The translations under genes were made by a program, and so were the position numbers. A DNA stretch of 64,000 bases from an uncultured bacterium (GTDB taxonomy: Bacteria > Babelota > Babeliae > Babelales > Vermiphilaceae), in the NCBI GenBank assembly GCA_963695335.1, contig OY968764.1, positions 224,001 through 288,000 on the forward strand. Reading direction: 5' to 3'. The first letter of the stretch is position 1. Every line of letters starts with the position of its first letter. This document shows positions 1 through 64,000 of the stretch, in pieces. The notes beneath the pieces are model-generated. The model saw nothing but the letters and a program-made list of their open reading frames with translations, had not been told where the DNA came from and searched no databases.

Positions 1-136
1 TTGGACATACTTTTTTTAGTAATGAAAGAGAAAAATTTTCAACGCCAAGTTTAAGGGGCCCTACTCCGCTAAAGCTACGAAGGGCAAGTGCTAAACAATA
101 GGTATAAAAGAATTTTTTTTGAAATTGTATTTTCAT
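1..136 (-). CDS. 5' end of a gene running off the window (MKIQFQKKFFYTYCLALALRSFSGVGPLKLGVENF...), possibly DUF1343/NamZ-like
   Basis: ATG at 136 with upstream AAGGGAG RBS; frame open to the window edge; 'LKLGVEN' resembles DUF1343 N-termini (weak); carries a 33-nt repeat in frame. Confidence 0.55.
   Translation of the reverse strand, partial: MKIQFQKKFFYTYCLALALRSFSGVGPLKLGVENFSLSLLKKVCP
57..89 (-). repeat. 33-nt palindromic repeat (family B) in frame in a CDS
   Basis: Reverse complement ACTTGCCCTTCGTAGCTTTAGCGGAGTAGGGCC matches 33493-33525 at 32/33 nt. Confidence 0.9.
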
Positions 137-202
137 ATAATTCTCCCTTTTTTGTATATCCTCAAGATACGATTTTTCACAATATAAGAGCAATCCTTTC
201 CC

Positions 203-249
203 CCCGCTCGTCCTGAGTGCCCCCGCTAGGGAGGTGTATCGAAGGGTGC
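203..249 (+). repeat. REP-like palindromic repeat, family A long variant
   Basis: CCGCTCGTCCTGAG-[hairpin]-TGTATCGAAGGGTGC, similar to 46320, 46402 (rc) and 47443. Confidence 0.75.
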
Positions 250-318
250 AAAAAAACAATAACTCGTGATATTATTATCTCTATTACATTTTTAACTCGT
301 ATCACAGGAAAAAATATT

Positions 319-2679
319 ATGAAAAAAACAAGTTTACTTCTTCTTTGCACCTTACTCACCAACACCACCTTTGCGCACAACATATTTGATGATGTTCGCA
401 CCAAAAATAAAGAAGCACTCAAACAACGCTTACAAAATTGTGAAAATTGCGCAATCAAAGATGAACATGGCAATAATGCACTGCATATTGCCACACAAAA
501 CGGTGATCAAGAAATCATTGATATACTCACTACACCTGCCACATATGAAAATTGGTCAGATTGGCTGTATGCATGGCTCTATGCACCAGTACTACCCAAT
601 ATTGATGAACAAAACAATGACGGAAATTCGCCACTACTCTGTGCAACAGACAATGGTGATCTGACAACAGCTGAACAGTTGGTACAAAAAGGCGCTCGGA
701 TGGATATTGTTAATAAAAAAGGATTATCTCCAGCATTTCTTGCGGTACTCAAAGATGATCCACGTTTTATCCGTGTGTTTGTAGCTCACAAACTTAATTT
801 AGTTCAACATAAACGGAATGGTGATACTGTTTTTCATACAGCAGTAAAAGAAAAAAAACCAAATTCCATATATTATTGTGCACAGAAAACATCATTACAC
901 AATATCACCAACAGAGATCATAAAACACCAACATTTATTGCTATTGATGCTGAAGATGATGTACTGAAAATTTTTACCAAAGAACAGCTCAACGCTTCTT
1001 CAACATCAATAGGCATAAAACCAATCCATTACGCAACACAACAGAATAAATATAACGCTATACATTATTTACTGAATAATAACATCTCTGTGAATGAACC
1101 AGATGCGCAAGGTAATACTCCAATCTTCTATGCCAATAATGAAACAACGCTCAATTTTCTTTTGCAACGCAATGCAGATATACATAAACGTAACAACAGA
1201 GGAGAAGACATTCTTGCTATTGCTACCCACAACAACAATATTCCACTTATAACCGCTCTTATGCAAAAACATAATGTTGATATTGATGCACGAGACAACA
1301 AAGGTCAAACATCATTAATGCGCGCAACGATTGAACAAAATTATGAAATGATGGCAACTCTTATAAGCAATAAAGCAAATATTCGCATCACTGATAATAC
1401 ACGCGAAAATATTCTCCATAAAATAGCGCGTAATGGTGATCAAAAAGCTGCAAGAATAGTACTTGATCATGAAAAGGCATTGCTCACGGATTTAAATAAA
1501 AACGGTGATACACCAATTTTTGTTGCTATTCAAAATGGAAATATGACATGTACTGAATTTTTGATTGATGCAGGTTCACGTATCGACACAATCAATAATG
1601 AAGGGAATACAATTCTTCATGAATTGATTAAACAAAACAATAGCTGGTTACTCACTAAAGTACTGAGAAAAATAGATTACAACATTATTAATCACAAAAA
1701 TAAAAACAGTGAATTTCCACTCTCCCTTGCAGCACAACATGATAATATTGAAGCAATTAAAGCACTCATAGTGTGCAAAGCAAATACGTATACCATTGAT
1801 GCAGATGGGAACAATATTGCTCATATTGCTGCAAAACATAGTAGTCTTAAAACGCTGCAATATCTCCAATCTCGGCAAGATCTGTTGCGATCACACAACC
1901 ATTATGGAGAAACTCCTTTTATATGTGGAGCAAAACATGGTCAACTTGAAACAACACAACTATTACTCACGGAAGAGCATTTTATCAATGGCGATGTTAT
2001 CAACCTCATTAATGCTATGAAAGATCGCTATTTTGCTTGGGATACGCATTATCACGTCTACAGTTTTCTTACCCAACAACACAATAACCGTGTATCTGAA
2101 TGCCAAAACATTGTGATAATCGCACAATCAACACAGAATATTATAAAAGAAAATAATAACATATCAAAAATAATATCTGAAAAAACATTTCAACATCCAT
2201 ATAATCCAGAATCATTAGGTTCATATTATTCAGAAAATGATCTGTATAAAATGATGCAAACAGACCGCAATAAGATTAAAAATATGTATGTAGAACGCCA
2301 AAACAGAACAATCACAACAAAAAAAGCGTTAGAGCAAAGATTTCATGCAATTACTCTCGAAGAACAAGCACGCATTGACCAGCAAAAGCAAAGCGTAGAA
2401 GAGCTCAAAGAAAAAGCACGTATTGATGCTCTCAAAGAAGAACTCATCAAAGCTGCGGCACAAAAGGCACAAGAAAAACCTGAACATAGCCCATTTGAAC
2501 CTACAATTGCTCAGGACACTGATACACAAGCATCATGCTGCATCTGCTTTGAAGATGATCAACAATTATTAAGAAAAATTCCATGCAAAAATGCACACAG
2601 TGATCATATTTGTGGAGCATGCCTCAAAGCACCATCAATTACAACATGTCCAATTTGTAGAGGACCGATAACAAAATAA
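319..2679 (+). CDS. Signal-peptide ankyrin-repeat protein with coiled coil and C-terminal RING finger (candidate E3 ligase effector)
   Basis: N-terminus MKKTSLLLLCTLLTNTTFA after AGGA RBS; many GxT/SPLxxA ankyrin units; C-terminal CCIC..C..H..CGAC..CPIC. Confidence 0.88.
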   Translation: MKKTSLLLLCTLLTNTTFAHNIFDDVRTKNKEALKQRLQNCENCAIKDEHGNNALHIATQNGDQEIIDILTTPATYENWSDWLYAWLYAPVLPNIDEQNNDGNSPLLCATDNGDLTTAEQLVQKGARMDIVNKKGLSPAFLAVLKDDPRFIRVFVAHKLNLVQHKRNGDTVFHTAVKEKKPNSIYYCAQKTSLHNITNRDHKTPTFIAIDAEDDVLKIFTKEQLNASSTSIGIKPIHYATQQNKYNAIHYLLNNNISVNEPDAQGNTPIFYANNETTLNFLLQRNADIHKRNNRGEDILAIATHNNNIPLITALMQKHNVDIDARDNKGQTSLMRATIEQNYEMMATLISNKANIRITDNTRENILHKIARNGDQKAARIVLDHEKALLTDLNKNGDTPIFVAIQNGNMTCTEFLIDAGSRIDTINNEGNTILHELIKQNNSWLLTKVLRKIDYNIINHKNKNSEFPLSLAAQHDNIEAIKALIVCKANTYTIDADGNNIAHIAAKHSSLKTLQYLQSRQDLLRSHNHYGETPFICGAKHGQLETTQLLLTEEHFINGDVINLINAMKDRYFAWDTHYHVYSFLTQQHNNRVSECQNIVIIAQSTQNIIKENNNISKIISEKTFQHPYNPESLGSYYSENDLYKMMQTDRNKIKNMYVERQNRTITTKKALEQRFHAITLEEQARIDQQKQSVEELKEKARIDALKEELIKAAAQKAQEKPEHSPFEPTIAQDTDTQASCCICFEDDQQLLRKIPCKNAHSDHICGACLKAPSITTCPICRGPITK

Positions 2680-2693
2680 AATACAATATTTCC

Positions 2694-2725
2694 CCGTTCG
2701 TGCTGAGCCTGTCGAGGCATACAAA
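2694..2725 (+). repeat. REP-like palindromic repeat, family A
   Basis: CCGTTCGTGCTGAGCCTGTCGAGGCATACAAA, near-identical to 49126-49158. Confidence 0.85.
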
Positions 2726-2737
2726 CAATTTTAAAGT

Positions 2738-2772
2738 AAAAGAGCTGCAGAAAATTCCGCAGCTCTCTTTTT
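2738..2772. terminator. Bidirectional intrinsic terminator
   Basis: AGAGCTGC...GCAGCTCT stem with A/T tracts between convergent genes. Confidence 0.7.
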
Positions 2773-2799
2773 ATTATGAATGCAATTTTAATAGCTAAT

Positions 2800-3072
2800 C
2801 TAATTATAAATATCTCTTCGATGACCAACGGCAGAGATACAAATTTGTTTCTTTTGACTATCAACTGAAAAAATAATTCTATAATCACCAACTCTCAATC
2901 TATAAAGATTTGGATACCCCTTCAGTTTTTTAATATCACTATTTTCATGCAAAGATACTAAAACATCTATCTGCTTTATAATAGATTTTTGGGTAGACAA
3001 AGGTAGTTTTTCGAAACTCTTATGCGCAGATTTAAGCCATACAACAATAAAATTTTCAAAATTACTAGCCAT
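2800..3072 (-). CDS. RelE/ParE-family toxin
   Basis: KKLKG..LYRLRVGDYRIIF...VGHRRDIY signature. Confidence 0.9.
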   Translation of the reverse strand: MASNFENFIVVWLKSAHKSFEKLPLSTQKSIIKQIDVLVSLHENSDIKKLKGYPNLYRLRVGDYRIIFSVDSQKKQICISAVGHRRDIYN

Positions 3073-3293
3073 TACTTTTTCCTACTTATTTTCTTCTTAA
3101 CAGCCTCATGCGTAATATACTCATCTTCATCTTGTAATGCTTTATGAGCAATAGATCCAAAATAAAGATCTTCTATTTCTTCCAAAAGCTTTTCAAAAGT
3201 TAAAATATCAAGAATAACGCCTGTTTTTTTACCAGCTTTATCCACAATATATTGAGGAGTAATTTTAGACAAAAAAGCTTTATTTTTTAACAT
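3072..3293 (-). CDS. Cognate RelB-like antitoxin
   Basis: 73 aa; overlaps toxin start (TAATG); 'YIVDKAGKKTGVIL..FEKLLEEIED' typical of this antitoxin class. Confidence 0.75.
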   Translation of the reverse strand: MLKNKAFLSKITPQYIVDKAGKKTGVILDILTFEKLLEEIEDLYFGSIAHKALQDEDEYITHEAVKKKISRKK

Positions 3294-3307
3294 ATATCCC
3301 TCTATTG

Positions 3308-3344
3308 AAAAAAAGAGTTACAGAAATTCTGTAACTCTTTTTTT
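3308..3344. terminator. Intrinsic terminator of hppA
   Basis: Perfect inverted repeat AAAAAAAGAGTTACAGAA/TTCTGTAACTCTTTTTTT. Confidence 0.8.
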
Positions 3345-3357
3345 ATTTACAATCAAT

Positions 3358-5328
3358 TTATCCAACTAATACCAGCAGCAATGAAACAATAGACATCAAC
3401 TTAATTAAAATATTAAGCGCTGGTCCAGATGTATCCTTGAAAGGGTCGCCCACCGTGTCACCAATAACAGCTGACATGTGTGCAACAGATCCTTTGCCAC
3501 CCATGTGACCCGCTTCAATATATTTCTTAGCATTATCCCATGCACCACCAGCATTTGCCATCAACAGTGCAAGTAAAACACCTACAACGGTTGAACCAAC
3601 AAGTACACCACCAAGAACATGAATACCAAGTGTATATTTAACAACAACTGGAACAGAAATTGTTAACACACCAGGCAACACCATTTCTTTTAATGATGCT
3701 TTGGTACTGATCGCAACACAACGTTCATAATCAGGTTGTGCTGTACCCGCCATAATGCCAGGAATTTCTTTAAACTGACGACGAACTTCCATCACCATTT
3801 TCATTGCAGCATCACCAACAGAACGCATAGTAAGGGCTGAAACAACAAATGGAACTGTTCCTCCAATAAAAATACCGATCAAAATATATGGATCTAAAAC
3901 ATTAAGCATTTCAATATTTGCTTGTTGCGCATATGCAGAAAGTATTGCAAGCGCAGTAAGCAATGCTGAACCAATTGCAAAACCTTTACCAATTGCCGCA
4001 GTGGTGTTACCTAATGCATCAAGTTTATCAGTAATTTTTCTGACTTCTGGTCCAAAACCTGCCATTTCAGCAATACCACCAGCATTATCTGCAATAGGAC
4101 CATATGCATCAACAGTCATAGTAATACCCACCGTTGCAAGCATAGAAACTGCTGCAATAGAAATACCGTATAATCCACCGTAATAATGCGCTGCTAAAAC
4201 AATAAGTCCTAAAATAATAACCGGAGCAGCCGTTGATTCCATACCAACAGAAAGACCATAGATAATATTAGTTGCTGCACCAGAACGTGAAGTTTCAGCA
4301 ATGTTAATGACTGGTTTGCCACTTGTATAATATTCAGCAACTGCACCAATCACAACACCAGACAAACAACCAAGTGCAATGGGGATAAATAGTTCCATTG
4401 CAACACCATGGACCGTTTGATACCAATATGTTCCACCAAGAAATGCTACAATCGCCACATAGGTTGCATTACGTAACATAGCTGCAGGACTGCTCTGTAA
4501 AACTAAATTGAAAAGTAATCCTACAACAGAACTGATTAAACCAATTCCTGCAAGTACTAATGGGAACAACACATATTGAGGTGTCATTTGTGAACCAATT
4601 GCCAAAATTGCTGTTGAAACAATTGCTCCAACATATGATTCATAAATATCAGCGCCCATACCTGCTGTATCACCAACACAATCACCAACGTTGTCAGCAA
4701 TTACCGCTGGGTTACGAGGATCATCTTCTGGAATACCTGATTCCACTTTACCCACCAGATCAGCTCCAACATCTGCTGATTTTGTGAAAATACCCCCACC
4801 AACACGTGCAAAGAATGCAACTAAACTTGCACCAAGGCTAAAACATGTTAATAAGGTAACAAATTCAGGATGATCGCCAAATAAATAAAAAATTTTGACA
4901 AGCGCAAGTAAACCAAAACTTGCAACAGCAAAACCCATTACACCACCACCATAAAATGCAACCATAAACGCAGCAGATTCACCACCTTCACGTGCTGCAC
5001 TTGTTGTGCGTACATTTGCAGATGTCGCTGCAATCATTCCAACAAAACCAATTAACATAGAGATAAATGCGCCAGAAACAAATATAAGAGCCGCTAACCA
5101 ACTCTTAAATATTACTCCTAAAATAATTGCAACAACAGCAACCACCATTGCAATTACTCTATATTCTTCACGTAAAAACGTCATTGCACCTGCATGAATT
5201 GCAGCTGCAATCTGCTCGGCTTTGTGATTATTAACCGATAATCGGTTAATCGAACAAAATAAAATTGCTACGACCAGCAGGCCGAGCAATGCTATCATGC
5301 CCAAAACTATTAAATGCATCAAAATCAT
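3358..5328 (-). CDS. hppA: Membrane-integral pyrophosphatase, K+-dependent, probably Na+-translocating
   Basis: [54 protein letters not shown] motifs. Confidence 0.96.
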
Positions 5329-5486
5329 ATTCCTCCCTCAATAAAAATATACACTTTTTTAATACGCATATGATTGTACGATCAAATGGCCTTTCTGTAA
5401 ATACAACAACTGTAAAAAAAAATAACTACTCAACAAAAAAACCCTATTTTTGCAAACAAGGGTTTTTTCTATTTCAAGTATATCAA

Positions 5487-6353
5487 TTATAATTTGGAGG
5501 GTTTCACTCTTTTCAAATAAGCATCCCAGCCGGCTTTTTTATAACGTTGTGCTTCTACAAGCGGATCTTTGGCTTGCAAAATACCTCTGCCAACAATAAT
5601 AATATCACTACCAAGTTCATTGATAACTTTATCTGGAGTTAAATATTGTTGCCCAAATGCATCACCACCTTCAGCCATTTGCACACCAGGAGTAAAATGA
5701 AGCAATCCAGGATTATCAGATAATTTTTCGCGACAAATAACACCAATAACATTATTTGAATGTTGCAACGCTAATTTGACTGTGTGTGTTGTATAATCAC
5801 CTTGCGCAAGCGTGTTGGCGCTACTCATTTGTGCAAGTAAAAGAAATGCTGCATCTTTTGTTTTTTCTGTTGATTTAAGTGCTTGCAATGTACCATCACC
5901 TGCTATGCTGTGTACGGTAACCATATCAGCCCAGTCTGCAATGCGGAATATTCCACCGGTGTATTGTTTTAAAGCAATCGTTCCGATATCAGCAAATTTA
6001 CGATCTTCCCAAATTAAAAAATTATGTTTCTTCGCAAGAGCACACAATTGTGCCGGAAAATCTTTATCATAATCATCAATTGCATCACAATGTACTTTTA
6101 AAACAGATATTTCTGGCCCAACCAAATCTGCCAACTCAAAAAGCTTATTCTTTTGTGTAACATCTGCGGAAAAGATAAGATTAGTTTTTTTTGCATCCAT
6201 AATAGTGAGCAAACGTTGTGCAATCGGATTAGTGCAATAAGTTGCACGTTGCTTATATGTTAATACTTTATCTTGGAAATCCATTGCGATTAGACGAGAA
6301 CAATTACTCAAACAAACGATAAGTGTTATTAAAACAAAACATTTTTTAAACAT
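5487..6353 (-). CDS. pyrF: Orotidine-5'-phosphate decarboxylase, URA3/UMPS-like, with signal-peptide-like N-terminus
   Basis: EDRKFADIG catalytic motif; TYKQRA..NPIAQRLL.IM..KKTNL..SADV; GQQYLTP; IIVGRG. Confidence 0.93.
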   Translation of the reverse strand: MFKKCFVLITLIVCLSNCSRLIAMDFQDKVLTYKQRATYCTNPIAQRLLTIMDAKKTNLIFSADVTQKNKLFELADLVGPEISVLKVHCDAIDDYDKDFPAQLCALAKKHNFLIWEDRKFADIGTIALKQYTGGIFRIADWADMVTVHSIAGDGTLQALKSTEKTKDAAFLLLAQMSSANTLAQGDYTTHTVKLALQHSNNVIGVICREKLSDNPGLLHFTPGVQMAEGGDAFGQQYLTPDKVINELGSDIIIVGRGILQAKDPLVEAQRYKKAGWDAYLKRVKPSKL

Positions 6354-6375
6354 GTATATAGTTTTTTCTTTTTAA

Positions 6376-8001
6376 TTATAATTTACTACGTGATTGTAAT
6401 TGAAATGTTTTATATAAGCTCAATAACTCTTGCAACATAAACAGCGCATGGAAATTATATCCTGCTTTCGTAATATTTTCTCTCCCACCTTGCTGGCGAT
6501 CAATAAGTCCAATAATATCTTTAACTTGCAAACCAGCAGATTCTACTATTTTAACCGTTTCTAAAACACTTGAACCTGTCGTTATAACATCTTCAATAAT
6601 CAAACATTTTTGCCCTGATGTATACACACCTTCAATCATCTTTTTTGTTCCATGATCCTTTGCTTGTTGACGCGCCATCACCATTGGTATACCTGAAAGC
6701 ATAGAAAGCATAGTAGTTATTGGAACTGCTGCATACGGCACAGGACACAATACATCTGCACCATATTGTCGTTGAATACCGTTAAAGCACAGAGCCAAAT
6801 CGCGTAAAATATCTGGATGTGATATTGCAAGGCGCATATCAACATAATTATTTGAACGAATACCACTTTTCAAAACAAAATCACCAAACTTAATAACACC
6901 AATATCAAACAATTTATGAGCTAACTTTTCTTTACGTGTATGTTTTATCAATGCTTGTTCATGATATTGTGCTGCAAGACATGGGTTACTCATCATACCG
7001 GTTGCAGCAAGTGCAACCGCTGCACCTGCCTTCAAAAATTGTGAAAAATGAGATGGCATAGTAATTCCTCCTACTCCTAAAAGGACAAGATTAAGATTTT
7101 CTTTGTGTATGATTGTAGAAGCTCTGTTTATAAAATCAAGCGCCAATTGCCGAATAGGCGCCCCTGAAACTCCAGCCATAATGCGTGTGCCAAATGTTGG
7201 GCAACCATCACTGTTAATAACTTTCATCGGAACAGAATTAATACCAACAACACCTCTGACACCGGCTTTTGCAGCTGCAATTAACGCAGACTTCATTACT
7301 GAAACATCTGTAAAAACACCACATTTTATAATTACTGGAACATCAGATGTAACCGTTTGTACCACATTGTGCGCTATAACAAAAATATCATCAGGTCGTG
7401 TATATATTGGTTCGTTATGGGTATTTAAATTGGGACATGAAAAATTTGCTTCAATAATATCTGCTCCACTATCCTTTGTTAATTGCGCTGTTTTTATCCA
7501 TTCCTCAACACTGTTACCAAATATAGAAACAATCAGAACCTGACCTTCTAATAAAGATTGTTTAGCTTTTGTAATATCGTTACGTGTATATTCACTATCC
7601 ATAGATGGATTGCCAAAAGAATTTGCAAGAGAAATCTCTGCAATGTTTTCGGGTTTCTTGTTGTATGCCATCACTGTTTTACCAATATCATCATATGTTA
7701 ATGGTGAAGATCTTTGAACATATCGTATATTCGGTGCCGGATGTGCATCATGTTCATAACAACGAACGGTTTTATACGTTAAAACATCATAACCTGATCG
7801 CGCTGCTAACCAAATTCCTTTACTATCAGTGGTTGCACGTGCAGATATTCCAATAGGTGAAGCAATTTTATACCCAAGAAAATCATGCCAATCTTCTTTG
7901 GGTGCGCGATGAATTATTGGCAATTTGATTTCAGCAGTGTGAACTAATGGAATAATGGTCATGCACAACAATAATACACATCTGAATATCAATAATCTCA
8001 T
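6376..8001 (-). CDS. pyrD-pyrE: Class 1 dihydroorotate dehydrogenase fused to orotate phosphoribosyltransferase, with signal-peptide-like N-terminus
   Basis: TYKTV, NSFG, EANFSCPN, GVSG, GVGGI (DHOD); FGDFVLKSG..S..YVDMR, KDHGTKK, IIEDVITTGSS (OPRT); GGGAG RBS before ATG 8001. Confidence 0.9.
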   Translation of the reverse strand: MRLLIFRCVLLLCMTIIPLVHTAEIKLPIIHRAPKEDWHDFLGYKIASPIGISARATTDSKGIWLAARSGYDVLTYKTVRCYEHDAHPAPNIRYVQRSSPLTYDDIGKTVMAYNKKPENIAEISLANSFGNPSMDSEYTRNDITKAKQSLLEGQVLIVSIFGNSVEEWIKTAQLTKDSGADIIEANFSCPNLNTHNEPIYTRPDDIFVIAHNVVQTVTSDVPVIIKCGVFTDVSVMKSALIAAAKAGVRGVVGINSVPMKVINSDGCPTFGTRIMAGVSGAPIRQLALDFINRASTIIHKENLNLVLLGVGGITMPSHFSQFLKAGAAVALAATGMMSNPCLAAQYHEQALIKHTRKEKLAHKLFDIGVIKFGDFVLKSGIRSNNYVDMRLAISHPDILRDLALCFNGIQRQYGADVLCPVPYAAVPITTMLSMLSGIPMVMARQQAKDHGTKKMIEGVYTSGQKCLIIEDVITTGSSVLETVKIVESAGLQVKDIIGLIDRQQGGRENITKAGYNFHALFMLQELLSLYKTFQLQSRSKL

Positions 8002-8104
8002 AACTACTCCCTTTTTTAAAAAATAATATGTTGAAGCTTGAAAAGACGCCCAAGACATATTAGATTTGTTGAGAAATTTATACAACCATAAAAAAGGAAG
8101 CTGT

Positions 8105-8983
8105 ATGCAAGATACATTGATGTACGATTATATCGCCAAAAGAATGCGAACGTTTTTTCTCGAACAAAAAAATTTTGTTGAAGTGCCTGCACAGTCACGA
8201 CTCTCTATTTTAGCCGCATGCGAAGATCCCAAAACTATTACTCAATTTGTTTTCAGCGGCGTCAATTATCCACTCCCCCAAACAGGCCAAATGTGGCTTG
8301 AAGTTGAACTACTTAAAAATCCAACGCTCCCGGGAGTGTTCTGTGCAACAACAAGTTATCGCAATGAACCGTTCCCTATTCCAGGTCGTCACGATAAAAT
8401 TTTTCCGATGATAGAATTTGAATCACATGGCACCATTGATGAGATGAGAAAATTGGAAGCAGAACTTCTTGAATTTCTTGGTTTTGAAGCGCCAGTATGT
8501 GTGCAATACAATGATATTTGTAAACAATACGAAACTGATAATATTAGTGCAGAATACGAAACACAAATGGCACGCGATATTAGCCCAGTGATTAGTCTTG
8601 AAAATTTCCCAATACGTACACATCCATTTTGGAATATGAAGCATAACGCAGAAGGCATTTTTAATAAAATTGATGTGATTTTATACGGCATGGAAACAAT
8701 AGGATCAGCAGAACGCTCAACAAATGTTGAAGAAATGCGTGATTACTTCTTTAATATTTCCAACGGCCAGTATGCACAGCTATTGTTCAGCTCTTTTGGT
8801 AAAGACCGCGTGATCAAAGAACTTGATGAATATTTATCATTGCCTATGATTCCACGCTTTGGAGGTGGCATTGGAGTTACGCGTATGGCACGTGCTATGG
8901 CACTGGCTGGTATTGGTCCTAAAGTTGCAAACACAGATTTTATCAAGCCACAACCGAACCGCATACACGAACAACAATTATAA
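8105..8983 (+). CDS. Class IIb aaRS catalytic-domain-only paralog (AsnRS2 / asparagine synthetase A-like)
   Basis: Motif 2 SYRNEP...RH..IFPMIEFE and motif 3 PRFGGGIGVTR; about 290 aa, no anticodon-binding domain. Confidence 0.75.
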   Translation: MQDTLMYDYIAKRMRTFFLEQKNFVEVPAQSRLSILAACEDPKTITQFVFSGVNYPLPQTGQMWLEVELLKNPTLPGVFCATTSYRNEPFPIPGRHDKIFPMIEFESHGTIDEMRKLEAELLEFLGFEAPVCVQYNDICKQYETDNISAEYETQMARDISPVISLENFPIRTHPFWNMKHNAEGIFNKIDVILYGMETIGSAERSTNVEEMRDYFFNISNGQYAQLLFSSFGKDRVIKELDEYLSLPMIPRFGGGIGVTRMARAMALAGIGPKVANTDFIKPQPNRIHEQQL

Positions 8984-8992
8984 ATTTTGCTC

Positions 8993-9029
8993 AAAAAAAA
9001 TGTCCTATCTATGTAGATAGGCATTTTTT
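8993..9029. terminator. Bidirectional terminator
   Basis: CCTATCTA-TG-TAGATAGG stem flanked by A/T tracts between convergent genes. Confidence 0.7.
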
Positions 9030-9032
9030 ATT

Positions 9033-10487
9033 TTACAACTGCTCAACAATCTGACGTTCACTAAAATAGTGCTTTGTTGTACCAATAATTTGATATTCAT
9101 CTGGACCTTTGCCCAGAAGAACAATAATAGATCCGTTATCAGATAGATGATATGCAAGCTCAATGGCGCATTTGCGATCAAGTTCTTGCACAACTTTATG
9201 ATGAGATTCTTCTGCAATGCCACACACAATATCTTGTGCAATTACAACAGGATCTTCCAAACGTGGATTATCGGAAGTGATTACAACAATATCAGCAATC
9301 TGTGATGCAATGTTACCCATCATAGGGCGTTTTGATCTGTCTCTGCCACCGCCTGCACCAAAAACTACAATTAAATGATGTGTTAATGCGCGCAAGGTAG
9401 AAAGCACCGCTTTAAATGATTCTGGGTTATGAGCATAATCAATAAAACAACGTGCACCATTAGGTAACACATGTTCTTGTAATCGCCCTGGCACACCAGG
9501 AAACGTTTGTAATGCTCGTTTAATAATCCCTGGGTGTACGTATAACTCTTGCGCCATACTTGCAGCGGCTAAAACATTGTAAGCATTATATGCACCAAAA
9601 AGCACTGGGCAAACAAAATCATCAGATTCATAACACTCTTCTGTTGCGTCTTGATACTGAATACCTAATTCAATCAATTGGGTAGGATCTGTTAAAAAAG
9701 TGCCGTGATAATCATATAAACTATTCATTTCTTGACGTGTATCAAATCCGTAAGCAAAAGCTCTTTGATAGTGATCAAGCAGTTGTTGCCCATGCTCATC
9801 ATCAGCATTAATTAACAACGGTGCATCCTCAGATGCACTCAAAAAAATAAGCGATTTTGCTTTAAAATAATCATTAAGCGTTGGATAAAATTCTAAATGT
9901 TCCAAAGAAAAGTTGGTAAAAATCACACCACAAAACGTAATACCTTCAACGCGATGCAATGTCAGTGCTTGTGCAGCAACTTCCATCACCACGTAGTCAA
10001 CGTCCTCATCAACACACATTTTTAAAAACTGCTGCAAATAATCAGGCTGTGGTGTTGTTAATGGAGCGGAAAAATTATTCCCGCAAATACGGTTTTGAGC
10101 AGAACTAATGAGCGCTGTTTTATAACCAGCAAAGCTTAAAATATGTTCAAGTAAAAACGATGTTGTTGTTTTACCTTTGGTGCCAGTGATACCAACAATT
10201 TTTAATTTTTGTGCAGGAAATCCTGCAACTTGCGCACTGAGATTTGCCAAAGCTTTTCTGGTATTATCAACACGCTCAATAACAACATTGTGCGCATGAA
10301 TAAAAGCGCACAATTCATCATCTAACGCAACAGAAAGGTGCACCACAATTGTGCGTGCACCTTTTTCAATCGCTTGTTTAATATATTTAATACCGTTATC
10401 AGAATATCCCTCGATGGCAACAAAACAAGAGTTTTGTCCCACAAAATCGGTATGACATGTGACAGGAAATATGCTTGGTATATTCAT
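9033..10487 (-). CDS. murE: UDP-MurNAc-L-Ala-D-Glu:meso-DAP ligase
   Basis: GITGTKGKTTT, LTTP, DYAHNP, GAGGGRD, SDNPR (DAP-type), LGKG. Confidence 0.93.
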   Translation of the reverse strand: MNIPSIFPVTCHTDFVGQNSCFVAIEGYSDNGIKYIKQAIEKGARTIVVHLSVALDDELCAFIHAHNVVIERVDNTRKALANLSAQVAGFPAQKLKIVGITGTKGKTTTSFLLEHILSFAGYKTALISSAQNRICGNNFSAPLTTPQPDYLQQFLKMCVDEDVDYVVMEVAAQALTLHRVEGITFCGVIFTNFSLEHLEFYPTLNDYFKAKSLIFLSASEDAPLLINADDEHGQQLLDHYQRAFAYGFDTRQEMNSLYDYHGTFLTDPTQLIELGIQYQDATEECYESDDFVCPVLFGAYNAYNVLAAASMAQELYVHPGIIKRALQTFPGVPGRLQEHVLPNGARCFIDYAHNPESFKAVLSTLRALTHHLIVVFGAGGGRDRSKRPMMGNIASQIADIVVITSDNPRLEDPVVIAQDIVCGIAEESHHKVVQELDRKCAIELAYHLSDNGSIIVLLGKGPDEYQIIGTTKHYFSERQIVEQL

Positions 10488-10497
10488 AACTATATTA

Positions 10498-11835
10498 TTA
10501 CGCTTTATATCCACGTAATTGAGCAAGTAATGTTGTTTTTACTTTTGGCAATAACATGATCAATCCATATAAGTTGATCAAAAGCATTATCGCCATAATC
10601 ATATCAGCTAAATCCCATACCAAATCAACAGTTGCAAGCGCTCCAAAAAACGCACACAAACTATACACCACTATAAATCCATAATTAAAGCGATTGTTAG
10701 TAACAAATAGCCATGCAGAACGTACAACATATGCATACGAAACCATAACACCAAGACCAAAACTGAAAGAAAGAAAACTCACAATCCATCCGCCATATAC
10801 GCCAAATACTGTATCAAAGGCTGCAATGGTTAACGCAGTACTATTAAAACCGCTATTCCATGCACCAGAAACAACAATACATAATGCAACAATAAAACCA
10901 AGACATGTACTAATAAACGTACTCACCATGCCCATAAAACCATTTTTTATTGCATCATTACTGCCTGTAGATCCAAACATAATTGCTGCTGAACCAAGGC
11001 CTGATTCTGTAGAAAAAATAGAGCGAGACATACCCGCAGAAATCATTTGTTGCAATGTGAAACCAAGGACTCCTCCACCAACTGCTTGTAACCCTAAACC
11101 ACTGGAAACAATTAAATATAACGCAGGAATTAATGATTTGTAGTGAAATAGCAAAATCACAATAGTAGAAAGCATAAACACAACAACTTTAACCGGAACA
11201 ATACTCACAGAAATTTTTACAATACGTTGTGCTCCACCAAAAAGAATGTATAAAACAAAAGCGAGCAATGCGATACCACTGAATAATGGCGCAATGCCCC
11301 ATGTGGCAGCAAGACTCACCGCCATAGAGTTAGCTTGAATAATATTACCACCAATTAATCCATAAAAAACACAGAAAAATGCGTACAAAAAAGGAAGATA
11401 TTTTCCGCCAGGAACATGCTTTAAATACAGCATTGGTCCACCGAGTGTTGTTTTTTCTGACGCTTGCGATGCATATAATGTACTTAAATACACTTCACCA
11501 AAACGAACCGCCATCAAAATAAAACCAAAAACAACAAACCAAAATGCTGCACCAGGCCCACCTGCATAAATAGCCGTTGCAACACCCGCAACAATACCAT
11601 TGCCTAAATTTGAATTAATCGTATTAATAAATGCTTGAAAAGGAGAAACTTCACCGCCAGTTTGCGCTGCTTTTTCTGATGGAGATACCGTCGCTTTTAA
11701 TGCAGTGAACAGATATCTAAACTGAATTCCACGTAAAACAAATGTATAAATAAGGCTAATTGCTACCACATACAACATTAAAGGCCATCCTGTGGCCGCT
11801 ATACCTATTTTATTAATCAATACCATAAAATCCAT
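10498..11835 (-). CDS. Alanine/glycine:cation symporter (AGCS/AlsT family)
   Basis: GEVSPFQA, LGNGIVAGVATAIYAGGPGAAFW, GGPMLY, FSTESGLGS. Confidence 0.9.
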   Translation of the reverse strand: MDFMVLINKIGIAATGWPLMLYVVAISLIYTFVLRGIQFRYLFTALKATVSPSEKAAQTGGEVSPFQAFINTINSNLGNGIVAGVATAIYAGGPGAAFWFVVFGFILMAVRFGEVYLSTLYASQASEKTTLGGPMLYLKHVPGGKYLPFLYAFFCVFYGLIGGNIIQANSMAVSLAATWGIAPLFSGIALLAFVLYILFGGAQRIVKISVSIVPVKVVVFMLSTIVILLFHYKSLIPALYLIVSSGLGLQAVGGGVLGFTLQQMISAGMSRSIFSTESGLGSAAIMFGSTGSNDAIKNGFMGMVSTFISTCLGFIVALCIVVSGAWNSGFNSTALTIAAFDTVFGVYGGWIVSFLSFSFGLGVMVSYAYVVRSAWLFVTNNRFNYGFIVVYSLCAFFGALATVDLVWDLADMIMAIMLLINLYGLIMLLPKVKTTLLAQLRGYKA

Positions 11836-11921
11836 AATGCTTCCTTGAAAAAAAATAATTTTCACAACAATCACAAATTCAGTATACTGAAATTTTAATA
11901 TTTGGATAAGGTAAAAAAACA

Positions 11922-12353
11922 ATGAAAATTCTTGCACTTGATATTGGTGATCGTTGGACCGGTGTTGCAATTTCAGATCCACTGGGCATTTTACCTCGTC
12001 CTTATGATACTCTTAAAACTACAGAACTTTTTACTTCCCTTGAAAAAATCATTGAAAAAGAACGCGTTTCTACTATTGTTGTGGGACTTCCAACAACACT
12101 ACGCGGAACTGAAAGTGATCAAACCAAAAAAGTTCTTGCTATGACAGAAGATCTCAAAAAACTTTTTCCTGCTATTGAATGGAAAATGTGGGATGAACGG
12201 TTAACGAGTAAACAAGCTTCCACTCTTAAGTCTACAAAAACAAAAGAAGATAAATTACGCTCCCATGCTATTGCTGCTGCTATTTTTTTAAGCTCCTATC
12301 TTGAATATAAACGTTTTCACGAAAACTCCATTAACGAAGTTGACAACTCATAG
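11922..12353 (+). CDS. ruvX: YqgF/RuvX nuclease
   Basis: ILALDIGDRWTGVAISD, VVGLP, WDERLTS. Confidence 0.92.
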   Translation: MKILALDIGDRWTGVAISDPLGILPRPYDTLKTTELFTSLEKIIEKERVSTIVVGLPTTLRGTESDQTKKVLAMTEDLKKLFPAIEWKMWDERLTSKQASTLKSTKTKEDKLRSHAIAAAIFLSSYLEYKRFHENSINEVDNS

Positions 12354-12409
12354 AGTTATGCTCTACGTTGAAACTCAAAAGGGAAACAATAAAACAAGAT
12401 CCTAATTGA

Positions 12410-12442
12410 GGTCCCCATGTAAAATGCAATGTAACATGGGGT
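12410..12442 (-). repeat. Palindromic repeat, family C
   Basis: GGTCCCCATGT..ACATGGGG; related to the ...GGGGACCCC units at 30331-30401 and 49028-49062. Confidence 0.65.
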
Positions 12443-12461
12443 AAAACAGAAAGGGTAGTGT

Positions 12462-12641
12462 ATGAAGTGCCAAAAATGTGATGGATTATTAATCCTTCAA
12501 TCATTTTTTGATAACCCTCTTAATTTTGAAGGGTGGAAATGTTTAAATTGTGGTAAAATAGTACTCAAGAAAGAAAAACCGATAGAATATGATTCGTTTA
12601 GTCTTTTTTACCAACAACAAAAATCTAAAAACCGCAACTAA
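12462..12641 (+). CDS. 59-aa zinc-ribbon protein (absent from ORF track)
   Basis: MKCQKCDG...GWKCLNCGK with two CxxC pairs; AAGGG RBS; stop 8 nt before tsaB. Confidence 0.8.
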   Translation: MKCQKCDGLLILQSFFDNPLNFEGWKCLNCGKIVLKKEKPIEYDSFSLFYQQQKSKNRN

Positions 12642-12649
12642 AGATACCA

Positions 12650-13318
12650 ATGCATTCCTACATAGCAATTCAAAACACCTATGACGTTTTTGAGATAGCG
12701 CTTTTTACCAATAATGAACTTATCGGTAAAAAGCGCGAAAATAAGTATCACGCAAGCAAATTGTTCATCCCATTATTGGATGAACTTCTCACAGAAAATA
12801 ACGTAAAAATCAGTGATTTTGATTTTTGCGCGGTCAATTGCGGCCCCGGACCGTTTTCTACGTTGCGATCAATTATCGCTTCAGTCAATGGCTTGCATTT
12901 TGCAACCAACATACCTCTGATTGGTGTTGATGGTCTTGATGCAACGTTTCTAGAATTTTATGATAACAACTACCAACACACAATTGTTTTATTAAATGCT
13001 TTTAATAATGAAGTATATTATTTAATCGCTGATGGCAAACAGATTCTCAGCAAGGGCTATCAAAAAACTGATCTGTTTTTGCAGGAAATCAAACAACAAA
13101 TACCAGCACCCGTTAACTTTATTGGCAATGGAGTCTCCCTGCACCAATCTCTCATCACAGAAAAACTTGGCAATAATGCCGTTATTAAAGAACCAAATCC
13201 CGCAATGTGTTCAGTAGAAATGATTGGCAAAATTGGACTAGAAAAATGGCTCCTTAAACAAGGAGCCACTACGTATGTTATGCCATTGCATCTTAAAAAG
13301 CATGCTGTGGAATTGTAA
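12650..13318 (+). CDS. tsaB: t6A biosynthesis protein TsaB
   Basis: HASKL.P.LD.LL, AVNCGPGPFSTLR, IPLIGV. Confidence 0.88.
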   Translation: MHSYIAIQNTYDVFEIALFTNNELIGKKRENKYHASKLFIPLLDELLTENNVKISDFDFCAVNCGPGPFSTLRSIIASVNGLHFATNIPLIGVDGLDATFLEFYDNNYQHTIVLLNAFNNEVYYLIADGKQILSKGYQKTDLFLQEIKQQIPAPVNFIGNGVSLHQSLITEKLGNNAVIKEPNPAMCSVEMIGKIGLEKWLLKQGATTYVMPLHLKKHAVEL

Positions 13319-13326
13319 AAAATTAA

Positions 13327-14379
13327 TTACGCTAACGTATACCAAATAGCACGACCTTTTCCATGTCGCATTATATATTTTTGATCAATTAAAAAATTCA
13401 AATGTTTTTTTATAGTACTACGTGAAGCATGTGTAATTTGTACAATGTCGACCATGGTAGCTCTATTTTTCTGCTGAATCAATTGTAAAATATCTGCTGC
13501 CAATGGAGGCACCGATGGACGCGCTATTTGTTCATGTTTTATTTTGACTTCTAAATGTTCAATTTGTTTAACCAAAGAACGTAAAAAATAAAGCAACCAT
13601 GGATCAAAATCTGGCGTCTTTGTTTTAAATGTTGTTTGTGTACGCCGCAGGGCACGATAATACCCTTCTTTGTTGTGCTCTATAATTGATTCTAATGCAC
13701 TGTAAGAAACATATGAATAATCAGACTTTAATAAAAGTAATGTTGTTAAAACACGCGATAATCTGCCGTTACCATCTTGAAAAGGATGAATTGCTAAAAA
13801 TACAACTATAAAAACAGCTATCACAATCAATGGATTCAATGAATGGCTCATTAAAGCATTATTAGTCCAATCAACAAGTTGTTCCATTTCTCGTGGGGTA
13901 TCAAATGGTGATGAAGTTGCAAAAACAATACCTAGTGACTTTCCTTGTGAATCAAAAGCCTCAACGTTATTAGGATGTTTTTTATACTCGCCGCGATGGC
14001 GCATATCTTTTGTTGAATACTGAAGCAACATGGCATGTAATTGCTTAATATAGTTTTCAGTCAAAGGGATATATTCATAACTTGCAAATACTTCCTCCAT
14101 AACATATCCATATCCTGCAATTTCTTCTTCATCTCGAGATTTAAATGATTTTGTGGTAAGACCTGACAATAATGCTTCTACTTCGCGATCTGAGAGCTTT
14201 GCCCCCTCTATTCTGGTAGATGATCCTATGCTCTCGATAGTAGCAACATAACGTAATCTTTTAAGTTGCTCTGGCGCCAAACTATGCTTTAATGTGGGCC
14301 ATGCATCATTAAATGTATTAATTTTGTCGATCAATGCTTGCAGTTCCGCAGAAAGTGTTATTTTCTCAATTTTAATCAT
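13327..14379 (-). CDS. Fic-domain protein with C-terminal HTH
   Basis: HPFQDGNGRLSR; N-terminal SSTRIEG inhibitory motif. Confidence 0.93.
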   Translation of the reverse strand: MIKIEKITLSAELQALIDKINTFNDAWPTLKHSLAPEQLKRLRYVATIESIGSSTRIEGAKLSDREVEALLSGLTTKSFKSRDEEEIAGYGYVMEEVFASYEYIPLTENYIKQLHAMLLQYSTKDMRHRGEYKKHPNNVEAFDSQGKSLGIVFATSSPFDTPREMEQLVDWTNNALMSHSLNPLIVIAVFIVVFLAIHPFQDGNGRLSRVLTTLLLLKSDYSYVSYSALESIIEHNKEGYYRALRRTQTTFKTKTPDFDPWLLYFLRSLVKQIEHLEVKIKHEQIARPSVPPLAADILQLIQQKNRATMVDIVQITHASRSTIKKHLNFLIDQKYIMRHGKGRAIWYTLA

Positions 14380-14518
14380 TAATATCCTTTTGATAAAGGT
14401 TACACCTTAAGCTTATTGTATCACATTGCCACCTCAAACGTCCACCAACTTATAGAAATCACCCACAAATGACCGATTTATATCAAAAAAAGGAGAGTTT
14501 TTTCTCCTTTTTAACTCA

Positions 14519-14809
14519 TTATCCTTTATTGGCGAGTAAGCGTCTCTCTTCTAACTTCGCATCGCGCCAGAGTCGTGATTCTGCTTCCGAGATTAATTGA
14601 CGCTTATTATTCTGCTCCCATATTTGCAGCTCTAACTTATTATTCTGCTGCCACAAAGCCAATTCTCGACTCACAGATGGCTGCATACTTTCTGCTCTTC
14701 GGCCTATCGCCAACTTTTGTTCTAGTGATAATCCGTTTTTATCCATAGCAACTAAAGAACAACCCAAGAAACTAAACCCTACTATCATGCAATTAATTTT
14801 TGTCATCAT
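14519..14809 (-). CDS. Small secreted hypothetical protein
   Basis: Signal-like N-terminus ending SLVA|MDK; internal repeat LWQQNNK/IWEQNNK. Confidence 0.6.
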   Translation of the reverse strand: MMTKINCMIVGFSFLGCSLVAMDKNGLSLEQKLAIGRRAESMQPSVSRELALWQQNNKLELQIWEQNNKRQLISEAESRLWRDAKLEERRLLANKG

Positions 14810-14822
14810 TGAACCCTATTTT

Positions 14823-15728
14823 TTACGCCGCACCATATTCTCGTAACAACTGCTCGGCGGAATGATACTGATTTTTCATAGCAACAGATAACGCAGTACC
14901 CGTTGTACTCACGCGGTCAACCACCGCCCCTGCATCAAGCAATATTCGCATTATATCCATATTATTTTTTTCAACCGCTGCAATGAGCAAGGTTTTGCCA
15001 GCTTGCGTACGATTAACATCCGCATGTGCATGACGAATTAATAAACCCATTAATTTACTATTTTTGTTATGTTCAACAATATGCCACAACAATGATGAAG
15101 CTTTTTCTTGAGAAAGACGAACTTTTTTAATAAACAGTTGTTCAACCGCGTGATAATCGTCATCGTTCACTGCAAACGTAAAAGCTTGTTCAGCGCAAGA
15201 AGCAAGAAAATTACACGGAGCTTTTCCTGTTTTTTGACGATCTTTGCCCCATGCAATCACCAAACCAATCAAATCAATGTATCTGCTTTTAACCAACGTT
15301 ACCAATGCTGGTGTTTTGCCATGCAATGTGGGATATTTACAAAGAAGATCCAATAGATCATATTGAATATTTTTTTTACAACCACAATGCGCAACCACTC
15401 CATACACAATGTTTATTTTTTCTTCAGATGATAGTTCTATGCTTTGATCGTTAATCATTTTTTCAGCAATATCATACACAAATCTGCACTGAAACTGACT
15501 CATCACTTTAACAATCAGATCAATATCATGACTCAAAAACAAAGCATTCATTGTTTCATATGCCTGATCTAATGATAGAACAGTCATTGGATCTGCTTTA
15601 AAATTAAAAACATCAATATGGGTGGCTGTTATAATATTTTTTTTATTATTATTCAAAAATAGTATACTAACCCCAAAAAAACCCATAATGATACATAATC
15701 GTAAAATTCCTGCTTGCCTGCTTTCCAT
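14823..15728 (-). CDS. Membrane-anchored ankyrin-repeat protein
   Basis: N-terminal hydrophobic segment; ADVN..GKTLLIAAV..LLDAGA, GTALSVA..LLREYGA. Confidence 0.8.
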   Translation of the reverse strand: MESRQAGILRLCIIMGFFGVSILFLNNNKKNIITATHIDVFNFKADPMTVLSLDQAYETMNALFLSHDIDLIVKVMSQFQCRFVYDIAEKMINDQSIELSSEEKINIVYGVVAHCGCKKNIQYDLLDLLCKYPTLHGKTPALVTLVKSRYIDLIGLVIAWGKDRQKTGKAPCNFLASCAEQAFTFAVNDDDYHAVEQLFIKKVRLSQEKASSLLWHIVEHNKNSKLMGLLIRHAHADVNRTQAGKTLLIAAVEKNNMDIMRILLDAGAVVDRVSTTGTALSVAMKNQYHSAEQLLREYGAA

Positions 15729-15854
15729 TACACTCTCCCCTGTCCTCACTCAAAAACTGATCCACCCACCCTTAATTAATAACAGTGTAATACTCAAAAA
15801 TATAAAAAATCAATAAAAATGTAAGTACTATTTGAATACATTTTATTGCGCAAC

Positions 15855-16628
15855 TTACACAAAAAGAGAACGAATAAAACCAGCAGCAAGCCCTGTTGCT
15901 TGAACAGCACGCATAATGGTAGGAGTAAGAGCACAAAAAATAAAATTATGAGCTCGTACCGTTTCTTTTTCTTCTAACGTTAAATCTCCCTCTGGTCCAA
16001 CTAAAAGCACTATATGGGCAGGTTGTTGATCGCGCAACCCTTGCGCAACATCAAAAAAGGGTTTTCCTTGCGGATCAAAAAAAAGTTTGCTTTCGTAACT
16101 GTTATACTTTTTTAAAGCATCCTGAAGAGAAATTGGTTCATGAAACATAGGATACGCAAAGTTTTTTGACTGTTCTGCTGCAGCAATCATAATACGCTGA
16201 GAACGATCCTTATCACGCTCACCAGACCATTTATTTCCTGTTTTTTGTGTATAAATCAATTGAATGTTGTTTGCTCCAATTTCCGTCAAACTGTATAAAG
16301 CAGCTTCATAATCTTCACGCTTAAACATTGGCAATAAAAAAGTGATGTGGGGTTGCAAAATAACGGTTGAATATATCGAATGTATAGCAATTTGAACCTG
16401 TTTTTTTCCAACAAAAGTATTAATGGTAACATTAATATATGTATCTCTATCAAACAAGATACATTGATCATTACTGCACAATCGCAAAACATTCATCATG
16501 CGATGCACTAATGTTTCATCAGACAATATAAGAATGTCGCCGGAACCTTTTTGTTGTAGTAGCAAAGATAATGATTCTGTATACAAAGCAAATTCATGCT
16601 TATCTTTATGCGCTATTGTGCCATCCAT
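15855..16628 (-). CDS. rsmE: 16S rRNA m3U1498 methyltransferase
   Basis: HR..NVLR, LTEIGA, AAAEQS, VGPEGDLT, LTPTIMR. Confidence 0.85.
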   Translation of the reverse strand: MDGTIAHKDKHEFALYTESLSLLLQQKGSGDILILSDETLVHRMMNVLRLCSNDQCILFDRDTYINVTINTFVGKKQVQIAIHSIYSTVILQPHITFLLPMFKREDYEAALYSLTEIGANNIQLIYTQKTGNKWSGERDKDRSQRIMIAAAEQSKNFAYPMFHEPISLQDALKKYNSYESKLFFDPQGKPFFDVAQGLRDQQPAHIVLLVGPEGDLTLEEKETVRAHNFIFCALTPTIMRAVQATGLAAGFIRSLFV

Positions 16629-16654
16629 GGGAAATATGTTCTTCTTTCAATAAT

Positions 16655-17059
16655 TTATGCTTTTATGAGTCTCGTAAACCAGTTATTCAGTGTTTGTTTG
16701 ATGTCTGAGCAATACGCATGTGTAATTTCTCTAATGGCCATATACTGTATCAGTACAAATCCAAACATCTCTTGTATTAATGCTTTCGCACCTGATATTG
16801 TTTCCGGTTGTGCTTCATCACAAACATGTTGATCATACTCATCAATAGCAATTTGATTATTTTGCTGAATCACTTGATATTCATCAGTTTGATTGGTTTG
16901 CTGATATCCGTATTCATCTTTAAGGTTATCTGCCGCATCAAGAAAAGATATTTGCGAAGGGTCTTGATCATACTCTCTTTGTATGAGCTGACTACCATAA
17001 AAAGCATTGCTTGCATTGCTTATCAGAACAACTCCAAGCACAATTGCTATCTTTTTCAT
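16655..17059 (-). CDS. Secreted hypothetical protein
   Basis: MKKIAIVLGVVLISNASNA signal peptide; AAGGG RBS. Confidence 0.65.
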   Translation of the reverse strand: MKKIAIVLGVVLISNASNAFYGSQLIQREYDQDPSQISFLDAADNLKDEYGYQQTNQTDEYQVIQQNNQIAIDEYDQHVCDEAQPETISGAKALIQEMFGFVLIQYMAIREITHAYCSDIKQTLNNWFTRLIKA

Positions 17060-17182
17060 AAAAATCCCTTTTTCTCATAAAAATTAATCATTACAACGCT
17101 CATAATATAAATTATCTCAAAAATTAAAAAAAGCTCTTTTTTTACAAAGAGCTTTTAAATCGCTATAGATAAAGAAAAAATT

Positions 17183-17488
17183 TTATTGATTAAAATCTAA
17201 ACGACGTACAATACCTGCAGGTTGTCTATCTCCCTGGTCATACTGCTGTTCTGCAAGTTGCCTTTCAACCCGATTCAATCGAGCCTGTTCCATTCTTTGC
17301 CGATGAGCTTGCTCTCTATCCTGACGCAATTGTCGTAGCATTTCCTCACGTTGGCGATTTTCTTCTGCTCGTCTTATATCTTCTATATGCTCTGGGGTTG
17401 CTACCCCCTCTGACATATATTCCATTGAAAACATATTAGCAGCTGTGATTAATAAAAAAACAACCACAAGATTACATAGCTTATTCAT
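17183..17488 (-). CDS. Secreted charged helical protein, paralog of neighbour
   Basis: GAGGA RBS; signal ..NMFS|ME; R/E/Q-rich. Confidence 0.65.
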   Translation of the reverse strand: MNKLCNLVVVFLLITAANMFSMEYMSEGVATPEHIEDIRRAEENRQREEMLRQLRQDREQAHRQRMEQARLNRVERQLAEQQYDQGDRQPAGIVRRLDFNQ

Positions 17489-17525
17489 GATATCCTCTAT
17501 ATTTACAATTATATTTATACTATAT

Positions 17526-17795
17526 CTAATATCCCTTTGAATATTTCTGAAACACTCTATCCCTTGCAAAATTTCGTCTTTGCTCTTGATCAGCTTCTCT
17601 CTCTCTTGCCCTATACTCTCGTTCTTCTGCCAATACTTGAACTTCTCGTTCTGCAGCTTCTCGCGATTTTCGAGCTGCCTCTTCTTGTGCTATATTTTGC
17701 GCATGCTCATACGATATTGCATCTTCTCGCATCGAAAACAGATTCATTGTGACTATTGCTAAAAAACTAACCATGAAATTAATTAGTTTTTTCAT
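17526..17795 (-). CDS. Secreted charged helical protein
   Basis: GGAGG RBS; signal ..NLFS|MR; R/E-rich. Confidence 0.65.
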   Translation of the reverse strand: MKKLINFMVSFLAIVTMNLFSMREDAISYEHAQNIAQEEAARKSREAAEREVQVLAEEREYRAREREADQEQRRNFARDRVFQKYSKGY

Positions 17796-17989
17796 AATAC
17801 CCTCCATTTTTTTACAATTTCTATTTGCATCATACACATATAAAATATATCACATTCTACCTCTTTACTTCAATAATAATTATTCTTTTTGTAAAAATAA
17901 CATCTTGATGTATAAAGACTCATATTGAGAAAAGCTTATTTTTTTGCTACTCTTGGCAAGTAGACGATATAGCTTTAAACCTGATACCA

Positions 17990-20439
17990 ATGGGGATTGC
18001 AATGATCTCACGAATTCTCGCGAAAATAGTCGGCACCAATAATGAACGTCAATTAAAAAAAATGCTCCCCATTATTGAAAAAATTAATGCTCTTGAACCT
18101 TCAATGCTCGCATTAACCAATGAAGAGCTTGCTCATAAAACCATTGAATTTAAAGAACAAATCTCTGCCGGCAAACATTTAGATACTATTCTGCCGGAAA
18201 CTTTTGCCGTTGTGCGTGAAGCAGCTCGCCGTACACTTGGTCAACGCCACTTTGATGTGCAGTTAATGGGTGGTATTGTTTTACATCAAGGAAAAATCTC
18301 AGAAATGAAAACAGGTGAAGGTAAAACGCTCACCGCAACACTCCCTCTCTATCTTAATGCCTTAGCTGGCAAAGGCGCCCATCTTATCACCGTCAATGAT
18401 TATCTTGCACGCCGTGACTCTGAATGGATGAGTCCTGTGTACAGCTTTTTGGGTTTAAGAGTTGCATGTCTTCAAAACGCAATGAATGATACAGAGCGTA
18501 AAGATGCCTACCAAGCAGATATTTTATACGCAACTAATAATGAACTTGGATTTGACTATCTACGCGACAACATGAAATTCCGTGAAAGTGATCTATGTAC
18601 AACGCGAACTTTCTTTTGGTATTGTTGATGAAGTGGATTCAATTTTAATTGATGAAGCTCGTACTCCACTCATTATTTCTGGCAGTTCAGAAGAAGTTTC
18701 ATCATTATACCGCGATGCCGACAGGGTTGTTTCTTATCTTGAAAAAAATGTTGATTATGAAGTTGATGAAAAAGCCCGCAACGTTATCTTAACTGAATCT
18801 GGTATTGATAAAGTTGAAGCGGCTTTTAATATCAAAAATCTCTTTCTTGTTGAGTACATGCAACTATTACATCACATCAACCAAGCATTACGCGCGCATT
18901 CCCTTTTTAAACGAGATGTTGAATATGTTGTTGCTGATAACCAAGTGCTTATTGTGGATGAATTTACCGGACGTATTTTACCAGGACGGCGCTATAGCGA
19001 TGGGTTGCACCAAGCAATTGAAGCTAAAGAAAATGTAGAAATTGAACGAGAAAGCCAAACATTAGCAAGTATCACATTACAAAACTTTTTCAGACTTTAT
19101 AAAAAACTCGCTGGTATGACTGGTACTGCTGCAACTGAAAGTGAAGAATTCCATAACATTTATAAACTTGATGTTATTTCTATTCCAACAAATCGCCCTA
19201 TGACTCAGAAAAGATATGCCTGATCTTATCTTTTTGACAAAAAATGCAAAATACAAAGCTATTATAGAAGATATCACTGAGCGTCATAAAAAAAATCAAC
19301 CAGTTCTGATTGGTACCATTGCAATTGAAACATCAGAACTATTAAGTGCAATTTTAACAGCAAGTGGTATTCGCCATGAAGTGTTAAACGCAAAACAACA
19401 TGCACGTGAAGCGGAAATTATTGCGCATGCAGGAGAACCTGGGCGTATCACCATTGCAACTAATATGGCTGGCCGTGGTACAGATATCAAACTTACTCCA
19501 GAATCTATTCAAGCAGGAGGTTTATATATTCTTGGAACTGAACGTCATGAAAGCAGACGTATTGATAATCAGCTGCGTGGACGTTCTGGACGTCAAGGCG
19601 ATCCAGGTGAATCACGATTTTACATATCTCTTGAAGATGATCTTGCACGTATTTTTGGTGGAGATTCATTAAAAAACAAAATGGTGTTTGTGGGAATGCA
19701 AGAAGATGAAGTGATTGAATCCGGCTTGGTTTCTCGTACCATTGAACGCGCTCAAGAACGTGTAGAAAAACATAACTTTGACAACCGTAAACATCTACTT
19801 GAATATGATGATGTGCTTAATCAGCAACGCATCGTAATCTATAATCATCGTCTTGATGCACTTGCTGGTGAAAACCGCATTTATGAACTGATTCGTGATT
19901 TTATTATCACGATTGTACAAGATCTTGTAACGTATAATGCGCCACAAAACACACTCAAACAAGAACAAGTTGCTAAAATTTACGAAGCATTGGTATATAT
20001 TACTGGCCTTAAACAAACAGATTTTTCTGCTGCAGGCATTAGCACTTCTAACAGTGAGCTGTTCCAAAAGGATCTTATTAATTTTATTCTTGAACAATAC
20101 GACCTGTATCGCAGAAAGTTCAATGAAAACATTATTAAAAATGCGGAAAAGTGGCTTGTTTTAGAAACAATTGATCAAGCGTGGCGCCAGCATATGCTTA
20201 ATCTTGATCATCTTAAAGAAGGCATTGGATTGCGTGGATGGGGACAAAAAAATCCACTTATTGAATATAAACGTGAAGCATTTGATATGTTCCGTGAAAT
20301 GATGTCACATATCCGTTTTGATATTGTGCATCACATATTCCATCTGAACCTCACACAATTTAATGAACAAGAACTTGAGCAACGCCGTGATGCTGAGCTT
20401 GAGCATCTCAATCTCTCCGGCACTGGCGATCCAGCATAA
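17990..20439 (+). CDS. secA: Preprotein translocase SecA, split into three ORFs by two +1 frameshifts (probable sequence error)
   Basis: [50 protein letters not shown] colinear across three frames; extra C at about 18593 and about 19204-19206. Confidence 0.93.
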
Positions 20440-20443
20440 AAAT

Positions 20444-20470
20444 AAAACCCCTGAAAAACAGGGGTTTTTT
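20444..20470. terminator. Bidirectional terminator
   Basis: AAAACCCCTG-AAAAA-CAGGGGTTTT. Confidence 0.8.
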
Positions 20471-20471
20471 A

Positions 20472-20909
20472 CTATCTACAGTTACAATGACAACTTTTTT
20501 TCTGTATCATCGGCAACCTATTCACCATAGAAGAGTATGGTTTATGCTTGGTGAGAGTAAACAATTGTGTTACGTCAGTACAATTTTCTACATCAGAAAG
20601 TTTTAATATAACGTTACCCTTACTTCCACATTCATTTTGCTGACAATCGTATACAGGGATCCATAATTGTGATTTTTCATTTTGAATCATATAAACAGTA
20701 AACTGAGCATGTTTAACTTGATCACCAAAACGGCGTTTACCATTTTTAGGGATAATCATAAATGTTCGATCGAGTGTATTAAGAATAGCTATTTTGTTAT
20801 TACTATCATTAATGAATGTTGTCATACATCCAAAAAGATTATTTCCTATTATTGCAGTGCATAACAAAGCTATAAATATAAACCTTTTATTTTTGTTTTT
20901 CATAAACAT
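20472..20909 (-). CDS. Secreted hypothetical protein
   Basis: Basic plus hydrophobic N-terminus; AAGGA RBS. Confidence 0.6.
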   Translation of the reverse strand: MFMKNKNKRFIFIALLCTAIIGNNLFGCMTTFINDSNNKIAILNTLDRTFMIIPKNGKRRFGDQVKHAQFTVYMIQNEKSQLWIPVYDCQQNECGSKGNVILKLSDVENCTDVTQLFTLTKHKPYSSMVNRLPMIQKKSCHCNCR

Positions 20910-21121
20910 GATCCTTTATTACTGATATATCTACAACTCCTTTTGCTCTTAATTTACACTTATCAAAATCCAAATAGCAATAACTGTCAAATAAACATAA
21001 CTTTATACACTAGAACAAAGGCTTTTTGTTTGTTTTATAATTTTTATTGAATGTGCTGAGCAAAAAAATATATTTTAGAGAAAAAAGAGCTGTAAAATAC
21101 AAAACAAAGGTCATCCCCGCG

Positions 21122-23500
21122 ATGAAAAATAAAAAATGTACTATCACACTTTTGCTTTGTATATTATTGCCAATAGCTTTACGTGGCATGAAACAAACTT
21201 CTAAAATATTTCGTCCCGGGACTAAACCAACTGCACCAATAATTCGCAAACCTCAACCGGAAATCAAACTACCCACAGAATCACCAACAAAACCTCAAAC
21301 AGGTACCATACAGCTTCCACAGCCAAGCACATCAAAACCAATACAACCTATCAGGCCATCTGAACCCATTAAATCTCTTGAACCTGCAAAGCGATATCAG
21401 ACATTTATTTCTCCAAAAGATAGAATAGAGCATTATAAAACACTCATAGAAGATGCTCAAAAATATAATTTAAAGATCAAAAAATATAACAATCTTATTA
21501 AACATATCGAACAAGCAGAAGATTTTACAGAAACTGAAACAGTTAATATAGCCAATCTCTTTGATGTATTACAAGCTAAAATTGAGTTAAAAGAACTAAC
21601 TATAACACTCGATAATCTCATAACAACTGCAAAAGAAGCAGGCATTTCAGATCAAGATTTAAAAAAATTTAAAAAACTGGATATCAATACAGCTAAAGAC
21701 ATGTTAACAATTGATATTTTTAAAGAAGAAACAGATAAACAAATCAATGAACTTGAAAATCTCATCAAAGAACAAAAAACAAAAAAAGTCTCTGAAAAAA
21801 CTTCAAAAGAGATCGCTATAGAACAACAAATTGAAAAAGAGATCTTGGAAGGTTTGCAAGAGTCTGAACAAGAAAAAACAACAAAAGAAACTGAAGAGCT
21901 CCAGAAAAAGCCTGCTCGTAAACCAATCAGAGTTCCAAAAGAAATTAAAGAAAGCCCCTTGAAAGAATTTAGAGATAAAGAACAACTCAAACTCGCCCAA
22001 GAAGCTGCTGAACAAAAAAAGATCGAAGAAAAAGCACGATTAAAAGCGGAAAAAGACCAAAAAGAAATTAATCAATTATATAAAGAAATTGAAAAAGAAG
22101 TTGATGCCGAACTAAAAATAGAACAGGAGCGGCTTGAAGCAGAAGGACAAATCAGAAAAATTGAACAAGAACAAGAGAGAGTTTCTGCCAGCAAAGAAGA
22201 ACAACAGCCACTCATTAATGAAATAACTGAACTTGAAGCACAGTTAGGAAAGATCGAAAAAGAGCAACAAAAACGCAAAAAAAAGATAGAACGGTTGCAA
22301 AAAGAATGGCAAATCAAACAAACAGAGCTCGATGAACAAACAAACGAAGAGCAACAAGCACATACAGCGCAACAAATGATTGAATCCAATCTGCGCAAAA
22401 ACGAGTTACAAAAAATCAAAGAAGAAGCCGCACAAGCAAAACAAGAAGCTGTTGAAGCTGAAAAAAAAGCGAGAGAGCAAGCACAATTCGAAATGGAACA
22501 ATTAGAAAATACAATAAAAGCTGATGAGCTTGCTTTACAAGAAATGCAAAAAAAACAGCTAGAATTAGAGGAAAAATTGGAAGCTGAAAAAGCTAAGACA
22601 GAAGAAAGAGAACGGCAGAAAAAAGAACATGAAAAAGAAGAACGCGAAAGAAGAGAACGGGAAGAAAGAGAAAGAGAAAAAAAAGAAGAAAAAGTTGAAG
22701 GTGGCGGAGATAGCAGCATACCACACAACATACAAGGGGAACCTTCTCAAGACATTAATAAACCAGAAATATCTCAAGAAGAACAGGGCAATGAAAAACC
22801 AAATATTCCAATATCTTCTCAACCCCAAGAACCATTACTTCCTACTCCAGAAGAAATCAAACCTGGTGAAGCGGCTCTGTTACCACAAAACACCCCTGAA
22901 ACCACTCCCACACAACCAACAGAAGAACCACAACCAATAATGCAAGAGCCCATTGAACAAACAATACAACAACCAACAGAGCAAACTCAGGAAGAAACAA
23001 GCCCCAGCTTTAGAGGAACATCAACCGGAACCTCTCCACGCTGGCCAACTTCGCCATCTTCCTCTTATATCCCTTCCACTAAAACAACTCCTTTTACACC
23101 TTCTATCCCTTCTGGAGTTGGTATGCCTTCAGCAGCAGGAAGCATGGGTGGAACCTCTCTTGATCACATGAATCGTTATATACAAAGAATTGGCCTGCCA
23201 CCACGCCCTGCAACCAAAGAAGAAATTGCTGCTTACGAGGCTGCACAAGCAAAAAAAATACAACCTCAAGATATTGTGTGGTGGGAAAAGATACTACCAA
23301 AATGGGTAGTGCAATATTTAGGACGTAAAGACCGGACTATAAAAGAGACGCCACCCGTAGAAACATCAGCGCCAATACCTGCGCCAGAAGAAGTAAAAAC
23401 TGAAAAACCAAAACCTGGCGTTGTGCAAATCTTCATTGAGACGATCAAAAAGCCTATCAGCAATGCTGTAAGTTACATCCGTGGGCTCTTTTACGACTAA
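21122..23500 (+). CDS. Large secreted coiled-coil, low-complexity (E/K/Q; P/T/S) protein
   Basis: Signal ..IALRG|MK; long EKQ-rich helix; Pro/Thr-rich flanks. Confidence 0.75.
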   Translation: MKNKKCTITLLLCILLPIALRGMKQTSKIFRPGTKPTAPIIRKPQPEIKLPTESPTKPQTGTIQLPQPSTSKPIQPIRPSEPIKSLEPAKRYQTFISPKDRIEHYKTLIEDAQKYNLKIKKYNNLIKHIEQAEDFTETETVNIANLFDVLQAKIELKELTITLDNLITTAKEAGISDQDLKKFKKLDINTAKDMLTIDIFKEETDKQINELENLIKEQKTKKVSEKTSKEIAIEQQIEKEILEGLQESEQEKTTKETEELQKKPARKPIRVPKEIKESPLKEFRDKEQLKLAQEAAEQKKIEEKARLKAEKDQKEINQLYKEIEKEVDAELKIEQERLEAEGQIRKIEQEQERVSASKEEQQPLINEITELEAQLGKIEKEQQKRKKKIERLQKEWQIKQTELDEQTNEEQQAHTAQQMIESNLRKNELQKIKEEAAQAKQEAVEAEKKAREQAQFEMEQLENTIKADELALQEMQKKQLELEEKLEAEKAKTEERERQKKEHEKEERERREREEREREKKEEKVEGGGDSSIPHNIQGEPSQDINKPEISQEEQGNEKPNIPISSQPQEPLLPTPEEIKPGEAALLPQNTPETTPTQPTEEPQPIMQEPIEQTIQQPTEQTQEETSPSFRGTSTGTSPRWPTSPSSSYIPSTKTTPFTPSIPSGVGMPSAAGSMGGTSLDHMNRYIQRIGLPPRPATKEEIAAYEAAQAKKIQPQDIVWWEKILPKWVVQYLGRKDRTIKETPPVETSAPIPAPEEVKTEKPKPGVVQIFIETIKKPISNAVSYIRGLFYD

Positions 23501-23608
23501 AATATTCTTTAATCCTCCACGTTTTTATTAAAACCATTGCTATTAGAAAATCATTTATGTGATACTAAAACCAGTAATAATATAGTTTTTTATCAAAAAG
23601 GAGATCTC

Positions 23609-24046
23609 ATGAAATTTCTTAAAAGTACAATAGCTATGGTAGCATTGTTTGCTATCGGATCTGTAAATGCAAAAGTAATGAAAAAGGTAACTAGCCCTGC
23701 TGTGTCAGCTCCAAAACCTGCCCCTTATAACAAACCACTACCTGCATTACCTGCAAAACCTACCCCTAAAGGCATAACTCTATTTAATGAATACAAACAC
23801 AAAATAAATGCTAATGATAAAGTCACCAATGATTTTATTAAATCCGTCAATTCAGCAAAATTGTCTGATGAAGAAAAAGTAAATCTATTAGGATCTGCGG
23901 CAAGCATACTTAAAAAATCTACTTCAGCAAATAGAGATGCTTTACGTTCTGCTCGTCAACAGTTAATACCACTTCCTGCTCTTCCAGAAAAACAAGAAGA
24001 AGAACAAGAATTAAACATGGAAGAATTCTTCTACGCAAATGAATAA
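23609..24046 (+). CDS. Secreted Pro-rich hypothetical protein (paralog family)
   Basis: AAGGAG RBS; MKFLKSTIAMVALFAIGSVNA|K, similar to 24467 and 24946. Confidence 0.7.
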   Translation: MKFLKSTIAMVALFAIGSVNAKVMKKVTSPAVSAPKPAPYNKPLPALPAKPTPKGITLFNEYKHKINANDKVTNDFIKSVNSAKLSDEEKVNLLGSAASILKKSTSANRDALRSARQQLIPLPALPEKQEEEQELNMEEFFYANE

Positions 24047-24081
24047 TACAATCAACTGACAAACTCAAAAAAGATACATCT

Positions 24082-24113
24082 AAAAATCCTGGCCTAAAAA
24101 CCAGGATTTTTTT
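24082..24113 (+). terminator. Intrinsic terminator
   Basis: AAAAATCCTGG..CCAGGATTTTTTT. Confidence 0.75.
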
Positions 24114-24134
24114 AACCCAAAAAAAGGAAATTAT

Positions 24135-24425
24135 ATGAAAAGTAAGCTAATAATAGCCATAACTCTCATTATAAGTTTTAGCACCACGCACATATCAGCT
24201 TATTCAAACAGACCTTCCTCCCCTTCATCATCTATTAAACGCAAAGACGCAGCAAAACATATAACGATACATGGAAAGCGAATAACCAAAAAACCTGAAT
24301 ATTATCGCCCCGGCAAATCCGATGGTCTGCAAAATTGGCCTGGAAAAACAATTGATGCTGGGATGAATACAGGAATGTTATCAACAAATAGTGCTTCTTA
24401 CTCAGGAAATGATGTATCGTTTTAA
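24135..24425 (+). CDS. Small secreted hypothetical protein
   Basis: AAGGA RBS; signal peptide. Confidence 0.6.
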   Translation: MKSKLIIAITLIISFSTTHISAYSNRPSSPSSSIKRKDAAKHITIHGKRITKKPEYYRPGKSDGLQNWPGKTIDAGMNTGMLSTNSASYSGNDVSF

Positions 24426-24466
24426 AAAAATAGATCATCAAACAAACTAAAAAAGAAGGATTTTTT

Positions 24467-24946
24467 ATGACACATTTCAAGAAAATGCTTGCAATTGCAG
24501 CACTATTCACCATCGGGCTTGCACATGCAAAACAGATGGTGAAAAAAACAACTACAGCACCTATAACAACACCTGTAACTCAACCAATACAACCGATTAA
24601 ACCACAAACAAAGCCATTACCACAACCCAAGCAACAACCATCATCCTCCTCCGCCAAGGCTTCGGCGGACAGGGCAAAAACATTTAAGCAACTTTATAAT
24701 GAAGTAAAAAATGCAAAAAATGCCTGGGACTATAAAACTCAACTATTAAGCGAAACCTTTGTTAATAATCTTTTTAATGATGCTCAAACAGCAAAAATAA
24801 GTAATATGCAATTCGATTTTTTAATATTATTCGCACAAGATTGTCATGCACAATTTACCGGCCCTAAAAAGGATATTGATATATTAAAAGGTCTTCAAAA
24901 TCAACGTGTAAACATTTCGTATCTCTTTGCAGACAGGGAGCTATAA
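24467..24946 (+). CDS. Secreted hypothetical protein (paralog family) with in-frame repeat
   Basis: Signal ..GLAHA|KQ; repeat 24644-24673 encodes SSSAKASADR. Confidence 0.7.
   Translation: MTHFKKMLAIAALFTIGLAHAKQMVKKTTTAPITTPVTQPIQPIKPQTKPLPQPKQQPSSSSAKASADRAKTFKQLYNEVKNAKNAWDYKTQLLSETFVNNLFNDAQTAKISNMQFDFLILFAQDCHAQFTGPKKDIDILKGLQNQRVNISYLFADREL
24644..24673 (+). repeat. 30-nt palindromic repeat (family B) in frame
   Basis: TCCTCCTCCGCCAAGGCTTCGGCGGACAGG: GC-rich hairpin inside an AT-rich gene. Confidence 0.8.
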
Positions 24947-25947
24947 TGAAATCTTTTAAAAGTACAGCTATAATCTTAACGTTATGTATCATTGGAAATA
25001 TAAATACAAAACAAGTAGGAAAAAAAGGAATTACTACCTCGCCCGTAACAACACCCTCCTCCGCTCCATCTTCCGCACAAGGCTCCAGAGGACACGGTAA
25101 AGCTTCCTCTTACGCTAAAGCTACAGAGGACAGGTCGGCGAACAGGCCACAACCTCAAAAACAACTACAACTTCAAAAGGGAACATTCAGAGAATTCCTT
25201 AATGAAATTAGAAATATGAAAACAAATGATATATTTACACCAGACAGATCGCAATTTACTGATAAAGTAGTATGGCTTATAGCTAGCGCAAGAATCTCTC
25301 CTCTTGAACGTTTAGAAACTGATAGTCTATTGCACGCGTTAACGCTATTACATGTCATTGGCACAATAATTCCTATAGAAGATGTACTCGATCCTAACAA
25401 AGAAAAAGAGCATGAAAAAAAAATCAAGTCTTTAACGAATGATTTGAACAAAAGAGTAGAAGCGTTGGTTGAAAAACAAAATCCAACAATACAAGAATTT
25501 CCAAAAGAAAAACCTAAAACAGAAGTAACTAAAAAAGAAGAAAAAAAAGAATTACCGAAATTTGAACAACCACGCGTGACGGAAAAAAACAAACAAATGA
25601 TGCAAGGGCGTCTAGAAATAGAAACTGCATTAAAATTAAACATGTTCATTGACAAGAGCGATCTTGATAATAATGACATGAAAAAAATCTGTACCGAAAT
25701 TGATTTTCTATTAAGAAAAGCCAATCTGGACTATGAACAATTAGGCTCTACAAATGCAGAAAAAATTGCCAATGCTAACATGGCAATCGATATGGTCAAA
25801 AAAGAAATCATAAATAAACTCTCAGAGCTTAAACCAAAAACAATGCTAAAATTAGCCGATTATATACTACTTACGAAACAAAACGATAAAACTATGATAG
25901 AAATTGGAAAAGAACTCAACATGCGTGCGACTGCACAATCTTTATAA
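24946..25947 (+). CDS. Secreted hypothetical protein (paralog family) with nested in-frame repeats
   Basis: Signal ..GNINT|KQ; overlaps upstream stop. Confidence 0.7.
   Translation: MKSFKSTAIILTLCIIGNINTKQVGKKGITTSPVTTPSSAPSSAQGSRGHGKASSYAKATEDRSANRPQPQKQLQLQKGTFREFLNEIRNMKTNDIFTPDRSQFTDKVVWLIASARISPLERLETDSLLHALTLLHVIGTIIPIEDVLDPNKEKEHEKKIKSLTNDLNKRVEALVEKQNPTIQEFPKEKPKTEVTKKEEKKELPKFEQPRVTEKNKQMMQGRLEIETALKLNMFIDKSDLDNNDMKKICTEIDFLLRKANLDYEQLGSTNAEKIANANMAIDMVKKEIINKLSELKPKTMLKLADYILLTKQNDKTMIEIGKELNMRATAQSL
25054..25146 (+). repeat. Three nested family B repeats (30+33+30 nt) in frame
   Basis: Removing 25066-25098 and 25105-25134 leaves CCCTCCTCCGCTAAAGCTTCGGCGAACAGG, 26/30 identical to 24644-24673. 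Confidence 0.75.
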
Positions 25948-25964
25948 TATAATAACAGTGAATT

Positions 25965-26029
25965 ATCGGGTAGGAGGGGACGATTAGTCCCTGACCTCCC
26001 ACACCACCGCACGTACCGTTCGGTATACG
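25965..26029 (-). mobile_element. Group IIC intron 3' remnant (partial domain V plus domain VI)
   Basis: CGTATACCGAACGGTACGTGCGGTGGTGTGGGAGG...CCTACCCGAT, near-identical to 27940-28005; 5' arm of DV (GAACCGC) missing. Confidence 0.85.
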
Positions 26030-26170
26030 TATGAACTTTACAGATGATCTTACATAAGTAAGCATACCACAACCCTTTATTCCCGTAAAAAGCCCCTAAT
26101 TTGATCACGACAAACAGAATAAATAATACCTTCTGAGGCAAATATCCTTGTTGTATCAACATTTTTCATA

Positions 26171-27483
26171 CAGGGCGATCGCATTTAAAACTCTGATTTT
26201 AACGGAAATTTCGAAATTCACTTGATACACTATTTGTATTGGAGGCTGGAGGATAAAGACGGAACAAAATAAAAAAAGTATGATGCTCAAAAAAAACGTC
26301 CCACTTGAAAAAGGAGATTTTTAATGAGCATCATACTGCATGAAATATGGCATAACTACGACCATTTGGCAAATCTTATAGCATGCTTAGAAGAAGTCAC
26401 TGATCCAAGAATTGATCGATGTAAAAAACATGAACTTGTCGTAATACTTTTGATTGCAATTTTAGCTATATTTTCCGGTGCACAAAACTGGGTACATGTG
26501 GTGAGATTTGCACATGATCATGAAGAATGGTTACATGATAAAATATGGCTTCCAAATGGTATTCCATCACATGATACCTTCCATCGTGTCTTTTTACTTT
26601 TAAATCCAAAAGAATTAAAAGATTGGTTAGTGCTTTGGCTCGAAGTTGCACTGCATGATAATAGCGACCATATCGCAATTGATGGCAAAGTCATAGAAGC
26701 TTGGTCTTCAAACAATCCGTTTACGTTAATAAATGCATTCAGTCCTTCATCAAAAATAGTTCTTGAGCAAGCACGTGTTCCAGATGGCAATAATGAATTA
26801 ACCGGTATGAATCGCGTATTAGATACGCTAAATTTAAAGGGAAAAGTAATCACTATTGATGCGATGGGTACAAGAAAAGCATTTGTAAAAAAAATTATCG
26901 CACGAGGCGGTGATTATATCTTGCCAGTTAAACTGAATAATCGTTTACTTTACGAAGATATTGACCTTTTTTTACGTACACTCGCACAAGGTGAACATGA
27001 AGAAATTGCATATAAATATCATGAAACTATCGATTATAAGCATGGTAGAAAAGAAATCCGAAGGTGCTATTCAACCGAATATATTGATTGGATCTATCAA
27101 AAGAAAGAATGGACCAATCTAAAATCAATAACTCTTATAGAATCAAAGGTTGAAGGTAAAAGAAGAAATGCAAATAATATACGTCTTTTTATCAGCAGCC
27201 TACCAGCAGATCCCGAACGTATCTTGGGTTATATTCGTGCCCATTGGAGCATCGAAAACCATCTTCACAGAAGTCTTGATGTCAATTTTAACGATGATCA
27301 AAGAAGCTTAAGAAAAGGCCATGGGGCTCAAAATTTTAATTTTCTCAGTGCCTTCGTTAATTCACTTTTAACCAGAAAAACCTCAGATTTCAGCTTGGGA
27401 AATAAATTACGAAGAGGAAATAGTGACCCTAATTTTATTTTGGATACCCTTATAAATCCAGGGTTTTAAATGCGATCGCCCTG
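26171..27483 (+). mobile_element. ISAs1-family insertion sequence, 1313 bp
   Basis: Perfect 21-bp terminal IRs CAGGGCGATCGCATTTAAAAC; 9-bp direct repeat TTTTTCATA on both sides. Confidence 0.95.
26324..27469 (+). CDS. ISAs1 DDE transposase
   Basis: DPR..CKKH.L, GIPSHDTF.RVF, IAIDGK, TIDAMG, HGRKEIR, RAHWSIENHLH..LDV. Confidence 0.95.
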   Translation: MSIILHEIWHNYDHLANLIACLEEVTDPRIDRCKKHELVVILLIAILAIFSGAQNWVHVVRFAHDHEEWLHDKIWLPNGIPSHDTFHRVFLLLNPKELKDWLVLWLEVALHDNSDHIAIDGKVIEAWSSNNPFTLINAFSPSSKIVLEQARVPDGNNELTGMNRVLDTLNLKGKVITIDAMGTRKAFVKKIIARGGDYILPVKLNNRLLYEDIDLFLRTLAQGEHEEIAYKYHETIDYKHGRKEIRRCYSTEYIDWIYQKKEWTNLKSITLIESKVEGKRRNANNIRLFISSLPADPERILGYIRAHWSIENHLHRSLDVNFNDDQRSLRKGHGAQNFNFLSAFVNSLLTRKTSDFSLGNKLRRGNSDPNFILDTLINPGF

Positions 27484-27576
27484 TTTTTCATAGCTATACT
27501 ATTGACAAATTGAAACTCAAAAAGATAGACTTACAAGTGATAGATATCATATTAATCTCAAAAAAGGAATGTTTCC

Positions 27577-27906
27577 ATGAAAAACACAAAAAACTTACTT
27601 GTTACAGGCTTAGCCCTGGCAATAACATTATGTTCATCAATACAAGTATTTGCACAGCTTACCGGGCCTCAACGAATGCTTGTTAAAGAGGAGATGGATA
27701 ATCAAAAATTACTCTATGAAGATCTTGTTGAGCTAAGGAACATAGCAATACGAAATGGTAATAAAGCCAAAGAAAACTACAATCATAATAAGGCAATGGC
27801 ACATTATACAAAAAAACAAAAACTAGAAGAACTTTATGGAACTACAAAGACATATTCTGACTCCGAGGTATCTAATAAAATAGAACGCATAAAAAGTGAG
27901 CAATAA
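27577..27906 (+). CDS. Small secreted hypothetical protein
   Basis: Signal ..IQVFA|Q; AAGGA RBS; upstream TTGACA..TAGACT promoter-like. Confidence 0.65.
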   Translation: MKNTKNLLVTGLALAITLCSSIQVFAQLTGPQRMLVKEEMDNQKLLYEDLVELRNIAIRNGNKAKENYNHNKAMAHYTKKQKLEELYGTTKTYSDSEVSNKIERIKSEQ

Positions 27907-27939
27907 CTTTAATTCATTCCACTAACATTAAAGTCAACA

Positions 27940-28485
27940 ATCGAGTAGGAGGGGACGATTAGTCCCCCGACCTCCCACACCACCGCACGTACCGTTCGGT
28001 ATACGGCGGTTCATATAAAACTACAAAGTTCTTCATATCGTGTTAAAAGACTTACAAGCCCTTGCTCTCGCCAATAGGCGAGGTCCAGGGCTTTGTGCGT
28101 TTGTGGCGTTAAGGTTTTTTTTTCTTTTCAGGTACTATGACATCTGGTGACTTCTGATGATTTAGCCACTTTTTTTTTCAAAGTGATTTGCCAATATAAT
28201 TAGCGTATCATCAGATCTCCTCGGGTAAGTTCGCTGTCTTTCATTCCATTTACCTGTCTCATTTACCTCCGATAGCCTTTGGCAATATGGATTTTGTTTT
28301 CTGTGGCAAACTCATCAAACTATCGTGGCCTCCTATGAGCTTCGTGTTCCTCAGGCCGGAATTTTGCCGCCAACTTCCTTTAGATTCCGCCTTACGGCGG
28401 ACACCCTTGTCTTAGGCTAAAAGTTACTATTGCCTTCACTTTTCAGGATTTTCACCTTATAGACTTGCGCACATGCCGAGCGCAC
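27940..28485 (-). mobile_element. Internally deleted (RT-less) group IIC intron, 546 nt
   Basis: 5' GTGCGCTCGGCATG; DV GAACCGCCGTATACCGAACGGTACGTGCGGTGG; 3' CCTACTCGAT; inserted just after a terminator; keeps maturase tail ..HKALDLAYWREQGLVSLLTRYEEL..*. Confidence 0.9.
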
Positions 28486-28490
28486 CACAA

Positions 28491-28523
28491 GAAAAAAGTC
28501 CTGGTTTTTCCAGGACCTTTTTT
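28491..28523 (-). terminator. Intrinsic terminator (intron target site)
   Basis: GTCCTGG-AAAAA-CCAGGAC plus T tract. Confidence 0.85.
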
Positions 28524-28544
28524 AATTCAAAATAATAGTGTTGG

Positions 28545-30155
28545 TTAGTAAGACACGCCCATTTTGCCCCAAATAACCCATCTGCGTGGAACTGCATTAT
28601 TGTTTTTTGAGAACGTGTATGATGCACCAACATTACCAAATAATGGATATTCTCTGTCGTATGCATGGAAACCAATAGTTGCATATAATGTGTTAGCAAA
28701 TAGTGCAGGAGTTGCTGCTGAGTTAAGGTTCAAATCTGATTCTTGAATTAAACTCATTTCATAATTTGCTACAGATACTGGGATTATAATACCATCGCAT
28801 GCAATGCTTAAATCATCTGGAATATTTGCAACAATCTGTTCATCATATTTATTACCATCAATTGTACGGATTGGATTTGTTGTACCATTGCCTAGATAAT
28901 GTTTAAGAGCTGGGCCAACTTGCCATGGGCAATGGAGCTTAACATTTTCAGCTCTTTTAGCGAGGAAGTTATAACCACCTTCAATTTGCAACTTTTTCCA
29001 GGTGAACTGAAATGCAGTGTTAATATCTGTTGTTAATCCTGGAGTAACTTTTACTTCTTGTGTAAACACGTTAATACCAGGAGTTGAATTATTCATCGCA
29101 AATGGTGGATTACTTACAATCAAATCAGCCGCTTCTTGTGCTTCTTCCTGATTGATATACACCGGCAAATAACGGCTCCATGGTCTATTTTTTAAATCAA
29201 AAGAACGTCTTTGTTTATTTTCAAACAACCACTCAAAATGGTTTGCTAATTCATAGCGAATATCCATGTCACCAGAAGCACTCTCCCAAAGATCTATTCC
29301 CAAAGAGCTACCAAACATAATCCCAAAGTTTTTACCACGACCAACAATTGGTTGGAAAACATACTCAGCTTCATTTTTGTTACCTGTTGGGATGACAATA
29401 CCAAAATATGATTCCATATGAGTTGGTGAATGATCAAGCCATTCGTAACCAACCTTTGCTTCTATATCCCCCAAGCCCGTTTTTTTCATAGAACAATCAC
29501 TGATTTTCCCATACTTCCAATCTGATTGCTGGAATGCTTGCGTCATATTTGCTACAGCAAATTCAGTTGCGGCCTCATTCACACCACCACCATCATTTTC
29601 AATTTTTTCAAAAAAGTTCATATCATTATTAACACGCATAATTGGTGCAGAAAAACTAAACCATACACCTTTTTTATATGTATGGCTTTTCCAAACACTT
29701 TGACGAATATGAAGACCAAGACCAATAACTGATTGTTGTGGACGAACGCTAATTGTACTTTCAAATGTATTATTCACCGTGAAAACGTTAAAGTCTTGTG
29801 CAAGAAGATCTTTTTTAACATTAAAGCCTGGTTGTTGAGGAGGACCATCATTTGCTGCGACTAATGATGTATTTGCATCTGGAAAAAAATACTGCGCTAA
29901 ATCTTCTTGATCAGATGTTTGACTTCCAAAAAGAACTGCCTGGAACGCACCACCCCAACCATTTTCACGCGTTAAATTGCGATCATTACGAAATCCTGAA
30001 ACCATTTCTGGTTGTTGTGATACAAATAGTGGATGGATTGTCAGCGTAGTTTTACTTGTTGCTTCTAATTCAGCCGCTTCATTTCTACAATCAGCTAATA
30101 ATGGTATTCCCACTGTTAGCGATAAAATTGCCATTATTCGTGTATTCTTCATCAT
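28545..30155 (-). CDS. Putative outer-membrane beta-barrel protein
   Basis: Signal peptide; alternating beta-strand pattern; C-terminal WGKMGVSY beta-signal-like; AAGGAG RBS. Confidence 0.65.
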   Translation of the reverse strand: MMKNTRIMAILSLTVGIPLLADCRNEAAELEATSKTTLTIHPLFVSQQPEMVSGFRNDRNLTRENGWGGAFQAVLFGSQTSDQEDLAQYFFPDANTSLVAANDGPPQQPGFNVKKDLLAQDFNVFTVNNTFESTISVRPQQSVIGLGLHIRQSVWKSHTYKKGVWFSFSAPIMRVNNDMNFFEKIENDGGGVNEAATEFAVANMTQAFQQSDWKYGKISDCSMKKTGLGDIEAKVGYEWLDHSPTHMESYFGIVIPTGNKNEAEYVFQPIVGRGKNFGIMFGSSLGIDLWESASGDMDIRYELANHFEWLFENKQRRSFDLKNRPWSRYLPVYINQEEAQEAADLIVSNPPFAMNNSTPGINVFTQEVKVTPGLTTDINTAFQFTWKKLQIEGGYNFLAKRAENVKLHCPWQVGPALKHYLGNGTTNPIRTIDGNKYDEQIVANIPDDLSIACDGIIIPVSVANYEMSLIQESDLNLNSAATPALFANTLYATIGFHAYDREYPLFGNVGASYTFSKNNNAVPRRWVIWGKMGVSY

Positions 30156-30320
30156 TCTCCTTTTTTTATTTGATTCATTATCTTCATTTTTCTACCATGA
30201 ATAGACAAATTCATCAAATTTTACTCTAAAAAAATATCCTGAAGATAAACTCTTTCATTAAAAGATGATACAATCAAAAACAAGAGTTTATCTCAAACAA
30301 ATTAATTAGTTCCCTCTATG

Positions 30321-30460
30321 CGCTCACTTCCCCCATCTTCAATTCCTTCCGACGGGGACCCCGATTCAGCCCCATTTCCATTTCATTCCAATGGGGACCC
30401 CAATTGGAGTAAAACGCAAATTGGGGATAAAACGTAGTAAAATGTATCGAAGGATATGCA
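30321..30460 (+). repeat. Composite repeat cluster: family C units within a family A-like shell
   Basis: CGCTCAC...two CCCCAT..GGGGACCCC units...TGTATCGAAGGA. Confidence 0.6.
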
Positions 30461-30513
30461 AAAATTTATAAAAAACTGTATCCTAAAATAAAATATATTT
30501 TAAGGATTCCATT

Positions 30514-31776
30514 ATGCTTATTCCTCGCGTCAAAGGCACACAAGATTTTATCGATTGCACACTCTACAACTTTATTATTGATGCAATCAAAAAACATCTC
30601 ACAACATACCATTTCACTGAGATTCAAACACCAATCCTCGAATCAATCGACCTTTTTCAACGCTCGCTTGGGCAGCACACTGATGTGGTTTCTAAAGAAA
30701 TGTTTGTCATCGAATCCCGCAATGAAGATACTAAAGAGCGCATCTGCTTACGCCCAGAAGGCACCGCTTCTATTGTACGCGCATTCAATGAACATCGCAT
30801 TGAAACATTACCATGGAAAGTATTTTCACATGGCCCAATGTTCAGATACGAACGCCCTCAAAAAGGAAGATTCCGCCAATTCCACCAAGTAACTATGGAA
30901 GTAATTGGATCAGGTTCAATTTCTCAAGATGTGCAATTTATTGCAATGCTCGATCGCTTTTTTCATGAAATATTAAACATCAATAGCTACGCACTTGTAC
31001 TGAACTTTTTGGGATGTTCGCAAGATCGCGAACAATATTTAAACATTTTGCGACAATTTATGAATAAACCTGAAGTTGCACAAAATATCTGTGATAATTG
31101 CCGCGAAAGAAAAGAACACAATATCATGCGCATTTTTGATTGCAAAAATCCGCAATGCCAAGAATTATACAAAAATGCTCCGCACATTGCAGACAACCTT
31201 TGCCCGATTTGTGCACAAGAATGGCATGATTTGCAAAAACAGTTAAATCTTTTATCCGTTTCGCATGCATACAAACCAACATTGGTCCGTGGACTTGATT
31301 ATTACACCAAAACAGTATTTGAATTTGTAAGTGAAAATCTTGGCGCACAAAACACATTCTGTGGTGGTGGAAGATACAATCAACTCATCAAAGAACTTGG
31401 CGACAATCAAGATCAACCTGCCGTTGGTGCTGCATTTGGCATGGAACGGCTTATGCTGCTTCTTGAGCCATTCAAAAATCAATTGGCAATACCGCAACCT
31501 CCTGCACTTCACATGATTATTCCTATGACTCCTGCACAACACACATTGGCATTACTCCTTGCTGATGAACTGCAAGCGCAGAATATTTGCACTGATATAC
31601 TTTTTGAAGGCTCTATAAAAAATATGATGAAAAAAGCAAACAAACTTGGCGCTGCATATGCACTCATTTTGGGTGAAACGGAACAAGAAAATCGCACGGT
31701 TACACTCAAAAATATGGTTACAGGAACTGAAGAAGTTGTTGCTCAAATTGATGTTGTTGCAAGATTGAAAAAGTAA
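30514..31776 (+). CDS. hisS: Histidine--tRNA ligase
   Basis: RVKGTQD, LRPEGTA, FRYERPQKGRFRQFHQ, LVRGLDYY, GGGRY. Confidence 0.97.
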   Translation: MLIPRVKGTQDFIDCTLYNFIIDAIKKHLTTYHFTEIQTPILESIDLFQRSLGQHTDVVSKEMFVIESRNEDTKERICLRPEGTASIVRAFNEHRIETLPWKVFSHGPMFRYERPQKGRFRQFHQVTMEVIGSGSISQDVQFIAMLDRFFHEILNINSYALVLNFLGCSQDREQYLNILRQFMNKPEVAQNICDNCRERKEHNIMRIFDCKNPQCQELYKNAPHIADNLCPICAQEWHDLQKQLNLLSVSHAYKPTLVRGLDYYTKTVFEFVSENLGAQNTFCGGGRYNQLIKELGDNQDQPAVGAAFGMERLMLLLEPFKNQLAIPQPPALHMIIPMTPAQHTLALLLADELQAQNICTDILFEGSIKNMMKKANKLGAAYALILGETEQENRTVTLKNMVTGTEEVVAQIDVVARLKK

Positions 31777-31961
31777 TGGAATATAAAGGTTATTTTGGAG
31801 AAATAACTTACGATGATGAAGCAAAAATATTTCATGGTGAAGTAATTGGCCTTAAAGACATTATCACATTTCAAGGAAGAAGTACCAACGAGCTCGAGAA
31901 AGCGTTTCAAGATTCTATTAATAATTATCTTGCATGGTGCAAAGAGTTAAAAAAAATATAA
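31776..31961 (+). pseudogene. hicB: Truncated orphan HicB-family antitoxin
   Basis: MEYKGY....YD....IFHGEV.GL.D.ITFQG..ELEKAF..S...YL; stops before the DNA-binding domain, at a repeat cluster; no hicA adjacent. Confidence 0.7.
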
Positions 31962-32124
31962 CGTTCGTGTTGATGCTTCGTCATACTCACCAGTAAACGC
32001 TACGCTCAATACTTCACGAGATTGTTCCAATCCCGTTCGTGTTGATACTTCGTCAAGCTCAGTAGTAAACGCCCTACTTGCGTGCCCTACGAAGTTTTAA
32101 CGAAGTAGGGTCGAAACATACGAA
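31962..32124 (+). repeat. Nested REP-like cluster
   Basis: 32033-32124 is family A unit CCGTTCGTGTTGA|ACTTG|TCGAAACATACGAA interrupted by two 30-nt inserts. Confidence 0.8.
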
Positions 32125-32147
32125 TTCATTAAAAAAAAGAGTATTAC

Positions 32148-32372
32148 ATGCTAACACAAATACAACCGGGCCAAATTTGGCGCCATTATAAAAATAAAGA
32201 TTATCGTATTATTGCAGTATCCTGCTATTCAGAAGATTTATCATGGTACGTTGTGTATGAAGCGTTATACGATAATCCTGTCAGTAAAATCTGGCATCGC
32301 CCTCTTGATATGTTTTTAGAGAATGTAGAAATTGATAGTAAAATTGTGCCACGCTTTAAGTGTATTGAGTAA
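32148..32372 (+). CDS. DUF1653-family protein
   Basis: PGQIWRHYK..Y, HSE-like YSED, VVYEALY, W.RPL.MF.E.V, PRF. Confidence 0.85.
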   Translation: MLTQIQPGQIWRHYKNKDYRIIAVSCYSEDLSWYVVYEALYDNPVSKIWHRPLDMFLENVEIDSKIVPRFKCIE

Positions 32373-32405
32373 AAAAAAGAGGCTCCGTGCGGAGCCTTAT
32401 TTTTT
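32372..32405. terminator. Bidirectional terminator
   Basis: AGGCTCCG-TG-CGGAGCCT with flanking tracts. Confidence 0.7.
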
Positions 32406-32426
32406 AGTTAGTCAACTTGTTCCATC

Positions 32427-32744
32427 TCATTTTTCATTTCTTCCTCCAACATTCAACCCAATTTTTTTCAATTCTTGCTCAATCAATCCAGGAAGCAAAC
32501 TATAGTTCGGCTTTGCTGGTAAATATTTTTCTCTATTTGCCTGTTCAAGGGTCATAAACCCCATCGCGTTCATTTCCATTTCTATCTCTCTTTTCTTCCA
32601 GATTTCTTCAAGAGTTAATGGATGTGAAATCTTTGCAGGAGGTTTATTGGCAACACAACGCGATTTAGTTTCATCTTGCATCCCAAAATTCATTGCACTG
32701 AAAAACAACGCACACCATACACTCAACAAGATATACCGTTTCAT
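32427..32744 (-). CDS. Small secreted hypothetical protein
   Basis: Signal ..MNFG|MQD; GAGGTG RBS. Confidence 0.6.
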   Translation of the reverse strand: MKRYILLSVWCALFFSAMNFGMQDETKSRCVANKPPAKISHPLTLEEIWKKREIEMEMNAMGFMTLEQANREKYLPAKPNYSLLPGLIEQELKKIGLNVGGRNEK

Positions 32745-32827
32745 ATAAATTCACCTCTCATGTTTGTTATAACCAATTGTAGTTTAACTTATAGTATCAA
32801 ATAATATATGACTACAAAAGGATACTC

Positions 32828-33919
32828 ATGAAAAAAGTATTAACCATTGGCAGTGGTATTCAAGATGTTTTCACCAAATATGACAGTGTAGAAACATTAG
32901 ATTTTCATACCAAAGAAGAAGATCTTGCATATGTATGTTTACGCGCAGGAAGAAAAATAGAACTGCAAGATATTGAATATTATTGTGGTGGCGGCGCAAC
33001 CAATAGCGCCGTATCATTTGCACGTAATGGTTTTGAAGTGCAAAGCTTTTTTAAAATTGGCAATGATAAAAGTGGTGATTTTATTTTAGATAGTTTAAAA
33101 AAAGAAAATGTTTCGACTATACATGTTATTCGCACTGATGAAAAACCAACAGGCCAATCATTTATCATTCCAGGTCCGCATGGCAACAGCGCGGTTTTGG
33201 TATATCGTGGCGCAAATATTACGTTACAACAAAAAGAACTTCCTGAAAATGCAATTAAACAAGCAAATCAACTCTATATCACTTCGCTCAGTGGCCCTAC
33301 TGCACCGTTATTAATTCCCATCACACAGATGGCAAAAAAATATAATGTTCCTGTTGCAGCAAACCCTGGCACGAGTCAATTGCGTGCAGGCGCAGTATAT
33401 TTAAAAGAAGCGCTGTGCAATATAAATATTCTTATTTTAAATAGTTATGAAGCTGAATTGCTCATGACGTCATTAAACATTGAATCACCTTTACTTGCCC
33501 TTCGTAGCTTTAGCGAAGTAGGGCCGGAATTATTACAAAAACCACTTGGATCAATGAGTGCTTGTTTCACATTACAACAATTTTTTACTACCATGCACGC
33601 ATGCGGACCAGACATAATTGTTGTCACTAATGGATCGGAAGGAGTGTATGCGAGTGATAGAAACAGTATCTACTTCCATCCTAGTATAAAAATTAACATT
33701 GTCAGTAGCACTGGTGCTGGTGATGCTTTTGGATCTTCTTTTGTAGCACAACTAAATCATAATAAATCAATTGAAGATGCATTGCGCATGGGTATTATTA
33801 ACAGCTCTTCTGTTATCAAACATCTTGGTACACAAAATGGATTATTGGCAGGTAATGAATTAGAAAAAATAGCAGCTCATCTTGATAAAAAATTGCTGCA
33901 AAAATATCCACTCAAATAA
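32828..33919 (+). CDS. PfkB/ribokinase-family kinase
   Basis: GGGATNSAV, IGND..G, LNSYEA, STGAGDAFGS. Confidence 0.9.
   Translation: MKKVLTIGSGIQDVFTKYDSVETLDFHTKEEDLAYVCLRAGRKIELQDIEYYCGGGATNSAVSFARNGFEVQSFFKIGNDKSGDFILDSLKKENVSTIHVIRTDEKPTGQSFIIPGPHGNSAVLVYRGANITLQQKELPENAIKQANQLYITSLSGPTAPLLIPITQMAKKYNVPVAANPGTSQLRAGAVYLKEALCNINILILNSYEAELLMTSLNIESPLLALRSFSEVGPELLQKPLGSMSACFTLQQFFTTMHACGPDIIVVTNGSEGVYASDRNSIYFHPSIKINIVSSTGAGDAFGSSFVAQLNHNKSIEDALRMGIINSSSVIKHLGTQNGLLAGNELEKIAAHLDKKLLQKYPLK
33493..33525 (+). repeat. 33-nt family B repeat in frame in the PfkB kinase (LALRSFSEVGP)
   Basis: 32/33 identity with 57-89 (rc). Confidence 0.9.
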
Positions 33920-33927
33920 AAATGTCT

Positions 33928-34311
33928 TTACATTCTCGGTAAACATTTAAGCTCAACTATAAATTGTATTTTCTTTTTAATATTGCCCATTAATTCCTGA
34001 TATTGAGCATCGGTTATATTGTTATTTCTATGCAATGGCTCACCAATCAAAATATCTGCCATAATATTCAACTGCTGTATGAGATAATTTTTATTACCTA
34101 CTTTCAGTTGAGAGCCATCTAATACAGCCTCTATAGCTTGGGAAATCCAATCATCACGAAGCGTTCCCTGTGCAAAGTAAAAACGCATTCCCTGTTTTTT
34201 ACTGTTTTCTATAAACTTACGTGAATTATCAGACAGTTTCTCCATTGCCATTGATAATTGCACGCTCAAAAAACTTATCATCAATACAATTGTAACCACA
34301 TTCTTCTTCAT
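33928..34311 (-). CDS. Secreted hypothetical protein
   Basis: Signal ..LSMA|MEK; GGGGG RBS. Confidence 0.65.
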   Translation of the reverse strand: MKKNVVTIVLMISFLSVQLSMAMEKLSDNSRKFIENSKKQGMRFYFAQGTLRDDWISQAIEAVLDGSQLKVGNKNYLIQQLNIMADILIGEPLHRNNNITDAQYQELMGNIKKKIQFIVELKCLPRM

Positions 34312-34464
34312 AACACCCCCTGTTTTTTACAAATAATGCTATATACACCCTCATTTTAATCAAACACTTATTCAAACTGCAATAGATAAGTTCTTTTTGT
34401 ATCATTTTTTTTGTTATACTCGGTACAATTTAAAGTAAAAAAATTTATCTATGGAGCTTTTAGT

Positions 34465-37170
34465 ATGGAATCGTATCAACAAACCATTGAAACTATTACG
34501 CAAACATTAAAAGTAGACCCAGAAAAAGGTCTATCTGAGCAAGAAATTATACAAAGGCAGAAAACTCATGGTTACAACGTTTTAAAAGAAGTAAAACAAC
34601 GCGGCATCATCACTATCTTTATCAGCCAATTCCAAAACCCTCTTGTCTACATACTTTTTTTCGCTGCAGTCATTATTTTTATTTTTGGTGACGATAAACT
34701 TGATGCCTTTATTATTAGCGGCGTACTGTTTTTTAATGCTATTTTGGGCACCGTACAAGAAGCACGCACCAAAAATATTATTGAAAGCCTCAAACATTAT
34801 ATCAAAGCAGAGACGGTTGTATTACGAGACGGCGCAAAAACAGTTATTGATGAACGCAATCTTGTAGTTGGCGACATTATTTTCCTACAAGAAGGCCAAC
34901 GTGTTCCGGCTGACGCACGTATTATTACAGCAACCAATCTACGTGTTGACGAAGCAATCTTAACCGGTGAAGCACATCCAGCAACAAAACAATCTGACGT
35001 TATATCTCAACAAGTTCCACTGGGCGATCGCACCAATATGATTTTTAAAGGAACATATATTTTAGCTGGTGCTGGTCAAGCTATAGTTACTGCAATAGGT
35101 TCTGAAACTGAAATTGGAAAAATCCAAGTTATTACTGAAGAAATTGATACTGAAATTCCGTTACGCAAAGAATTGGAGGTTTTATCACACTGGATTTTAC
35201 TTTTTATTATCGCCACTTGCCTCTTTTTATTTGTTGTAGGTCTTTTTACAGGTAAACCAATCAAAGAACTTCTTGTTATGCTCACTGCACTCTTTATTTG
35301 TGTGGTTCCTGAAGGGTTACCCGTTGTACTCACATTAGTGCTTGTTGCAGGAGCACTGCAGATGGCAAAACATTTTGTATTAGTACGCAATATGCAAGCA
35401 GTAGAATCTTTAGGACGCACCAATGTGATTGTGATTGATAAAACAGGCACGCTCACACGTAATGAAATGGTTGTGCCCATTGTATGGACTGCTGATAATC
35501 TTTGGAACATCAGCGGGGAAGGATATCGTTGCGAAGGCACTGTATGCAAAAACGGAACTATTATGACAGACTCAGCACTTGAAAGTGATCTGGTACACAT
35601 GGCGATCGCTGCACATCTGCTAAATAATGCTGAAATTATTCATATCCCCAAACTAGATATTTTTGAAATTAAAGGTGATCCAACCGAAGCTGCACTTTTT
35701 GTTTTTTCAGAAAAAATAAAATCTACGTTTGAGCATAATATTACACAATATCAAAAAATATATGAAATACCTTTTGAATCTACCACACGATATCATGCTG
35801 GTTTTTATAAAATAAATAATGAGGCTATAGCTTTTATCATTGGATCACCAGAAACAGTATTTGCACGCTCATCTGAAATGCCCAAGTCAGCAGAAGATAC
35901 GTTAAACACATTTCTCAAAGATGGATTACGAGTTGTTGCATTTGGCATGAAAAAATTCAATGCTGATGACCTTGCAAACGTTACAGAGCGCGCACAATAC
36001 GAAGATCTTTTAGCAAACAATGTAACATTCCTTGGTCTTGCAGGCATTGAAGATTCCATTAGATCAGAAGTAACACCAATCATTACTAAAGCACGCAATG
36101 CAGGATTATCAATCATCATGGCAACAGGAGATCATCAACAAACCGCACTCAATGTTGCAAAACGTGTCGGTATTTTTCGCGAAGGTGACGATATTGTTGA
36201 TGGATCAAACATCGACCAATTAACCGATGAGCAACTGCTTGTACGCCTTGATCATATCACTGTATTTTCACGCGTATCGGCGCAACACAAAATGCGTATC
36301 ATCAGTTTGTTACAAAAATCAGGAAAAATTGTTGCCATGACAGGTGATGGCATTAATGATGCTCCATCGTTGGTTAAAGCAGATTTGGGAATTGCAATGG
36401 GAAAATCAGGAACAGAAGTTGCAAAACAAGCTGCAGATTTAGTGCTGCTCAATGACTCTTTTGCAACCATTATTGAAGCAATAGAAGAAGGCAGACATAT
36501 TTTTTACACACTCAAACGCATCGTGCTGTATTTCTTTTCAACGAATATGGGAGAAATATTAATTGTATTGTTCGCGTTTCTTACAACACTGTTTACGGGA
36601 ATAGATTTACCACTTCCTATAACTGCCGTTCAAATTTTATGGCTCAACTTGGTAACCGATGGATTTTTGGATGTTGGTTTATCAATGGAACCCAAAGAAT
36701 CAGGATTGCTTGAACAACATTGGCTTGAAAAAAAACAACACCTGATTGATATCCCATTATTACTCAAAATGTTATTCATGGCAATTCCAATGGGAATTGG
36801 TTCATTAGCAGTATTTTTACACTATTATCAAACTGATCTTGCACATGCACGCACCATGACACTTATCACCATGGCAATGTATCAATGGTTTAATGCGTGG
36901 AATTGCCGCTCAGAAACACGTTCACTCTTTTCACTCGGTCTATTCACTAACAAATGGCTTATTGCTGTTATGGCTCTTGTTCTTGCGCTGCAATCAGCAA
37001 TTGTATATCTCCCATTCATGCGTCATATCTTTAAAACTGTACCACTCACAATACATGATTGGATTATTGTTGTGACTGTATCTGCTCCTATTATTATCCT
37101 TGAAGAAATTCGTAAAGCTATTGCGCGTAAGCAACATGCACACATTGACGCTTTACAACAAAAAGAGTAA
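34465..37170 (+). CDS. Cation-transporting P-type ATPase (type II, Ca2+-like)
   Basis: LTGEA, PEGLP, DKTGTLT, TGDH, MTGDGINDAP, QILWLNLVTD. Confidence 0.93.
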   Translation: MESYQQTIETITQTLKVDPEKGLSEQEIIQRQKTHGYNVLKEVKQRGIITIFISQFQNPLVYILFFAAVIIFIFGDDKLDAFIISGVLFFNAILGTVQEARTKNIIESLKHYIKAETVVLRDGAKTVIDERNLVVGDIIFLQEGQRVPADARIITATNLRVDEAILTGEAHPATKQSDVISQQVPLGDRTNMIFKGTYILAGAGQAIVTAIGSETEIGKIQVITEEIDTEIPLRKELEVLSHWILLFIIATCLFLFVVGLFTGKPIKELLVMLTALFICVVPEGLPVVLTLVLVAGALQMAKHFVLVRNMQAVESLGRTNVIVIDKTGTLTRNEMVVPIVWTADNLWNISGEGYRCEGTVCKNGTIMTDSALESDLVHMAIAAHLLNNAEIIHIPKLDIFEIKGDPTEAALFVFSEKIKSTFEHNITQYQKIYEIPFESTTRYHAGFYKINNEAIAFIIGSPETVFARSSEMPKSAEDTLNTFLKDGLRVVAFGMKKFNADDLANVTERAQYEDLLANNVTFLGLAGIEDSIRSEVTPIITKARNAGLSIIMATGDHQQTALNVAKRVGIFREGDDIVDGSNIDQLTDEQLLVRLDHITVFSRVSAQHKMRIISLLQKSGKIVAMTGDGINDAPSLVKADLGIAMGKSGTEVAKQAADLVLLNDSFATIIEAIEEGRHIFYTLKRIVLYFFSTNMGEILIVLFAFLTTLFTGIDLPLPITAVQILWLNLVTDGFLDVGLSMEPKESGLLEQHWLEKKQHLIDIPLLLKMLFMAIPMGIGSLAVFLHYYQTDLAHARTMTLITMAMYQWFNAWNCRSETRSLFSLGLFTNKWLIAVMALVLALQSAIVYLPFMRHIFKTVPLTIHDWIIVVTVSAPIIILEEIRKAIARKQHAHIDALQQKE

Positions 37171-37214
37171 AGTTTAAGAAAAAAAATTTTACTTATCTTT
37201 TAACAAGGAAAAAA

Positions 37215-37892
37215 ATGAAAAATCGCATCCTCACAACAACAACTCTCTGTGTAACTCTCCTCAATTCAATCAACGCTGAAACACAAACAGCTGCAAAACC
37301 AAAAACCATTTCTTCTGTAGCAGATGTGATGGGTGATAGCAAAGTTACCATCGATGCAGCAATTGGATTTATTGAATCATTTGCTGTAATGGGAGATTGT
37401 CAAGAAGGCCTCAAGGCACGTAAAGAAATAGAAACAAAACGTGACCTTGCTGGCAAAGAAATCCAAGACGAAGCAAAAAAATATGAAAAAGCAAAAAATG
37501 ATTACATCAGCAAATCAACAACTATGAGTGATGCAGCACGTGCAAAAGAAGAAAAACAGCTGATGAAACTAGAAAATGATATCAAAACTCTTGCATCTGA
37601 AAAAGAAGATGAACTTAAAATGGATATGCAATTTGCTACTGAAAATTTAGCACAAAATCTTGATGCAACTGTGGCAAAACTTGCTCAAGCAGAAAATCTC
37701 GACATCATTTTTGATAAAATGACCGGCCGCGCAATGTATGTTTCTGATAAATTTGATTACACCAATAAAGCAATCAAAGAAATGGACAAAAGTTACGAAA
37801 TTAAACTCGCACAAAACAAACAAGCTGAATCTGCAACAAAGCTAGCTGACAATAAAACAGCTCCTGCTGCAAAAGCTAAAGTAAGTGCGTAA
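37215..37892 (+). CDS. skp: OmpH/Skp periplasmic chaperone
   Basis: Signal peptide; IGFI, coiled coil, LA..ENLDIIFD, D.T..I. Confidence 0.75.
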   Translation: MKNRILTTTTLCVTLLNSINAETQTAAKPKTISSVADVMGDSKVTIDAAIGFIESFAVMGDCQEGLKARKEIETKRDLAGKEIQDEAKKYEKAKNDYISKSTTMSDAARAKEEKQLMKLENDIKTLASEKEDELKMDMQFATENLAQNLDATVAKLAQAENLDIIFDKMTGRAMYVSDKFDYTNKAIKEMDKSYEIKLAQNKQAESATKLADNKTAPAAKAKVSA

Positions 37893-37925
37893 TACAACAG
37901 ATCACACAATAAAAAGGGTCCTCTC

Positions 37926-38546
37926 ATGAAAAAAATATTATTCTTATCTTGTTTACTCATTCCTGCAGCTATGCATTGCATGGAGAAAGAAACACAAGTT
38001 ATCAATCGTCCATTGCAGTACTCTGATATAGAACATGAAGTATCTAGATTCGATGAACTTTTGGATAACAATCAACACTGGTTATATAGAAAAGGGGGCG
38101 ATGATCCTTTATCCATTCTTGTAGCATGTAAATATCCTGACCGTACGTATAGATGCCCAGAATATAATATAGGAATTTTACGTGAACATAATTCAACAAC
38201 TCTTGCAACTATGGATTACCTAAAAAATGCTAATTATAATGGTTTCTCTGCTATAGGAGCAGTAACTTTATCAACTACGATACATTATAAGGAACAAAAA
38301 CAAATTATACAGAAACTAATCAAAGCCGGTTATCCAGTTACAGAAAAAGATAAATTGCTTGTTTTGCATCTTGAACAAACAATACATCATAACTACCCTG
38401 ACAAGACATCTGATTTGCTCGATCACACAGAAGAAAGTTATCGCTGCAATCTCTTAGGTCAATTCTGTAATTTCATTGTTTATCTTTGTAATTTATGTCC
38501 TATTAACCTAACACAAGATGAAAAACAAAATCTGCACTTTGAATAA
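37926..38546 (+). CDS. Secreted paralog family member 1
   Basis: MKKILFLSCLLIPAAMHC|MEK; GFSAIG...IQKL..AG...TEKDK. Confidence 0.7.
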   Translation: MKKILFLSCLLIPAAMHCMEKETQVINRPLQYSDIEHEVSRFDELLDNNQHWLYRKGGDDPLSILVACKYPDRTYRCPEYNIGILREHNSTTLATMDYLKNANYNGFSAIGAVTLSTTIHYKEQKQIIQKLIKAGYPVTEKDKLLVLHLEQTIHHNYPDKTSDLLDHTEESYRCNLLGQFCNFIVYLCNLCPINLTQDEKQNLHFE

Positions 38547-38559
38547 CCAAGGCATTCTT

Positions 38560-39006
38560 ATGAAAAAAATACTTTTCTTATCTTTTTTACTCATTCCTGC
38601 TACTACACAGTGTATGAAAACAAAAGGACCCAACTTAAGTAAAATGAGTCCAAAAAAACGTCATGAATTTGTATTACAAAATCTATATAACAAGAAACAG
38701 CCTATTGAAACAGTATACTATCAAGAAAACCATGACCATGCAGGTATAATGCAAAAACAATTAAAAACAATTGATGTTCATGGATATTCTGCTATAGGTC
38801 TTGCGGCTGTATCAATCAAAGTATTGTCTCTCATGCCAACTGATAAAAAAGAGTATTTTAATGAAGAATCATACAAAGAAAAAAAACATTACATTAAACA
38901 GTTAAAAAAACTTGGTATTAAGGCCACATCAAAAGACAAACAGCTTCTTTTACAAATTAAAAAAGAAGCAAGAATGAATTGTCATAGAACTGATGTACGC
39001 AATTAA
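38560..39006 (+). CDS. Secreted paralog family member 2
   Basis: MKKILFLSFLLIPATTQC|MK; GYSAIG...IKQL..LG...TSKDK. Confidence 0.7.
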   Translation: MKKILFLSFLLIPATTQCMKTKGPNLSKMSPKKRHEFVLQNLYNKKQPIETVYYQENHDHAGIMQKQLKTIDVHGYSAIGLAAVSIKVLSLMPTDKKEYFNEESYKEKKHYIKQLKKLGIKATSKDKQLLLQIKKEARMNCHRTDVRN

Positions 39007-39070
39007 CAAGCATAAAACATATTTTTATAGCGGTTGGGCAATCCAACCGCTATTTTTGAATACATACCCT

Positions 39071-39694
39071 ATGAAACACACAACACTATTTTCAATTTCA
39101 CTTTTTTTATTATTCCCTACTGCAATGCAATGCATGAAAAAAGAAAAAGAAATCATTCTTATTCCAAAAACTATGCAAGAAATCAAAGACGAACGTGATT
39201 TTATTTACAACAAATCTTATTACCACGAAGACCCGATAAATAACATTTTAATTCAACGTAACTGGCAAGGATTTTTAAATTTTTTAAAACACCGACAATG
39301 GATGGAAGCGCAACTACACTATGATTATGATAGCTTAGAGGATGATCCAGATCTTGCTTGGTATCAACAATATACCTCCAGAGGTTATTCACTTGCAGGA
39401 ATTGCTACAATAGCACTCTACACATTCAATCCAGATCTTCCATTCAAACAACATGTATCCTTTTCGGACAAAAAAGAATTTATACTAAAACTTCAAGCAT
39501 TTGATTTTCAAACAACAAGCAAAGACAAATATCTTGCCTTACGCACAAAATATGACGAATTTGGGCCGGCAATAATTAAAAAAATGTTACTTCTGCAGGA
39601 TATGCTGCTTTTATCAGAGATAGATGTGCCACAAGAAGCCATACACGATATACCATTACTTATGTTTGAAGCCGAAGAATCATTACTTTGTTGA
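39071..39694 (+). CDS. Secreted paralog family member 3
   Basis: ..FPTAMQC|MK; GYSLAG...TSKDK; EFGPAIIKKMLLLQD..EESLL. Confidence 0.7.
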   Translation: MKHTTLFSISLFLLFPTAMQCMKKEKEIILIPKTMQEIKDERDFIYNKSYYHEDPINNILIQRNWQGFLNFLKHRQWMEAQLHYDYDSLEDDPDLAWYQQYTSRGYSLAGIATIALYTFNPDLPFKQHVSFSDKKEFILKLQAFDFQTTSKDKYLALRTKYDEFGPAIIKKMLLLQDMLLLSEIDVPQEAIHDIPLLMFEAEESLLC

Positions 39695-39746
39695 TGAATA
39701 TGCTATAGTAACAATAAACAAATCTGTAATATAAAATGAGTTTATT

Positions 39747-41315
39747 ATGAAAAAACTATCCATCGGCATTCAAACATTTTCTAAATTAATAAAAGAAAAT
39801 TATATATACGTTGATAAAACTGATATCATTCATCAACTCATCAGCCGTGGTAGTTATTATTTCTTTTCTCGTCCTCGTCGATTTGGTAAATCTCTGCTTG
39901 TTTCCACGCTGGCCGAAATTTTCAGTGGAAATAAGGAACTTTTTTCAGGACTCGCAATAGATTCACTACCATATGATTGGGAAAAACATCCTGTAGTACT
40001 CATTTCTTTTGCAGGAATATCTTATTCTACTCTCGAAACCTTAGAAGATGGCATCAAGCTTTATTTGCAAGATATTGCACATAACTACAATATTTCTCTA
40101 GAAAAAAATCTTACTCCAAGTGAAACATTACGTGCTCTTATCAAAGAGCTCGCAAAAAACAAGCCTGTTGCTTTGTTAATTGATGAATATGATTATCCTA
40201 TTTTAAAGCATATTCATCATCAAGAAATGGCTGATGCAATCCGTGAAACATTGAAAAATTTTTATACCGTTATTAAAGACCTTGATCCTTATCTTACATT
40301 TGTCTTTTTGACGGGTATCAGCAAGTTTCCCCGAACATCAATTTTCTCAGGCCTCAACAATTTAAACGATATAAGCTTAGATGCAAGATATAACAATCTA
40401 CTGGGATATACAGAATCTGAAATAACTACCTATTTTCCAGACTACTTAACGTCTGCAGCTCAACAAAATAATTATAATGTTAATACATTACTGCAAAACA
40501 TAGAGCTTTGGTATGACGGTTATAAATTCTGTAGTGCACCCAATGCTATCAAACTATATAACCCATTTTCAGTCTTACTGTTTTTTTCAAAAGAAAAATT
40601 TTCCAATTATTGGTTTGAAACAGGTACTCCAACATTTCTTATAAATCTGATTAAACACCACAATTATCCTATGCAAGATTTTGAAGCCATACAGGCTACT
40701 GAACTCGAATTAGGAATGTTTGATATGCATACTATTCCATTAAAAACATTATTATATCAAACGGGATATTTAACCATTCGCGGATATGATACTTTTACTC
40801 ACAACTACATTCTTGGATATCCAAATAAAGAAACTATCGATTCGCTCAGCTCGCTTGTTCTTTCATCCATGACTTCTTTATCTGGTGATCAATTTAACAC
40901 CATTGTTGCCAAATTGTCCCAACTTTTTGACCATTACAAACTAGATCAATTACATTCTTTATTAACAACAATCTTTGCAACAATCCCCTATGGTATTCAT
41001 GTCAATGAAGAAAAATATTATCAAACGATTTTTTATTTAATTCTCAAAATGATTGGTGCTCACATAATTGTTGAACATCAAACCAATATTGGTCGAATAG
41101 ATGCAGTTATTCAAACAAAAAATGATTGTTTTATTATTGAATTCAAAATAAACGCTTCAGCTGAAACTGCATTACAACAAATCGAGAACAAAAAGTATTA
41201 TCAACAATATCAATCCCTTAATAAAAAAATCACGTTAATTGGCATTGCATTTGATACAACCACAAAAAATGTTAGCAATGTTATATACAAAGGAATGGAA
41301 GAATCACTCCTATGA
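39747..41315 (+). CDS. AAA-ATPase-like protein with C-terminal PD-(D/E)XK nuclease domain
   Basis: YVDKT, RPRRFGKSL, LIDEYD, YNPFS, YWFETGT, GRID..IIEFK..ALQQI..K.Y. Confidence 0.9.
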   Translation: MKKLSIGIQTFSKLIKENYIYVDKTDIIHQLISRGSYYFFSRPRRFGKSLLVSTLAEIFSGNKELFSGLAIDSLPYDWEKHPVVLISFAGISYSTLETLEDGIKLYLQDIAHNYNISLEKNLTPSETLRALIKELAKNKPVALLIDEYDYPILKHIHHQEMADAIRETLKNFYTVIKDLDPYLTFVFLTGISKFPRTSIFSGLNNLNDISLDARYNNLLGYTESEITTYFPDYLTSAAQQNNYNVNTLLQNIELWYDGYKFCSAPNAIKLYNPFSVLLFFSKEKFSNYWFETGTPTFLINLIKHHNYPMQDFEAIQATELELGMFDMHTIPLKTLLYQTGYLTIRGYDTFTHNYILGYPNKETIDSLSSLVLSSMTSLSGDQFNTIVAKLSQLFDHYKLDQLHSLLTTIFATIPYGIHVNEEKYYQTIFYLILKMIGAHIIVEHQTNIGRIDAVIQTKNDCFIIEFKINASAETALQQIENKKYYQQYQSLNKKITLIGIAFDTTTKNVSNVIYKGMEESLL

Positions 41316-41968
41316 ACAACAAAATATTATTATCACTCTCACTCTTTTTAGTATTCCCTGCAGCAACACATTGCATGGAAAAAGAAATAGTTTTAAAACC
41401 AAAAACTATGCAAGAAATCAAAAATGAATGTGTTAAGTTTGAAATAACATTACATAATAACTACTTATTCTGGTGGTGGGGTACAACAGATTGCCCCAAT
41501 AGCTTCTTTTTAGACTGCACCTATCGTCAAGAATTTCACAAAGAAACATATAGAGAACGAGCTTCTCATTGCCAAAACTTACAGACTATATTAGATGAAA
41601 ATTTTTTTCGATCATATAATATTAAAAATTTGTCAAAACTACCAGCTGATCAACTAAAAATTCTCAAAAAGATACGTTCTGATGAGGATGCATTATATTC
41701 ATGTTTGGGGTCTGCTACCATGGCACAAAATGTATCGTTTCAAGAAATAAAAGAATTTATACAAAAATTACTAAATCTTGGATTTGCACCAACTCCAAAC
41801 GATAAAGAACTTGCTTTCTTCAGAAAATATCAAGAATTTGGGCCAGCAATAATCAAAAAAATGTTATTGCTGCAAGACATATTGCTTACATTAGACACAG
41901 ACATACGACAAGCATTCATAAAATATATACCTCTCCTCATGTTTGAAATAGAAGAATCATTACTGTAA
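41312..41968 (+). CDS. Secreted paralog family member 4
   Basis: ..FPAATHC|MEK..PKTMQEIK; EFGPAIIKKMLLLQD..EESLL. Confidence 0.7.
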   Translation: MNNKILLSLSLFLVFPAATHCMEKEIVLKPKTMQEIKNECVKFEITLHNNYLFWWWGTTDCPNSFFLDCTYRQEFHKETYRERASHCQNLQTILDENFFRSYNIKNLSKLPADQLKILKKIRSDEDALYSCLGSATMAQNVSFQEIKEFIQKLLNLGFAPTPNDKELAFFRKYQEFGPAIIKKMLLLQDILLTLDTDIRQAFIKYIPLLMFEIEESLL

Positions 41969-41980
41969 AAAAATAAATTT

Positions 41981-42502
41981 ATGAACAATAAAATAAAAAT
42001 AATTATCGGCCTGGGCAACCCCGGCAAACAATATCACTACAATCGTCATAATATCGGCTTTCTAATCCTTGATGCACTCGCAGAAAAGCATAACGCATCA
42101 TGGCACAAAAAAGGTGATTATGAGTATGCAGATATAGAAGTTAAGGGTGAAAAAATTACACTCGTCAAGCCACAAACATTTATGAACAGTTCTGGCAAAG
42201 TGATTCCTGGTTTATTAAAACAAGGCCTTAAAGCAGAAAATTTATTAGTGGTGCACGATGAACTGGAAAAGCCACTGGGAACTATTCAATTCAGAACCGG
42301 CGGAAGCCACCGCGGACACAATGGGTTAAGATCAATTATGGAGTTTTGTGGCCCAGATTTTATGCGTTTACGATTTGGTGTTGGGCGTCCAGAAAAAAAA
42401 GAAGAAGTTGCTCAATATGTTTTAAGCAACTTCGATACACGTTCTGATGATCTTGAAAACATGATTAATCAGTCGGTAAAAATGATTGAAGAAATGTTAT
42501 AA
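41981..42502 (+). CDS. pth: Peptidyl-tRNA hydrolase
   Basis: GLGNPG, RHNIGF, KPQTFMNSSG, HDEL, GHNGLRS. Confidence 0.96.
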   Translation: MNNKIKIIIGLGNPGKQYHYNRHNIGFLILDALAEKHNASWHKKGDYEYADIEVKGEKITLVKPQTFMNSSGKVIPGLLKQGLKAENLLVVHDELEKPLGTIQFRTGGSHRGHNGLRSIMEFCGPDFMRLRFGVGRPEKKEEVAQYVLSNFDTRSDDLENMINQSVKMIEEML

Positions 42503-42505
42503 TTC

Positions 42506-42739
42506 TTACTGATTCTTGCGAGCACTGACATGTGTTTTATGATTGTGTCTTCTTGGCTGATGTATGCGCGTGTTAGTGCGATTATAATTGTTCTGGTGTG
42601 TGGCGCGATTGTTATTGTTATAAAATTTCTTGTGTGGCACATATATTATACAAACATTGCCTGATGATCTTGCTTGCATGCACAATACTGTGCAAAAAAG
42701 CATACCTGCTAAAATAATCCAATTTTTCTTCATTATCAT
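42506..42739 (-). CDS. Small secreted basic protein
   Basis: Signal peptide; N/H/R-rich tail; AAGGA RBS. Confidence 0.5.
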   Translation of the reverse strand: MIMKKNWIILAGMLFCTVLCMQARSSGNVCIIYVPHKKFYNNNNRATHQNNYNRTNTRIHQPRRHNHKTHVSARKNQ

Positions 42740-42750
42740 TCCTTTCTTTT

Positions 42751-43215
42751 TTATCCACGTCTTCTATGTTTTGGTTTTGGTTGCTGCACATATTTATTAT
42801 GCTGCGCATGCTTTTGCTGTTTTATTCGATTATTATTTTTATAATATTGTGGTTGTTGTGTATGCGTAACTTTCTTCAATTGCAACAACATCTGCTGACG
42901 CTCAAACCTATCTGCTTGCCGTTCACGAAACTCTGATATACGCAGATTTGTAGAACTTGTTTGTGCTTGTATTCTTTCTTGTCTTTCTCTTGCCTGCCTT
43001 AAACTCAATTGCTCTTGTTGCCGTACAATTTCATTTATCCCTTGCATAAGAACACCGAGAATAAGCGCACACTTCTCATATGCTCTTGTTTGCGATCTTT
43101 GGCATATTTCTTCTATCCACTTATCAATCTTTGCAGAATCAATATTATGCTCAGCCGGCAATGCAACACAAAATATACTCAATAATACTGCAAGTATACT
43201 TTTATTTACCATCAT
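42751..43215 (-). CDS. Secreted hypothetical protein
   Basis: Signal ..VALP|AE; basic Q/K-rich tail KPKHRRRG. Confidence 0.6.
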   Translation of the reverse strand: MMVNKSILAVLLSIFCVALPAEHNIDSAKIDKWIEEICQRSQTRAYEKCALILGVLMQGINEIVRQQEQLSLRQARERQERIQAQTSSTNLRISEFRERQADRFERQQMLLQLKKVTHTQQPQYYKNNNRIKQQKHAQHNKYVQQPKPKHRRRG

Positions 43216-43606
43216 ATAACCGCTCTATGTTGAGTTTATAAACCCAGCTCGCTTCTCTGTTTATTTTTATTGCTTTTTTATGCTCAACTGAGCGTCTTTC
43301 ATGACCCTGTTTTGCAGCCTTCTTTTTAATTTTTTCCATTTCCTGTTTTGATATATAATCTTCTGGTTGTTTCCGGCACTGCTCAAGTTCTTTCGTTTCC
43401 CTTGTAAGAAGTTCTAAAATAGTTCTACTATGATACTCTGTTGGTAATTCTTGTCGTATTTGTCTATCAAACACAAATAAACGCCCAACAGGATAGCCAA
43501 TTGGTCTGGGTATAACAACAGCATTACGCTCAGCAGGCAACGCAACGCCAAAACTTATTAATGCAAGTGCAATTATGCTGCACTTTATTATATTTTGTTT
43601 AATCAT
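43202..43606 (-). CDS. Secreted hypothetical protein
   Basis: Signal ..VALP|AE shared with neighbour. Confidence 0.6.
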   Translation of the reverse strand: MIKQNIIKCSIIALALISFGVALPAERNAVVIPRPIGYPVGRLFVFDRQIRQELPTEYHSRTILELLTRETKELEQCRKQPEDYISKQEMEKIKKKAAKQGHERRSVEHKKAIKINREASWVYKLNIERLYDGK

Positions 43607-43609
43607 AAT

Positions 43610-46198
43610 TTATCTCTGTAACCACTGTTTAATAGCATCACCAAGATGATGATTATATGTGCCGCCACCACCTTGAATACTGTTTTTTACCACTCCACCA
43701 CGCAAACCATGTGAGCTCAACCATGTTGCAAACTGTTTCATATCAACAACGCTCGTAAACGCTGGTGATACTGCGGTGTAAAACATTGTTTGATTATCAG
43801 ATGAACTTGTTACAAAATAAAAACCTGGTAATTTTTGCTCAAACTGGTTCACAATCAAACGCATATCTTCAACAGTAAGTCCGGGAATATTAATACATAA
43901 AAACGGCATATCATTCACACGCTCAACTGATTGTAACCACTCAGGAACACGAGATACAATTAATTGCTGTTTTAGTTGCTTAACTTCCTGTTGTGCAAAC
44001 TTTAATTGCTCTTTTTGTTTGGCAATAACATCAAGCACTTCTTCACGCGTAACTTTATATTCTTGCGACAATGTTTTAACGGTAGAAAAAACATTCTGGA
44101 ACAAATCAATTGCTCCAGGACCAGTTACTGCAACAATTCGACGATGTCCTGCAGAAAGTGCAGAACTTTCTGTTATTTTAAAGGTACCAATATCACCCGT
44201 TGCATGCACATGCGTACCACCACACAACTCAACAGAAAAATCATCAACTTGCACAACACGTACTTTTTCTGGTTTATATTTTTCACCAAAGAATGCAAGC
44301 GCTCCTTTTTGTTGCGCTTCTTTTAAACTGCAATAATCTATATTTACGGGAATATTTTCACGAATTTTTTCATTCACTAAATCTTCTACACGTTTAATAT
44401 CATCTGCAGAAAGTTGACTGTTATAGGTAAAATCAAAACGTAAATAATCAGGGTGCACTAATGACCCTGATTGCTGAATCTGTTTTCCAAAAATCTGCAT
44501 CAATGCCGCTTGCAACAAATGCGTAGCTGTATGATTTTTCATTGCATTGGTACGCCATGTTGTATCAACGCGTGATGTGATTGCATCACCGATATTAATT
44601 TTTGTTGGAGCAACAATCTGTGCTGCAATTGCATTGCCAATAAAACGTACATTGGTAATTGCTGTTTCTGTACCGTTAATAGTGATCCAACCCTGATCAG
44701 GCACTTGTCCACCACCAACAATAAAAAATGGTGATTTTTCTGCGATTACATAGCATTGCTGCCCTGCATCAATAGATTGCACACTTTGTTCACCGGCAAC
44801 CAACGCTGCAACTTTTGATATTGTTTCTAGTTCATTATAACCAGTGAACTCTGAGGTAATGCCAACTTCAAGTTGTGCTAACGCATCAACTGTTTTTTTA
44901 CCTGATTGGTTTTGTTGTTTTTCCATTTCTACATCAAAGCCAGCCATGTCAACGGTGTATCCTTTTTCACGTGCAACAGCGCCAATCAATTCTATAGGAA
45001 AACCATACGTATCATACAGTTTAAACGCTTGATCGCCGGTAATTAATTTAGTTTTTTGAGATTCTTCAAAATATTTAGCGAGTATCACTTTGCCACGAAT
45101 TAAATTTGCAGAAAATTTATCAATTTCACTTTTGAGCGTTGTATAAATAAGATCTTTGTTTGCAATAAGCTCAGGATATATTCCACCAAACTCTTCCACC
45201 ACGGTATAAGAAAGTTCAGGGAAAATATTTTTATCAGTCAGTTTTTGTACAAACAGTGCTGCACGGCGAATAATTTTACGCAACACATAACCACGCCCAT
45301 CATTGGTTGGTGCACATCCATCTGCAATAATCATCGTTGATGATCGGATATGATCTGCGATTACACGAAACGCTGCTTTATGTTCAATATCCTGTTTTTC
45401 ATACGATAGTCCTGTTAACTCTTCAATACGGCTCAATATCGGTGCAAACAGATCGGTTTCATAGACAGAATCTTTATTTTCTACTACAGCACACAGTCTT
45501 TCAAGACCCATTCCTGTATCAACACCGGTTTGTTTAAGTGGTTTTAAATCACCATTAAGTTGGCGATCAAATTGCATAAAAACAAGATTCCATATTTCAA
45601 GAAAGCGATCGCAGTCACAACCCGGTCCACATTCAGCTATATCAGCGTGCCCATATGCTGCACCACGATCAACATAAATTTCAGTACATGGACCACATGG
45701 ACCAACATCACCCATTTGCCAGAAATTATCTTTCGCTCCTAAGCGATAAATTCGGTTTGCAGGAATTTTAATATCATTTGCCCAAATTGCATACGCTTGG
45801 TCGTCTGTTTCAAAAACTGAGACATACAACTTTTCAGCATCAAGATTAACTTCTTTGGTCAAAAAGTCCCACGCGTACTGAATTGCATCTTTTTTAAAAT
45901 AATCGCCAAAAGAAAAGTTACCCATCATTTCAAAAAAAGTAAGATGCCGTTTGGTAAACCCTACATTATCAAGGTCATTATGCTTACCGCCAGCACGCAC
46001 ACATTTTTGAATAGACACAGCACGATTATAACTCCGCTTTTCTAAGCCTAGAAAAAGATCTTTAAACTGATTCATTCCCGCATTGGCAAAAAGGAGCGTT
46101 GGATCTTGCGCTGGAATTAAAGAGGAACTTGCGACTGCTTCATGCCCATTTCTGACAAAAAATTGTATAAATTTATTTCTAATATCACGGGATTTCAT
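43610..46198 (-). CDS. alaS: Alanine--tRNA ligase
   Basis: DPTLLFANAGMNQFK, HLTFFEMMGNFSFGDYFK, HTATHLL, ELCGGTH. Confidence 0.97.
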   Translation of the reverse strand: MKSRDIRNKFIQFFVRNGHEAVASSSLIPAQDPTLLFANAGMNQFKDLFLGLEKRSYNRAVSIQKCVRAGGKHNDLDNVGFTKRHLTFFEMMGNFSFGDYFKKDAIQYAWDFLTKEVNLDAEKLYVSVFETDDQAYAIWANDIKIPANRIYRLGAKDNFWQMGDVGPCGPCTEIYVDRGAAYGHADIAECGPGCDCDRFLEIWNLVFMQFDRQLNGDLKPLKQTGVDTGMGLERLCAVVENKDSVYETDLFAPILSRIEELTGLSYEKQDIEHKAAFRVIADHIRSSTMIIADGCAPTNDGRGYVLRKIIRRAALFVQKLTDKNIFPELSYTVVEEFGGIYPELIANKDLIYTTLKSEIDKFSANLIRGKVILAKYFEESQKTKLITGDQAFKLYDTYGFPIELIGAVAREKGYTVDMAGFDVEMEKQQNQSGKKTVDALAQLEVGITSEFTGYNELETISKVAALVAGEQSVQSIDAGQQCYVIAEKSPFFIVGGGQVPDQGWITINGTETAITNVRFIGNAIAAQIVAPTKINIGDAITSRVDTTWRTNAMKNHTATHLLQAALMQIFGKQIQQSGSLVHPDYLRFDFTYNSQLSADDIKRVEDLVNEKIRENIPVNIDYCSLKEAQQKGALAFFGEKYKPEKVRVVQVDDFSVELCGGTHVHATGDIGTFKITESSALSAGHRRIVAVTGPGAIDLFQNVFSTVKTLSQEYKVTREEVLDVIAKQKEQLKFAQQEVKQLKQQLIVSRVPEWLQSVERVNDMPFLCINIPGLTVEDMRLIVNQFEQKLPGFYFVTSSSDNQTMFYTAVSPAFTSVVDMKQFATWLSSHGLRGGVVKNSIQGGGGTYNHHLGDAIKQWLQR

Positions 46199-46319
46199 GT
46201 TTTTATCCTTTATATCATGACTTATATCTTTATTATTATGCAGCAGATTACGTTTCTTTTCTATTTTTTTAAACTGCGATAACCTGATGAAATATTTCAA
46301 ATTACCAAGCCCCCCCAAA

Positions 46320-46454
46320 CCGTTCGCCCCTGAGTGTTCTACGAAATGCAATGTAGTAGAATATATCGAAGGGTGCAAAAAGGTACAAAGTTATTGTTAT
46401 TCCGCATCCTTCGATACGTTTTTGAAGACAAAAACACTCAGGACGAGCGGGGGG
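46320..46454. repeat. Inverted pair of family A long repeats
   Basis: CGTTCGCCCCTGAG..TCGAAGGGTGC followed by its reverse-complement-like GCATCCTTCGA..CTCAGGACGAGCGG. Confidence 0.75.
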
Positions 46455-46477
46455 AAATCAAAAAAAAAGGAGCCCCT

Positions 46478-47395
46478 ATGTTTCTTCCCATCGTACTTTT
46501 ATTATTATCTTCATATACTCACGCAATACCAAGCTGGCAATATATGCCATTCGATCAAGCAATGCAAAAAGATATCTTCCCCAACGCCATCCCCGCAACA
46601 GAACGCATCACCGGCATTGATGGAATTGGACTGTATAACTTTTTTAAAGATATATATGAAGCATACAACCCAGCAGTTATTGAACAAAGCACTGAGCTTA
46701 AAATCCCTAAAATTATTCACCAGATTTGGCTGGGCAGCCCCGTACCAGAAGCATTTGTAGATCTGCAGCAATCATGGATTGAACATCACCTCGGGCGTGA
46801 TTGGTTATATAAATTATGGACTGATGAAGATGTTGCACAGATGCAACTGTATAACCAAGAGTTTTATGATGCATCAGATAACTATGGGGTAAAATCAGAC
46901 ATTTTACGCTGGGAAGTTTTATATACATTCGGCGGAGTTTACGTTGATATGGATTATGAATGTTTGCGCGCACTCGATGATTTCCATTACACCTATGATT
47001 TTTATACTGCCCTACAACCACTCGACACTTTGTTTGTTCAACTCGGAGCTGCACTCTTTGGCTCACGCCCAGGTCATCCAATTTTACAACATTGCATAGA
47101 GACGATTAAAAATGATTGGCATCTACAAGGAGCACCTAAAAAAACAGGGCCCGTGCATTTTACTAAATCATTTTGTGAGCGTGCATGCATGAACGGCAAC
47201 ATAGATATTGCATTCCCTGCGCTATACTTTTATCCGCTCGGTTGCCGAGACACTGAAGCAAAAAGAATTGAATGGATACAACAAGGTTCTTATGCTGTGC
47301 ATTGGTGGGCAAAGAGTTGGATGCCAAAAAATTATCGTCCGGCTGTGTTTAGAGATATAGATAATGACGCTTCTGCTGCCCGCTGGAATGATTAA
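46478..47395 (+). CDS. GT32-like (OCH1/Gly_transf_sug) DXD glycosyltransferase with signal peptide
   Basis: IPKIIHQIWLG, SDILR.E.LY.FGGVYVDMD, TGP; AAGGAG RBS. Confidence 0.88.
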   Translation: MFLPIVLLLLSSYTHAIPSWQYMPFDQAMQKDIFPNAIPATERITGIDGIGLYNFFKDIYEAYNPAVIEQSTELKIPKIIHQIWLGSPVPEAFVDLQQSWIEHHLGRDWLYKLWTDEDVAQMQLYNQEFYDASDNYGVKSDILRWEVLYTFGGVYVDMDYECLRALDDFHYTYDFYTALQPLDTLFVQLGAALFGSRPGHPILQHCIETIKNDWHLQGAPKKTGPVHFTKSFCERACMNGNIDIAFPALYFYPLGCRDTEAKRIEWIQQGSYAVHWWAKSWMPKNYRPAVFRDIDNDASAARWND

Positions 47396-47400
47396 AAAGT

Positions 47401-47432
47401 AAAAAAAGCCTCCTTTTGCAGGAGGTTTTTTT
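47401..47432. terminator. Terminator
   Basis: AAAAAAGCCTCCT..AGGAGGTTTTTT. Confidence 0.7.
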
Positions 47433-47442
47433 ATTATTCTTT

Positions 47443-47490
47443 TCCGCTCACCCTGAGTATCTTTGTCTTCAAAAATGTATCGAAGGGTGC
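47443..47490 (+). repeat. Family A long repeat
   Basis: CCGCTCACCCTGAGTATCTTTGTCTTCAAAAATGTATCGAAGGGTGC, close to rc of 46402-46452. Confidence 0.8.
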
Positions 47491-47507
47491 AACAATGCCA
47501 TACATTT

Positions 47508-48155
47508 TTACCGATTAAAATAATACATCAAAAAAGCAATCAATCCAGCAGAGCAAACTATTATTGTTTCTGTATATGGCATATAAGACTTTTCACCAGT
47601 AATCTGTTGCATTTGTTCTTTCGTTAAAACTACTTCAACAAAATTAATAGGGTCTTTCTTCATAACACTTTGTACTACTTCATTCGTATCTGCAATATCT
47701 ACATTGGATACAAAACGAATCATACATTTTGGAGTAAGCATTTTTGAATTATCTATCATTCGATGAACTAAACCTGCATGCGCTACTTTAGTACTTAACT
47801 CTTTTCTTAATTGATTTTTTAATTCTACTAAAGATTCATCTGCAAGATCTATTTTATACTCATTTTTTGAATGTAAACCGTTAGATTGGTGTTGATATTC
47901 TTTGCTATTCCCGTGTATTGTTATGTTATCTGGATTAACAATTAATTGTAATTCACTTATCTCGTCTGTTTTTATAAAATCATCTAACTCTGAAACTGGC
48001 ATAGCACTAAGCCTTGGAACTATCTTAGAAATTCTATAATCACTAACATCGGCATTATTCCTCCGAACTTGAGCAATTATATTTTGTTCAGGTTCAGATG
48101 CTACTACAGAAGAAAAAGCACATATCATAAGAAAAGAAAGTAATTTATTATTCAT
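47508..48155 (-). CDS. Signal peptide plus C-terminal TM protein (paralog 1)
   Basis: MNNK..VVA|SE; VLTKEQM; AGLIAFLMYY. Confidence 0.7.
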   Translation of the reverse strand: MNNKLLSFLMICAFSSVVASEPEQNIIAQVRRNNADVSDYRISKIVPRLSAMPVSELDDFIKTDEISELQLIVNPDNITIHGNSKEYQHQSNGLHSKNEYKIDLADESLVELKNQLRKELSTKVAHAGLVHRMIDNSKMLTPKCMIRFVSNVDIADTNEVVQSVMKKDPINFVEVVLTKEQMQQITGEKSYMPYTETIIVCSAGLIAFLMYYFNR

Positions 48156-48283
48156 AAAAAAACCTTATATTGTTAATGTAAGAAATTAAATAATATTTCT
48201 AGTGTATCGCATTATGCTGTAAAATCAAACAAAAAAGCCTCCTTGGAATAAACCAAGAAGGCTCATATAAATTTTAAAATTAT

Positions 48284-48934
48284 TTACCCGCGTCCCAATA
48301 ACGCCATGCCTTTAGAATAAAGATCCAAATACCACATCAAAAAAGTAATAAATCCCGCTACGCCTAAACTTACTAACATTGAACGCATAGCAGATGGTTT
48401 TTTCATAGATATAATTTCTTCAACTTGATCTTGTGTAAGTACTAAAGAAATTACATCAGACTGATCTTGTTTCTTTAGAAAATGCATATAAAAATACGTA
48501 TACTTATCTTTTTTATATAATTCATAACCATCTTTAATTCTTTGCCGAAAAAGAAGACTATTACGATTATCCATCGAAATAAGAATGTTAGCTTCATCTG
48601 TTTTTGTTCCGTGATATGTTGAAAAACCTTTTATATCAATAGGATAACCAACCTCGCCCCCCTTGCTACTAGCAAAACCAAATTCTCTTCTATCTCTAAC
48701 CGAACCATTTACATCACCAAATGATAATGGTTTATATGTTCCTATAATCATGTATCCAGCGAAGTCTTTTTTCCGTGATGAAGTACGCTGCACCTGAATA
48801 AATGCCTCTATGCTGTTTTCCGATTCTGTTAAAGATGGAGTCTTTTCCGGTATCATTACAGATGAATCATGTTCCGATGCTATTAAAGATGAAGTGAAAA
48901 ACAAGACGATACAATAAACAAATTTATTATTCAT
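48284..48934 (-). CDS. Signal peptide plus C-terminal TM protein (paralog 2)
   Basis: MNNK..LIA|SE; VLTQDQV; AGFITFLMWY. Confidence 0.7.
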   Translation of the reverse strand: MNNKFVYCIVLFFTSSLIASEHDSSVMIPEKTPSLTESENSIEAFIQVQRTSSRKKDFAGYMIIGTYKPLSFGDVNGSVRDRREFGFASSKGGEVGYPIDIKGFSTYHGTKTDEANILISMDNRNSLLFRQRIKDGYELYKKDKYTYFYMHFLKKQDQSDVISLVLTQDQVEEIISMKKPSAMRSMLVSLGVAGFITFLMWYLDLYSKGMALLGRG

Positions 48935-49027
48935 AAAAAACTCATATATATGTAAAATTGAAAACATTAATTATTATGTTCAGTGTATCGCGTTATGCTT
49001 TAAAATCAAACAAAAAGCCCCCTTTTT

Positions 49028-49158
49028 ACCCCAATCTCCACTTCGTTACAATCGGGGACCCCATCAAAAGAAACTGGAGATAAGATCAAACAAGTTCAGC
49101 ACAAACGGAAGAAAATATTTCTATCCCGTTCGTGCTGAGCCTGTCGAAGCATACGAAC
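49028..49158. repeat. Family C unit plus inverted pair of family A repeats
   Basis: ACCCCAAT..ATCGGGGACCCC; CAAGTTCAGCACAAACGG; CCGTTCGTGCTGAGCCTGTCGAAGCATACGAAC. Confidence 0.75.
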
Positions 49159-49186
49159 TCTTTTTATAAACTATAAAAAAATTATT

Positions 49187-50668
49187 TTAATCTTTTTTAG
49201 ACAAAAACCTATTCGATGGCACGCCTCTATGAACATGTATCGGCACCAACGTACGCACATATTCATTACGGTTTTTGCACAAATATGATTGCCCAATAGC
49301 ATCACATGCAAAACCAAGATATTTCAGCACTTCTGGATTTACAACATTACGTGCATCAACAATAATTGGGTAATGCATCACTTTTTTTAAACGTGCAAAA
49401 TCAATCTGTCTAATTTCATCCCAATCAGTCATAATAATAACCGCATCTACATCCATTGCTGCTTTGTAAGGAGAAGATGCGTACTCAATATCAGGAAATA
49501 TCATACGCATATTGTCTGTTGCAACGGGATCATACGCCACAACGTTTGCACCGAGCTCTTGTAACAGTTCAATTGTTCTAATAGAAGGAGAATAACGAAC
49601 ATCGTCCGTGCCTGCTTTAAATGCTAATCCAAGTACAGCAACTGTTTTGCCTTCTAGATCTTCTTGTAATTCTCTTGCCATAAGATTTTCTAATTTTTCA
49701 ACAGCTTTACCTTGTTGCTTTTCATTAACATCAAGAGCTGCTTTAACCGTATAAAATGGTAAATGGTGTTTTCCTGCAATATGCACTATTGCTTGAGAAT
49801 CTTTTGGAAAACAAGAGCCACCAAAACCAGGCCCTGGATTTAAGAATGCGGGACTTATACGGTGATCAAGCCCCATAGCATATGCAACTGTTTTAACATC
49901 AGCATCTGTTGCATCACATAAATTAGCAATTTCATTAATATAACTAATTTTTACTGATAAAAAGGCATTGGATGCATATTTAGTCATTTCCGCAGTTTGC
50001 ACATTAGTTAAAACATACGGAACACCACTTGCAATGAGTGATTCATACACTTCACACAAGGCAATAAGTGCTATATCAGAATCAGTTCCAATCACTAAGC
50101 GATCTGGATACAAAAAATCTCTTACTGCAAGGCCTTCACGCAAAAATTCAGGATTAGACACAACGCTAAACATCTGTGGATCTATACCATATGTATTTTC
50201 TAATTGAGCTCGTATACCTTTGCCAGTTCCAACCGGAACGGTGCTTTTGGTAACAATAATTTTGTAAGAATTCATATTTTCTGCAATCATTCTTACAACA
50301 CCATCTACATATGATAAATTTGCGCTCCCATCTGCTCCCATAGGAGTTCCAACAGCAATAAAAATAATGTCACCAAGTGCTATAGCTTCAGCAACATTAT
50401 CAGTAAACATCAATCGCCCTGCATCAACATTGCGTTCAACCACTTCACTTAAGCCCGCCTCATAAATTGGCATAATTCCATTGTTTAACATCTCTATTTT
50501 CCGCGAATCAATATCAGCACAGATCACTGAATTGCCAATTTCTGCAAGACAAGCACCAGAAACAAGACCTACATATCCTGTACCAATAATGGTAACAATT
50601 CTATCACTCTGAGCTTGCAAAAACATTGATACACACAAAATTTGCGCCATAACAATTTTACGCAACAT
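49187..50668 (-). CDS. ugd: UDP-glucose 6-dehydrogenase with signal-peptide-like N-terminal extension
   Basis: IIGTGYVGL, AVGTP, KSTVPVGT, NPEFLREG, GFGGSCFPKD; AAGGAG RBS before MLRKIVMAQILCVSMFLQA. Confidence 0.93.
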   Translation of the reverse strand: MLRKIVMAQILCVSMFLQAQSDRIVTIIGTGYVGLVSGACLAEIGNSVICADIDSRKIEMLNNGIMPIYEAGLSEVVERNVDAGRLMFTDNVAEAIALGDIIFIAVGTPMGADGSANLSYVDGVVRMIAENMNSYKIIVTKSTVPVGTGKGIRAQLENTYGIDPQMFSVVSNPEFLREGLAVRDFLYPDRLVIGTDSDIALIALCEVYESLIASGVPYVLTNVQTAEMTKYASNAFLSVKISYINEIANLCDATDADVKTVAYAMGLDHRISPAFLNPGPGFGGSCFPKDSQAIVHIAGKHHLPFYTVKAALDVNEKQQGKAVEKLENLMARELQEDLEGKTVAVLGLAFKAGTDDVRYSPSIRTIELLQELGANVVAYDPVATDNMRMIFPDIEYASSPYKAAMDVDAVIIMTDWDEIRQIDFARLKKVMHYPIIVDARNVVNPEVLKYLGFACDAIGQSYLCKNRNEYVRTLVPIHVHRGVPSNRFLSKKD

Positions 50669-50832
50669 AACAATCTCCTTTTTTAAATAAACTTTCATAC
50701 AAAACATAGAATATTTTTTCCATCGTTGTATAGATTTGTTTCATAAGATCAGCAACTATTGGGTTTTTTGATAAAATTTGCTACGGTGTTGTGTAATCGT
50801 CAGCAATGTCGTTTTTAAAAAAGGAAATGATA

Positions 50833-52356
50833 ATGAATTATATTAAAATAATAACAGTATTGCTCTTGTGTCTTAGTCACAATATCTTCTCATCAACCTC
50901 TCCAGAAAGAAAATCAACTGAACTCCCATTTGTTATTGTCGTCTGTTCTTATAATAATGATCAATGGTCAGAAACCACACTTACATCACTTTTCACTCAA
51001 AATTATACAAATTTTCGTGTTATCATTGTTGATGACTGTTCATCAGATAATAATTGTGAAGTAATCGAACAATGCATCGATAAACATAATTTTAGTGATC
51101 GAGTTACTTTTATCAAAAATGAACAACGTCATCGGAAGTTGTTTAATTTGTATCGCGTACTTTATGAATGTAACGATAATGAAATTGTTTTAATGGTGGA
51201 TGGCGATGATTGGCTCATCGATGAAAATGTACTTTCATTTTTCAACAACATTTATGCTGATGACGGTATATGGTTTACCTATGGACAATATCGCAATGTC
51301 CCAGCTTCTCAAGCTATCCAATGGGGACACAAAGAGATGGGATATTGTCGACCTGTTCCCAAACATGTTCAACGTCAACAAGCCTACCGTTACTACAGCT
51401 TTATTTATATGCATCCACGTACCTTCCGTGCATGGTTATTCAAACTCGTGAAACTAGAAGATCTTATCGCAGATAAAATTGAAGGTTTTGAGGGGAATTT
51501 TTATCCTGCAAGCAATGATGTTGCTATGTATTTTCCCATGGTAGAAATGGCCCATACGCATATTAAATTTATCCCCGATATTCTGTATATCAGAAATCTT
51601 TACTCAGAAATTGTTGGTTTTAAAGTTGATCGTCGTCTGCAAACAACTTCTGCCCGTGAAATCAGGAAAAAAAAATGTTACCAAGTACTCTTCCAGGCTA
51701 AAAAAAACAGACTCAATTCCGTACAAAAAGCTCTCACTGACACCTTTTTACTGTGTCGTTATAATTTAACAGATATTCAAACCACGCTCACAAATCTCCA
51801 GAATAATACTACCAATCTTGGATCAATCTATGTTTTCTTCCATAACACAGAAGATAATAAAAAAATATGCCGCTTTATTAAAAAAGATTTCCCTGACGTA
51901 ATTTTTGTTCCTTATGACACAAATGGTAATAAAGCGTTAAAAAATCGACTTTTAGACTATATAAGCTTATGCAAAAATGATCATATTCTTGTGCTGACCG
52001 ACTCATGTTCTATTTTAAAACCATTAGATCTTTCTTATTACATCTTTTGGCTTGAAAAAACATATGCGTATCGTTTTTACCTGGGCAGATCTTCACTTGA
52101 TAAGGCAGCTCCATTCTACATCACTCTCAATGATGATATATGCGCATGGAAAAACCCTCCCGGCACAGACACCTGGAAGGGTTTATCAATAGGCGATGAT
52201 GCATTTATTTGTCGCAAAACAACGCTTTATAAAGAAATTAAGGATTTAAATTTCAACAATACATACGGACTTTTAAAAGGAATGATGCTTTCATCATCAC
52301 AATCAGCACGTGTTGGTTTATTTTTAAAGAATGAAACAATTAAGATTGGTGCTTAG
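50833..52356 (+). CDS. GT2 glycosyltransferase with signal peptide and a second degenerate GT-like domain
   Basis: FVIVVCSYN, IIVDDCSSD, VDGDDW. Confidence 0.85.
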   Translation: MNYIKIITVLLLCLSHNIFSSTSPERKSTELPFVIVVCSYNNDQWSETTLTSLFTQNYTNFRVIIVDDCSSDNNCEVIEQCIDKHNFSDRVTFIKNEQRHRKLFNLYRVLYECNDNEIVLMVDGDDWLIDENVLSFFNNIYADDGIWFTYGQYRNVPASQAIQWGHKEMGYCRPVPKHVQRQQAYRYYSFIYMHPRTFRAWLFKLVKLEDLIADKIEGFEGNFYPASNDVAMYFPMVEMAHTHIKFIPDILYIRNLYSEIVGFKVDRRLQTTSAREIRKKKCYQVLFQAKKNRLNSVQKALTDTFLLCRYNLTDIQTTLTNLQNNTTNLGSIYVFFHNTEDNKKICRFIKKDFPDVIFVPYDTNGNKALKNRLLDYISLCKNDHILVLTDSCSILKPLDLSYYIFWLEKTYAYRFYLGRSSLDKAAPFYITLNDDICAWKNPPGTDTWKGLSIGDDAFICRKTTLYKEIKDLNFNNTYGLLKGMMLSSSQSARVGLFLKNETIKIGA

Positions 52357-53095
52357 ACGAATTTTTTCTTTTACGCACCACTTTACGCACATATACAAGC
52401 TGAGCTATTTTATTCTTTATGCCTTTTGTCCAATTAGCATGATGCATCATAATGCCATGCGGCACTGGTAAGCGCATTCCTGGAGACCACTCATGACCTG
52501 TTAGAGTACCTCCTCCAAAAAATGTATTTGGTAAATAGCCCCACACTACGTTATAGGGATTTGTTTTGCTATGTCTTTTTATGCAACGATTTAATGAATT
52601 TTGATCACTATTTAATTTATCTTTTTGCATTGTTAATTTTACATCTTGCCACAATTGCAACGTTTTTTCATTCGCTCGGCATGCAAAAAAACCTGAACAA
52701 AGTACTCCATTTGGTGAATTTTTTTGAATCATCAAATCTTTATTTTTCATCAATTTTAAAATTGTCGCTTTAATTGGAGAAAAAAATTGAATATCAACAT
52801 CTGAAAAAATAAAAATTGAACCCCAGTTTTCCTGAATTGCACGAATAATCAAATCTACTTTGCGTATGGTTGTATCTGTCCAACCTTCATCCATAAATTT
52901 TGCCGATAGACATGTTTGTTCAGAAAATTCAAAAATAATATCAAAATCATCTTTAATAGAAGGTAAAAAGAATTGATCTTTTAACTGCTCATGAGATGGA
53001 GTATACAAAGCATATAGTTTCATTTTTTCTTGAGCTACTATATGCAAAAAACAAAAAACAAAAATAAAATTACATATCATTAAACATTTTTTCAT
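52340..53095 (-). CDS. Nucleotide-diphospho-sugar transferase (GT77-like) with signal peptide
   Basis: FIFSDVDI, CSGFF, DQNSLN, HHANW..G..NK. Confidence 0.75.
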   Translation of the reverse strand: MKKCLMICNFIFVFCFLHIVAQEKMKLYALYTPSHEQLKDQFFLPSIKDDFDIIFEFSEQTCLSAKFMDEGWTDTTIRKVDLIIRAIQENWGSIFIFSDVDIQFFSPIKATILKLMKNKDLMIQKNSPNGVLCSGFFACRANEKTLQLWQDVKLTMQKDKLNSDQNSLNRCIKRHSKTNPYNVVWGYLPNTFFGGGTLTGHEWSPGMRLPVPHGIMMHHANWTKGIKNKIAQLVYVRKVVRKRKNSSKHQS

Positions 53096-53161
53096 TACAA
53101 CTCCTTTTTAAATAACTGTACTTTGTATTATGCTTACCACAGTTATAAAAAAAGGACACTC

Positions 53162-54091
53162 ATGAAAAATTTTTTTTTTACATTAACACTCTTTTCAATA
53201 ACGGTTTTGCATACTGCAAAGCCCACAACCAGCGCAATAACCTGGGAACCAAATGGAGGTAGATTTGGTGACAATCTCCTTTCTTATTCGCGTGCAAAGT
53301 GGCTTTCTTACAAATTCAATATCCCTGTTCTTTATCTGCCATTCAAATACTCTGATGAACTCATGATGTATGAACAAGAAGCTATGTATACACAAGAATT
53401 GGCACAACAATTTGCATATATTATCAGAATTCCAAGTCTAAAAAGATATCAGCTCCTACCAGACAACAACACTTTGTACATTAGCCATTGGTATGCAGAT
53501 GTAACCATTGATTGGTTTGATATTCCTTTTATAGAAGATCTCAAAGCAAATATTTATCCTCGTAATCCAATTGAAAAAGTGTCCATTCCTGAAAATTGTG
53601 TATCTATAGCTGCTCATGTCAGAAATGGTGGCGCATTTGCCGCTGACACACAACAAGAAAAAGATCGTTGCCCATTACGATTTGTTCCCGATGAGTTTTT
53701 TATTGATCAAATAGCTCGTATTGCCGGCATGTTCCCTGAACAAAACTTGTATGTATATATCTTTACCGATCATCAAGAACCTGCTTTATTAAAAAAAAAA
53801 TTTAAAAAGGCACTCAATAATCCACGCATTACTTTTGACTATAGAAAACAAGACAATGCTCACAATGCCAACGTTTTAGAAGACTTTTTTTCTATGATGG
53901 ATTTTGATTGTCTGATTCGTCCTGGATCACATTTTTCACGTTTTGTGCAACGTCTCGGTCGCAATAAGCTCGTTATTTATCCAGAAAGTGTTAAAAAAAT
54001 TGACGGAAAGCCTGTTATAAATGTAATTAATATAAAAAAGCGCAATAATCCCGGAGAGCGCTGGAAAACAAAAAAAGTAACTATTTTATAA
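53162..54091 (+). CDS. GT11-like (alpha-1,2-fucosyltransferase-like) protein with signal peptide
   Basis: GGRFGDNL, AHVRNG, IFTD, EDF..M, SHFS. Confidence 0.7.
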   Translation: MKNFFFTLTLFSITVLHTAKPTTSAITWEPNGGRFGDNLLSYSRAKWLSYKFNIPVLYLPFKYSDELMMYEQEAMYTQELAQQFAYIIRIPSLKRYQLLPDNNTLYISHWYADVTIDWFDIPFIEDLKANIYPRNPIEKVSIPENCVSIAAHVRNGGAFAADTQQEKDRCPLRFVPDEFFIDQIARIAGMFPEQNLYVYIFTDHQEPALLKKKFKKALNNPRITFDYRKQDNAHNANVLEDFFSMMDFDCLIRPGSHFSRFVQRLGRNKLVIYPESVKKIDGKPVINVINIKKRNNPGERWKTKKVTIL

Positions 54092-54772
54092 CTTCTGCAC
54101 TTCAATATTCCTTATACCATCATCACCTTGCACAATCTCAAAATAGTAGCCTGGTGCATATGTCATTACAAGCTCTTTATCATGAGATATAATCAATACA
54201 GTTATATTAAGCTCCTGAGCAAGCTTTTGGATACATTGCATTACTATATGCGCATTTTTTGGATCAAGTGCAGCTGTTGGTTCATCAAGCAAAAGTAACT
54301 TTGTGGGTTTTTGCGATGCCATAACAATAGCCAAAATCTGTTTTTGACCACCTGACAGTTCATCAATTGTTTTATTACTGTCAATGCTAAAATCTTTTAA
54401 TACAGAAAGATTTTGCGCTTCAGGTAAATCTTGCAAACCTGGATGCCGTAGCAAGTTAACACATTGCATATTCTGTAACACAGAAAATTGTGGCGCTATC
54501 ATTTCATTAATATCTTGCACTACTATGGTAACATCCTGATCTTTCATTTTTTGCCCATCAATCATAAAATCACCAGTTAATCGAGCATTGTGAGGAATAG
54601 CCCCTTGCAAAATATTAAAAAAAGTTGATTTACCCGAGCCATTTTTTCCCTGTAAAAAGTTAAGTTTACCAGGCAAACAATGTAATGAGACATCTTTAAA
54701 AAATAAGTTCTGTTGTGGAGAGAAAGCAAAACTCATATGTTGAACACGCAAACCTTTTATTGTTTCTGACAT
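54086..54772 (-). CDS. ABC transporter ATPase
   Basis: GKNGSGKST, LSGGQ, LLLLDEPTAALD, ISH. Confidence 0.92.
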   Translation of the reverse strand: MSETIKGLRVQHMSFAFSPQQNLFFKDVSLHCLPGKLNFLQGKNGSGKSTFFNILQGAIPHNARLTGDFMIDGQKMKDQDVTIVVQDINEMIAPQFSVLQNMQCVNLLRHPGLQDLPEAQNLSVLKDFSIDSNKTIDELSGGQKQILAIVMASQKPTKLLLLDEPTAALDPKNAHIVMQCIQKLAQELNITVLIISHDKELVMTYAPGYYFEIVQGDDGIRNIEVQKL

Positions 54773-54774
54773 AG

Positions 54775-55662
54775 TTATACCCCCAAATGATCAATATGTT
54801 TTTTAGTTTGTTTGCGGTATGTCAACACCAAAATACATAACGTCACAAGCGCTTGTACGGTTGTAAAATATTTTAAATTAAACCCAACTTTTAAAAGTAA
54901 TTGCTGTAATGCAAAATATGCACAACAACCAACTAAAGGCATTGCTATAACAATAGGATGTTTTGATCGCACAATAACTTTTCCAAGAATAAGAGATGTA
55001 ATACATAAAAGCGCTTTTCCAAAACCCATGGTGATATCAGCAAAACCATTCGATTGCGCAAATAAATAACCACTTAACCCTGCAAGTGCATTACTCAACA
55101 CAACTCCTGTAATAAAAACATAGGGAACAGAAATACCATAATGTCTTAAAAAATGAGAATTGTTACCATACAAAGCAAATGCATAACCAAGTTGTTTTTT
55201 GAATAGTATATATAGCCCAACACTAACAATAATTGCAATAAACATGAGCGTCACCATTTCTGGATGACGCTCTATTACATTATATATCAAAGGATTTTGA
55301 TATACACTTAATGATATGTAACTACCTGCTATTAATTGATTAACACCATAAAAAACACCAAACGTAATAATGCTCGAAAGTAAATGTGGCAACCCTGCAT
55401 ATTGCGTTAACATACTTGATGTAATTCCCACTATTGCACCGCCAAACAAACTTGCAATAACAACAATTGGTAACTGCATACTCACCGGTAATGCATCAGT
55501 GCATGCAATAGCATACGCACCTATAATTGCACCAGAAACATACGCACTTTCTATACTCAAATCAGGTAATTTCATTAATGAAATAGTGATATATGCTCCA
55601 AGAAGTAAAGGCACATGCATTAAACATTGTTCCATTACAATCAATAACATATCTACATTCAT
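54775..55662 (-). CDS. ABC transporter permease (TrpY-like)
   Basis: PDLSIESAY..G, LLSSI, SNALAGLSG.L.AQ..GFAD..MG.G. Confidence 0.85.
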   Translation of the reverse strand: MNVDMLLIVMEQCLMHVPLLLGAYITISLMKLPDLSIESAYVSGAIIGAYAIACTDALPVSMQLPIVVIASLFGGAIVGITSSMLTQYAGLPHLLSSIITFGVFYGVNQLIAGSYISLSVYQNPLIYNVIERHPEMVTLMFIAIIVSVGLYILFKKQLGYAFALYGNNSHFLRHYGISVPYVFITGVVLSNALAGLSGYLFAQSNGFADITMGFGKALLCITSLILGKVIVRSKHPIVIAMPLVGCCAYFALQQLLLKVGFNLKYFTTVQALVTLCILVLTYRKQTKKHIDHLGV

Positions 55663-56660
55663 ATAATAATAACTCCCTCTTTTTGCAATTGAGCTAATCT
55701 TTCTTTACTCAGATGTAAACCTTGTTGCTCCATCGTTTTTGTATTTATCTTCAGATATAGCTTTTCTAACGGAAGTACGGCAATAGAAGCTGGTGATTCT
55801 TTATCCTCAAGAATACGATGGGCTAACTGAGCACCCAAAACACCATAATCAGCTTGCTGTACTCCAAATGATAATGCTGCTCCTTTATCTCCTGAATTAA
55901 GCTCAGATGTAAATAGTGTCACTCCATAACGCCCACATAATAAAATTAAACTATCAACACCCGCAACCGTTGTATGATCTGTTAAAATCATTAATACATC
56001 AACATCAGTTAAAAAGTGTGGCACTTTTTGCGCTATTTCATTTTGATGCGCAACAGTAACGATACGTAAGCTAATATTTTTTTCTTTCAAAATTTTCTCA
56101 AGTTTTCCAGATTTTTTCTCCAAATGTCCTTGCGCAGGATTATATACTAACAATACTGTTTTTATATTCGGTTTTATATGTAAAAGAGCATGTATTTGTT
56201 GCTCATAATCATCTTCATCATTAGTACCTGTTACCATACCTCCTGGATGAGCAAGTGACGCAATAATCCCCATCGCCACAGGATTATCAACCGCAGTAAA
56301 AACTTGTGGCGTTTTTGATTGTCTTTTTTGAGACAGTTCAAAAATAGATTGCGAACATTGTGCACCAATAGTAAATACTAAATCATAATTATGTTGCACT
56401 ATTTCATCCGCTTGCGCACGGAGTAACGTGGCATTACCATTGGCATTATATTCATCAAATGAATATTTTTTATCACTCCCACTATGTATAGTGTCTTTAA
56501 ATCCATTCATAATATCTGTCATTGATGGATGCACCGCTGGTGCAAATAAAGCAATGCGATAATCACTCAATGCTGAACGGTTTCGTTGCAATACAATTTC
56601 TGCACCTATCAACACAACTAAACATACAGCAACAGCAATACATATCTGTTTTTTATTCAT
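55659..56660 (-). CDS. ABC substrate-binding protein (ABC_sub_bind / TrpX-like, aromatic amino acids)
   Basis: HPSM, NANG, PQVFTAVDNPV..G, PGG.VTG, YNP, TDHT. Confidence 0.82.
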   Translation of the reverse strand: MNKKQICIAVAVCLVVLIGAEIVLQRNRSALSDYRIALFAPAVHPSMTDIMNGFKDTIHSGSDKKYSFDEYNANGNATLLRAQADEIVQHNYDLVFTIGAQCSQSIFELSQKRQSKTPQVFTAVDNPVAMGIIASLAHPGGMVTGTNDEDDYEQQIHALLHIKPNIKTVLLVYNPAQGHLEKKSGKLEKILKEKNISLRIVTVAHQNEIAQKVPHFLTDVDVLMILTDHTTVAGVDSLILLCGRYGVTLFTSELNSGDKGAALSFGVQQADYGVLGAQLAHRILEDKESPASIAVLPLEKLYLKINTKTMEQQGLHLSKERLAQLQKEGVIII

Positions 56661-57876
56661 AATATTCCCTTGAATACATAGTTACACAAAAATTTTTCAA
56701 AAAATTGACCATAATGTTTTTTCCTTGAATTAAATCAACAATTGGCAAAGATTCATTAGTTTCATGAAGAGCGCTTTGAGTAGTAAACGGAGTAAAACCA
56801 ACTCCATCCAAACCTAACGCTCTGTAGTATCTTAAATCAGTTGATCCTTCAAAAAAGAGTGGTTGCGGCTGCATACCATAGTTATGCACTGTTTGTGCAA
56901 GCACATTATACAATGGTGTACAATAATCATCACCCATTTCATAATCAGGCACAGTAGCATGAATTATATAGCTACTATTTGTATACCCACGCAGTATATC
57001 TTCAATAAAATGTATTATTTTATTCATCTTCATTGTTGGAGGAACACGTATATCAATAGTAGCCGACGCCTTTTCTGGCACTATATTTAATGATGTTTTG
57101 TTATTACTAATCACACCTGCTGTTACTGATGTAATATTCATAGAAAGTAACAAACCATCAGCCTGAGTAATACTTTTTTGCTGTTGCATAGCGTGATGCT
57201 TTACCAATGTATGCAAAATAGTTGTTAACTCGTGAATTGCATTAAAGCAGTTAAGTTTAGAGCCATGAGCAAGAGATCCCTTTGTTATAATCTCTATCTG
57301 TATTGGCTTACGTTCAGAAACTTTAATTGCAATGGTATTTGATTGCCCTGAAGAAACTCCTTCATCAAGGACAAATTGCGCATTCATATGTGCAAAACAA
57401 TCTGTTTGTATAAACTGCCGTGTCCCAGTAAATCCACCAACCTCTTCATCAGGCACTACGACAAAATGAATTGTATGTCGTGGCTGCACACCAGCATCTT
57501 TAAGCGCTTTTAATGCAAAATAGCATGCAACTCCTACCCCTTTCATATCTTGCACACCACGACCAATAATAACATCATCAACTATAGCGCCTTCAAAAGG
57601 ACCCGCTAACCATTCCTTTTCATTTAATGCAGGAACAACATCCATATGATGATTAAGTATCAATGATGGTAATAAAAGATCTTTTCCCTCATACGTAACA
57701 ACAATAACCGGATGACCAGAAGGAAGCATAACTTTTTGATATTTAAAACCATCTTGTTCCGCTTGCACCTGAAAGAGTGAGCAAACAGATTCATAATCAG
57801 GATTTGGTTGAGCAGTATTAATCCTCAAATATCGCTGTAAAAATGAAATCATATCCCTTTCCATATGATTTTTCAT
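56653..57876 (-). CDS. M20 aminoacylase, eukaryotic ACY1-like
   Basis: YLRINT.QPNPDY, LNHHMDVVP, GRGVQDMK, VPDEEVGG, LDEG, GSTD.RY.R, LH..NE. Confidence 0.85.
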   Translation of the reverse strand: MKNHMERDMISFLQRYLRINTAQPNPDYESVCSLFQVQAEQDGFKYQKVMLPSGHPVIVVTYEGKDLLLPSLILNHHMDVVPALNEKEWLAGPFEGAIVDDVIIGRGVQDMKGVGVACYFALKALKDAGVQPRHTIHFVVVPDEEVGGFTGTRQFIQTDCFAHMNAQFVLDEGVSSGQSNTIAIKVSERKPIQIEIITKGSLAHGSKLNCFNAIHELTTILHTLVKHHAMQQQKSITQADGLLLSMNITSVTAGVISNNKTSLNIVPEKASATIDIRVPPTMKMNKIIHFIEDILRGYTNSSYIIHATVPDYEMGDDYCTPLYNVLAQTVHNYGMQPQPLFFEGSTDLRYYRALGLDGVGFTPFTTQSALHETNESLPIVDLIQGKNIMVNFLKNFCVTMYSREYYE

Positions 57877-58661
57877 TTCTTAATGAATGAAAACAGTAAC
57901 ACATTACCGTATCCTGGAATTGATTGATCATCTGGTAATGGCTTACATTCACTGTCTTCTGGATCAAAAGTAGGCATAAATGCTTGATAACGACTGTGAT
58001 ACAGATCAATGTCTTCGTTACAGTTACATTCAATAGCAACTTGTTGGGCAAACGCTCTAAACGCGCGTATAATTGATGGAGTTCGATCTATTCCATCAGA
58101 TGTTTCACCTGAATTTGCTTTGGTAAGTCCGTACAATAGTACAATGTTGTGCGCCTTTTTAGTTTGCACAGCTTTTATAACATCATCTTTTATGTCTTCA
58201 AGTGTATGTCGAATAAGACGAGAATTTATCCCCTGATGCCGATAATGTGGGACTGTATAATCACCACCAAAATAGATACTGACACTATCCTTAAAAGTAA
58301 ACGATGGCATCATACTATTTTTATCATGACAACGTATTTCATTCTGAGTAATATCATCGTATTCATTTTCATCATTAATAATGAAAAGCTTTTTAAAAGC
58401 AATTATTCCATCCGATCCTTCTTTTGTAACACAATACAATCTGTTTTTAACAATATCACCCTCAAGAGCTCCTTGTCTAAACTTTTTAGGCAAAATAACT
58501 ATTTTGGTACTATCATTGATAGCCTGCTCATCAATCACCTTCAGCAAAGAGTTGACATCAGATTGAGTAGCTTTTTTATATATCAAAGCTGGTTCCATAG
58601 CAACAGTTGTGATACATACTAAGGGTAAAAAACAATTGATTACATACGTAATTAATTTCAT
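57873..58661 (-). CDS. GNAT-fold acetyltransferase with signal peptide
   Basis: Motif A YTVPHYRHQGINSRLI; signal ..TTVA|MEP; AAGGA RBS. Confidence 0.7.
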   Translation of the reverse strand: MKLITYVINCFLPLVCITTVAMEPALIYKKATQSDVNSLLKVIDEQAINDSTKIVILPKKFRQGALEGDIVKNRLYCVTKEGSDGIIAFKKLFIINDENEYDDITQNEIRCHDKNSMMPSFTFKDSVSIYFGGDYTVPHYRHQGINSRLIRHTLEDIKDDVIKAVQTKKAHNIVLLYGLTKANSGETSDGIDRTPSIIRAFRAFAQQVAIECNCNEDIDLYHSRYQAFMPTFDPEDSECKPLPDDQSIPGYGNVLLFSFIKK

Positions 58662-58778
58662 ATAAAATCCTTGTAAAAAAATTAAATTAAACACATTGCC
58701 AATAGCAAGAGACCATCGGCATATCTTGAAATTATTAAATGGAAATAGAGAGAAAATGTAATTAAAGGAAAAAAAAGA

Positions 58779-58838
58779 TTAGCGCCACCAGCGCCAAGAA
58801 AGAAGAAGAGTTTGCGTGCAAGATTTTGTTTGAATCAT
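58779..58838 (-). promoter_or_regulatory. Trp-rich leader peptide / attenuator (MIQTKSCTQTLLLSWRWWR*)
   Basis: 3 TGG among the last 5 codons; hairpin TTGGCGC-TGGTG-GCGCTAA followed by TCTTTTTTTT; in-frame ATGs extend up to 58898. Confidence 0.72.
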
Positions 58839-58935
58839 ACAGTTCAATGACATGCTTTGTGCAGTAGTCATAGAAAAAGAAATCATATGAAATCCCATAA
58901 TTAAGGGGGTTGAACAAAATACCTTACTAATAATA

Positions 58936-58964
58936 ACAATACTGTAGGTTATTCACCTTGTCAA
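58936..58964 (-). promoter_or_regulatory. Sigma70-type promoter for leader and operon
   Basis: TTGACA-17 nt-TATTGT. Confidence 0.65.
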
Positions 58965-58993
58965 TAAACAAGTCATATAATCCAGTATAAACA

Positions 58994-59659
58994 TCAGCGA
59001 TTGCGGGCTAGAAAGAGTGCATTGCCAAAAAAAGATTGTATAGTATCAGCAAAATCGCGTCCAACAAGGTCAAATCTATGCTCTGCCATCCAAGCAACCA
59101 CATCTTCATATAACGGCTGTCCCTCATAACTTTCTATAAAAGATACCTCCGCCAACACTACCTTGATATTGTGAATCATTTGGGGTGCTGCCTGCAAAAT
59201 GGTAAGTTCATGACCTTGTGTGTCAAGCCAAAGCAAATCGATCATCTTAACTCCATTTTCATCCGCCCATTGATCAAGTGTGATGGTATGCACAGTTGCC
59301 ATCCGAGGAAAAATTATTGGAGACCGGGATAAACGTTCTTTTGGTTTATGCAAAGACCCTGCTTGAGAAGCAATGCCAGGCTTAGTTGGTTTTTCTGAAA
59401 TATAAAACTCAGCAGTTCCGGTGTGATCGCTTAACGCCACTGGATACCTGTGAACATTGGGCAACATACTTGTATTTTTCACGAGTCGATCAAAAATTTC
59501 TGGCACCGGCTCAAAAGCATGAACTGTACATTGCGGCCATTGTGATACCATTTTTTTTGTATCATGACCATCAAAAGCTCCTGCTTCTACAATCACCGGA
59601 TTGTCAGGTAAAAATTGCTGTATTACTTCTATGGTTTTATAGGAATTGAATATAATCAT
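58994..59659 (-). CDS. FkbM-family methyltransferase
   Basis: VEAGAFDG, AFEP, TLD, LWLDTQGHEL. Confidence 0.88.
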   Translation of the reverse strand: MIIFNSYKTIEVIQQFLPDNPVIVEAGAFDGHDTKKMVSQWPQCTVHAFEPVPEIFDRLVKNTSMLPNVHRYPVALSDHTGTAEFYISEKPTKPGIASQAGSLHKPKERLSRSPIIFPRMATVHTITLDQWADENGVKMIDLLWLDTQGHELTILQAAPQMIHNIKVVLAEVSFIESYEGQPLYEDVVAWMAEHRFDLVGRDFADTIQSFFGNALFLARNR

Positions 59660-59755
59660 AATTTTTTAAGTAAATTTTCTTCTTTATAAAAATATATTTA
59701 TCAATTATAGTAACCCTGTTCATTAAGAATTTATACAAAAAAAAGAAAGGGTTCT

Positions 59756-60301
59756 ATGTTCAGTGTATCTAAAAAATCAATTTTATTATCAATCATTTTT
59801 TTTACAGCTTCTAATATACAATGCAGTGAACCTCAAAGAGCCACAATAACAGGTACTCTACAAATTAAATCTAACGACATCTCAGAACAAGAAACTTCCC
59901 ATGCATGGAAAATGATGACTCTTTTTGGACCAGCTATTGTTACTTGGGCACTAACTCAAGCCGTTCAAAAATATTATGAAGATCCCGAGATATCTACCAA
60001 CAATAAAGAACTTAAAAAAACTGAACTTGAGCTTAAAAAAATTGAGTTAGAAACAAAAAAACACCCTGATTATCCTACAATTAGTTTACAGCTTAAAAAA
60101 AATAAAGCCGAAGAAAAAAGTCTTATTAATAGAGAAAAACAACTCGAATTAGAGTTCAAAAATGGTCAATTAATGGAACATTATGAAGAGAGATTAGATC
60201 ATTTTAGAAAATGCGATGAGCCTCTTACGCAAGATTACTGTAATAATATGACCAAAATATACCAAAAAAGAGTAGAAAGACTTACTGAGTTAAAATCATA
60301 A
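59756..60301 (+). CDS. Secreted or membrane coiled-coil hypothetical protein
   Basis: Signal ..IQC|SEP; central hydrophobic patch; K/E helix. Confidence 0.65.
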   Translation: MFSVSKKSILLSIIFFTASNIQCSEPQRATITGTLQIKSNDISEQETSHAWKMMTLFGPAIVTWALTQAVQKYYEDPEISTNNKELKKTELELKKIELETKKHPDYPTISLQLKKNKAEEKSLINREKQLELEFKNGQLMEHYEERLDHFRKCDEPLTQDYCNNMTKIYQKRVERLTELKS

Positions 60302-60407
60302 GGCAAACAAATTTTCCCTCTTTTTTCTCACTTTTATGATAAACTATATATATACTTGACATTAAAATCCCAAAAATCTTACAATAACCCCTAGTAAAAG
60401 GAATGCT

Positions 60408-61271
60408 ATGAAACATCCTTTTTTGACCATAGCCTTTGTTGTATCTTCATGCATTGTTGCTTTATTCGCTTTTAGATGCACACAAGAGCTGTTTCAAAAG
60501 AAAAAAGAGAGTAAATCTATAAACAAAGATGTGAACAATATGAAACTCAGTATTGTTATTCCCGCATATAATGAAGCAAATCGGATAGAAAGAACCCTAC
60601 GAACATATCATGAATATTTTGCAGCAAAACATATGCCTTTTGAATTGGTTGTAGTATTAAATGGTTGCAAAGATAATACTATTGGTGTTGTTGAACGCGT
60701 ACGCAAAGATCTTGCAACTAATACCATAGTGATCATTGATCTACCACAAGCAGGAAAAGGCCTTGCTATTAAAGCAGGTTTTGCTGATGCGCTTACCAGA
60801 AATAATGATTTAATTGGCTTTGTTGATGCTGATATGGCAACAAAACCTGAAGCATATGATGATCTTATTGCTAATATTGGTGACAATGACGGTATTATTG
60901 CAAGCCGTTACATGCCTGGCGCACAAATTTCTCCACCACGCCCTGCATACAAACGTTATGGAAGTAGATTAGTATACGACCCGTTAAAATGGCTACTTTT
61001 TGGTTTATCATATTACGATACCCAGTGCGGTGCAAAGCTGTTCAAACGAGCAACTTTAGAGACCGTTAATCCACAATTAACAGTCGCTCAATGGGCTTTT
61101 GATGCTGAATTGTTATATCTATGCAAAAAAGCTGGTTACACTGTCATAGAAATTCCAACAGTCTGGGAAGATCAAGCTGAAAGTAAACTCACCCTTAAAG
61201 GTGGCATACGCATGATTAGTTCTCTATTCCAAGCGCGATGGCAACATTTTTGGTCAAAGAAAAAAGCATAA
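60408..61271 (+). CDS. GT2 polyprenol-phosphate glycosyltransferase (DPG-synthase-like)
   Basis: LSIVIPAYNE, GKG.A, FVDAD, DTQCGAK, WAFDAELL; N-terminal TM. Confidence 0.88.
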   Translation: MKHPFLTIAFVVSSCIVALFAFRCTQELFQKKKESKSINKDVNNMKLSIVIPAYNEANRIERTLRTYHEYFAAKHMPFELVVVLNGCKDNTIGVVERVRKDLATNTIVIIDLPQAGKGLAIKAGFADALTRNNDLIGFVDADMATKPEAYDDLIANIGDNDGIIASRYMPGAQISPPRPAYKRYGSRLVYDPLKWLLFGLSYYDTQCGAKLFKRATLETVNPQLTVAQWAFDAELLYLCKKAGYTVIEIPTVWEDQAESKLTLKGGIRMISSLFQARWQHFWSKKKA

Positions 61272-61274
61272 AAC

Positions 61275-61299
61275 AAAAACCCCGAGCAATCGGGGTTTT
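61275..61299. terminator. Bidirectional terminator
   Basis: AAAACCCCGA-GCAA-TCGGGGTTTT. Confidence 0.8.
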
Positions 61300-61318
61300 A
61301 TGATTCATCAATTACATA

Positions 61319-61705
61319 TTACCGTTTATAGGTCAACACCGTATCAACCAAATTATCAATTAATTCACTTAAGGATAATTTTCTTTTTTGCGCCTCTTTG
61401 CTAATCAGATAATGTCGCCTACTTGTTGTCCGATACGATATATTACCTTTAAAATCTTCTGCCCTAATGGGCTCTGGAATATCTTGATTATTTTCCATAT
61501 AAAATTCAATTGCTGCAGATATTGGCTCTTGAATTAATTTCATCGCCTCATCTACCGATGGGGCATCTGTACATATCCCCGGCAATTCATTAACACACAC
61601 AACATATATTTTACTATCATTTTCATCTCTTGCTTGTTCAACTGTGTATGTCCATGGCAAATTGAGATAATAACTTAATTTTTTATACTGTTTTTTAATA
61701 GCCAT
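61319..61705 (-). CDS. hicB: HicB-family antitoxin
   Basis: YYLNLPWT, ELPG, IPEP, FKG.IS.R..H..I...A....SL (RHH). Confidence 0.85.
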   Translation of the reverse strand: MAIKKQYKKLSYYLNLPWTYTVEQARDENDSKIYVVCVNELPGICTDAPSVDEAMKLIQEPISAAIEFYMENNQDIPEPIRAEDFKGNISYRTTSRRHYLISKEAQKRKLSLSELIDNLVDTVLTYKR

Positions 61706-61922
61706 GATCTTTTAAAACCTCCTCTAAATCTTTGAGTTGATATGATAACAGTTGCGATCGCTTTTTAATAGTTACATGTTTATAGCCATTTTTTCTAAAA
61801 ACATGATGCGATCCTCTAATTTTTAACTCATACCCTAATCCTAGCAATATCTTTTCTGCATCGCTATAAGATACCTGCTGATAATCAAAAATCTTCTGAA
61901 TTAATTTCTCGATTTTACTCAT
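61695..61922 (-). CDS. hicA: HicA-family toxin
   Basis: LGYE...RGSHHVF; upstream of and overlapping hicB. Confidence 0.88.
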   Translation of the reverse strand: MSKIEKLIQKIFDYQQVSYSDAEKILLGLGYELKIRGSHHVFRKNGYKHVTIKKRSQLLSYQLKDLEEVLKDHGY

Positions 61923-61957
61923 AAGAGATCTTTTCCTTTGAAAGATTTACACAATTA

Positions 61958-61983
61958 AAATGATATCATATACGATATCATTT
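61958..61983. promoter_or_regulatory. Palindromic operator upstream of hicAB
   Basis: AAATGATATC-ATATAC-GATATCATTT. Confidence 0.7.
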
Positions 61984-62039
61984 GTCATCCCTAAAAAGCA
62001 AATATCTAAAAAATTAAAATCAATTAAACAAAAAATATT

Positions 62040-63272
62040 TTAAACCTGTATCGGATATTCCGCACACATACCACGCACCTTAACTTTGATCGCATTCAAC
62101 ACCGTATCATTATCATGGTGACGAATAGCATCATCGATTAAATGCACAATCTGTTGTGCTACCTCAATCTTCATACCACGCGTTGTAATAGCAGGTGTTC
62201 CAATACGAATACCACTTGTTATCCATGGTTTTTCTGGATCAAATGGAATACAGCTACGCGTTACAGTAATACCTGCTTTTTCTAATGCCACTTCTGCTTT
62301 AAGGCCTGTAATATTTTTTGACCGCAAATCAACAATAAACAGATGATTATCCGTTCCACCAGAAACTATACGATATCCCAAATCAATCAACTCTTGTGCC
62401 ATTGCATGCGCATTAACAATGATTTGCTTTTGATATTCAACAAATGATGGTTGCAGCGCTTCATGGAATGCTACCGCTTTTGCAGCGATTGTGTTCATCA
62501 ATGGCCCACCCTGCATACCCGGTATAATTGCACGGTCAATTTTGGCTGCATGTGCAGCTGTTGTCATAATTAAACCACCTCGCGGACCGCGCAATGTTTT
62601 ATGTGTTGTACTGGTGGTAAAATCAGCGCAATTAACAGGATTTGGATGCAGCCCAGCAGCCACTAAACCAGCAATATGAGCAATATCAGCGAGCAATAAC
62701 GCATTTACATCATGTGCTATTTTAGCAAGCCGTTCAAAATCTATGGTGCGTGAATATGCTGAAGCGCCGGAAATAATCAGTTTTGGCTGACATTCTTGCG
62801 CCATCTTTTCAATAGCATCGTAATCAAGAAGTTCTGTTTCTTTATCAACGGTATATTGAACACTTTTAAATAACGTTCCAGAAAAGTTAACGCCATGGCC
62901 ATGCGTCAAATGCCCACCAGAAGCTAAACTCATGCCTAAAATAGTATCACCCGGCTGCAATAAAGAAAAATATACTGCCATATTTGCCTGTGAACCAGAA
63001 TGTGGTTGCACATTAGCATGCTCTGCATGAAATAACTGCTTACAACGCTCAATAGCAAGCATTTCTGCCTCATCTATCACTGCACATCCAGGGTAATACC
63101 TTTTTCCTGGATATCCTTCAGCGTATTTATTGGTGAGTACTGATCCTGTTGCTTGCATCACTGCCGATGAAGCATAATTTTCTGAAGCAATCAGGTTAAT
63201 TGTCTCTTCTTGACGCTGTTCTTCACGCTCGATCAATTGAGCTACTTGGGGGTCTACTATATTCAAATTCAT
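62040..63272 (-). CDS. glyA: Serine hydroxymethyltransferase
   Basis: [35 protein letters not shown]. Confidence 0.97.
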
Positions 63273-63358
63273 AACATACCTTCAAATAATTTTTATAGTT
63301 GTATCTAGAATATATACCATAAAAACGTAACTTCCACTCCTTCTTATTTTTCTCTCTA

Positions 63359-63428
63359 GCGCTCGCCCTGAACTTGTTGAATGGTATCTTGGAGCGCTTA
63401 ATCCTTCGACAAGCTCAGGATGAGCGGT
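63359..63428. repeat. Inverted pair of family A repeats
   Basis: GCGCTCGCCCTGAACTTGTTGAA...CCTTCGACAAGCTCAGGATGAGCGG. Confidence 0.8.
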
Positions 63429-63525
63429 GAAGGATGCCCTTTTTGCAACCCGCTTCATTTGCCTTTTTTCAAGCCTTTTTTTATACTGAGAAAAGAAACA
63501 AACCCATATCCATAAGGGAAATATC

Positions 63526-64000
63526 GTGATATCTACGACTGAATTTAAAAAAGGCGCAAAAATTCTTTATAACAACGCCCCATACATCATTCTTGATTAC
63601 CATAGCGTAAAACCAGGAAAAGGCGGCGCATTCGTTAAAACTAAAATGAGAAACATGATCACCGGGCTTATTTGGGAAGATACCTTCCGTTCTGGTGAAA
63701 AATTTGAGCAACCTGACCTTGAGTACCATGAAATGCAATATCTTTACGCTGATGGCGAATTATACAACTTCATGGACCAAGAAAGTTTCGACCAAATAGC
63801 ATTCAATAAAGAACAGATTGAAGAAGTATTAGATTTCTTAAAAGAACAAGAGATTTATAACGTTGTTTATTTTGATGGCAAACCAATCACGGTAACTCCT
63901 CCAATGTTTATGGAAATGACCATCAAAGAAGCTATGCCAGGTGTACGTGGCGATACCGCTCAAGGTGGCGCAACAAAACCAGCAACACTTGAATCAGGTC
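63526..64000 (+). CDS. efp: Elongation factor P (partial, runs off window; absent from ORF track)
   Basis: GTG start; MISTTEFKKG..VKPGKGGAFVKTK..QYLY..FMD..PGVRGDTAQG..KPA.LESG. Confidence 0.95.
   Translation, partial: MISTTEFKKGAKILYNNAPYIILDYHSVKPGKGGAFVKTKMRNMITGLIWEDTFRSGEKFEQPDLEYHEMQYLYADGELYNFMDQESFDQIAFNKEQIEEVLDFLKEQEIYNVVYFDGKPITVTPPMFMEMTIKEAMPGVRGDTAQGGATKPATLESG

What the first reader, a model, noticed from the sequence alone, without database searches (positions are those of the whole stretch)
57..33525. 30-33 nt palindromic element inserted in frame into unrelated proteins
Seen: the same 33-mer (32/33 identical) lies in the sense strand of the gene at 1-136 and inside the PfkB kinase, encoding LALRSFS(G/E)VGP in both. 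Related 30-mers in the opposite orientation give SSSAKASADR (24644) and SSYAKATEDR (25105). The delimited units are multiples of 3 and stop-free in the frames used. Known: Rickettsia palindromic elements add peptides to proteins but are generally longer. Inference: a very small non-autonomous mobile element that creates 10-11 aa insertions in proteins.
Basis: partly seen in the sequence, partly recalled or inferred. Interest (0 to 1): 0.78.

Follow-up and report, generated by a model that had tools for sequence, protein, structure and literature searches.

The report
30-base hairpin inserted inside proteins
A 30-base DNA hairpin occurs about a hundred times in this small bacterial genome, half of the time in frame inside predicted genes where it adds or swaps in ten amino acids, and it is likely spread by a tiny DNA-cutting enzyme whose gene sits beside the same hairpin at tRNA genes.

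Summary
The repeat is real. It is a 30-nt unit, not 33: a 4-nt CNTG tag plus a 26-nt covarying hairpin. The genome (G000, probably Babeliales/TM6) has 97 copies, against 0 in two Markov controls; 47 lie in predicted genes. Two congeners have 86 and 26 copies.

Against orthologues, the usual gain is +9 to +11 aa (21 of 29 well-anchored sites). In PfkB the element replaces 10 codons, with net 0 or -1 aa. In NamZ the net gain is +7. 65 of 96 coding copies use one register (xSAKAxxDR), which points to selection on the peptide.

The hairpin lies just upstream of an 80-aa single-domain GIY-YIG gene in 33 of 76 loci (3 of 76 downstream), often behind a tRNA. That nuclease is the likely mobiliser, by analogy with Ssn ssDNA nucleases; this is untested. 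The element fails the SRM, CGTC/GTAG, RAYT and MITE tests, so it is a new variant of RPE/REP-type coding palindromes. My seven literature searches found no description. This scan noted the same family in this genome before.

The parts
59..88 (-). 30-nt element (CNTG-tag strand is minus), read on its tag strand as LALRSFSGVG in the N-terminal region of NamZ; net +7 aa versus the G005 orthologue
1..136 (-). 5' part of host gene: exo-beta-N-acetylmuramidase NamZ (422 aa, runs out of the window; G000 222868-224136)
24644..24673 (+). 30-nt element in the common register (codon boundary, SSSAKASADR) in the Pro/Gln-rich linker of a 159-aa protein with no Pfam match; no orthologue found in G005
25054..25146 (+). 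93-nt nest: a host copy split by a degenerate 33-nt copy and by the 30-nt copy at 25105-25134; 31 in-frame codons in a 333-aa protein with no Pfam match
25105..25134 (+). 30-nt element (SSYAKATEDR) inserted after GCT in the inner stem of an older copy
33494..33523 (+). 30-nt element read on its tag strand as LALRSFSEVG, PfkB residues 223-232; replaces 10 native codons in a variable loop
32828..33919 (+). host gene: PfkB-family carbohydrate kinase, 363 aa, intact
24467..24946 (+). host ORF (159 aa, signal-peptide-like N-terminus)
24946..25947 (+). host ORF (333 aa)

Best explanation
The repeat is a 30-base unit (a 4-base CNTG tag plus a 26-base hairpin) found at 97 sites in this genome, about half in frame inside predicted genes, and it is likely a non-autonomous mobile element cut from single-stranded DNA and re-inserted through an 80-residue GIY-YIG nuclease encoded next to the same hairpin at tRNA genes.

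Shown:
- the anatomy, with covarying stems
- empty orthologous sites
- nesting in itself and in a larger REP, with no target duplication
- the cassette tRNA 3' end / hairpin / spacer / inverted hairpin / GIY-YIG gene
- the register bias

Inferred:
(1) The tag strand folds as ssDNA, with G.A mismatches flanking the internal loop.
(2) The nuclease binds the hairpin and cuts 5' of the tag, as SsnA does for NTS.
(3) The fragment is joined into new sites by host repair, sometimes with loss of target DNA. This would explain the 30-for-30 swaps and the 31-nt variants.
(4) Purifying selection keeps only frame-preserving events in loops and low-complexity linkers, mostly in the register with the fewest bulky hydrophobic residues.
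For: Copy number and structure: 97 copies against 0 in two controls. In 181 distinct copies from three genomes, stem pairs covary: pair 1-26 is Watson-Crick in 0.88 vs 0.47 shuffled, and pair 12-15 in 0.97 vs 0.50. G.T wobbles favour the tag strand 55:19, and the loop is flanked by G.A in 154 and A.G in 168 of 181.

Insertion: net gain is +9 to +11 aa at 21 of 29 anchored sites. A congener has an independent clean 60-nt double insertion in the same PfkB loop. 8 of 9 self-nested GCT^ insertions leave the host copy intact with exactly 30 nt added.

Selection: coding copies are depleted, 47 of 97 vs 86.7% coding (p 5e-19). One register holds 31/47, 22/33 and 12/16 coding copies in three genomes, 65 of 96 pooled vs about 20 expected among stop-free registers. 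Orientation bias is 38:9 in genes but 13:13 between co-directional genes. All 6 REP-nested coding copies net 30 nt, while 12 of 16 intergenic ones add 31. Flanks are richer in disorder-promoting residues, 0.68 vs 0.61. The PfkB peptide sits in a low-confidence coil between two helices.

Nuclease link: the element lies within 400 bp upstream of the 80-aa GIY-YIG gene in 33 of 76 loci, vs 3 of 76 downstream and 3 of 76 in far flanks; a tRNA lies upstream in 41 of 76. Across 41 related genomes: both present 19, element only 3, nuclease only 5, neither 14. Copies abut tRNA 3' ends 3, 5 and 1 times vs about 0.01 expected. Y6, Y18 and E64 are conserved in both G000 proteins, matching the positions the SsnA paper mutates (Y6, Y17, E64; PMC11893778).
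Against: No activity was tested; the nuclease link is association only, and kin genomes are not independent.

SsnA is shown to cut, not to move, its repeat (PMC11893778), and a GIY-YIG nuclease has no known strand-joining step.

Nested insertions land inside hairpins (GW^A, G^GC), not next to tags, which a cut-at-the-tag model does not by itself explain.

43 of 76 nuclease loci show no match upstream. Solo copies have no such gene within 500-600 bp (0 of 46 viral, 0 of 82 metagenomic matches). Cassette copies often have different tags and stems (GCTG/ACTG/AGTG) from solo copies.

The lagging-template bias expected of ssDNA mobility is weak: 106:77 pooled (p 0.04), and 56:47 in intergenic copies (not significant).

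8 of 29 anchored sites are not +9 to +11. With relatives only 76-84% identical, later deletions cannot be told from deletion at insertion. Genes were called with my own hexamer model; no RNA or protein evidence exists.
Confidence: 0.55

Rival explanations
1. The element is mobile but is spread by another enzyme: the YhbQ-like GIY-YIG that goes with the larger REP family, an IS200/RAYT-type HUH transposase in trans, or host repair and template switching at ssDNA hairpins. The 80-aa nuclease only uses the hairpin as its own recognition or integration site at tRNAs.
For: G000 also has a 95-aa YhbQ-like GIY-YIG flanked by the larger REP, with an element-bearing REP 19 bp downstream. It has three Y1 transposase genes with identical scores. 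Insertion without target duplication and into hairpins resembles IS200/IS605 and RAYT behaviour (recalled; analogy also drawn in PMC11893778). Three of 41 genomes have the element but no strong match to the 80-aa nuclease.
Against: The two Y1 copies I printed have their own IS200-type end hairpins and no element at their ends. The element, not the larger REP, lies directly upstream of the 80-aa gene, including in loci titled Alphaproteobacteria, Nitrospirales and Opitutae.
Confidence: 0.27
2. No dedicated mobilisation: copies spread passively by illegitimate recombination or gene conversion between existing hairpin repeats and incoming DNA. This would overwrite target DNA (as in PfkB) as often as it inserts.
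For: Exact 10-for-10 codon swaps occur at PfkB (vs G002) and at G000 369893 (vs both G005 and G008). Composite element-in-REP subfamilies recur as units.
Against: Solo coding copies have unrelated flanks with no homology to a donor. The hairpin end is precise, and the net gain peaks at exactly +10 aa.
Confidence: 0.12
3. The repeat is kept for a host function, as an RNA signal or as a selected peptide tag, rather than as selfish DNA.
For: Strong covariation, a favoured peptide register, and some copies shared between congeners (e.g. G000 866717 and 1143177 with G005).
Against: Most sites are species-specific. Five other registers occur. Wobble bias favours the strand that is antisense in most genes and tRNAs. 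Rfam gave only tRNA at the cassette loci. Copies interrupt each other.
Confidence: 0.05
4. Chance similarity or assembly artefact.
For: None found.
Against: 97 copies vs 0 in controls. Pattern present in 22 of 41 related genomes with 0 reversed-pattern hits. A separate run contig matches the PfkB copy exactly.
Confidence: 0.01

Closest known systems
Rickettsia palindromic elements (RPE; Ogata et al. 2000 and 2002, seen only as summarised in passages of PMC10969869, and PMC3733652)
   Same: Dispersed palindromic repeats, roughly half inserted in frame in unrelated genes of a small-genome bacterium, adding a peptide; single and multiple insertions per gene.
   Different: RPE-1 is about 150 bp and RPE-4/-6 are CGTC-tagged. 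This unit is 30 nt with a CNTG tag and a 6-bp/3x3-loop/3-bp stem, occurs in several phyla, nests in itself, sometimes replaces rather than adds codons, and has a candidate mobiliser.
Ssn nucleases with NTS/SRM hairpins (Chenal et al. 2025, PMC11893778; read: abstract, introduction, results, discussion, part of methods; supplements not read)
   Same: A roughly 30-nt oriented hairpin with an unpaired 5' tag, in many copies, tied to a single-domain GIY-YIG gene with the same catalytic Tyr/Tyr/Glu positions.
   Different: 0 of 97 copies match the SRM pattern. The nuclease is 80-81 aa and forms a separate branch (100/100) from two NTS-adjacent SsnA-like proteins. The hairpins lie only upstream of the gene, behind a tRNA, not on both sides. 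NTS is in genes only 2% of the time in N. meningitidis, against 48% here. The paper's main text does not contain the word tRNA.
GTAG- and CGTC-tagged REPs, REPINs and RAYT (Di Nocera et al. 2013, PMC3733652; read: parts 1-2 of 8, passages, and searches of supplements; figures with the consensus sequences not held)
   Same: 20-40 bp tagged hairpins, 20-100 or more copies, inverted dimers, some intragenic copies adding amino acids, some inserted in other palindromes.
   Different: The tag is CNTG, not GTAG or CGTC (0 of 97). No RAYT is flanked by it. Its peptides and inner stems were not found in the supplements held.
Bacterial MITEs
   Same: Non-autonomous, non-coding, dispersed, can fuse in frame.
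   Different: Far smaller than 70-300 bp (size range from PMC3733652), no terminal inverted repeats around an internal part, and no target-site duplication in nested insertions.

Membership tests
Rickettsia palindromic elements | palindromic repeat inserted in frame in many unrelated ORFs | tested here: met
   47 of 97 copies in predicted CDS; empty orthologous sites
Rickettsia palindromic elements | about 150 bp (RPE-1) or CGTC-tagged (RPE-4, RPE-6) | tested here: not met
   30 nt; 0 of 97 with CGTC tag
Rickettsia palindromic elements | sequence homology to an RPE family | not tested
   no RPE sequences were fetched
GTAG/CGTC REPs | 20-40 bp hairpin with an unpaired terminal tetranucleotide | tested here: met
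   26-nt covarying hairpin plus 4-nt tag
GTAG/CGTC REPs | tag is GTAG or CGTC | tested here: not met
   tag strand starts CCTG 31, CTTG 20, CGTG 15 of 97; 0 GTAG or CGTC
REP/RAYT (REPIN) systems | HUH Y1 transposase gene flanked by the repeat | tested here: not met
   3 Y1 genes in G000; 2 printed, with their own end hairpins and no element at the ends; nearest copy about 300 bp away inside a neighbouring gene
Ssn / NTS-SRM | repeat matches the SRM pattern | tested here: not met
   0 of 97 copies; 0 SRM matches in G000 (pattern)
Ssn / NTS-SRM | repeat spatially tied to a small single-domain GIY-YIG gene | tested here: met
   33 of 76 loci upstream vs 3 of 76 far flanks
Ssn / NTS-SRM | gene flanked by repeats on both sides | tested here: not met
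   3 of 76 loci have a downstream copy
Ssn / NTS-SRM | nuclease in the cd10448 (Ssn) clade | tested here: not met
   58 proteins of the 80-aa group form one side of a 100/100 branch apart from 2 NTS-adjacent SsnA-like stand-ins. Caveats: only 2 stand-ins, 80 columns, CDD not available, group gathered by similarity to A1. Best PDB sequence matches are Slx1 and UPF0213
Ssn / NTS-SRM | strand-specific ssDNA cleavage 5' of the hairpin | not testable with these tools
   needs purified protein
MITEs | terminal inverted repeats and target-site duplication | tested here: not met
   8 of 9 self-nested GCT^ insertions add exactly 30 nt with the host intact and no duplication

The most novel reading that the evidence does not exclude
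An 80-residue GIY-YIG nuclease that homes to tRNA and tmRNA 3' ends is a new, minimal kind of mobilising enzyme. It cuts a 30-base ssDNA hairpin next to its tag and writes it into the genome, either as an insertion or as an equal-length overwrite of 10 codons. That would make it the smallest protein-coding mobile unit with an identified engine, active across several phyla, and a model for the missing mobiliser of RPE- and CGTC-type repeats.
Probability: 0.3. Interest if true: 0.85.

Novelty: new variant of a known kind. Interest (0 to 1): 0.6.

Why it matters
How Rickettsia-type coding palindromes and CGTC REPs move is open; Di Nocera et al. state that CGTC REPs lack a dedicated transposase. 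Here a defined 30-nt unit, empty orthologous sites and an 81-aa candidate enzyme come together, so the question can be tested with oligos and one small protein.

The element also acts as a natural insertion scan of a proteome: 96 coding copies in three genomes mark tolerant loops and show which 10-residue peptide proteins accept. If the nuclease is sequence-specific on ssDNA, it extends the Ssn tool concept to a second GIY-YIG group.

For annotators, SAKA-type, LRQG-type and LALRSF-type peptides in such genomes are DNA-repeat products, not protein motifs.

Tried and rejected
- Strain-level presence/absence and expression: the run search listed no RNA holder and only four small-share DNA runs. 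Laid contigs covered the stretch patchily and showed no joints, so there is no evidence either way.
- A 1-nt target-site duplication was considered and rejected. The variable first base pairs with base 26 of the hairpin (C-G 46, T-A 39 of 97).
- RAYT or IS200 as the partner was rejected as above.
- Rfam on the three GIY-YIG loci gave only tRNA above threshold. NCBIfam gave no family for the three nucleases.
- Transcription-coupled insertion as the cause of the orientation bias is not supported by 13:13 in intergenic copies.
- Replication-strand bias was weak.
- Standard DNA folding energies give only weak or alternative folds for single copies (-0.6 to -8 kcal/mol). The structure rests on covariation, not on energy.
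- Coding calls in viral and metagenomic loci rest on open-frame length alone and are unreliable at high GC, so they were not used for the register statistics.
- Rows dropped: of 96 coding copies, 67 lacked an orthologue, had more than 24 aa between anchors, or faced an orthologue that also carried a copy, and were left out of the net-gain count. The middle of the output was cut from view; I cite only what was shown.
- Literature: seven searches found no paper describing this element or cassette. Subscription papers, the figures of PMC3733652 and the supplements of PMC11893778 were not seen and could bear on novelty.
Full report
OBSERVATION. The host genes are NamZ, a PfkB kinase and two adjacent proteins without a Pfam match. 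The window is G000:C1:224001-288000 of a 1.37-Mb, 35.7% GC single-contig genome. Record titles of the closest nuclease homologues that name a taxon are mostly Dependentiae/Babeliales, so the genome is probably of that group (inference). An iterated PWM finds 97 copies at score >=20, against 0 in each of two order-5 Markov genomes. A strict pattern hits 22 of 41 related genomes with no reversed-pattern hits. A looser pattern hits 5 of 5 genomes chosen from other phyla because they carry the nuclease. Exact-pattern scans hit 48 viral stretches and at least 120 metagenome stretches.

ANATOMY. Nested copies fix the ends. On one strand the unit reads 5' CNTG tag, 6-bp stem, GNA, 3-bp stem, 2-nt loop, 3-bp stem, GNA, 6-bp stem: 30 nt in all. 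In 181 distinct copies from G000, G005 and G008 the variable stem pairs covary. Pair 1-26 is Watson-Crick in 0.88 vs 0.47 shuffled, pair 4-23 in 0.85 vs 0.55, and pair 12-15 in 0.97 vs 0.50. G.T wobbles fall on the tag strand 55:19, and the internal loop is bounded by G.A and A.G in 154 and 168 copies. I infer that the tag strand folds as ssDNA; the stability of sheared G.A pairs in DNA is recalled, not tested. The window also holds an intergenic copy at 32081-32110, and the 25105 copy is the inner member of a 93-nt triple nest.

IS IT INSERTED? I compared G000 with G005 (median orthologue identity 84%) and G008 (76%). Of 96 coding copies, 29 had close anchors and an empty orthologue. The net gain was +10 aa in 10, +9 or +11 in 11, and other values in 8. 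In PfkB the ten element codons stand exactly where G002 has ten native codons, with net -1 vs G005. A second exact swap occurs at G000 369893 against both relatives. NamZ nets +7. G008 has an independent, clean 60-nt double copy in the same PfkB loop, and two relatives (G003, G016) lack much of the loop. The model places residues 223-232 in a low-confidence coil between two helices. Self-nested copies at GCT^ add exactly 30 nt without duplication in 8 of 9 cases. In a larger REP, all 6 coding copies net 30 nt (three by a -1/+1 compensation), whereas 12 of 16 intergenic ones add 31 nt. Eight of those 12 are one composite and are probably not independent, and the host REP consensus was read by eye.

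WHY IN FRAME? Copies avoid genes (47 of 97 vs 86.7% coding). One register, with the non-tag strand as sense and the insertion at a codon boundary, holds 31/47, 22/33 and 12/16 coding copies in three genomes. Pooled, that is 65 of 96 where about 20 are expected from stop-free registers. An equally open register in the same orientation holds 5. The favoured peptide (xSAKAxxDR) has the fewest bulky hydrophobic residues of the six (1.1 per copy) and few arginines (0.45). Orientation is biased in genes (38:9) but not between co-directional genes (13:13). Flanking residues are more disorder-prone than the proteome, 0.68 vs 0.61. Selection after insertion is the simplest reading, although a codon-linked target preference is not excluded. 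The two LALRSF copies belong to a rare register (6 of 96).

CANDIDATE ENGINE. G000 has three small GIY-YIG genes. Two are 80-81 aa and 46% identical. The 895128 gene is preceded by a twice-repeated forward hairpin, spacer and inverted hairpin. The 205100 gene has a degenerate version of that leader directly behind tRNA-Arg. In 76 loci of this nuclease from genome contigs, the element lies within 400 bp upstream in 33, downstream in 3 and in far flanks in 3; a tRNA lies within 500 bp upstream in 41. The tRNA's terminal CCA forms part of the first stem. Copies abut tRNA 3' ends far above chance, and cassettes without the gene occur at tRNAs and tmRNA. Across 41 relatives, element and nuclease co-occur 19/3/5/14; kin are not independent, and some genomes are incomplete. 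Against this, 43 of 76 loci lack a match, and solo copies have no such gene nearby (0 of 46 and 0 of 82). The Y1 transposases have their own ends. The third GIY-YIG (95 aa) goes with a different, larger REP.

MECHANISM. Chenal et al. (PMC11893778) show that SsnA, a 94-aa single-domain GIY-YIG, binds a tagged hairpin only as ssDNA, on one strand, and cuts a few bases upstream. They note that NTS-ssnA-NTS resembles an IS, but they do not show mobility. By analogy I propose that the 80-aa nuclease cuts 5' of the CNTG tag. A slightly variable tag-side end (30 vs 31 nt, net +33) and a fixed hairpin-side end fit this. How the 3' end is freed and how the piece is joined is unknown; host repair with occasional target loss would explain the swaps. 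Steps from cleavage onward are inferred. A lagging-template bias is only weak (106:77). I put the mobile-element reading at about 0.9 and this nuclease as its engine at about 0.55.

RELATION TO KNOWN KINDS. It works like an RPE in genes and is built like a tagged REP/NTS. It fails the defining sequence tests: no GTAG or CGTC tag, 0 of 97 SRM matches, and a nuclease on a separate branch from two SsnA-like stand-ins. It has no flanked RAYT and no target duplication. Seven searches and supplement searches found no description; closed-access papers and figures were not seen. Earlier notes of this scan report the same 30-nt family in this genome and related GIY-YIG-linked palindromes in CPR genomes. 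I had the GIY-YIG/tRNA link before the look-up, and took the Ssn paper from it.

VERDICT. A real element and a new variant of protein-coding palindromic repeats, with a testable candidate nuclease. What this locus adds is the equal-length replacement in PfkB, the 31-nt intergenic versus 30-nt coding contrast, and the register statistics in three genomes. Interest 0.6.

Noticed in passing
window 197-250, 2693-2732, 46370-46460, 47440-47500, 49125-49164, about 63370-63430: A second, larger REP-like family (182 regex hits genome-wide, some copies counted twice). It flanks the 95-aa YhbQ-like GIY-YIG gene at G000 565521-565808 and is a frequent target of the 30-nt element, suggesting a second nuclease/hairpin pair in the same genome.
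   Followed up: partly
window 46382-46468 and 47426-47512: 87-nt inverted arms (74% complementary) made of that REP family, one overlapping the start of the 353-aa ORF 46334-47395 and one just past its end; cassette-like.
   Followed up: no
window 25939-28005: ORF 26324-27469 (381 aa) lies between 32-nt inverted repeats (26170-26201, 27453-27484), IS-like. Direct repeats at 25939-26029 and 27914-28005 enclose it and resemble a group II intron 3' end (recalled, untested).
   Followed up: no
L563:450-720 (G000 about 445150-445420): Nuclease-less cassette at the tmRNA 3' end: degenerate hairpin, spacer, inverted hairpin and a further copy; part of it recurs at G000 454810.
   Followed up: partly
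G000 813684: This copy is flanked by a 10-bp direct repeat and nets +11 aa (IIP duplicated), unlike most copies; its gene holds three copies.
   Followed up: no
L214, L219, L228, L326, L376: In viral and metagenomic loci the element sits inside tracts of 7-bp tandem repeats, possibly another ssDNA-type repeat used as a target.
   Followed up: no
G006, G009, G014, G019, G021, G029, G035, G039: Copies of the 80-aa nuclease with internal stops are common, as expected of a selfish gene. The best match in G009, with 30 exact-pattern copies, carries a TGA.
   Followed up: no
G000 369218, 574578, 1166633: Three IS200-type Y1 transposase genes with identical scores; the two printed are identical and have their own end hairpins.
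   Followed up: partly

Follow-up and report, generated by a model that had tools for sequence, protein, structure and literature searches.

The window analyzed here, a 64,000-nucleotide stretch of contig OY968764.1 from an uncultured member of the Babelota, contains a dihydroorotate-to-UMP module made up of two intact minus-strand genes, a pyrD-pyrE fusion (P0001, positions 6376..8001, 541 aa) followed by pyrF (P0002, 5487..6353, 288 aa), which encodes a UMPS/URA3-type OMP decarboxylase (OMPDC). The 22-base gap between them (6354..6375) is part of a layout shared with an independent contig, L138. The first-pass annotation had read these adjacent genes as the last three steps of UMP synthesis; its coordinates proved correct, and the domains PF01180, TIGR00336, and TIGR01740 were all recovered. 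Both genes are under purifying selection, which for pyrD-pyrE was read from the codon-position bias of differences in alignments with L138 and the relative G004. A Shine-Dalgarno-like GGGAG (8007..8011, minus strand) stands 5 bases upstream of the P0001 ATG at 8001; genome-wide, the upstream words seen most often apart from poly-A are AAGG and AGGA, which the anti-Shine-Dalgarno of the 16S tail matches. Before the P0002 ATG this genome shows no clear Shine-Dalgarno match (score 0, like 22% of genes), and AAGG or AAGGA precedes the pyrF ATG in three close relatives. A regulatory RNA upstream of pyrD was considered and rejected: the conserved stretch there is mostly the start of the divergent neighboring gene read backwards, and an Rfam search with it returned one sub-threshold chance match, located elsewhere.

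The N-terminal part of P0001 (approximately residues 36–348, 6958..7896) is, judging from homology and a structural model, a class-1-like dihydroorotate dehydrogenase (DHODH). It passes the PF01180 DHO_dh profile at 60.3 vs. 27 (residues 124–341) and falls below every NCBIfam DHODH cut-off, the best being PRK07259 with 77.8 vs. 269 bits. In the predicted structure (pLDDT 92) the barrel begins near residue 36 and residues 20–35 form a coil; the flavin domain matches dihydropyrimidine dehydrogenase, DHODH B, and DHODH A with Z scores of 33.4, 32.1, and 31.2, respectively. N127, N186, C189, N191, K226, and N255 are invariant across the DHODH homologues, and together with K77 they make up a set, invariant or nearly so, of conserved Asn and Lys residues and the catalytic Cys. 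The genomic context of homologues is that of the pyrD step, since at loci L060, L063, L067, L069, and L071 the gene is flanked by pyrC and pyrE, and pyrB or carAB is no more than 5 kb away. PyrK (PF10418), the mark of a class 1B enzyme, is absent from the genome; the Cys at the catalytic position, and a model with coil at residues 20–35 ahead of the barrel, do not fit class 2 (quinone) DHODH; and assignment to dihydropyrimidine dehydrogenase (DPD/PreA) does not fit a protein with no Fe-S domain that scores 70.1 vs. 335 bits with the PreA model. The orotate phosphoribosyltransferase (OPRT) domain (approximately residues 356–530, 6412..6936; TIGR00336, 136.4 bits vs. a cut-off of 106.8) has an intact PRPP loop at 468 and the catalytic loop RxxxKxH at 444, the residues of which presumably act as in other OPRTs; the first catalytic-loop Lys of most OPRT homologues is Gln in P0001, P0006, and P0022. 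The fusion described at first pass as unusual is real but not unique, as the 120 homologues listed include 12 further double fusions as well as 13 triple ones (PyrD-PyrE-PyrF). Neither the divergent DHODH family, which is independent of PyrK, nor the three-enzyme fusion has been characterized, and both are directly assayable.

The OMPDC catalytic domain of P0002 (residues 31–282, 5508..6263) scores 172.6 bits with TIGR01740 against a cut-off of 92.3, retains the DxKxxD motif at 117–122, and from residue 31 aligns to UMPS structures (E ~1e-76) and to the yeast enzyme (1e-62). Its description as eukaryote-type stands insofar as it is of the UMPS/URA3 type, but this type is common to many bacteria (Chlamydiae, Patescibacteria, Gammaproteobacteria), with identity about the same as to animal UMPS. 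A direct eukaryotic donor was not seen in a quick tree, which names no donor and gives no order of fusion and fission. A second PF00215 match in most relatives (E ~1e-20; positions 1132163-1132789 in G000) was initially taken for another pyrF and was not counted because its sequence reads as what we presume to be a hexulose-phosphate-synthase-like protein.

Both proteins begin with signal-like segments, which the first-pass annotation had quoted exactly. We called a protein tagged if it passes an n/h/c signal rule (basic n-region, hydrophobic h-region, and small residues at -3/-1). Residues 1–22 of P0001 (7936..8001) form a Sec-type signal-like peptide by this rule and by homologue N-termini, with an h-window of 3.08 (85th percentile of tagged proteins) and a predicted cut after T22, where homologues carry A or T; the Sec/SPI pattern is matched only if Thr is allowed at -1. 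Residues 1–23 of P0002 (6285..6353) reach an h-window of 3.34 (95th percentile) and have their predicted cut at A↓MD, the motif most often seen at that point in tagged proteins of this genome (159 of 469, vs. 25 of 619 untagged soluble proteins). Neither protein has an RR motif and TatC had no match in the genome, which does not fit Tat substrates. Because 535 of 1291 genes (41%) pass the rule, a tag is by itself unremarkable here. The rule is nonetheless specific: among the 450 tagged proteins scanned, tRNA ligases, polymerases, and elongation factors are absent, and ribosomal proteins are represented once (L5, with an internal start). When out-of-frame upstream DNA was grafted onto 629 untagged soluble genes, an ATG-led extension passed in 3 of 1258 trials (0.24%), so that the extensions exceed chance. 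Compared with L138, 19 of 66 bases of the signal codons differ, the pace of third positions in the core, with no codon-position bias; the codon-position test on the PyrF leader likewise found no bias and by itself gives no support. The leaders stay open and hydrophobic, which a neutral copy would do with probability 0.07 and 0.02. True starts downstream of the hydrophobic segments are contradicted by several homologues that have no usable Met between that segment and the domain. The contigs from four low-share DNA runs were short, and among the pieces listed none spans the leaders or the breaks in secA described below.

The N-terminal extension is also conserved among relatives, being found on 11 of 15 close stand-alone OMPDCs vs. 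0 of 87 more distant ones. Its placement follows gene layout, in that the tag sits on whichever enzyme opens a polypeptide: the OPRT-OMPDC linker of triple fusions is hydrophilic and untagged in all 11 linkers read (4 of 15 were not parsed), and split genes are tagged. Tags occur on OPRT in G022, G012, G019, and L144, on OMPDC in G012 and G032, and on DHODH in G004, G009, G022, G023, G032, and G036. By the rule, DHODH is tagged in only 6 of 13 related genomes and in 18 of 33 close DHODH rows; many database starts are internal. The tagged DHODH of G032 groups with Patescibacteria and Acidobacteria rows (FastTree), which points to a separate gain of its tag. Some relatives checked at the DNA level have DHODH leaders of only 13–15 residues that contain no basic residue. 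In some relatives the module is a single three-enzyme polypeptide, and some also have a tagged PRPP synthase; among the PRPP synthases of relatives, the three that score best (G036, G019, G056) are tagged. In Chlamydiae and Gammaproteobacteria the same DHODH family is untagged (of 42 GTDB loci, 2 carry a tag, G022 among them), and such genomes encode PyrB in 16 of 20 cases and PRPP synthase in 18 of 20, with pyrB, pyrC, and carAB adjoining.

The 94% complete assembly on which all absences rest comes from a small bacterium, placed by homologue names in the Babeliales, whose members live inside protists. It was searched with models that each matched in 6–14 of 14 control genomes. The absence of carAB, pyrB, and pyrC noted at first pass for the window extends to the whole genome, where no full UMP pathway was found: pyrB (also 0 of 61 genomes), carB, and amidohydrolase pyrC had no match. 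The genome likewise gave no match for PRPP synthase or the UMP kinase PyrH (each 0 of 11 genomes of the genus), uridine kinase, or flavokinase; a second PF00156 match was rejected as a PRPP synthase, being a ComF-like protein. Hand-written motifs for RNR, ThyA, TK, Adk, Gmk, UPRT, and fumarase found no match, but this approach missed the signal peptidase I found with Pfam, and these negatives were given no weight. Present are two NTT nucleotide transporter genes, two secretins, a GspC-like protein, that signal peptidase I, CTP synthase-like and NDK-like genes, and cytidylate kinase (Cmk), which might take UMP. The sole secA of the assembly is frameshifted twice, probably by assembly error. Tags also occur on other enzymes that depend on cofactors: a second thymidylate kinase is tagged alongside an untagged one, with a tagged copy also in G001 and G005, and a GalU-like enzyme and UDP-glucose dehydrogenase are tagged as well. 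Glycosyltransferases are likewise tagged.

Export of the module beyond the bacterial cytoplasm is well supported by comparison among genomes: the extension is conserved, its placement tracks layout, a cytoplasmic substrate and downstream enzymes are missing, and the Chlamydiae provide the contrast. That only the last three UMP steps are kept, by proteins that both have signal-like starts, suggests that these enzymes, normally cytoplasmic, probably act outside the bacterial cytoplasm on material that the host supplies. We consider it likely that this is a Sec-exported module running on host metabolites. An intracellular Babeliales parasite would have taken the tail (pyrD-pyrE-pyrF) of a chlamydia-type pyr operon whose head (carAB, pyrB, pyrC) it lacks, with Sec signal peptides on each polypeptide. 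Most probably, SecA/SecYEG would export the proteins unfolded and signal peptidase I would remove the tag. Outside the cytoplasm, DHODH may take up host FMN and oxidize host-made dihydroorotate with a soluble acceptor, e.g., fumarate or oxygen; OPRT would couple the orotate to host PRPP, and OMPDC would irreversibly form UMP, which could be phosphorylated, most simply by host kinases, and return as UTP via a nucleotide transporter. The tagged GalU-like enzyme, UDP-glucose dehydrogenase, and glycosyltransferases may also draw on this UTP.

Whatever likelihood we assign to export divides about evenly between the host cytosol, reached by type II secretion or vesicles, and a periplasm, cell surface, or vacuole lumen to which small molecules of the host have access; the fit of periplasm or vacuole lumen is almost as good. 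The effectors envisaged at first pass, which push host dihydroorotate to UMP independently of mitochondria, are well supported as regards leaving the bacterial cytoplasm, and their cytosolic, mitochondria-independent form is a tentative proposal that we would not favor. In that form, a complete module would reach the host cytosol from Babeliales via Sec and type II secretion; the host would gain a pyrimidine route that does not need respiration as the parasite remodels or exhausts its mitochondrion, and the product would be harvested as UTP, as part of a phylum-wide strategy of running much nucleotide and nucleotide-sugar metabolism in the host via signal peptides on borrowed enzymes. P0075, from a protosteloid amoeba transcriptome, belongs to this DHODH family and has no tag, and some hosts may therefore already own a cytosolic DHODH. 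In mammalian cells, one study reports, a cytosolic fumarate-using DHODH suffices to uncouple UMP synthesis from respiration (PMC12945687).

The alternative that survives best, which we regard as unlikely, is salvage in the bacterial cytoplasm: dihydroorotate or orotate, PRPP, and FMN would all be imported, UMP would be phosphorylated by Cmk, and the leaders would be leaky, left over, or never translated. Residue 24 of PyrF is a Met exactly where distant homologues start, and the upstream ATG has no Shine-Dalgarno in this genome, but neither has M24, and the OMPDCs of P0130, G012, and G032 have no Met between leader and domain. The presence of Cmk and the frameshifted secA would suit salvage, whereas the Shine-Dalgarno before the tagged PyrD-PyrE start, the low neutral survival of open, hydrophobic leaders, the rarity of such extensions by chance, and a genus with no PRPP synthase all argue against it. 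Salvage also draws on the untagged modules of G010, G017, G025, and G027. PRPP synthase and PyrH are present in the latter three; G010, a triple fusion, cleanly misses the tag and yet also has neither enzyme, and it is left unexplained by the export model. G012, G019, and G022 are tagged though PRPP synthase is present, and tag and substrate loss are therefore not tightly coupled, a comparison made over a small sample of 11 genomes with G010 as the exception.

Quite improbable is export that serves mainly a purpose other than UMP supply. The flavoprotein might be an oxidase or have a different dihydropyrimidine as its substrate, or the module might deplete host PRPP or provide for a glycan coat, in the form of UDP-sugars, instead of for nucleic acids. 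Fungal class-1A-like proteins turned out, according to one report, to be dihydrouracil oxidases (PMC9585004), the flavin domain here is as close to dihydropyrimidine dehydrogenase as to DHODH, P0001 lies under every NCBIfam DHODH cut-off, and G009, G023, and G036 keep a tagged DHODH-like gene with no OPRT. Against this, chlamydial and gammaproteobacterial operons have no other pyrD-like gene between pyrC and pyrE, the family occurs fused to OPRT and OMPDC, and P0001 has no Fe-S domains; UDP-sugar feeding, to which the tagged UDP-sugar enzymes would point, is compatible with the preferred exported module. Equally improbable are leaders that serve as uncleaved anchors on either face of the inner membrane, in a metabolon beside the nucleotide transporters, for although the P0001 site (VHT) is not a textbook AxA and failed a stricter rule and some relatives' leaders are short and contain no basic residue, the hydrophobic stretches are short, at 10–14 residues, with small residues at their ends, the A↓MD of PyrF is typical of tagged proteins here, and P0001 homologues show QA↓ME at the same place.

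If the tags work, pathway reconstructions for the phylum assign these enzymes to the wrong compartment, and the "broken" UMP pathway becomes whole when the first three steps, those of the host, are added. Export would also give the unexplained type II secretion genes a testable role, and would provide a link to the mitochondrial remodeling reportedly seen in Chromulinavorax infection. Dependentiae have been described as having no nucleoside biosynthesis and simply importing nucleosides (PMC4776705, PMC6561590); our literature search found no description of a dihydroorotate-to-UMP module in this phylum, with subscription papers and supplements as places where the genes may be mentioned.

Among the closest known systems are secreted hexokinases of microsporidia, HK2 and HK3 of Trachipleistophora hominis, in which a reduced intracellular parasite puts a signal peptide on a normally cytosolic enzyme, proposed to raise metabolite supply near the parasite (PMC6460350). 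The same source places them in the surface coat and not free in the cytosol, a caution for the Babeliales module, and they come from a eukaryotic parasite, use the ER route, and catalyze a single glycolytic step, whereas the module is bacterial, would use Sec, and, with a flavin cofactor, covers three successive steps of nucleotide synthesis. If it is exported, the range of secreted metabolic enzymes grows from single steps to nucleotide synthesis over several steps, with PRPP and FMN used outside the bacterial cytoplasm. Chlamydia trachomatis GlgA and GlgX similarly run a bacterial pathway outside the cell (inclusion lumen, cytosol) on host substrates, but carry type III signals rather than cleavable Sec peptides and make a storage polymer, not nucleotides; the Sec-dependent/T2S proteins CPAF, CT311, and CT795 reach the inclusion lumen and cytosol (PMC6717882). 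Environmental Chlamydiae (Rhabdochlamydia helvetica, Waddlia, Criblamydia) have full pyr operons that share eukaryote-like pyrE and pyrF and an amoeba-like pyrD (PMC6490308), and the pyrD-pyrE-pyrF order is shared with loci L059, L060, L062, and L069–L075. These operons include carAB, pyrB, and pyrC, with neither leaders nor PyrD fusions, whereas the module here consists of the tail alone, in fused and tagged form. Class 1A DHODH (Lactococcus PyrDA, yeast Ura1) and class 1B PyrD have the same TIM barrel, catalytic Cys motif, and conserved Asn/Lys set, here in a genome with no PyrK, but P0001 is only 17–18% identical to them and, below the NCBIfam cut-offs, forms a separate family. Finally, eukaryotic UMP synthase (OPRT-OMPDC) and yeast URA3 match the OMPDC domain of P0002 from residue 31, but the former joins OPRT to OMPDC, whereas the OPRT here is joined to DHODH, or in relatives all three enzymes are joined.

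The PyrD-PyrE fusion and adjacent PyrF proposed in the first-pass annotation were borne out in coordinates, strand and domains: P0001 (541 aa; 6376-8001, minus strand) carries a dihydroorotate dehydrogenase (DHODH) domain and an OPRT domain, and the OMP decarboxylase (OMPDC) P0002 (288 aa; 5487-6353, minus strand) follows after a gap of 22 bases. The OPRT and OMPDC domains reach curated cut-offs, and the DHODH domain lies over the Pfam threshold while reaching none of NCBIfam's equivalogs. Each of the three domains retains its catalytic motif. Differences by codon position were 18/8/68 for the OMPDC against contig L138, and 8/4/28 (DHODH) and 11/12/43 (OPRT) against relatives; they fall mostly at third positions, and both genes are therefore maintained.

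Leaders were called with our own n/h/c rule (basic n-region, hydrophobic h-region, small residues at -3/-1), which flags 535 of the 1291 genes of the genome carrying the window (G000), among them 29 of 41 ankyrin proteins; this share is near the published signal-peptide rate for the phylum, Chromulinavorax destructans having predicted signal peptides on 44% of its proteins (PMC6561590). Only 3 of 1258 trials passed in a chance control. A Pfam scan of the 450 flagged non-ankyrin proteins (452 minus P0001 and P0002; up to 420 residues each) left most without any family and contained no tRNA ligase, polymerase or elongation factor; one ribosomal protein was flagged via an internal start, and MurG, a carbonic anhydrase, a LOG protein and an acyltransferase looked doubtful. 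Many WD40 proteins elsewhere in G000 bear leaders, as does a long collagen-repeat protein family (G000:C1 about 2200-44000, and locus L202). By hydrophobicity the leaders of P0001 and P0002 rank high, at the 85th and 95th percentile. Thr at -1, where homologues have Ala, made P0001 fail an earlier and stricter form of the rule. The PyrF leader changes fast (13 of 22 residues differ to each of two relatives) and nevertheless keeps its start, length, open frame and hydrophobicity; the probability that a copy under neutral drift would do so is 0.07 and 0.02. The obvious alternative is that PyrF translation begins at M24, downstream of the leader, and M1 of P0002 is indeed also without a Shine-Dalgarno match in G000; M24 has no match either, relatives carry one at M1, and at the matching position a Met is lacking from the OMPDCs of P0130, G012 and G032.

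Stand-alone OMPDCs carry the tag in 11 of the 15 nearest cases and in 0 of 87 lying further away; of the four near ones that fail the rule, three have database entries starting at the domain or within it, and the fourth has a longer leader. As counter-evidence, DHODH is tagged in only 6 of 13 related genomes; 18 of 33 close DHODH rows pass the rule, and some relatives' DHODH leaders are short and without a basic residue. Layouts in relatives comprise the triple PyrD-PyrE-PyrF fusion (13 among the 120 matches listed), PyrD-PyrE with PyrF, PyrE-PyrF with PyrD, three separate genes and lone PyrD; the pyrE/pyrF split is no artefact of the assembly, since L138, an independent contig, and four homologues of 288 aa have it too. 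The OPRT-OMPDC linker of the fusions is hydrophilic (11 linkers printed; 4 further not parsed), and the tag follows gene layout, in that OPRT- or OMPDC-first genes may carry it (G012, G019, G022, G032, L144). In a quick tree, a well-supported 34-row OMPDC clade mixes fused with split-and-tagged forms, so that layout has switched more than once, and the resembling leaders on distant OMPDCs hint at common origin or recombination. FastTree placed the tagged DHODH of G032 with Patescibacteria and Acidobacteria rows that have no tag, which suggests that its tag was gained separately. In G033 (L016/L225; C2 470400-473050) the module lies in three pieces, with no start Met on the OMPDC piece and linker-like sequence ahead of it, and looks like a broken triple fusion. 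A tagged DHODH-like gene stands alone in L017 (G009), L023 (G023) and L026 (G036), with no matching OPRT found genome-wide, and would only yield orotate or use another substrate; P0077, P0083-P0097 and P0100 form a separate clade of lone, mostly tagged DHODH-like proteins.

G000 is a single contig of 1.37 Mb (GC 35.7%), and close homologues carry the name Candidatus Babeliales, with which its two secretins, 41 ankyrin proteins and two NTT nucleotide-transporter genes, recovered by genome-wide search, are in keeping; it was assigned to Babeliales on these grounds. Extending the first-pass observation for the window, we found no match for pyrB, carB or amidohydrolase pyrC in this 94% complete genome, and across the order pyrB turned up in 0 of 61 genomes. 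PRPP synthase and UMP kinase (PyrH) were likewise not found in G000 or in any of 11 genomes of the genus (present in 26 and 31 of 61 overall), and searches of G000 for uridine kinase, flavokinase, PyrK and TatC gave no match. The bacterial cytoplasm would therefore be without self-made dihydroorotate, PRPP, FMN or a dedicated kinase for the module's product; a cytidylate kinase was found and could be a weak replacement for the last. The module is patchy (DHODH in 14 of 61 genomes, P0001-type OPRT in 11, all within the window's family). G010 has lost the leader, yet is also without PRPP synthase and PyrH; G017, G025 and G027 carry an untagged module and encode both PRPP synthase and PyrH, in line with a cytoplasmic version; in G012, G019 and G022 the module is tagged although PRPP synthase is present, the best copy in G019 being itself tagged. 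The three top-scoring PRPP synthases of relatives (L150, L151 and L152, in G036, G019 and G056) bear clear signal-like leaders, and two weaker-scoring ones inspected do not. Published Dependentiae are protist intracellular parasites, and seven TM6 genomes are described as having no genes for nucleoside biosynthesis and as encoding components of type II secretion (PMC4776705).

Other enzymes of G000 are tagged as well. One of its two thymidylate kinases has a leader and a longer C-terminus and shares 52% identity with the other, untagged copy (the pair lies at G000:C1:543580-544443 and 630799-631437, both minus strand), and tagged copies recur in G001 and G005. Leaders are also found on a GalU-like nucleotidyltransferase (G000:C1:1126799-1127743, plus), myo-inositol oxygenase (about 1131200-1132020, plus), a HIT-family protein (1146832-1147920, plus), acetyl- and methyltransferases, a PP2C and an ATP-dependent ligase, and, in the window, on UDP-glucose dehydrogenase (49187-50707, minus), two GT2 glycosyltransferases (50806-52356, plus; 52340-53095, minus) and a nucleotide-diphospho-sugar transferase (60408-61271, plus). 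The UDP-sugar genes of the window may form an exported pathway using the module's product. The cofactors of these enzymes (ATP, UTP, NAD+, acetyl-CoA, SAM) are missing from a normal periplasm.

Next to the module lie an H+-pyrophosphatase gene (3358-5328, minus), directly downstream on the same strand, pyrophosphate being the OPRT by-product, and a divergent gene that has the catalytic domain of class II tRNA synthetases (PF00152) and no other (8066-8983, plus), possibly an asparagine synthetase of tRNA-ligase-like kind, whose start is conserved beside pyrD in G010, G033, L140 and L143. A DDE transposase (PF01609 with PF13808) lies at 26324-27469 (plus).

Members of P0001's divergent DHODH family are also present in environmental Chlamydiae, in Rickettsiella and other Gammaproteobacteria, and in Patescibacteria and free-living phyla, where they are untagged save for 2 of 42 loci (G022 and one other bacterium). 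Of 20 such genomes, 16 have PyrB and 18 PRPP synthase, and at five loci inspected pyrB plus pyrC or carAB adjoins the gene, fixing the family's role as pyrD. This context matches the Rhabdochlamydia helvetica operon, reported to have eukaryote-like pyrE/pyrF and amoeba-like pyrD (PMC6490308); "eukaryote-type" was thus the correct type for PyrF, and not a new one in bacteria. A chlamydia-type pyr operon is the likely source. The P0001 fold model (pLDDT 92) leaves leader residues 1-16 unstructured by confidence, and its DHODH fold is equally near DPD (Z 33.4), class 1B (32.1), class 2 (32.0) and class 1A (31.2). Cys catalysis and the lack of PyrK suggest a soluble electron acceptor, and class-1A look-alikes can turn out to be dihydrouracil oxidases (PMC9585004). 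In Geodermatophilaceae (L108, L117, L122, L128, L132, L134) this DHODH-like domain ends long open frames that run for 600-1650 codons between stops and may be fusions with further domains.

Taken together, the leaders and gene content make it probable that the module works outside the bacterial cytoplasm, this probability being divided about evenly between the host cytosol and the periplasm, surface or vacuole lumen; a host-cytosol site taken by itself is a tentative proposal. PyrD-PyrE and PyrF would be exported by Sec with leader cleavage (G000 has signal peptidase I and not Tat), fold and load FMN outside the bacterial cytoplasm, and convert host dihydroorotate and host PRPP to UMP; host kinases would phosphorylate it, UTP would return through an NTT, and a share would feed the exported UDP-sugar enzymes. 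The secretins and a GspC-like protein are possible parts for export to the host cytosol. The sole secA (17990-20439, plus) is spread over three frames, the shifts lying near 18582-18628 and 19216-19223; an assembly indel error is likeliest, and the matter bears on any Sec-export claim. The first-pass idea that host UMP is made independently of mitochondria is chemically sound because in mammalian cells a cytosolic fumarate-using DHODH uncouples UMP synthesis from respiration (PMC12945687); an amoeba transcriptome, however, holds an untagged member of P0001's DHODH family, so that some hosts may already have a cytosolic enzyme. A host mitochondrion wraps C. destructans during growth (PMC6561590).

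The tagged module is a real feature, and within open-access main texts we found no description of signal-tagged PyrD, PyrE or PyrF or of the triple fusion. It would work like the secreted hexokinases of microsporidia (PMC6460350) and the chlamydial enzymes of glycogen metabolism that have been moved into the inclusion (PMC6717882); unlike both, it is Sec-tagged, spans three consecutive steps and concerns nucleotide synthesis.

Follow-up and report, generated by a model that had tools for sequence, protein, structure and literature searches.

The importer considered here has its closest described relatives in TrpXYZ of Streptococcus suis and in the proteins SP1069 (PDB 3LFT; Trp), VC_1101 (3LKV; Phe), and CD0873 (6HNI; Tyr), all of which belong to the same binding-protein family. 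The residue by which members of this family are told apart, Gln versus Tyr at the indole-selectivity site (Q284 of SP1069 and Q273 of TrpX), was taken as a criterion from PMC6816091. For the control region, two types of system are relevant. In classical trpL-type attenuators, a leader ORF with tandem Trp codons acts through mutually exclusive antiterminator and terminator structures. In uORF-dependent Rho attenuators, such as tnaC and speFL of Escherichia coli and cruR of Bordetella (PMC12360218), a short ORF with a terminal sensing point is followed by a polypyrimidine tract, with no alternative hairpin. The mycobacterial cys leaders are predicted attenuators as well (PMC1262725).

Layout of the operon and its predicted importer

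Within the window, that is, the whole 64-kb stretch of DNA analysed, all elements of the operon and its leader are located on the minus strand. The first gene (57873–58661) codes for a signal-peptide acyltransferase of the GNAT type (262 aa, no Trp, unnamed family) and the second (56653–57876) for an ACY1-like M20 aminoacylase (407 aa). They are followed by the genes for a binding protein for aromatic amino acids (TrpX family, anchored at its N-terminus; 55659–56660; PF04392), a TrpY-like ABC permease (54775–55662; PF02653), and a TrpZ-like ABC ATPase (54086–54772; PF00005). From GNAT to ATPase, successive genes overlap by 4, 8, and 4 nt, and the last two are 2 nt apart; the coordinates thus bear out the five tightly coupled genes of an earlier reading made from the sequence only, and Pfam and NCBIfam bear out the assignments to M20, ABC_sub_bind, BPD_transp_2, and ABC_tran. 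The same reading had named a sigma-70-type promoter (TTGACA-17 nt-TATTGT, 58936–58964). The candidate is indeed there (TTGACA at 58964–58959, TATTGT at 58941–58936), and its −35 element is identical in two close relatives, G002 and G005, TATTGT being kept in G005 only; on its own, however, a site of this kind occurs at chance frequency (27 promoter-type sites found in the promoter scan, 27.9 expected).

Binding protein, permease, and ATPase encoded in one operon is the architecture of TrpXYZ, which the locus also resembles in permease/ATPase order, in its probable Trp-starvation control, and in having Gln (Gln269) at the Trp-selectivity site. Across 49 aligned binding proteins this position is occupied by Gln, Glu, Ser, or Asn, never by Tyr, and the structures matched by the binding protein are PDB 3lkv, 3lft, and 6hni. 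The likeness has its limits: identity to TrpXYZ is only ∼20–25%, and the score against the TrpX equivalog NF041285 (141.5 bits) is below the cut-off of 390. Equivalents of TrpX A127 and D152 are kept, the latter in a column that varies across the phylum, whereas those of T108, T129, and N233 are Ala100, Asp125, and His229, and an acidic residue is found at the Tyr-hydroxyl site. Furthermore, a leader peptide takes the place of a T-box, and the operon includes the GNAT and the aminoacylase in addition. The assignment as a TrpXYZ-type ABC importer, predicted to take up Trp, is nevertheless well supported.

The five operon proteins are almost free of Trp (one in 1,525 residues). Relative to the proteome, Trp frequency in the respective families is 0.06 (GNAT), 0.28 (M20), 0.04 (binding protein), 0.10 (permease), and 0.05 (ATPase); Phe and Tyr do not show a comparable drop in the same families (ratios of 0.66–1.52). 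TrpA was found in 0 of 189 good genomes of the phylum. A Trp-acquisition system of a Trp-auxotrophic intracellular parasite is the best explanation of the operon, and that a Trp importer is placed under Trp-starvation control is, judged from these sequence data, highly probable. Both Trp-linked control and Trp scavenging had been proposed before; they are strongly supported by the conserved leader (see below), the Trp-depleted families, the Trp-type selectivity residue, and the absence of TrpA.

The Trp leader and its mode of attenuation

The leader ORF (58779–58898) ends in SWRWWR* and comprises 39 codons when started at 58898, or 35 when started at 58886 (ATG after GGGA). Its Trp codons are at 58796–58794, 58790–58788, and 58787–58785, and its stop codon is at 58781–58779. 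Of the related loci of the phylum, 45 of 55 are preceded by a Trp-ending leader, as opposed to 24 of 341 control upstream regions of this genome, which puts the leader beyond chance and demonstrates its conservation across the phylum; a paralogous locus (L107) was left out of the later locus analysis. Such a leader also precedes 12 of the 13 evaluable GNAT–M20 pairs that stand alone. Wherever Arg follows Trp, its codon is CGN (35/35). The Rfam search of the leader did not return any match at E up to 1, a T-box included, and no other amino acid leader was obvious among 22 candidates in this genome. The peptide is not conserved except for the terminal Trp codons (in G002 the leader has received an in-frame insertion of 60 nt, with the reading frame kept), and the logic of the leader must be induction by shortage, as opposed to tnaC, which is induced by high Trp via an arrest peptide.

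How the leader exerts control was judged from the RNA elements around its stop codon. The leader shares its tandem Trp codons with the trpL type, but here they are located at its extreme 3′ end, and an antiterminator was not detected: duplex z-scores were about −0.1 both upstream and downstream of the codons (below −2 in 1 and 2 of 49 leaders, respectively), and the computed fold of this locus's leader does not contain one. Only 5 of 49 leaders had an intrinsic terminator downstream. The classical attenuator with mutually exclusive terminator and antiterminator was thus rejected.

Behind the stop codon there is a U/C-rich, G-poor untranslated tract (58735–58778), a candidate Rho loading site, followed by a second hairpin (58697–58721; z of −4.3 at this locus), a candidate pause or termination site most of whose pairing also exists in G002 and G005, as read by eye from the alignment. 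Over the 40 nt past the stop, pyrimidines make up a fraction of 0.7 or more in 33 of 50 leaders as opposed to 14 of 341 controls, and all 189 good genomes of the phylum have Rho. An unstructured C/U-rich, G-poor tract beside the stall site, in a genome with Rho, is what defines the uORF-dependent Rho attenuators, and both are present at this locus. Because an antiterminator is lacking, Rho-type attenuation is the most likely mechanism, and we consider it somewhat better than an even bet. When Trp is plentiful, the ribosome would complete the leader and expose naked U/C-rich RNA, on which Rho would load and terminate transcription upstream of the first gene. Under Trp starvation, ribosomes would stall at the terminal Trp codons and mask the tract, and transcription would read through. 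The operon would thereby be induced when charged tRNA-Trp is scarce.

A competing explanation, which concerns regulation only, is that the Trp codons are themselves part of an intrinsic terminator which the ribosome controls directly, without Rho. Indeed, the Trp, Arg, and stop codons form an 8-bp hairpin followed by a run of 8 U (58779–58797), which recalls the regulatory codons of the predicted actinobacterial ilvB leaders; 31 of 50 leaders have, no more than 20 nt from the stop, an 8-nt stretch with 6 or more T, and TGG is followed by C in 57 of 85 cases, a constraint at the RNA level. Yet the leader hairpins often comprise only 4–5 bp, only 8 of 50 reach p ≤ 0.05 compared with synonymous recoding, and the lack of antiterminator pairing on either side weighs against this mechanism too. 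By the time a ribosome arrives at codons within a terminator, the polymerase has already left the U run behind, which further counts against it. We therefore regard direct control by an intrinsic terminator as unlikely, at roughly one chance in four.

The GNAT and the M20 aminoacylase

In Pfam, the GNAT yielded only a sub-threshold match (E of 0.097), and neither Pfam nor NCBIfam contains a named family for it. Its predicted model (pLDDT 92.8), in contrast, has a fold that is clearly GNAT (best Z 13.9, rmsd 3.1, 157 residues aligned; all 50 matches listed are of the GNAT type), so that the original assignment holds. Fold and language-model neighbors are generic GNATs only and do not indicate a substrate; small-molecule and protein N-terminal acetyltransferases tie among the matches listed. 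With EctA (6SK1), Naa10/Ard1/Naa60, phosphinothricin acetyltransferases, and ArgA-type enzymes it has in common the fold, the CoA-loop Arg (Arg141, 99% of 172 sequences), and the Asn after β5 (Asn183, 96%). It differs from them by an identity of just 7–16%, three conserved insertions, and the signal peptide. In the CoA pyrophosphate loop (R/Q-x-x-G-x-G/A), G144 is kept in 71% of the sequences (Lys or Arg in 21%), and the last position is Asn in 88%. The N-terminus is hydrophobic in 152 of 172 homologues; export was called from hydrophobicity only, a property of 584 of the 1,203 predicted proteins of this genome, and the signal would, by itself, indicate export to the periplasm only. Paralogues of the same family were not found in this genome.

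For the M20 enzyme, aminoacylase 1 is the best family and structure match, well ahead of peptidases (human ACY1 as best PDB match, E of 2e-34). The score against TIGR01880 (251 bits) is below the family cut-off of 338.6, as it is in all 34 matching genomes. Residues H77, D110, E144, E145, E172, H204, N264, R277, D347, and H371 are invariant in 28 sequences; their metal-binding and catalytic roles are presumably those of human ACY1, to which the N-terminal half was aligned. The motifs of the eukaryotic enzyme (PDB 1Q7L) are thus kept in a bacterial protein which, unlike ACY1, also occurs in a membrane-anchored form. That its best matches are eukaryotic aminoacylase 1 suggests that it may have originated by transfer from eukaryote to bacterium. 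At the locus in the window the enzyme does not have an N-terminal anchor, in agreement with the cytoplasmic aminoacylase described earlier. All 14 stand-alone pairs have the anchor and none of the 16 evaluable ABC-linked ones does, with about three changes of state on the M20 tree (built by a quick method, from sequences other than eukaryotic ones). Since the anchor is gained where the importer is missing, the enzyme probably obtains its substrate from the outside. Anchored and cytoplasmic aminoacylases amount to a natural experiment on the site of substrate encounter.

Only 15 of 58 importer loci have both GNAT and M20, and 40 have neither. Conversely, the GNAT is present in each of the 32 genomes that have the ACY1-like M20, the two genes being adjacent in 30, whereas of the 44 genomes that match the GNAT substantially, 12 do not have this M20. 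In one case the GNAT gene stands by itself behind a Trp leader, in three genomes it is paired with a different M20 deacylase and a YitT membrane protein, and in G258 an anchored pair adjoins the ABC operon on the opposite strand, no leader having been found. GNAT and M20 are a mobile accessory module, which also stands alone under the same Trp leader; this had escaped the sequence-only reading, as had the departure of the leader from the classical attenuator. That both enzymes act together on an extracellular substrate, as that reading proposed, receives indirect support from the co-occurrence and the anchor switch, and we think it likely that they act on the same N-acyl compound.

Proposed masking of host Trp and competing explanations

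Trp limitation is a weak point of intracellular bacteria. We propose that Babelota may privatise host Trp: an acyltransferase induced by starvation would be secreted into the protist and mask Trp with host acetyl-CoA, and a eukaryote-type aminoacylase would reclaim it, in a manner reminiscent of siderophores and under a phylum-wide Trp-codon attenuator that lacks an antiterminator (probability of about 0.4). The exported GNAT would N-acylate, probably acetylate, the α-amine of Trp with host acyl-CoA, and N-acyl-Trp would be a form that the host cannot charge onto tRNA. The M20 enzyme would strip off the acyl group: if ABC-linked, as at this locus, in the cytoplasm once the compound has been imported; if anchored and without a linked ABC system, at the cell surface. 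As a prediction from sequence, this complete sequence of acetylating outside and reclaiming falls slightly short of even odds. In its favor count the co-occurrence of both genes, the anchor switch, the alternative pairing with another M20 and YitT, and an operon with an oxidase (see below); so does the fact that pyruvate dehydrogenase E1, acetate kinase, PFOR, and CoaE were not found in this genome. Against it stand the importers with neither enzyme, the GNAT genomes without M20, the arrangement in G258, the periplasm-only export signal, the tied fold matches, and the substrate preference of mammalian ACY1, which is for aliphatic N-acetyl amino acids, aromatic ones being handled by ACY3 (PMC13445479). 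The binding protein is a further point against: not a single pocket column separates the 16 GNAT- or M20-linked proteins from the 33 unlinked ones, and a pocket adapted to N-acyl-Trp was rejected accordingly. With the pocket unchanged and the equivalents of A127 and D152 kept, it is not apparent that a ligand with a blocked amine would be imported.

The unchanged pocket fits more easily with salvage, in which M20 recovers Trp from N-acyl-Trp made by the host, the ABC system imports free Trp, and the co-induced GNAT acts on another amine; it might, for example, inactivate indole amines or Trp analogues which, when Trp is short, compete with it for uptake or for tryptophanyl-tRNA synthetase. The GNATs without ACY1-like M20, including the lone gene under a Trp leader, agree with such a separate job. 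So does one ABC operon in which the place of the pair is taken by a Trp-free enzyme with N-methyl-L-tryptophan oxidase as its closest match, and which hence shows pure salvage of N-blocked Trp in use; this oxidase family is matched in 3 of 261 genomes, and a secreted methyltransferase as its partner was not seen. Pure salvage would not, however, require a GNAT, without which M20 is never found in a genome, and N-acetyl-Trp is among the N-acetyl amino acids least often observed in mammalian, not protist, studies (PMC13445479). Salvage with a separate task for the GNAT is consequently the foremost of the alternatives, albeit an improbable one, at somewhat over one in four.

Quite unlikely is a GNAT that works as an effector, acetylating host Trp-tRNA or protein N-termini, with M20 reclaiming the N-acetyl amino acid from host turnover. 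Naa10, Ard1, Naa60, and NatC are among the tied fold matches (Z of 12.1–12.8), the conserved basic residues R62, K90, K91, R110, and R193 might serve to bind either RNA or a carboxylate, the end of the signal is a motif common to 9 of 17 ankyrin-like proteins, and the genome encodes two secretins. But tRNA-acetylating toxins of the TacT/AtaT type are not named among the matches listed by either of two fold searches, and N-terminal Trp is rare in proteins, so that protein acetylation would yield little Trp. Least probable of all is that both enzymes work in a single direction on short peptides in the periplasm or vacuole, GNAT capping N-termini and M20 freeing Trp as a carboxy- or dipeptidase, for despite the fact that both proteins are exported in stand-alone pairs and that the M20 family includes such peptidases, the ABC-linked M20 is cytoplasmic while its GNAT is still exported, and aminoacylase 1 leads the peptidases among the matches.

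The literature search did not reveal any description of this combination of genes, in line with the novelty claimed for it earlier, or of a scheme for masking host amino acids. If true, masking of Trp would be a way to compete with the host for an amino acid of which no description was found. At the least, for a phylum whose members parasitize protists and are known almost exclusively as genomes, the locus reveals an amino acid-sensing control element and a specific nutrient route, along with an unnamed family of exported GNATs tied to Trp supply by two independent genomic signals. In a genome scan for the range beyond the phylum, 5 of the 80 loci listed were at 43–49% identity, the rest being distant and mostly partial matches, and one homologue labelled Parachlamydiaceae nests among the sequences of the phylum.

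The tryptophan leader and its probable mode of action

The genome holding the window (G000; 1.37 Mb in one contig, 94% complete) belongs to the Babelota (Dependentiae), and its bearer is presumably a protist parasite; homologues are labelled Candidatus Dependentiae, TM6 and Babeliales. The five genes that the sequence-only reading had placed on the minus strand (GNAT, M20 aminoacylase, and binding protein, permease and ATPase of an ABC importer) were all found in their claimed positions on inspection of the sequence, as were the leader ORF and the promoter-like site. The locus is a genuine Trp-starvation-linked uptake system, a variant built of known parts, the distinctive part of which is the enzyme pair together with an anchor switch of the M20 enzyme. 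Neither the GNAT-aminoacylase-importer combination nor a Trp leader in the phylum was found in the full-text literature, most subscription journals being outside its scope. The operon sits within a glycan-modification neighbourhood (window 49187-54091 and 58994-61271) with family matches to a nucleotide-sugar transferase and an FkbM methyltransferase, and with ORFs that we read as resembling UDP-glucose dehydrogenase and glycosyltransferases; the ATPase gene and its convergent neighbour overlap by 6 nt.

The Trp leader is genuine and found widely across the phylum. A binding-protein search matched 96 of the 261 genomes, and all 58 importer loci with E below 1e-40, the window included, were taken. 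When two stand-alone GNAT-M20 loci (without linked importer) were added and five loci with less than 200 nt upstream removed, 45 of the resulting 55, which span related genomes and are thus not independent, carried an ORF that starts with ATG and has Trp among its last six codons. Among other upstream regions of the window's genome, 24 of 341 passed the same test (its own locus among them). Conservation of the leader, which the sequence-only reading had proposed as a check, was thereby borne out, and five more of the 55 loci had a Trp-ending ORF that began with GTG or TTG. At L049, counted among the 45, the ORF that passed was a short one and not the leader itself; the true leaders of L049, L048, L057, L083 and L092 are located further upstream. 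The upstream region of L013 was read by us as transposase-like. Two of seven distant paralogous loci passed. Beyond the Trp end, the leaders had no sequence in common, and that of a close relative (G002) carried a 60-nt insertion that maintained the reading frame.

The Trp codons were located 2-5 codons before the leader stop, mostly within a small hairpin with U/C-rich, G-poor RNA on either side, and the Arg following Trp was encoded by CGN in all 35 cases. RNA-level constraint on this hairpin, of which the CGN codons are a sign, is modest, as it was better than synonymous recoding at p 0.05 in just 8 of 50 leaders. Attenuation by Rho fits the leader, given that at least 70% of the 40 nt past the stop were pyrimidines in 33 of 50 leaders (14 of 341 controls), that no antiterminator pairing was found in 49 leaders, that a second, downstream hairpin was enriched (z below -2 in 17 of 49), that only 5 of 49 looked like intrinsic terminators, and that Rho was present in all 189 good genomes. 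Such a mode would resemble the Rho attenuation reported for tnaC, speFL and cruR (PMC12360218) and that predicted for mycobacterial cys leaders (PMC1262725). Mycobacterium ilvB1, in contrast, is described as using a terminator-antiterminator switch (PMC13236596). Direct control of an intrinsic terminator is less likely but possible.

A mobile enzyme pair with a switching anchor

The M20 protein scored highest against eukaryotic aminoacylase 1 (251 bits, below the cut-off of 338.6; 170 bits against the ArgE/DapE profile), its best solved match was human ACY1, and its metal and catalytic motifs did not vary across 28 sequences. No confident family match was obtained for the GNAT gene in the family profile search. 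The GNAT fold assigned to it by the sequence-only reading held in a structure search with the predicted model (pLDDT 92.8), the closely spaced top matches being EctA, N-terminal acetyltransferases and small-molecule acetyltransferases. Its family comprised 318 representatives; of 172 members aligned, 152 have a hydrophobic N-terminus, and the CoA-site residues Arg141 and Asn183 are conserved. A hydrophobic, signal-like segment also opens three of the genome's four other GNAT genes (G000:C1:406862-407428, 843014-843619 and 867583-868593).

The two enzymes form a mobile pair. Among the 58 importer loci, in which gene order is shuffled, 15 contained both enzymes, two GNAT only, one M20 only and 40 neither. 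GNAT was present in every one of the 32 genomes that have an ACY1-like M20, and adjacent to it in 30 (in one of the two exceptions the genes lie at contig ends). The module was lost recently in the close relatives G002 and G005, where promoter, leader and importer are kept (L048, L049), GNAT is a stub and M20 is gone. In 14 genomes the pair occurred without a co-directional importer; a Trp leader preceded 12 of 13 evaluable pairs, and the search of 261 genomes found no orthologous binding protein in 13 of the 14.

In all 14 stand-alone pairs, M20 was extended at its N-terminus by a hydrophobic segment (encoded from a non-ATG start in L114), compared with none of 16 evaluable ABC-linked M20s. 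L088 and L120 were left out of this comparison, and L099, automatically called stand-alone, was counted as ABC-linked because importer genes lie co-directionally ∼2 kb upstream. On a tree of M20 made by a quick method (32 rows; L113 excluded as frameshifted), the anchor state changed about three times, two changes being forced by strong branches. As M20 is anchored when alone and unanchored when ABC-linked, the simplest reading is that its substrate originates outside the cell; with a linked importer the substrate would be hydrolysed inside the cell, without one at the surface.

Tryptophan shortage and the importer pocket

Trp depletion of the operon is a second signal, independent of the leader. 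The five proteins contain one Trp in 1,525 residues (∼14 expected; binomial P 8e-6), a lower density than in any other of the genome's 1,199 gene runs. In orthologues, Trp content relative to the proteome was 0.04-0.10 for GNAT and the three importer proteins and 0.28 for M20, where one Trp is conserved; Phe and Tyr showed no comparable drop. Paralogous permeases had normal Trp (1.2%). Since Trp was also rather low in paralogous binding proteins (0.13%) and ATPases (0.24%), depletion in these two is partly background. Proteins made under starvation for an amino acid are expected to be low in it (PMC4209129), and TrpA was present in none of the 189 good genomes (1 of 261 overall). Leader and depletion together tie GNAT and M20, and not the importer alone, to Trp shortage.

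Binding protein, permease and ATPase matched profiles of a TrpXYZ-like importer. In the structure database comparison, the only solved relatives of the binding protein were 3LKV, 3LFT and 6HNI, reported to bind Phe, Trp and Tyr, respectively; at the selectivity site, the Trp binder has Gln and the other two have Tyr (PMC6816091). Gln269 occupies this site in the window's protein, and Tyr occurs there in none of the 49 orthologues aligned. Because the Tyr-hydroxyl Glu position is also acidic in the window's protein, and of the five backbone-binding residues listed for TrpX (PMC9382623) just two are kept, the predicted pocket is Trp-leaning, not diagnostic. At two loci (L091:4235-4747 and L094:4103-4591, both minus strand), the ATPase gene is immediately followed by a YbaK/ProX-type aminoacyl-tRNA editing gene, and one family (G054, G158-G162) has at least eight distant ABC_sub_bind copies per genome.

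Proposed masking of host tryptophan and parallel gene combinations

That exported GNAT N-acylates host Trp and M20 later restores it is credible but unproven. GNAT would have to exit the periplasm and encounter acetyl-CoA. Pyruvate dehydrogenase E1, acetate kinase, PFOR and CoaE were not found in the window's genome, which makes the host the probable source of acyl-CoA; one E1 candidate was a transketolase. The sole AMP-binding enzyme found is acyl-CoA ligase-like and split over two frames in the assembly (L208:1408-2773). The genome encodes two secretins, the motif ending the GNAT signal recurs in 9 of 17 ankyrin-like proteins, and for a cultured relative signals in 44% of proteins were reported and secreted effectors proposed (10.1101/379388). 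The case for GNAT reaching host acyl-CoA beyond the periplasm is nevertheless circumstantial, hydrophobic N-termini being widespread in this genome (584 of 1,203 proteins). Against masking, mammalian ACY1 is reported to favour aliphatic substrates (PMC13445479), and no distinct pocket was seen in the GNAT/M20-linked binding proteins among the 49 aligned.

Parallel combinations, with one or two cases each, point to chemistry at the α-amine of Trp. GNAT without ACY1-like M20 occurred in 12 genomes, seven of which were fetched. In three, GNAT is accompanied by a YitT membrane protein and an M20 of another, ArgE/DapE type (L124:2655-5375; L126; L127:4025-8013, where two PQ-loop proteins come next); a Trp leader precedes two of these three. 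Of the other four, one had a lone GNAT under a leader, two had GNAT without leader, and one had GNAT at a contig end, adjoining a binding protein. A Trp-free flavoenzyme (L079:7329-8483, minus strand) is encoded first in the Trp-leader ABC operon of G041; its best match is N-methyl-L-tryptophan oxidase (243 bits, below the cut-off of 257), with sarcosine oxidase nearly equal. Beside the binding protein in G020 and G173 is a signal-peptide protein that belongs to the Trp/Tyr isonitrile synthase family.

DIT1/PvcA isonitrile-synthase-like genes (L054:6981-8084, minus strand; L057:7952-9157, plus strand; L213-L242) were present in 12 of 261 genomes, mainly as tandem pairs of exported proteins. 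Some adjoin amino-acid ABC genes, two flank a Trp-leader binding protein, and for those at L231 (G093) and L232 (G027), located away from the importer, Trp-ending short ORFs with pyrimidine tracts lie upstream. Trp-leader ABC operons at three loci also contain a further pair of exported, nearly Trp-free proteins that match no known family; one has a signal peptide, the other an N-terminal anchor (L069:4842-6555 and L095:7346-9111, plus strand, with homologous copies; L092:7558-8845, minus strand).
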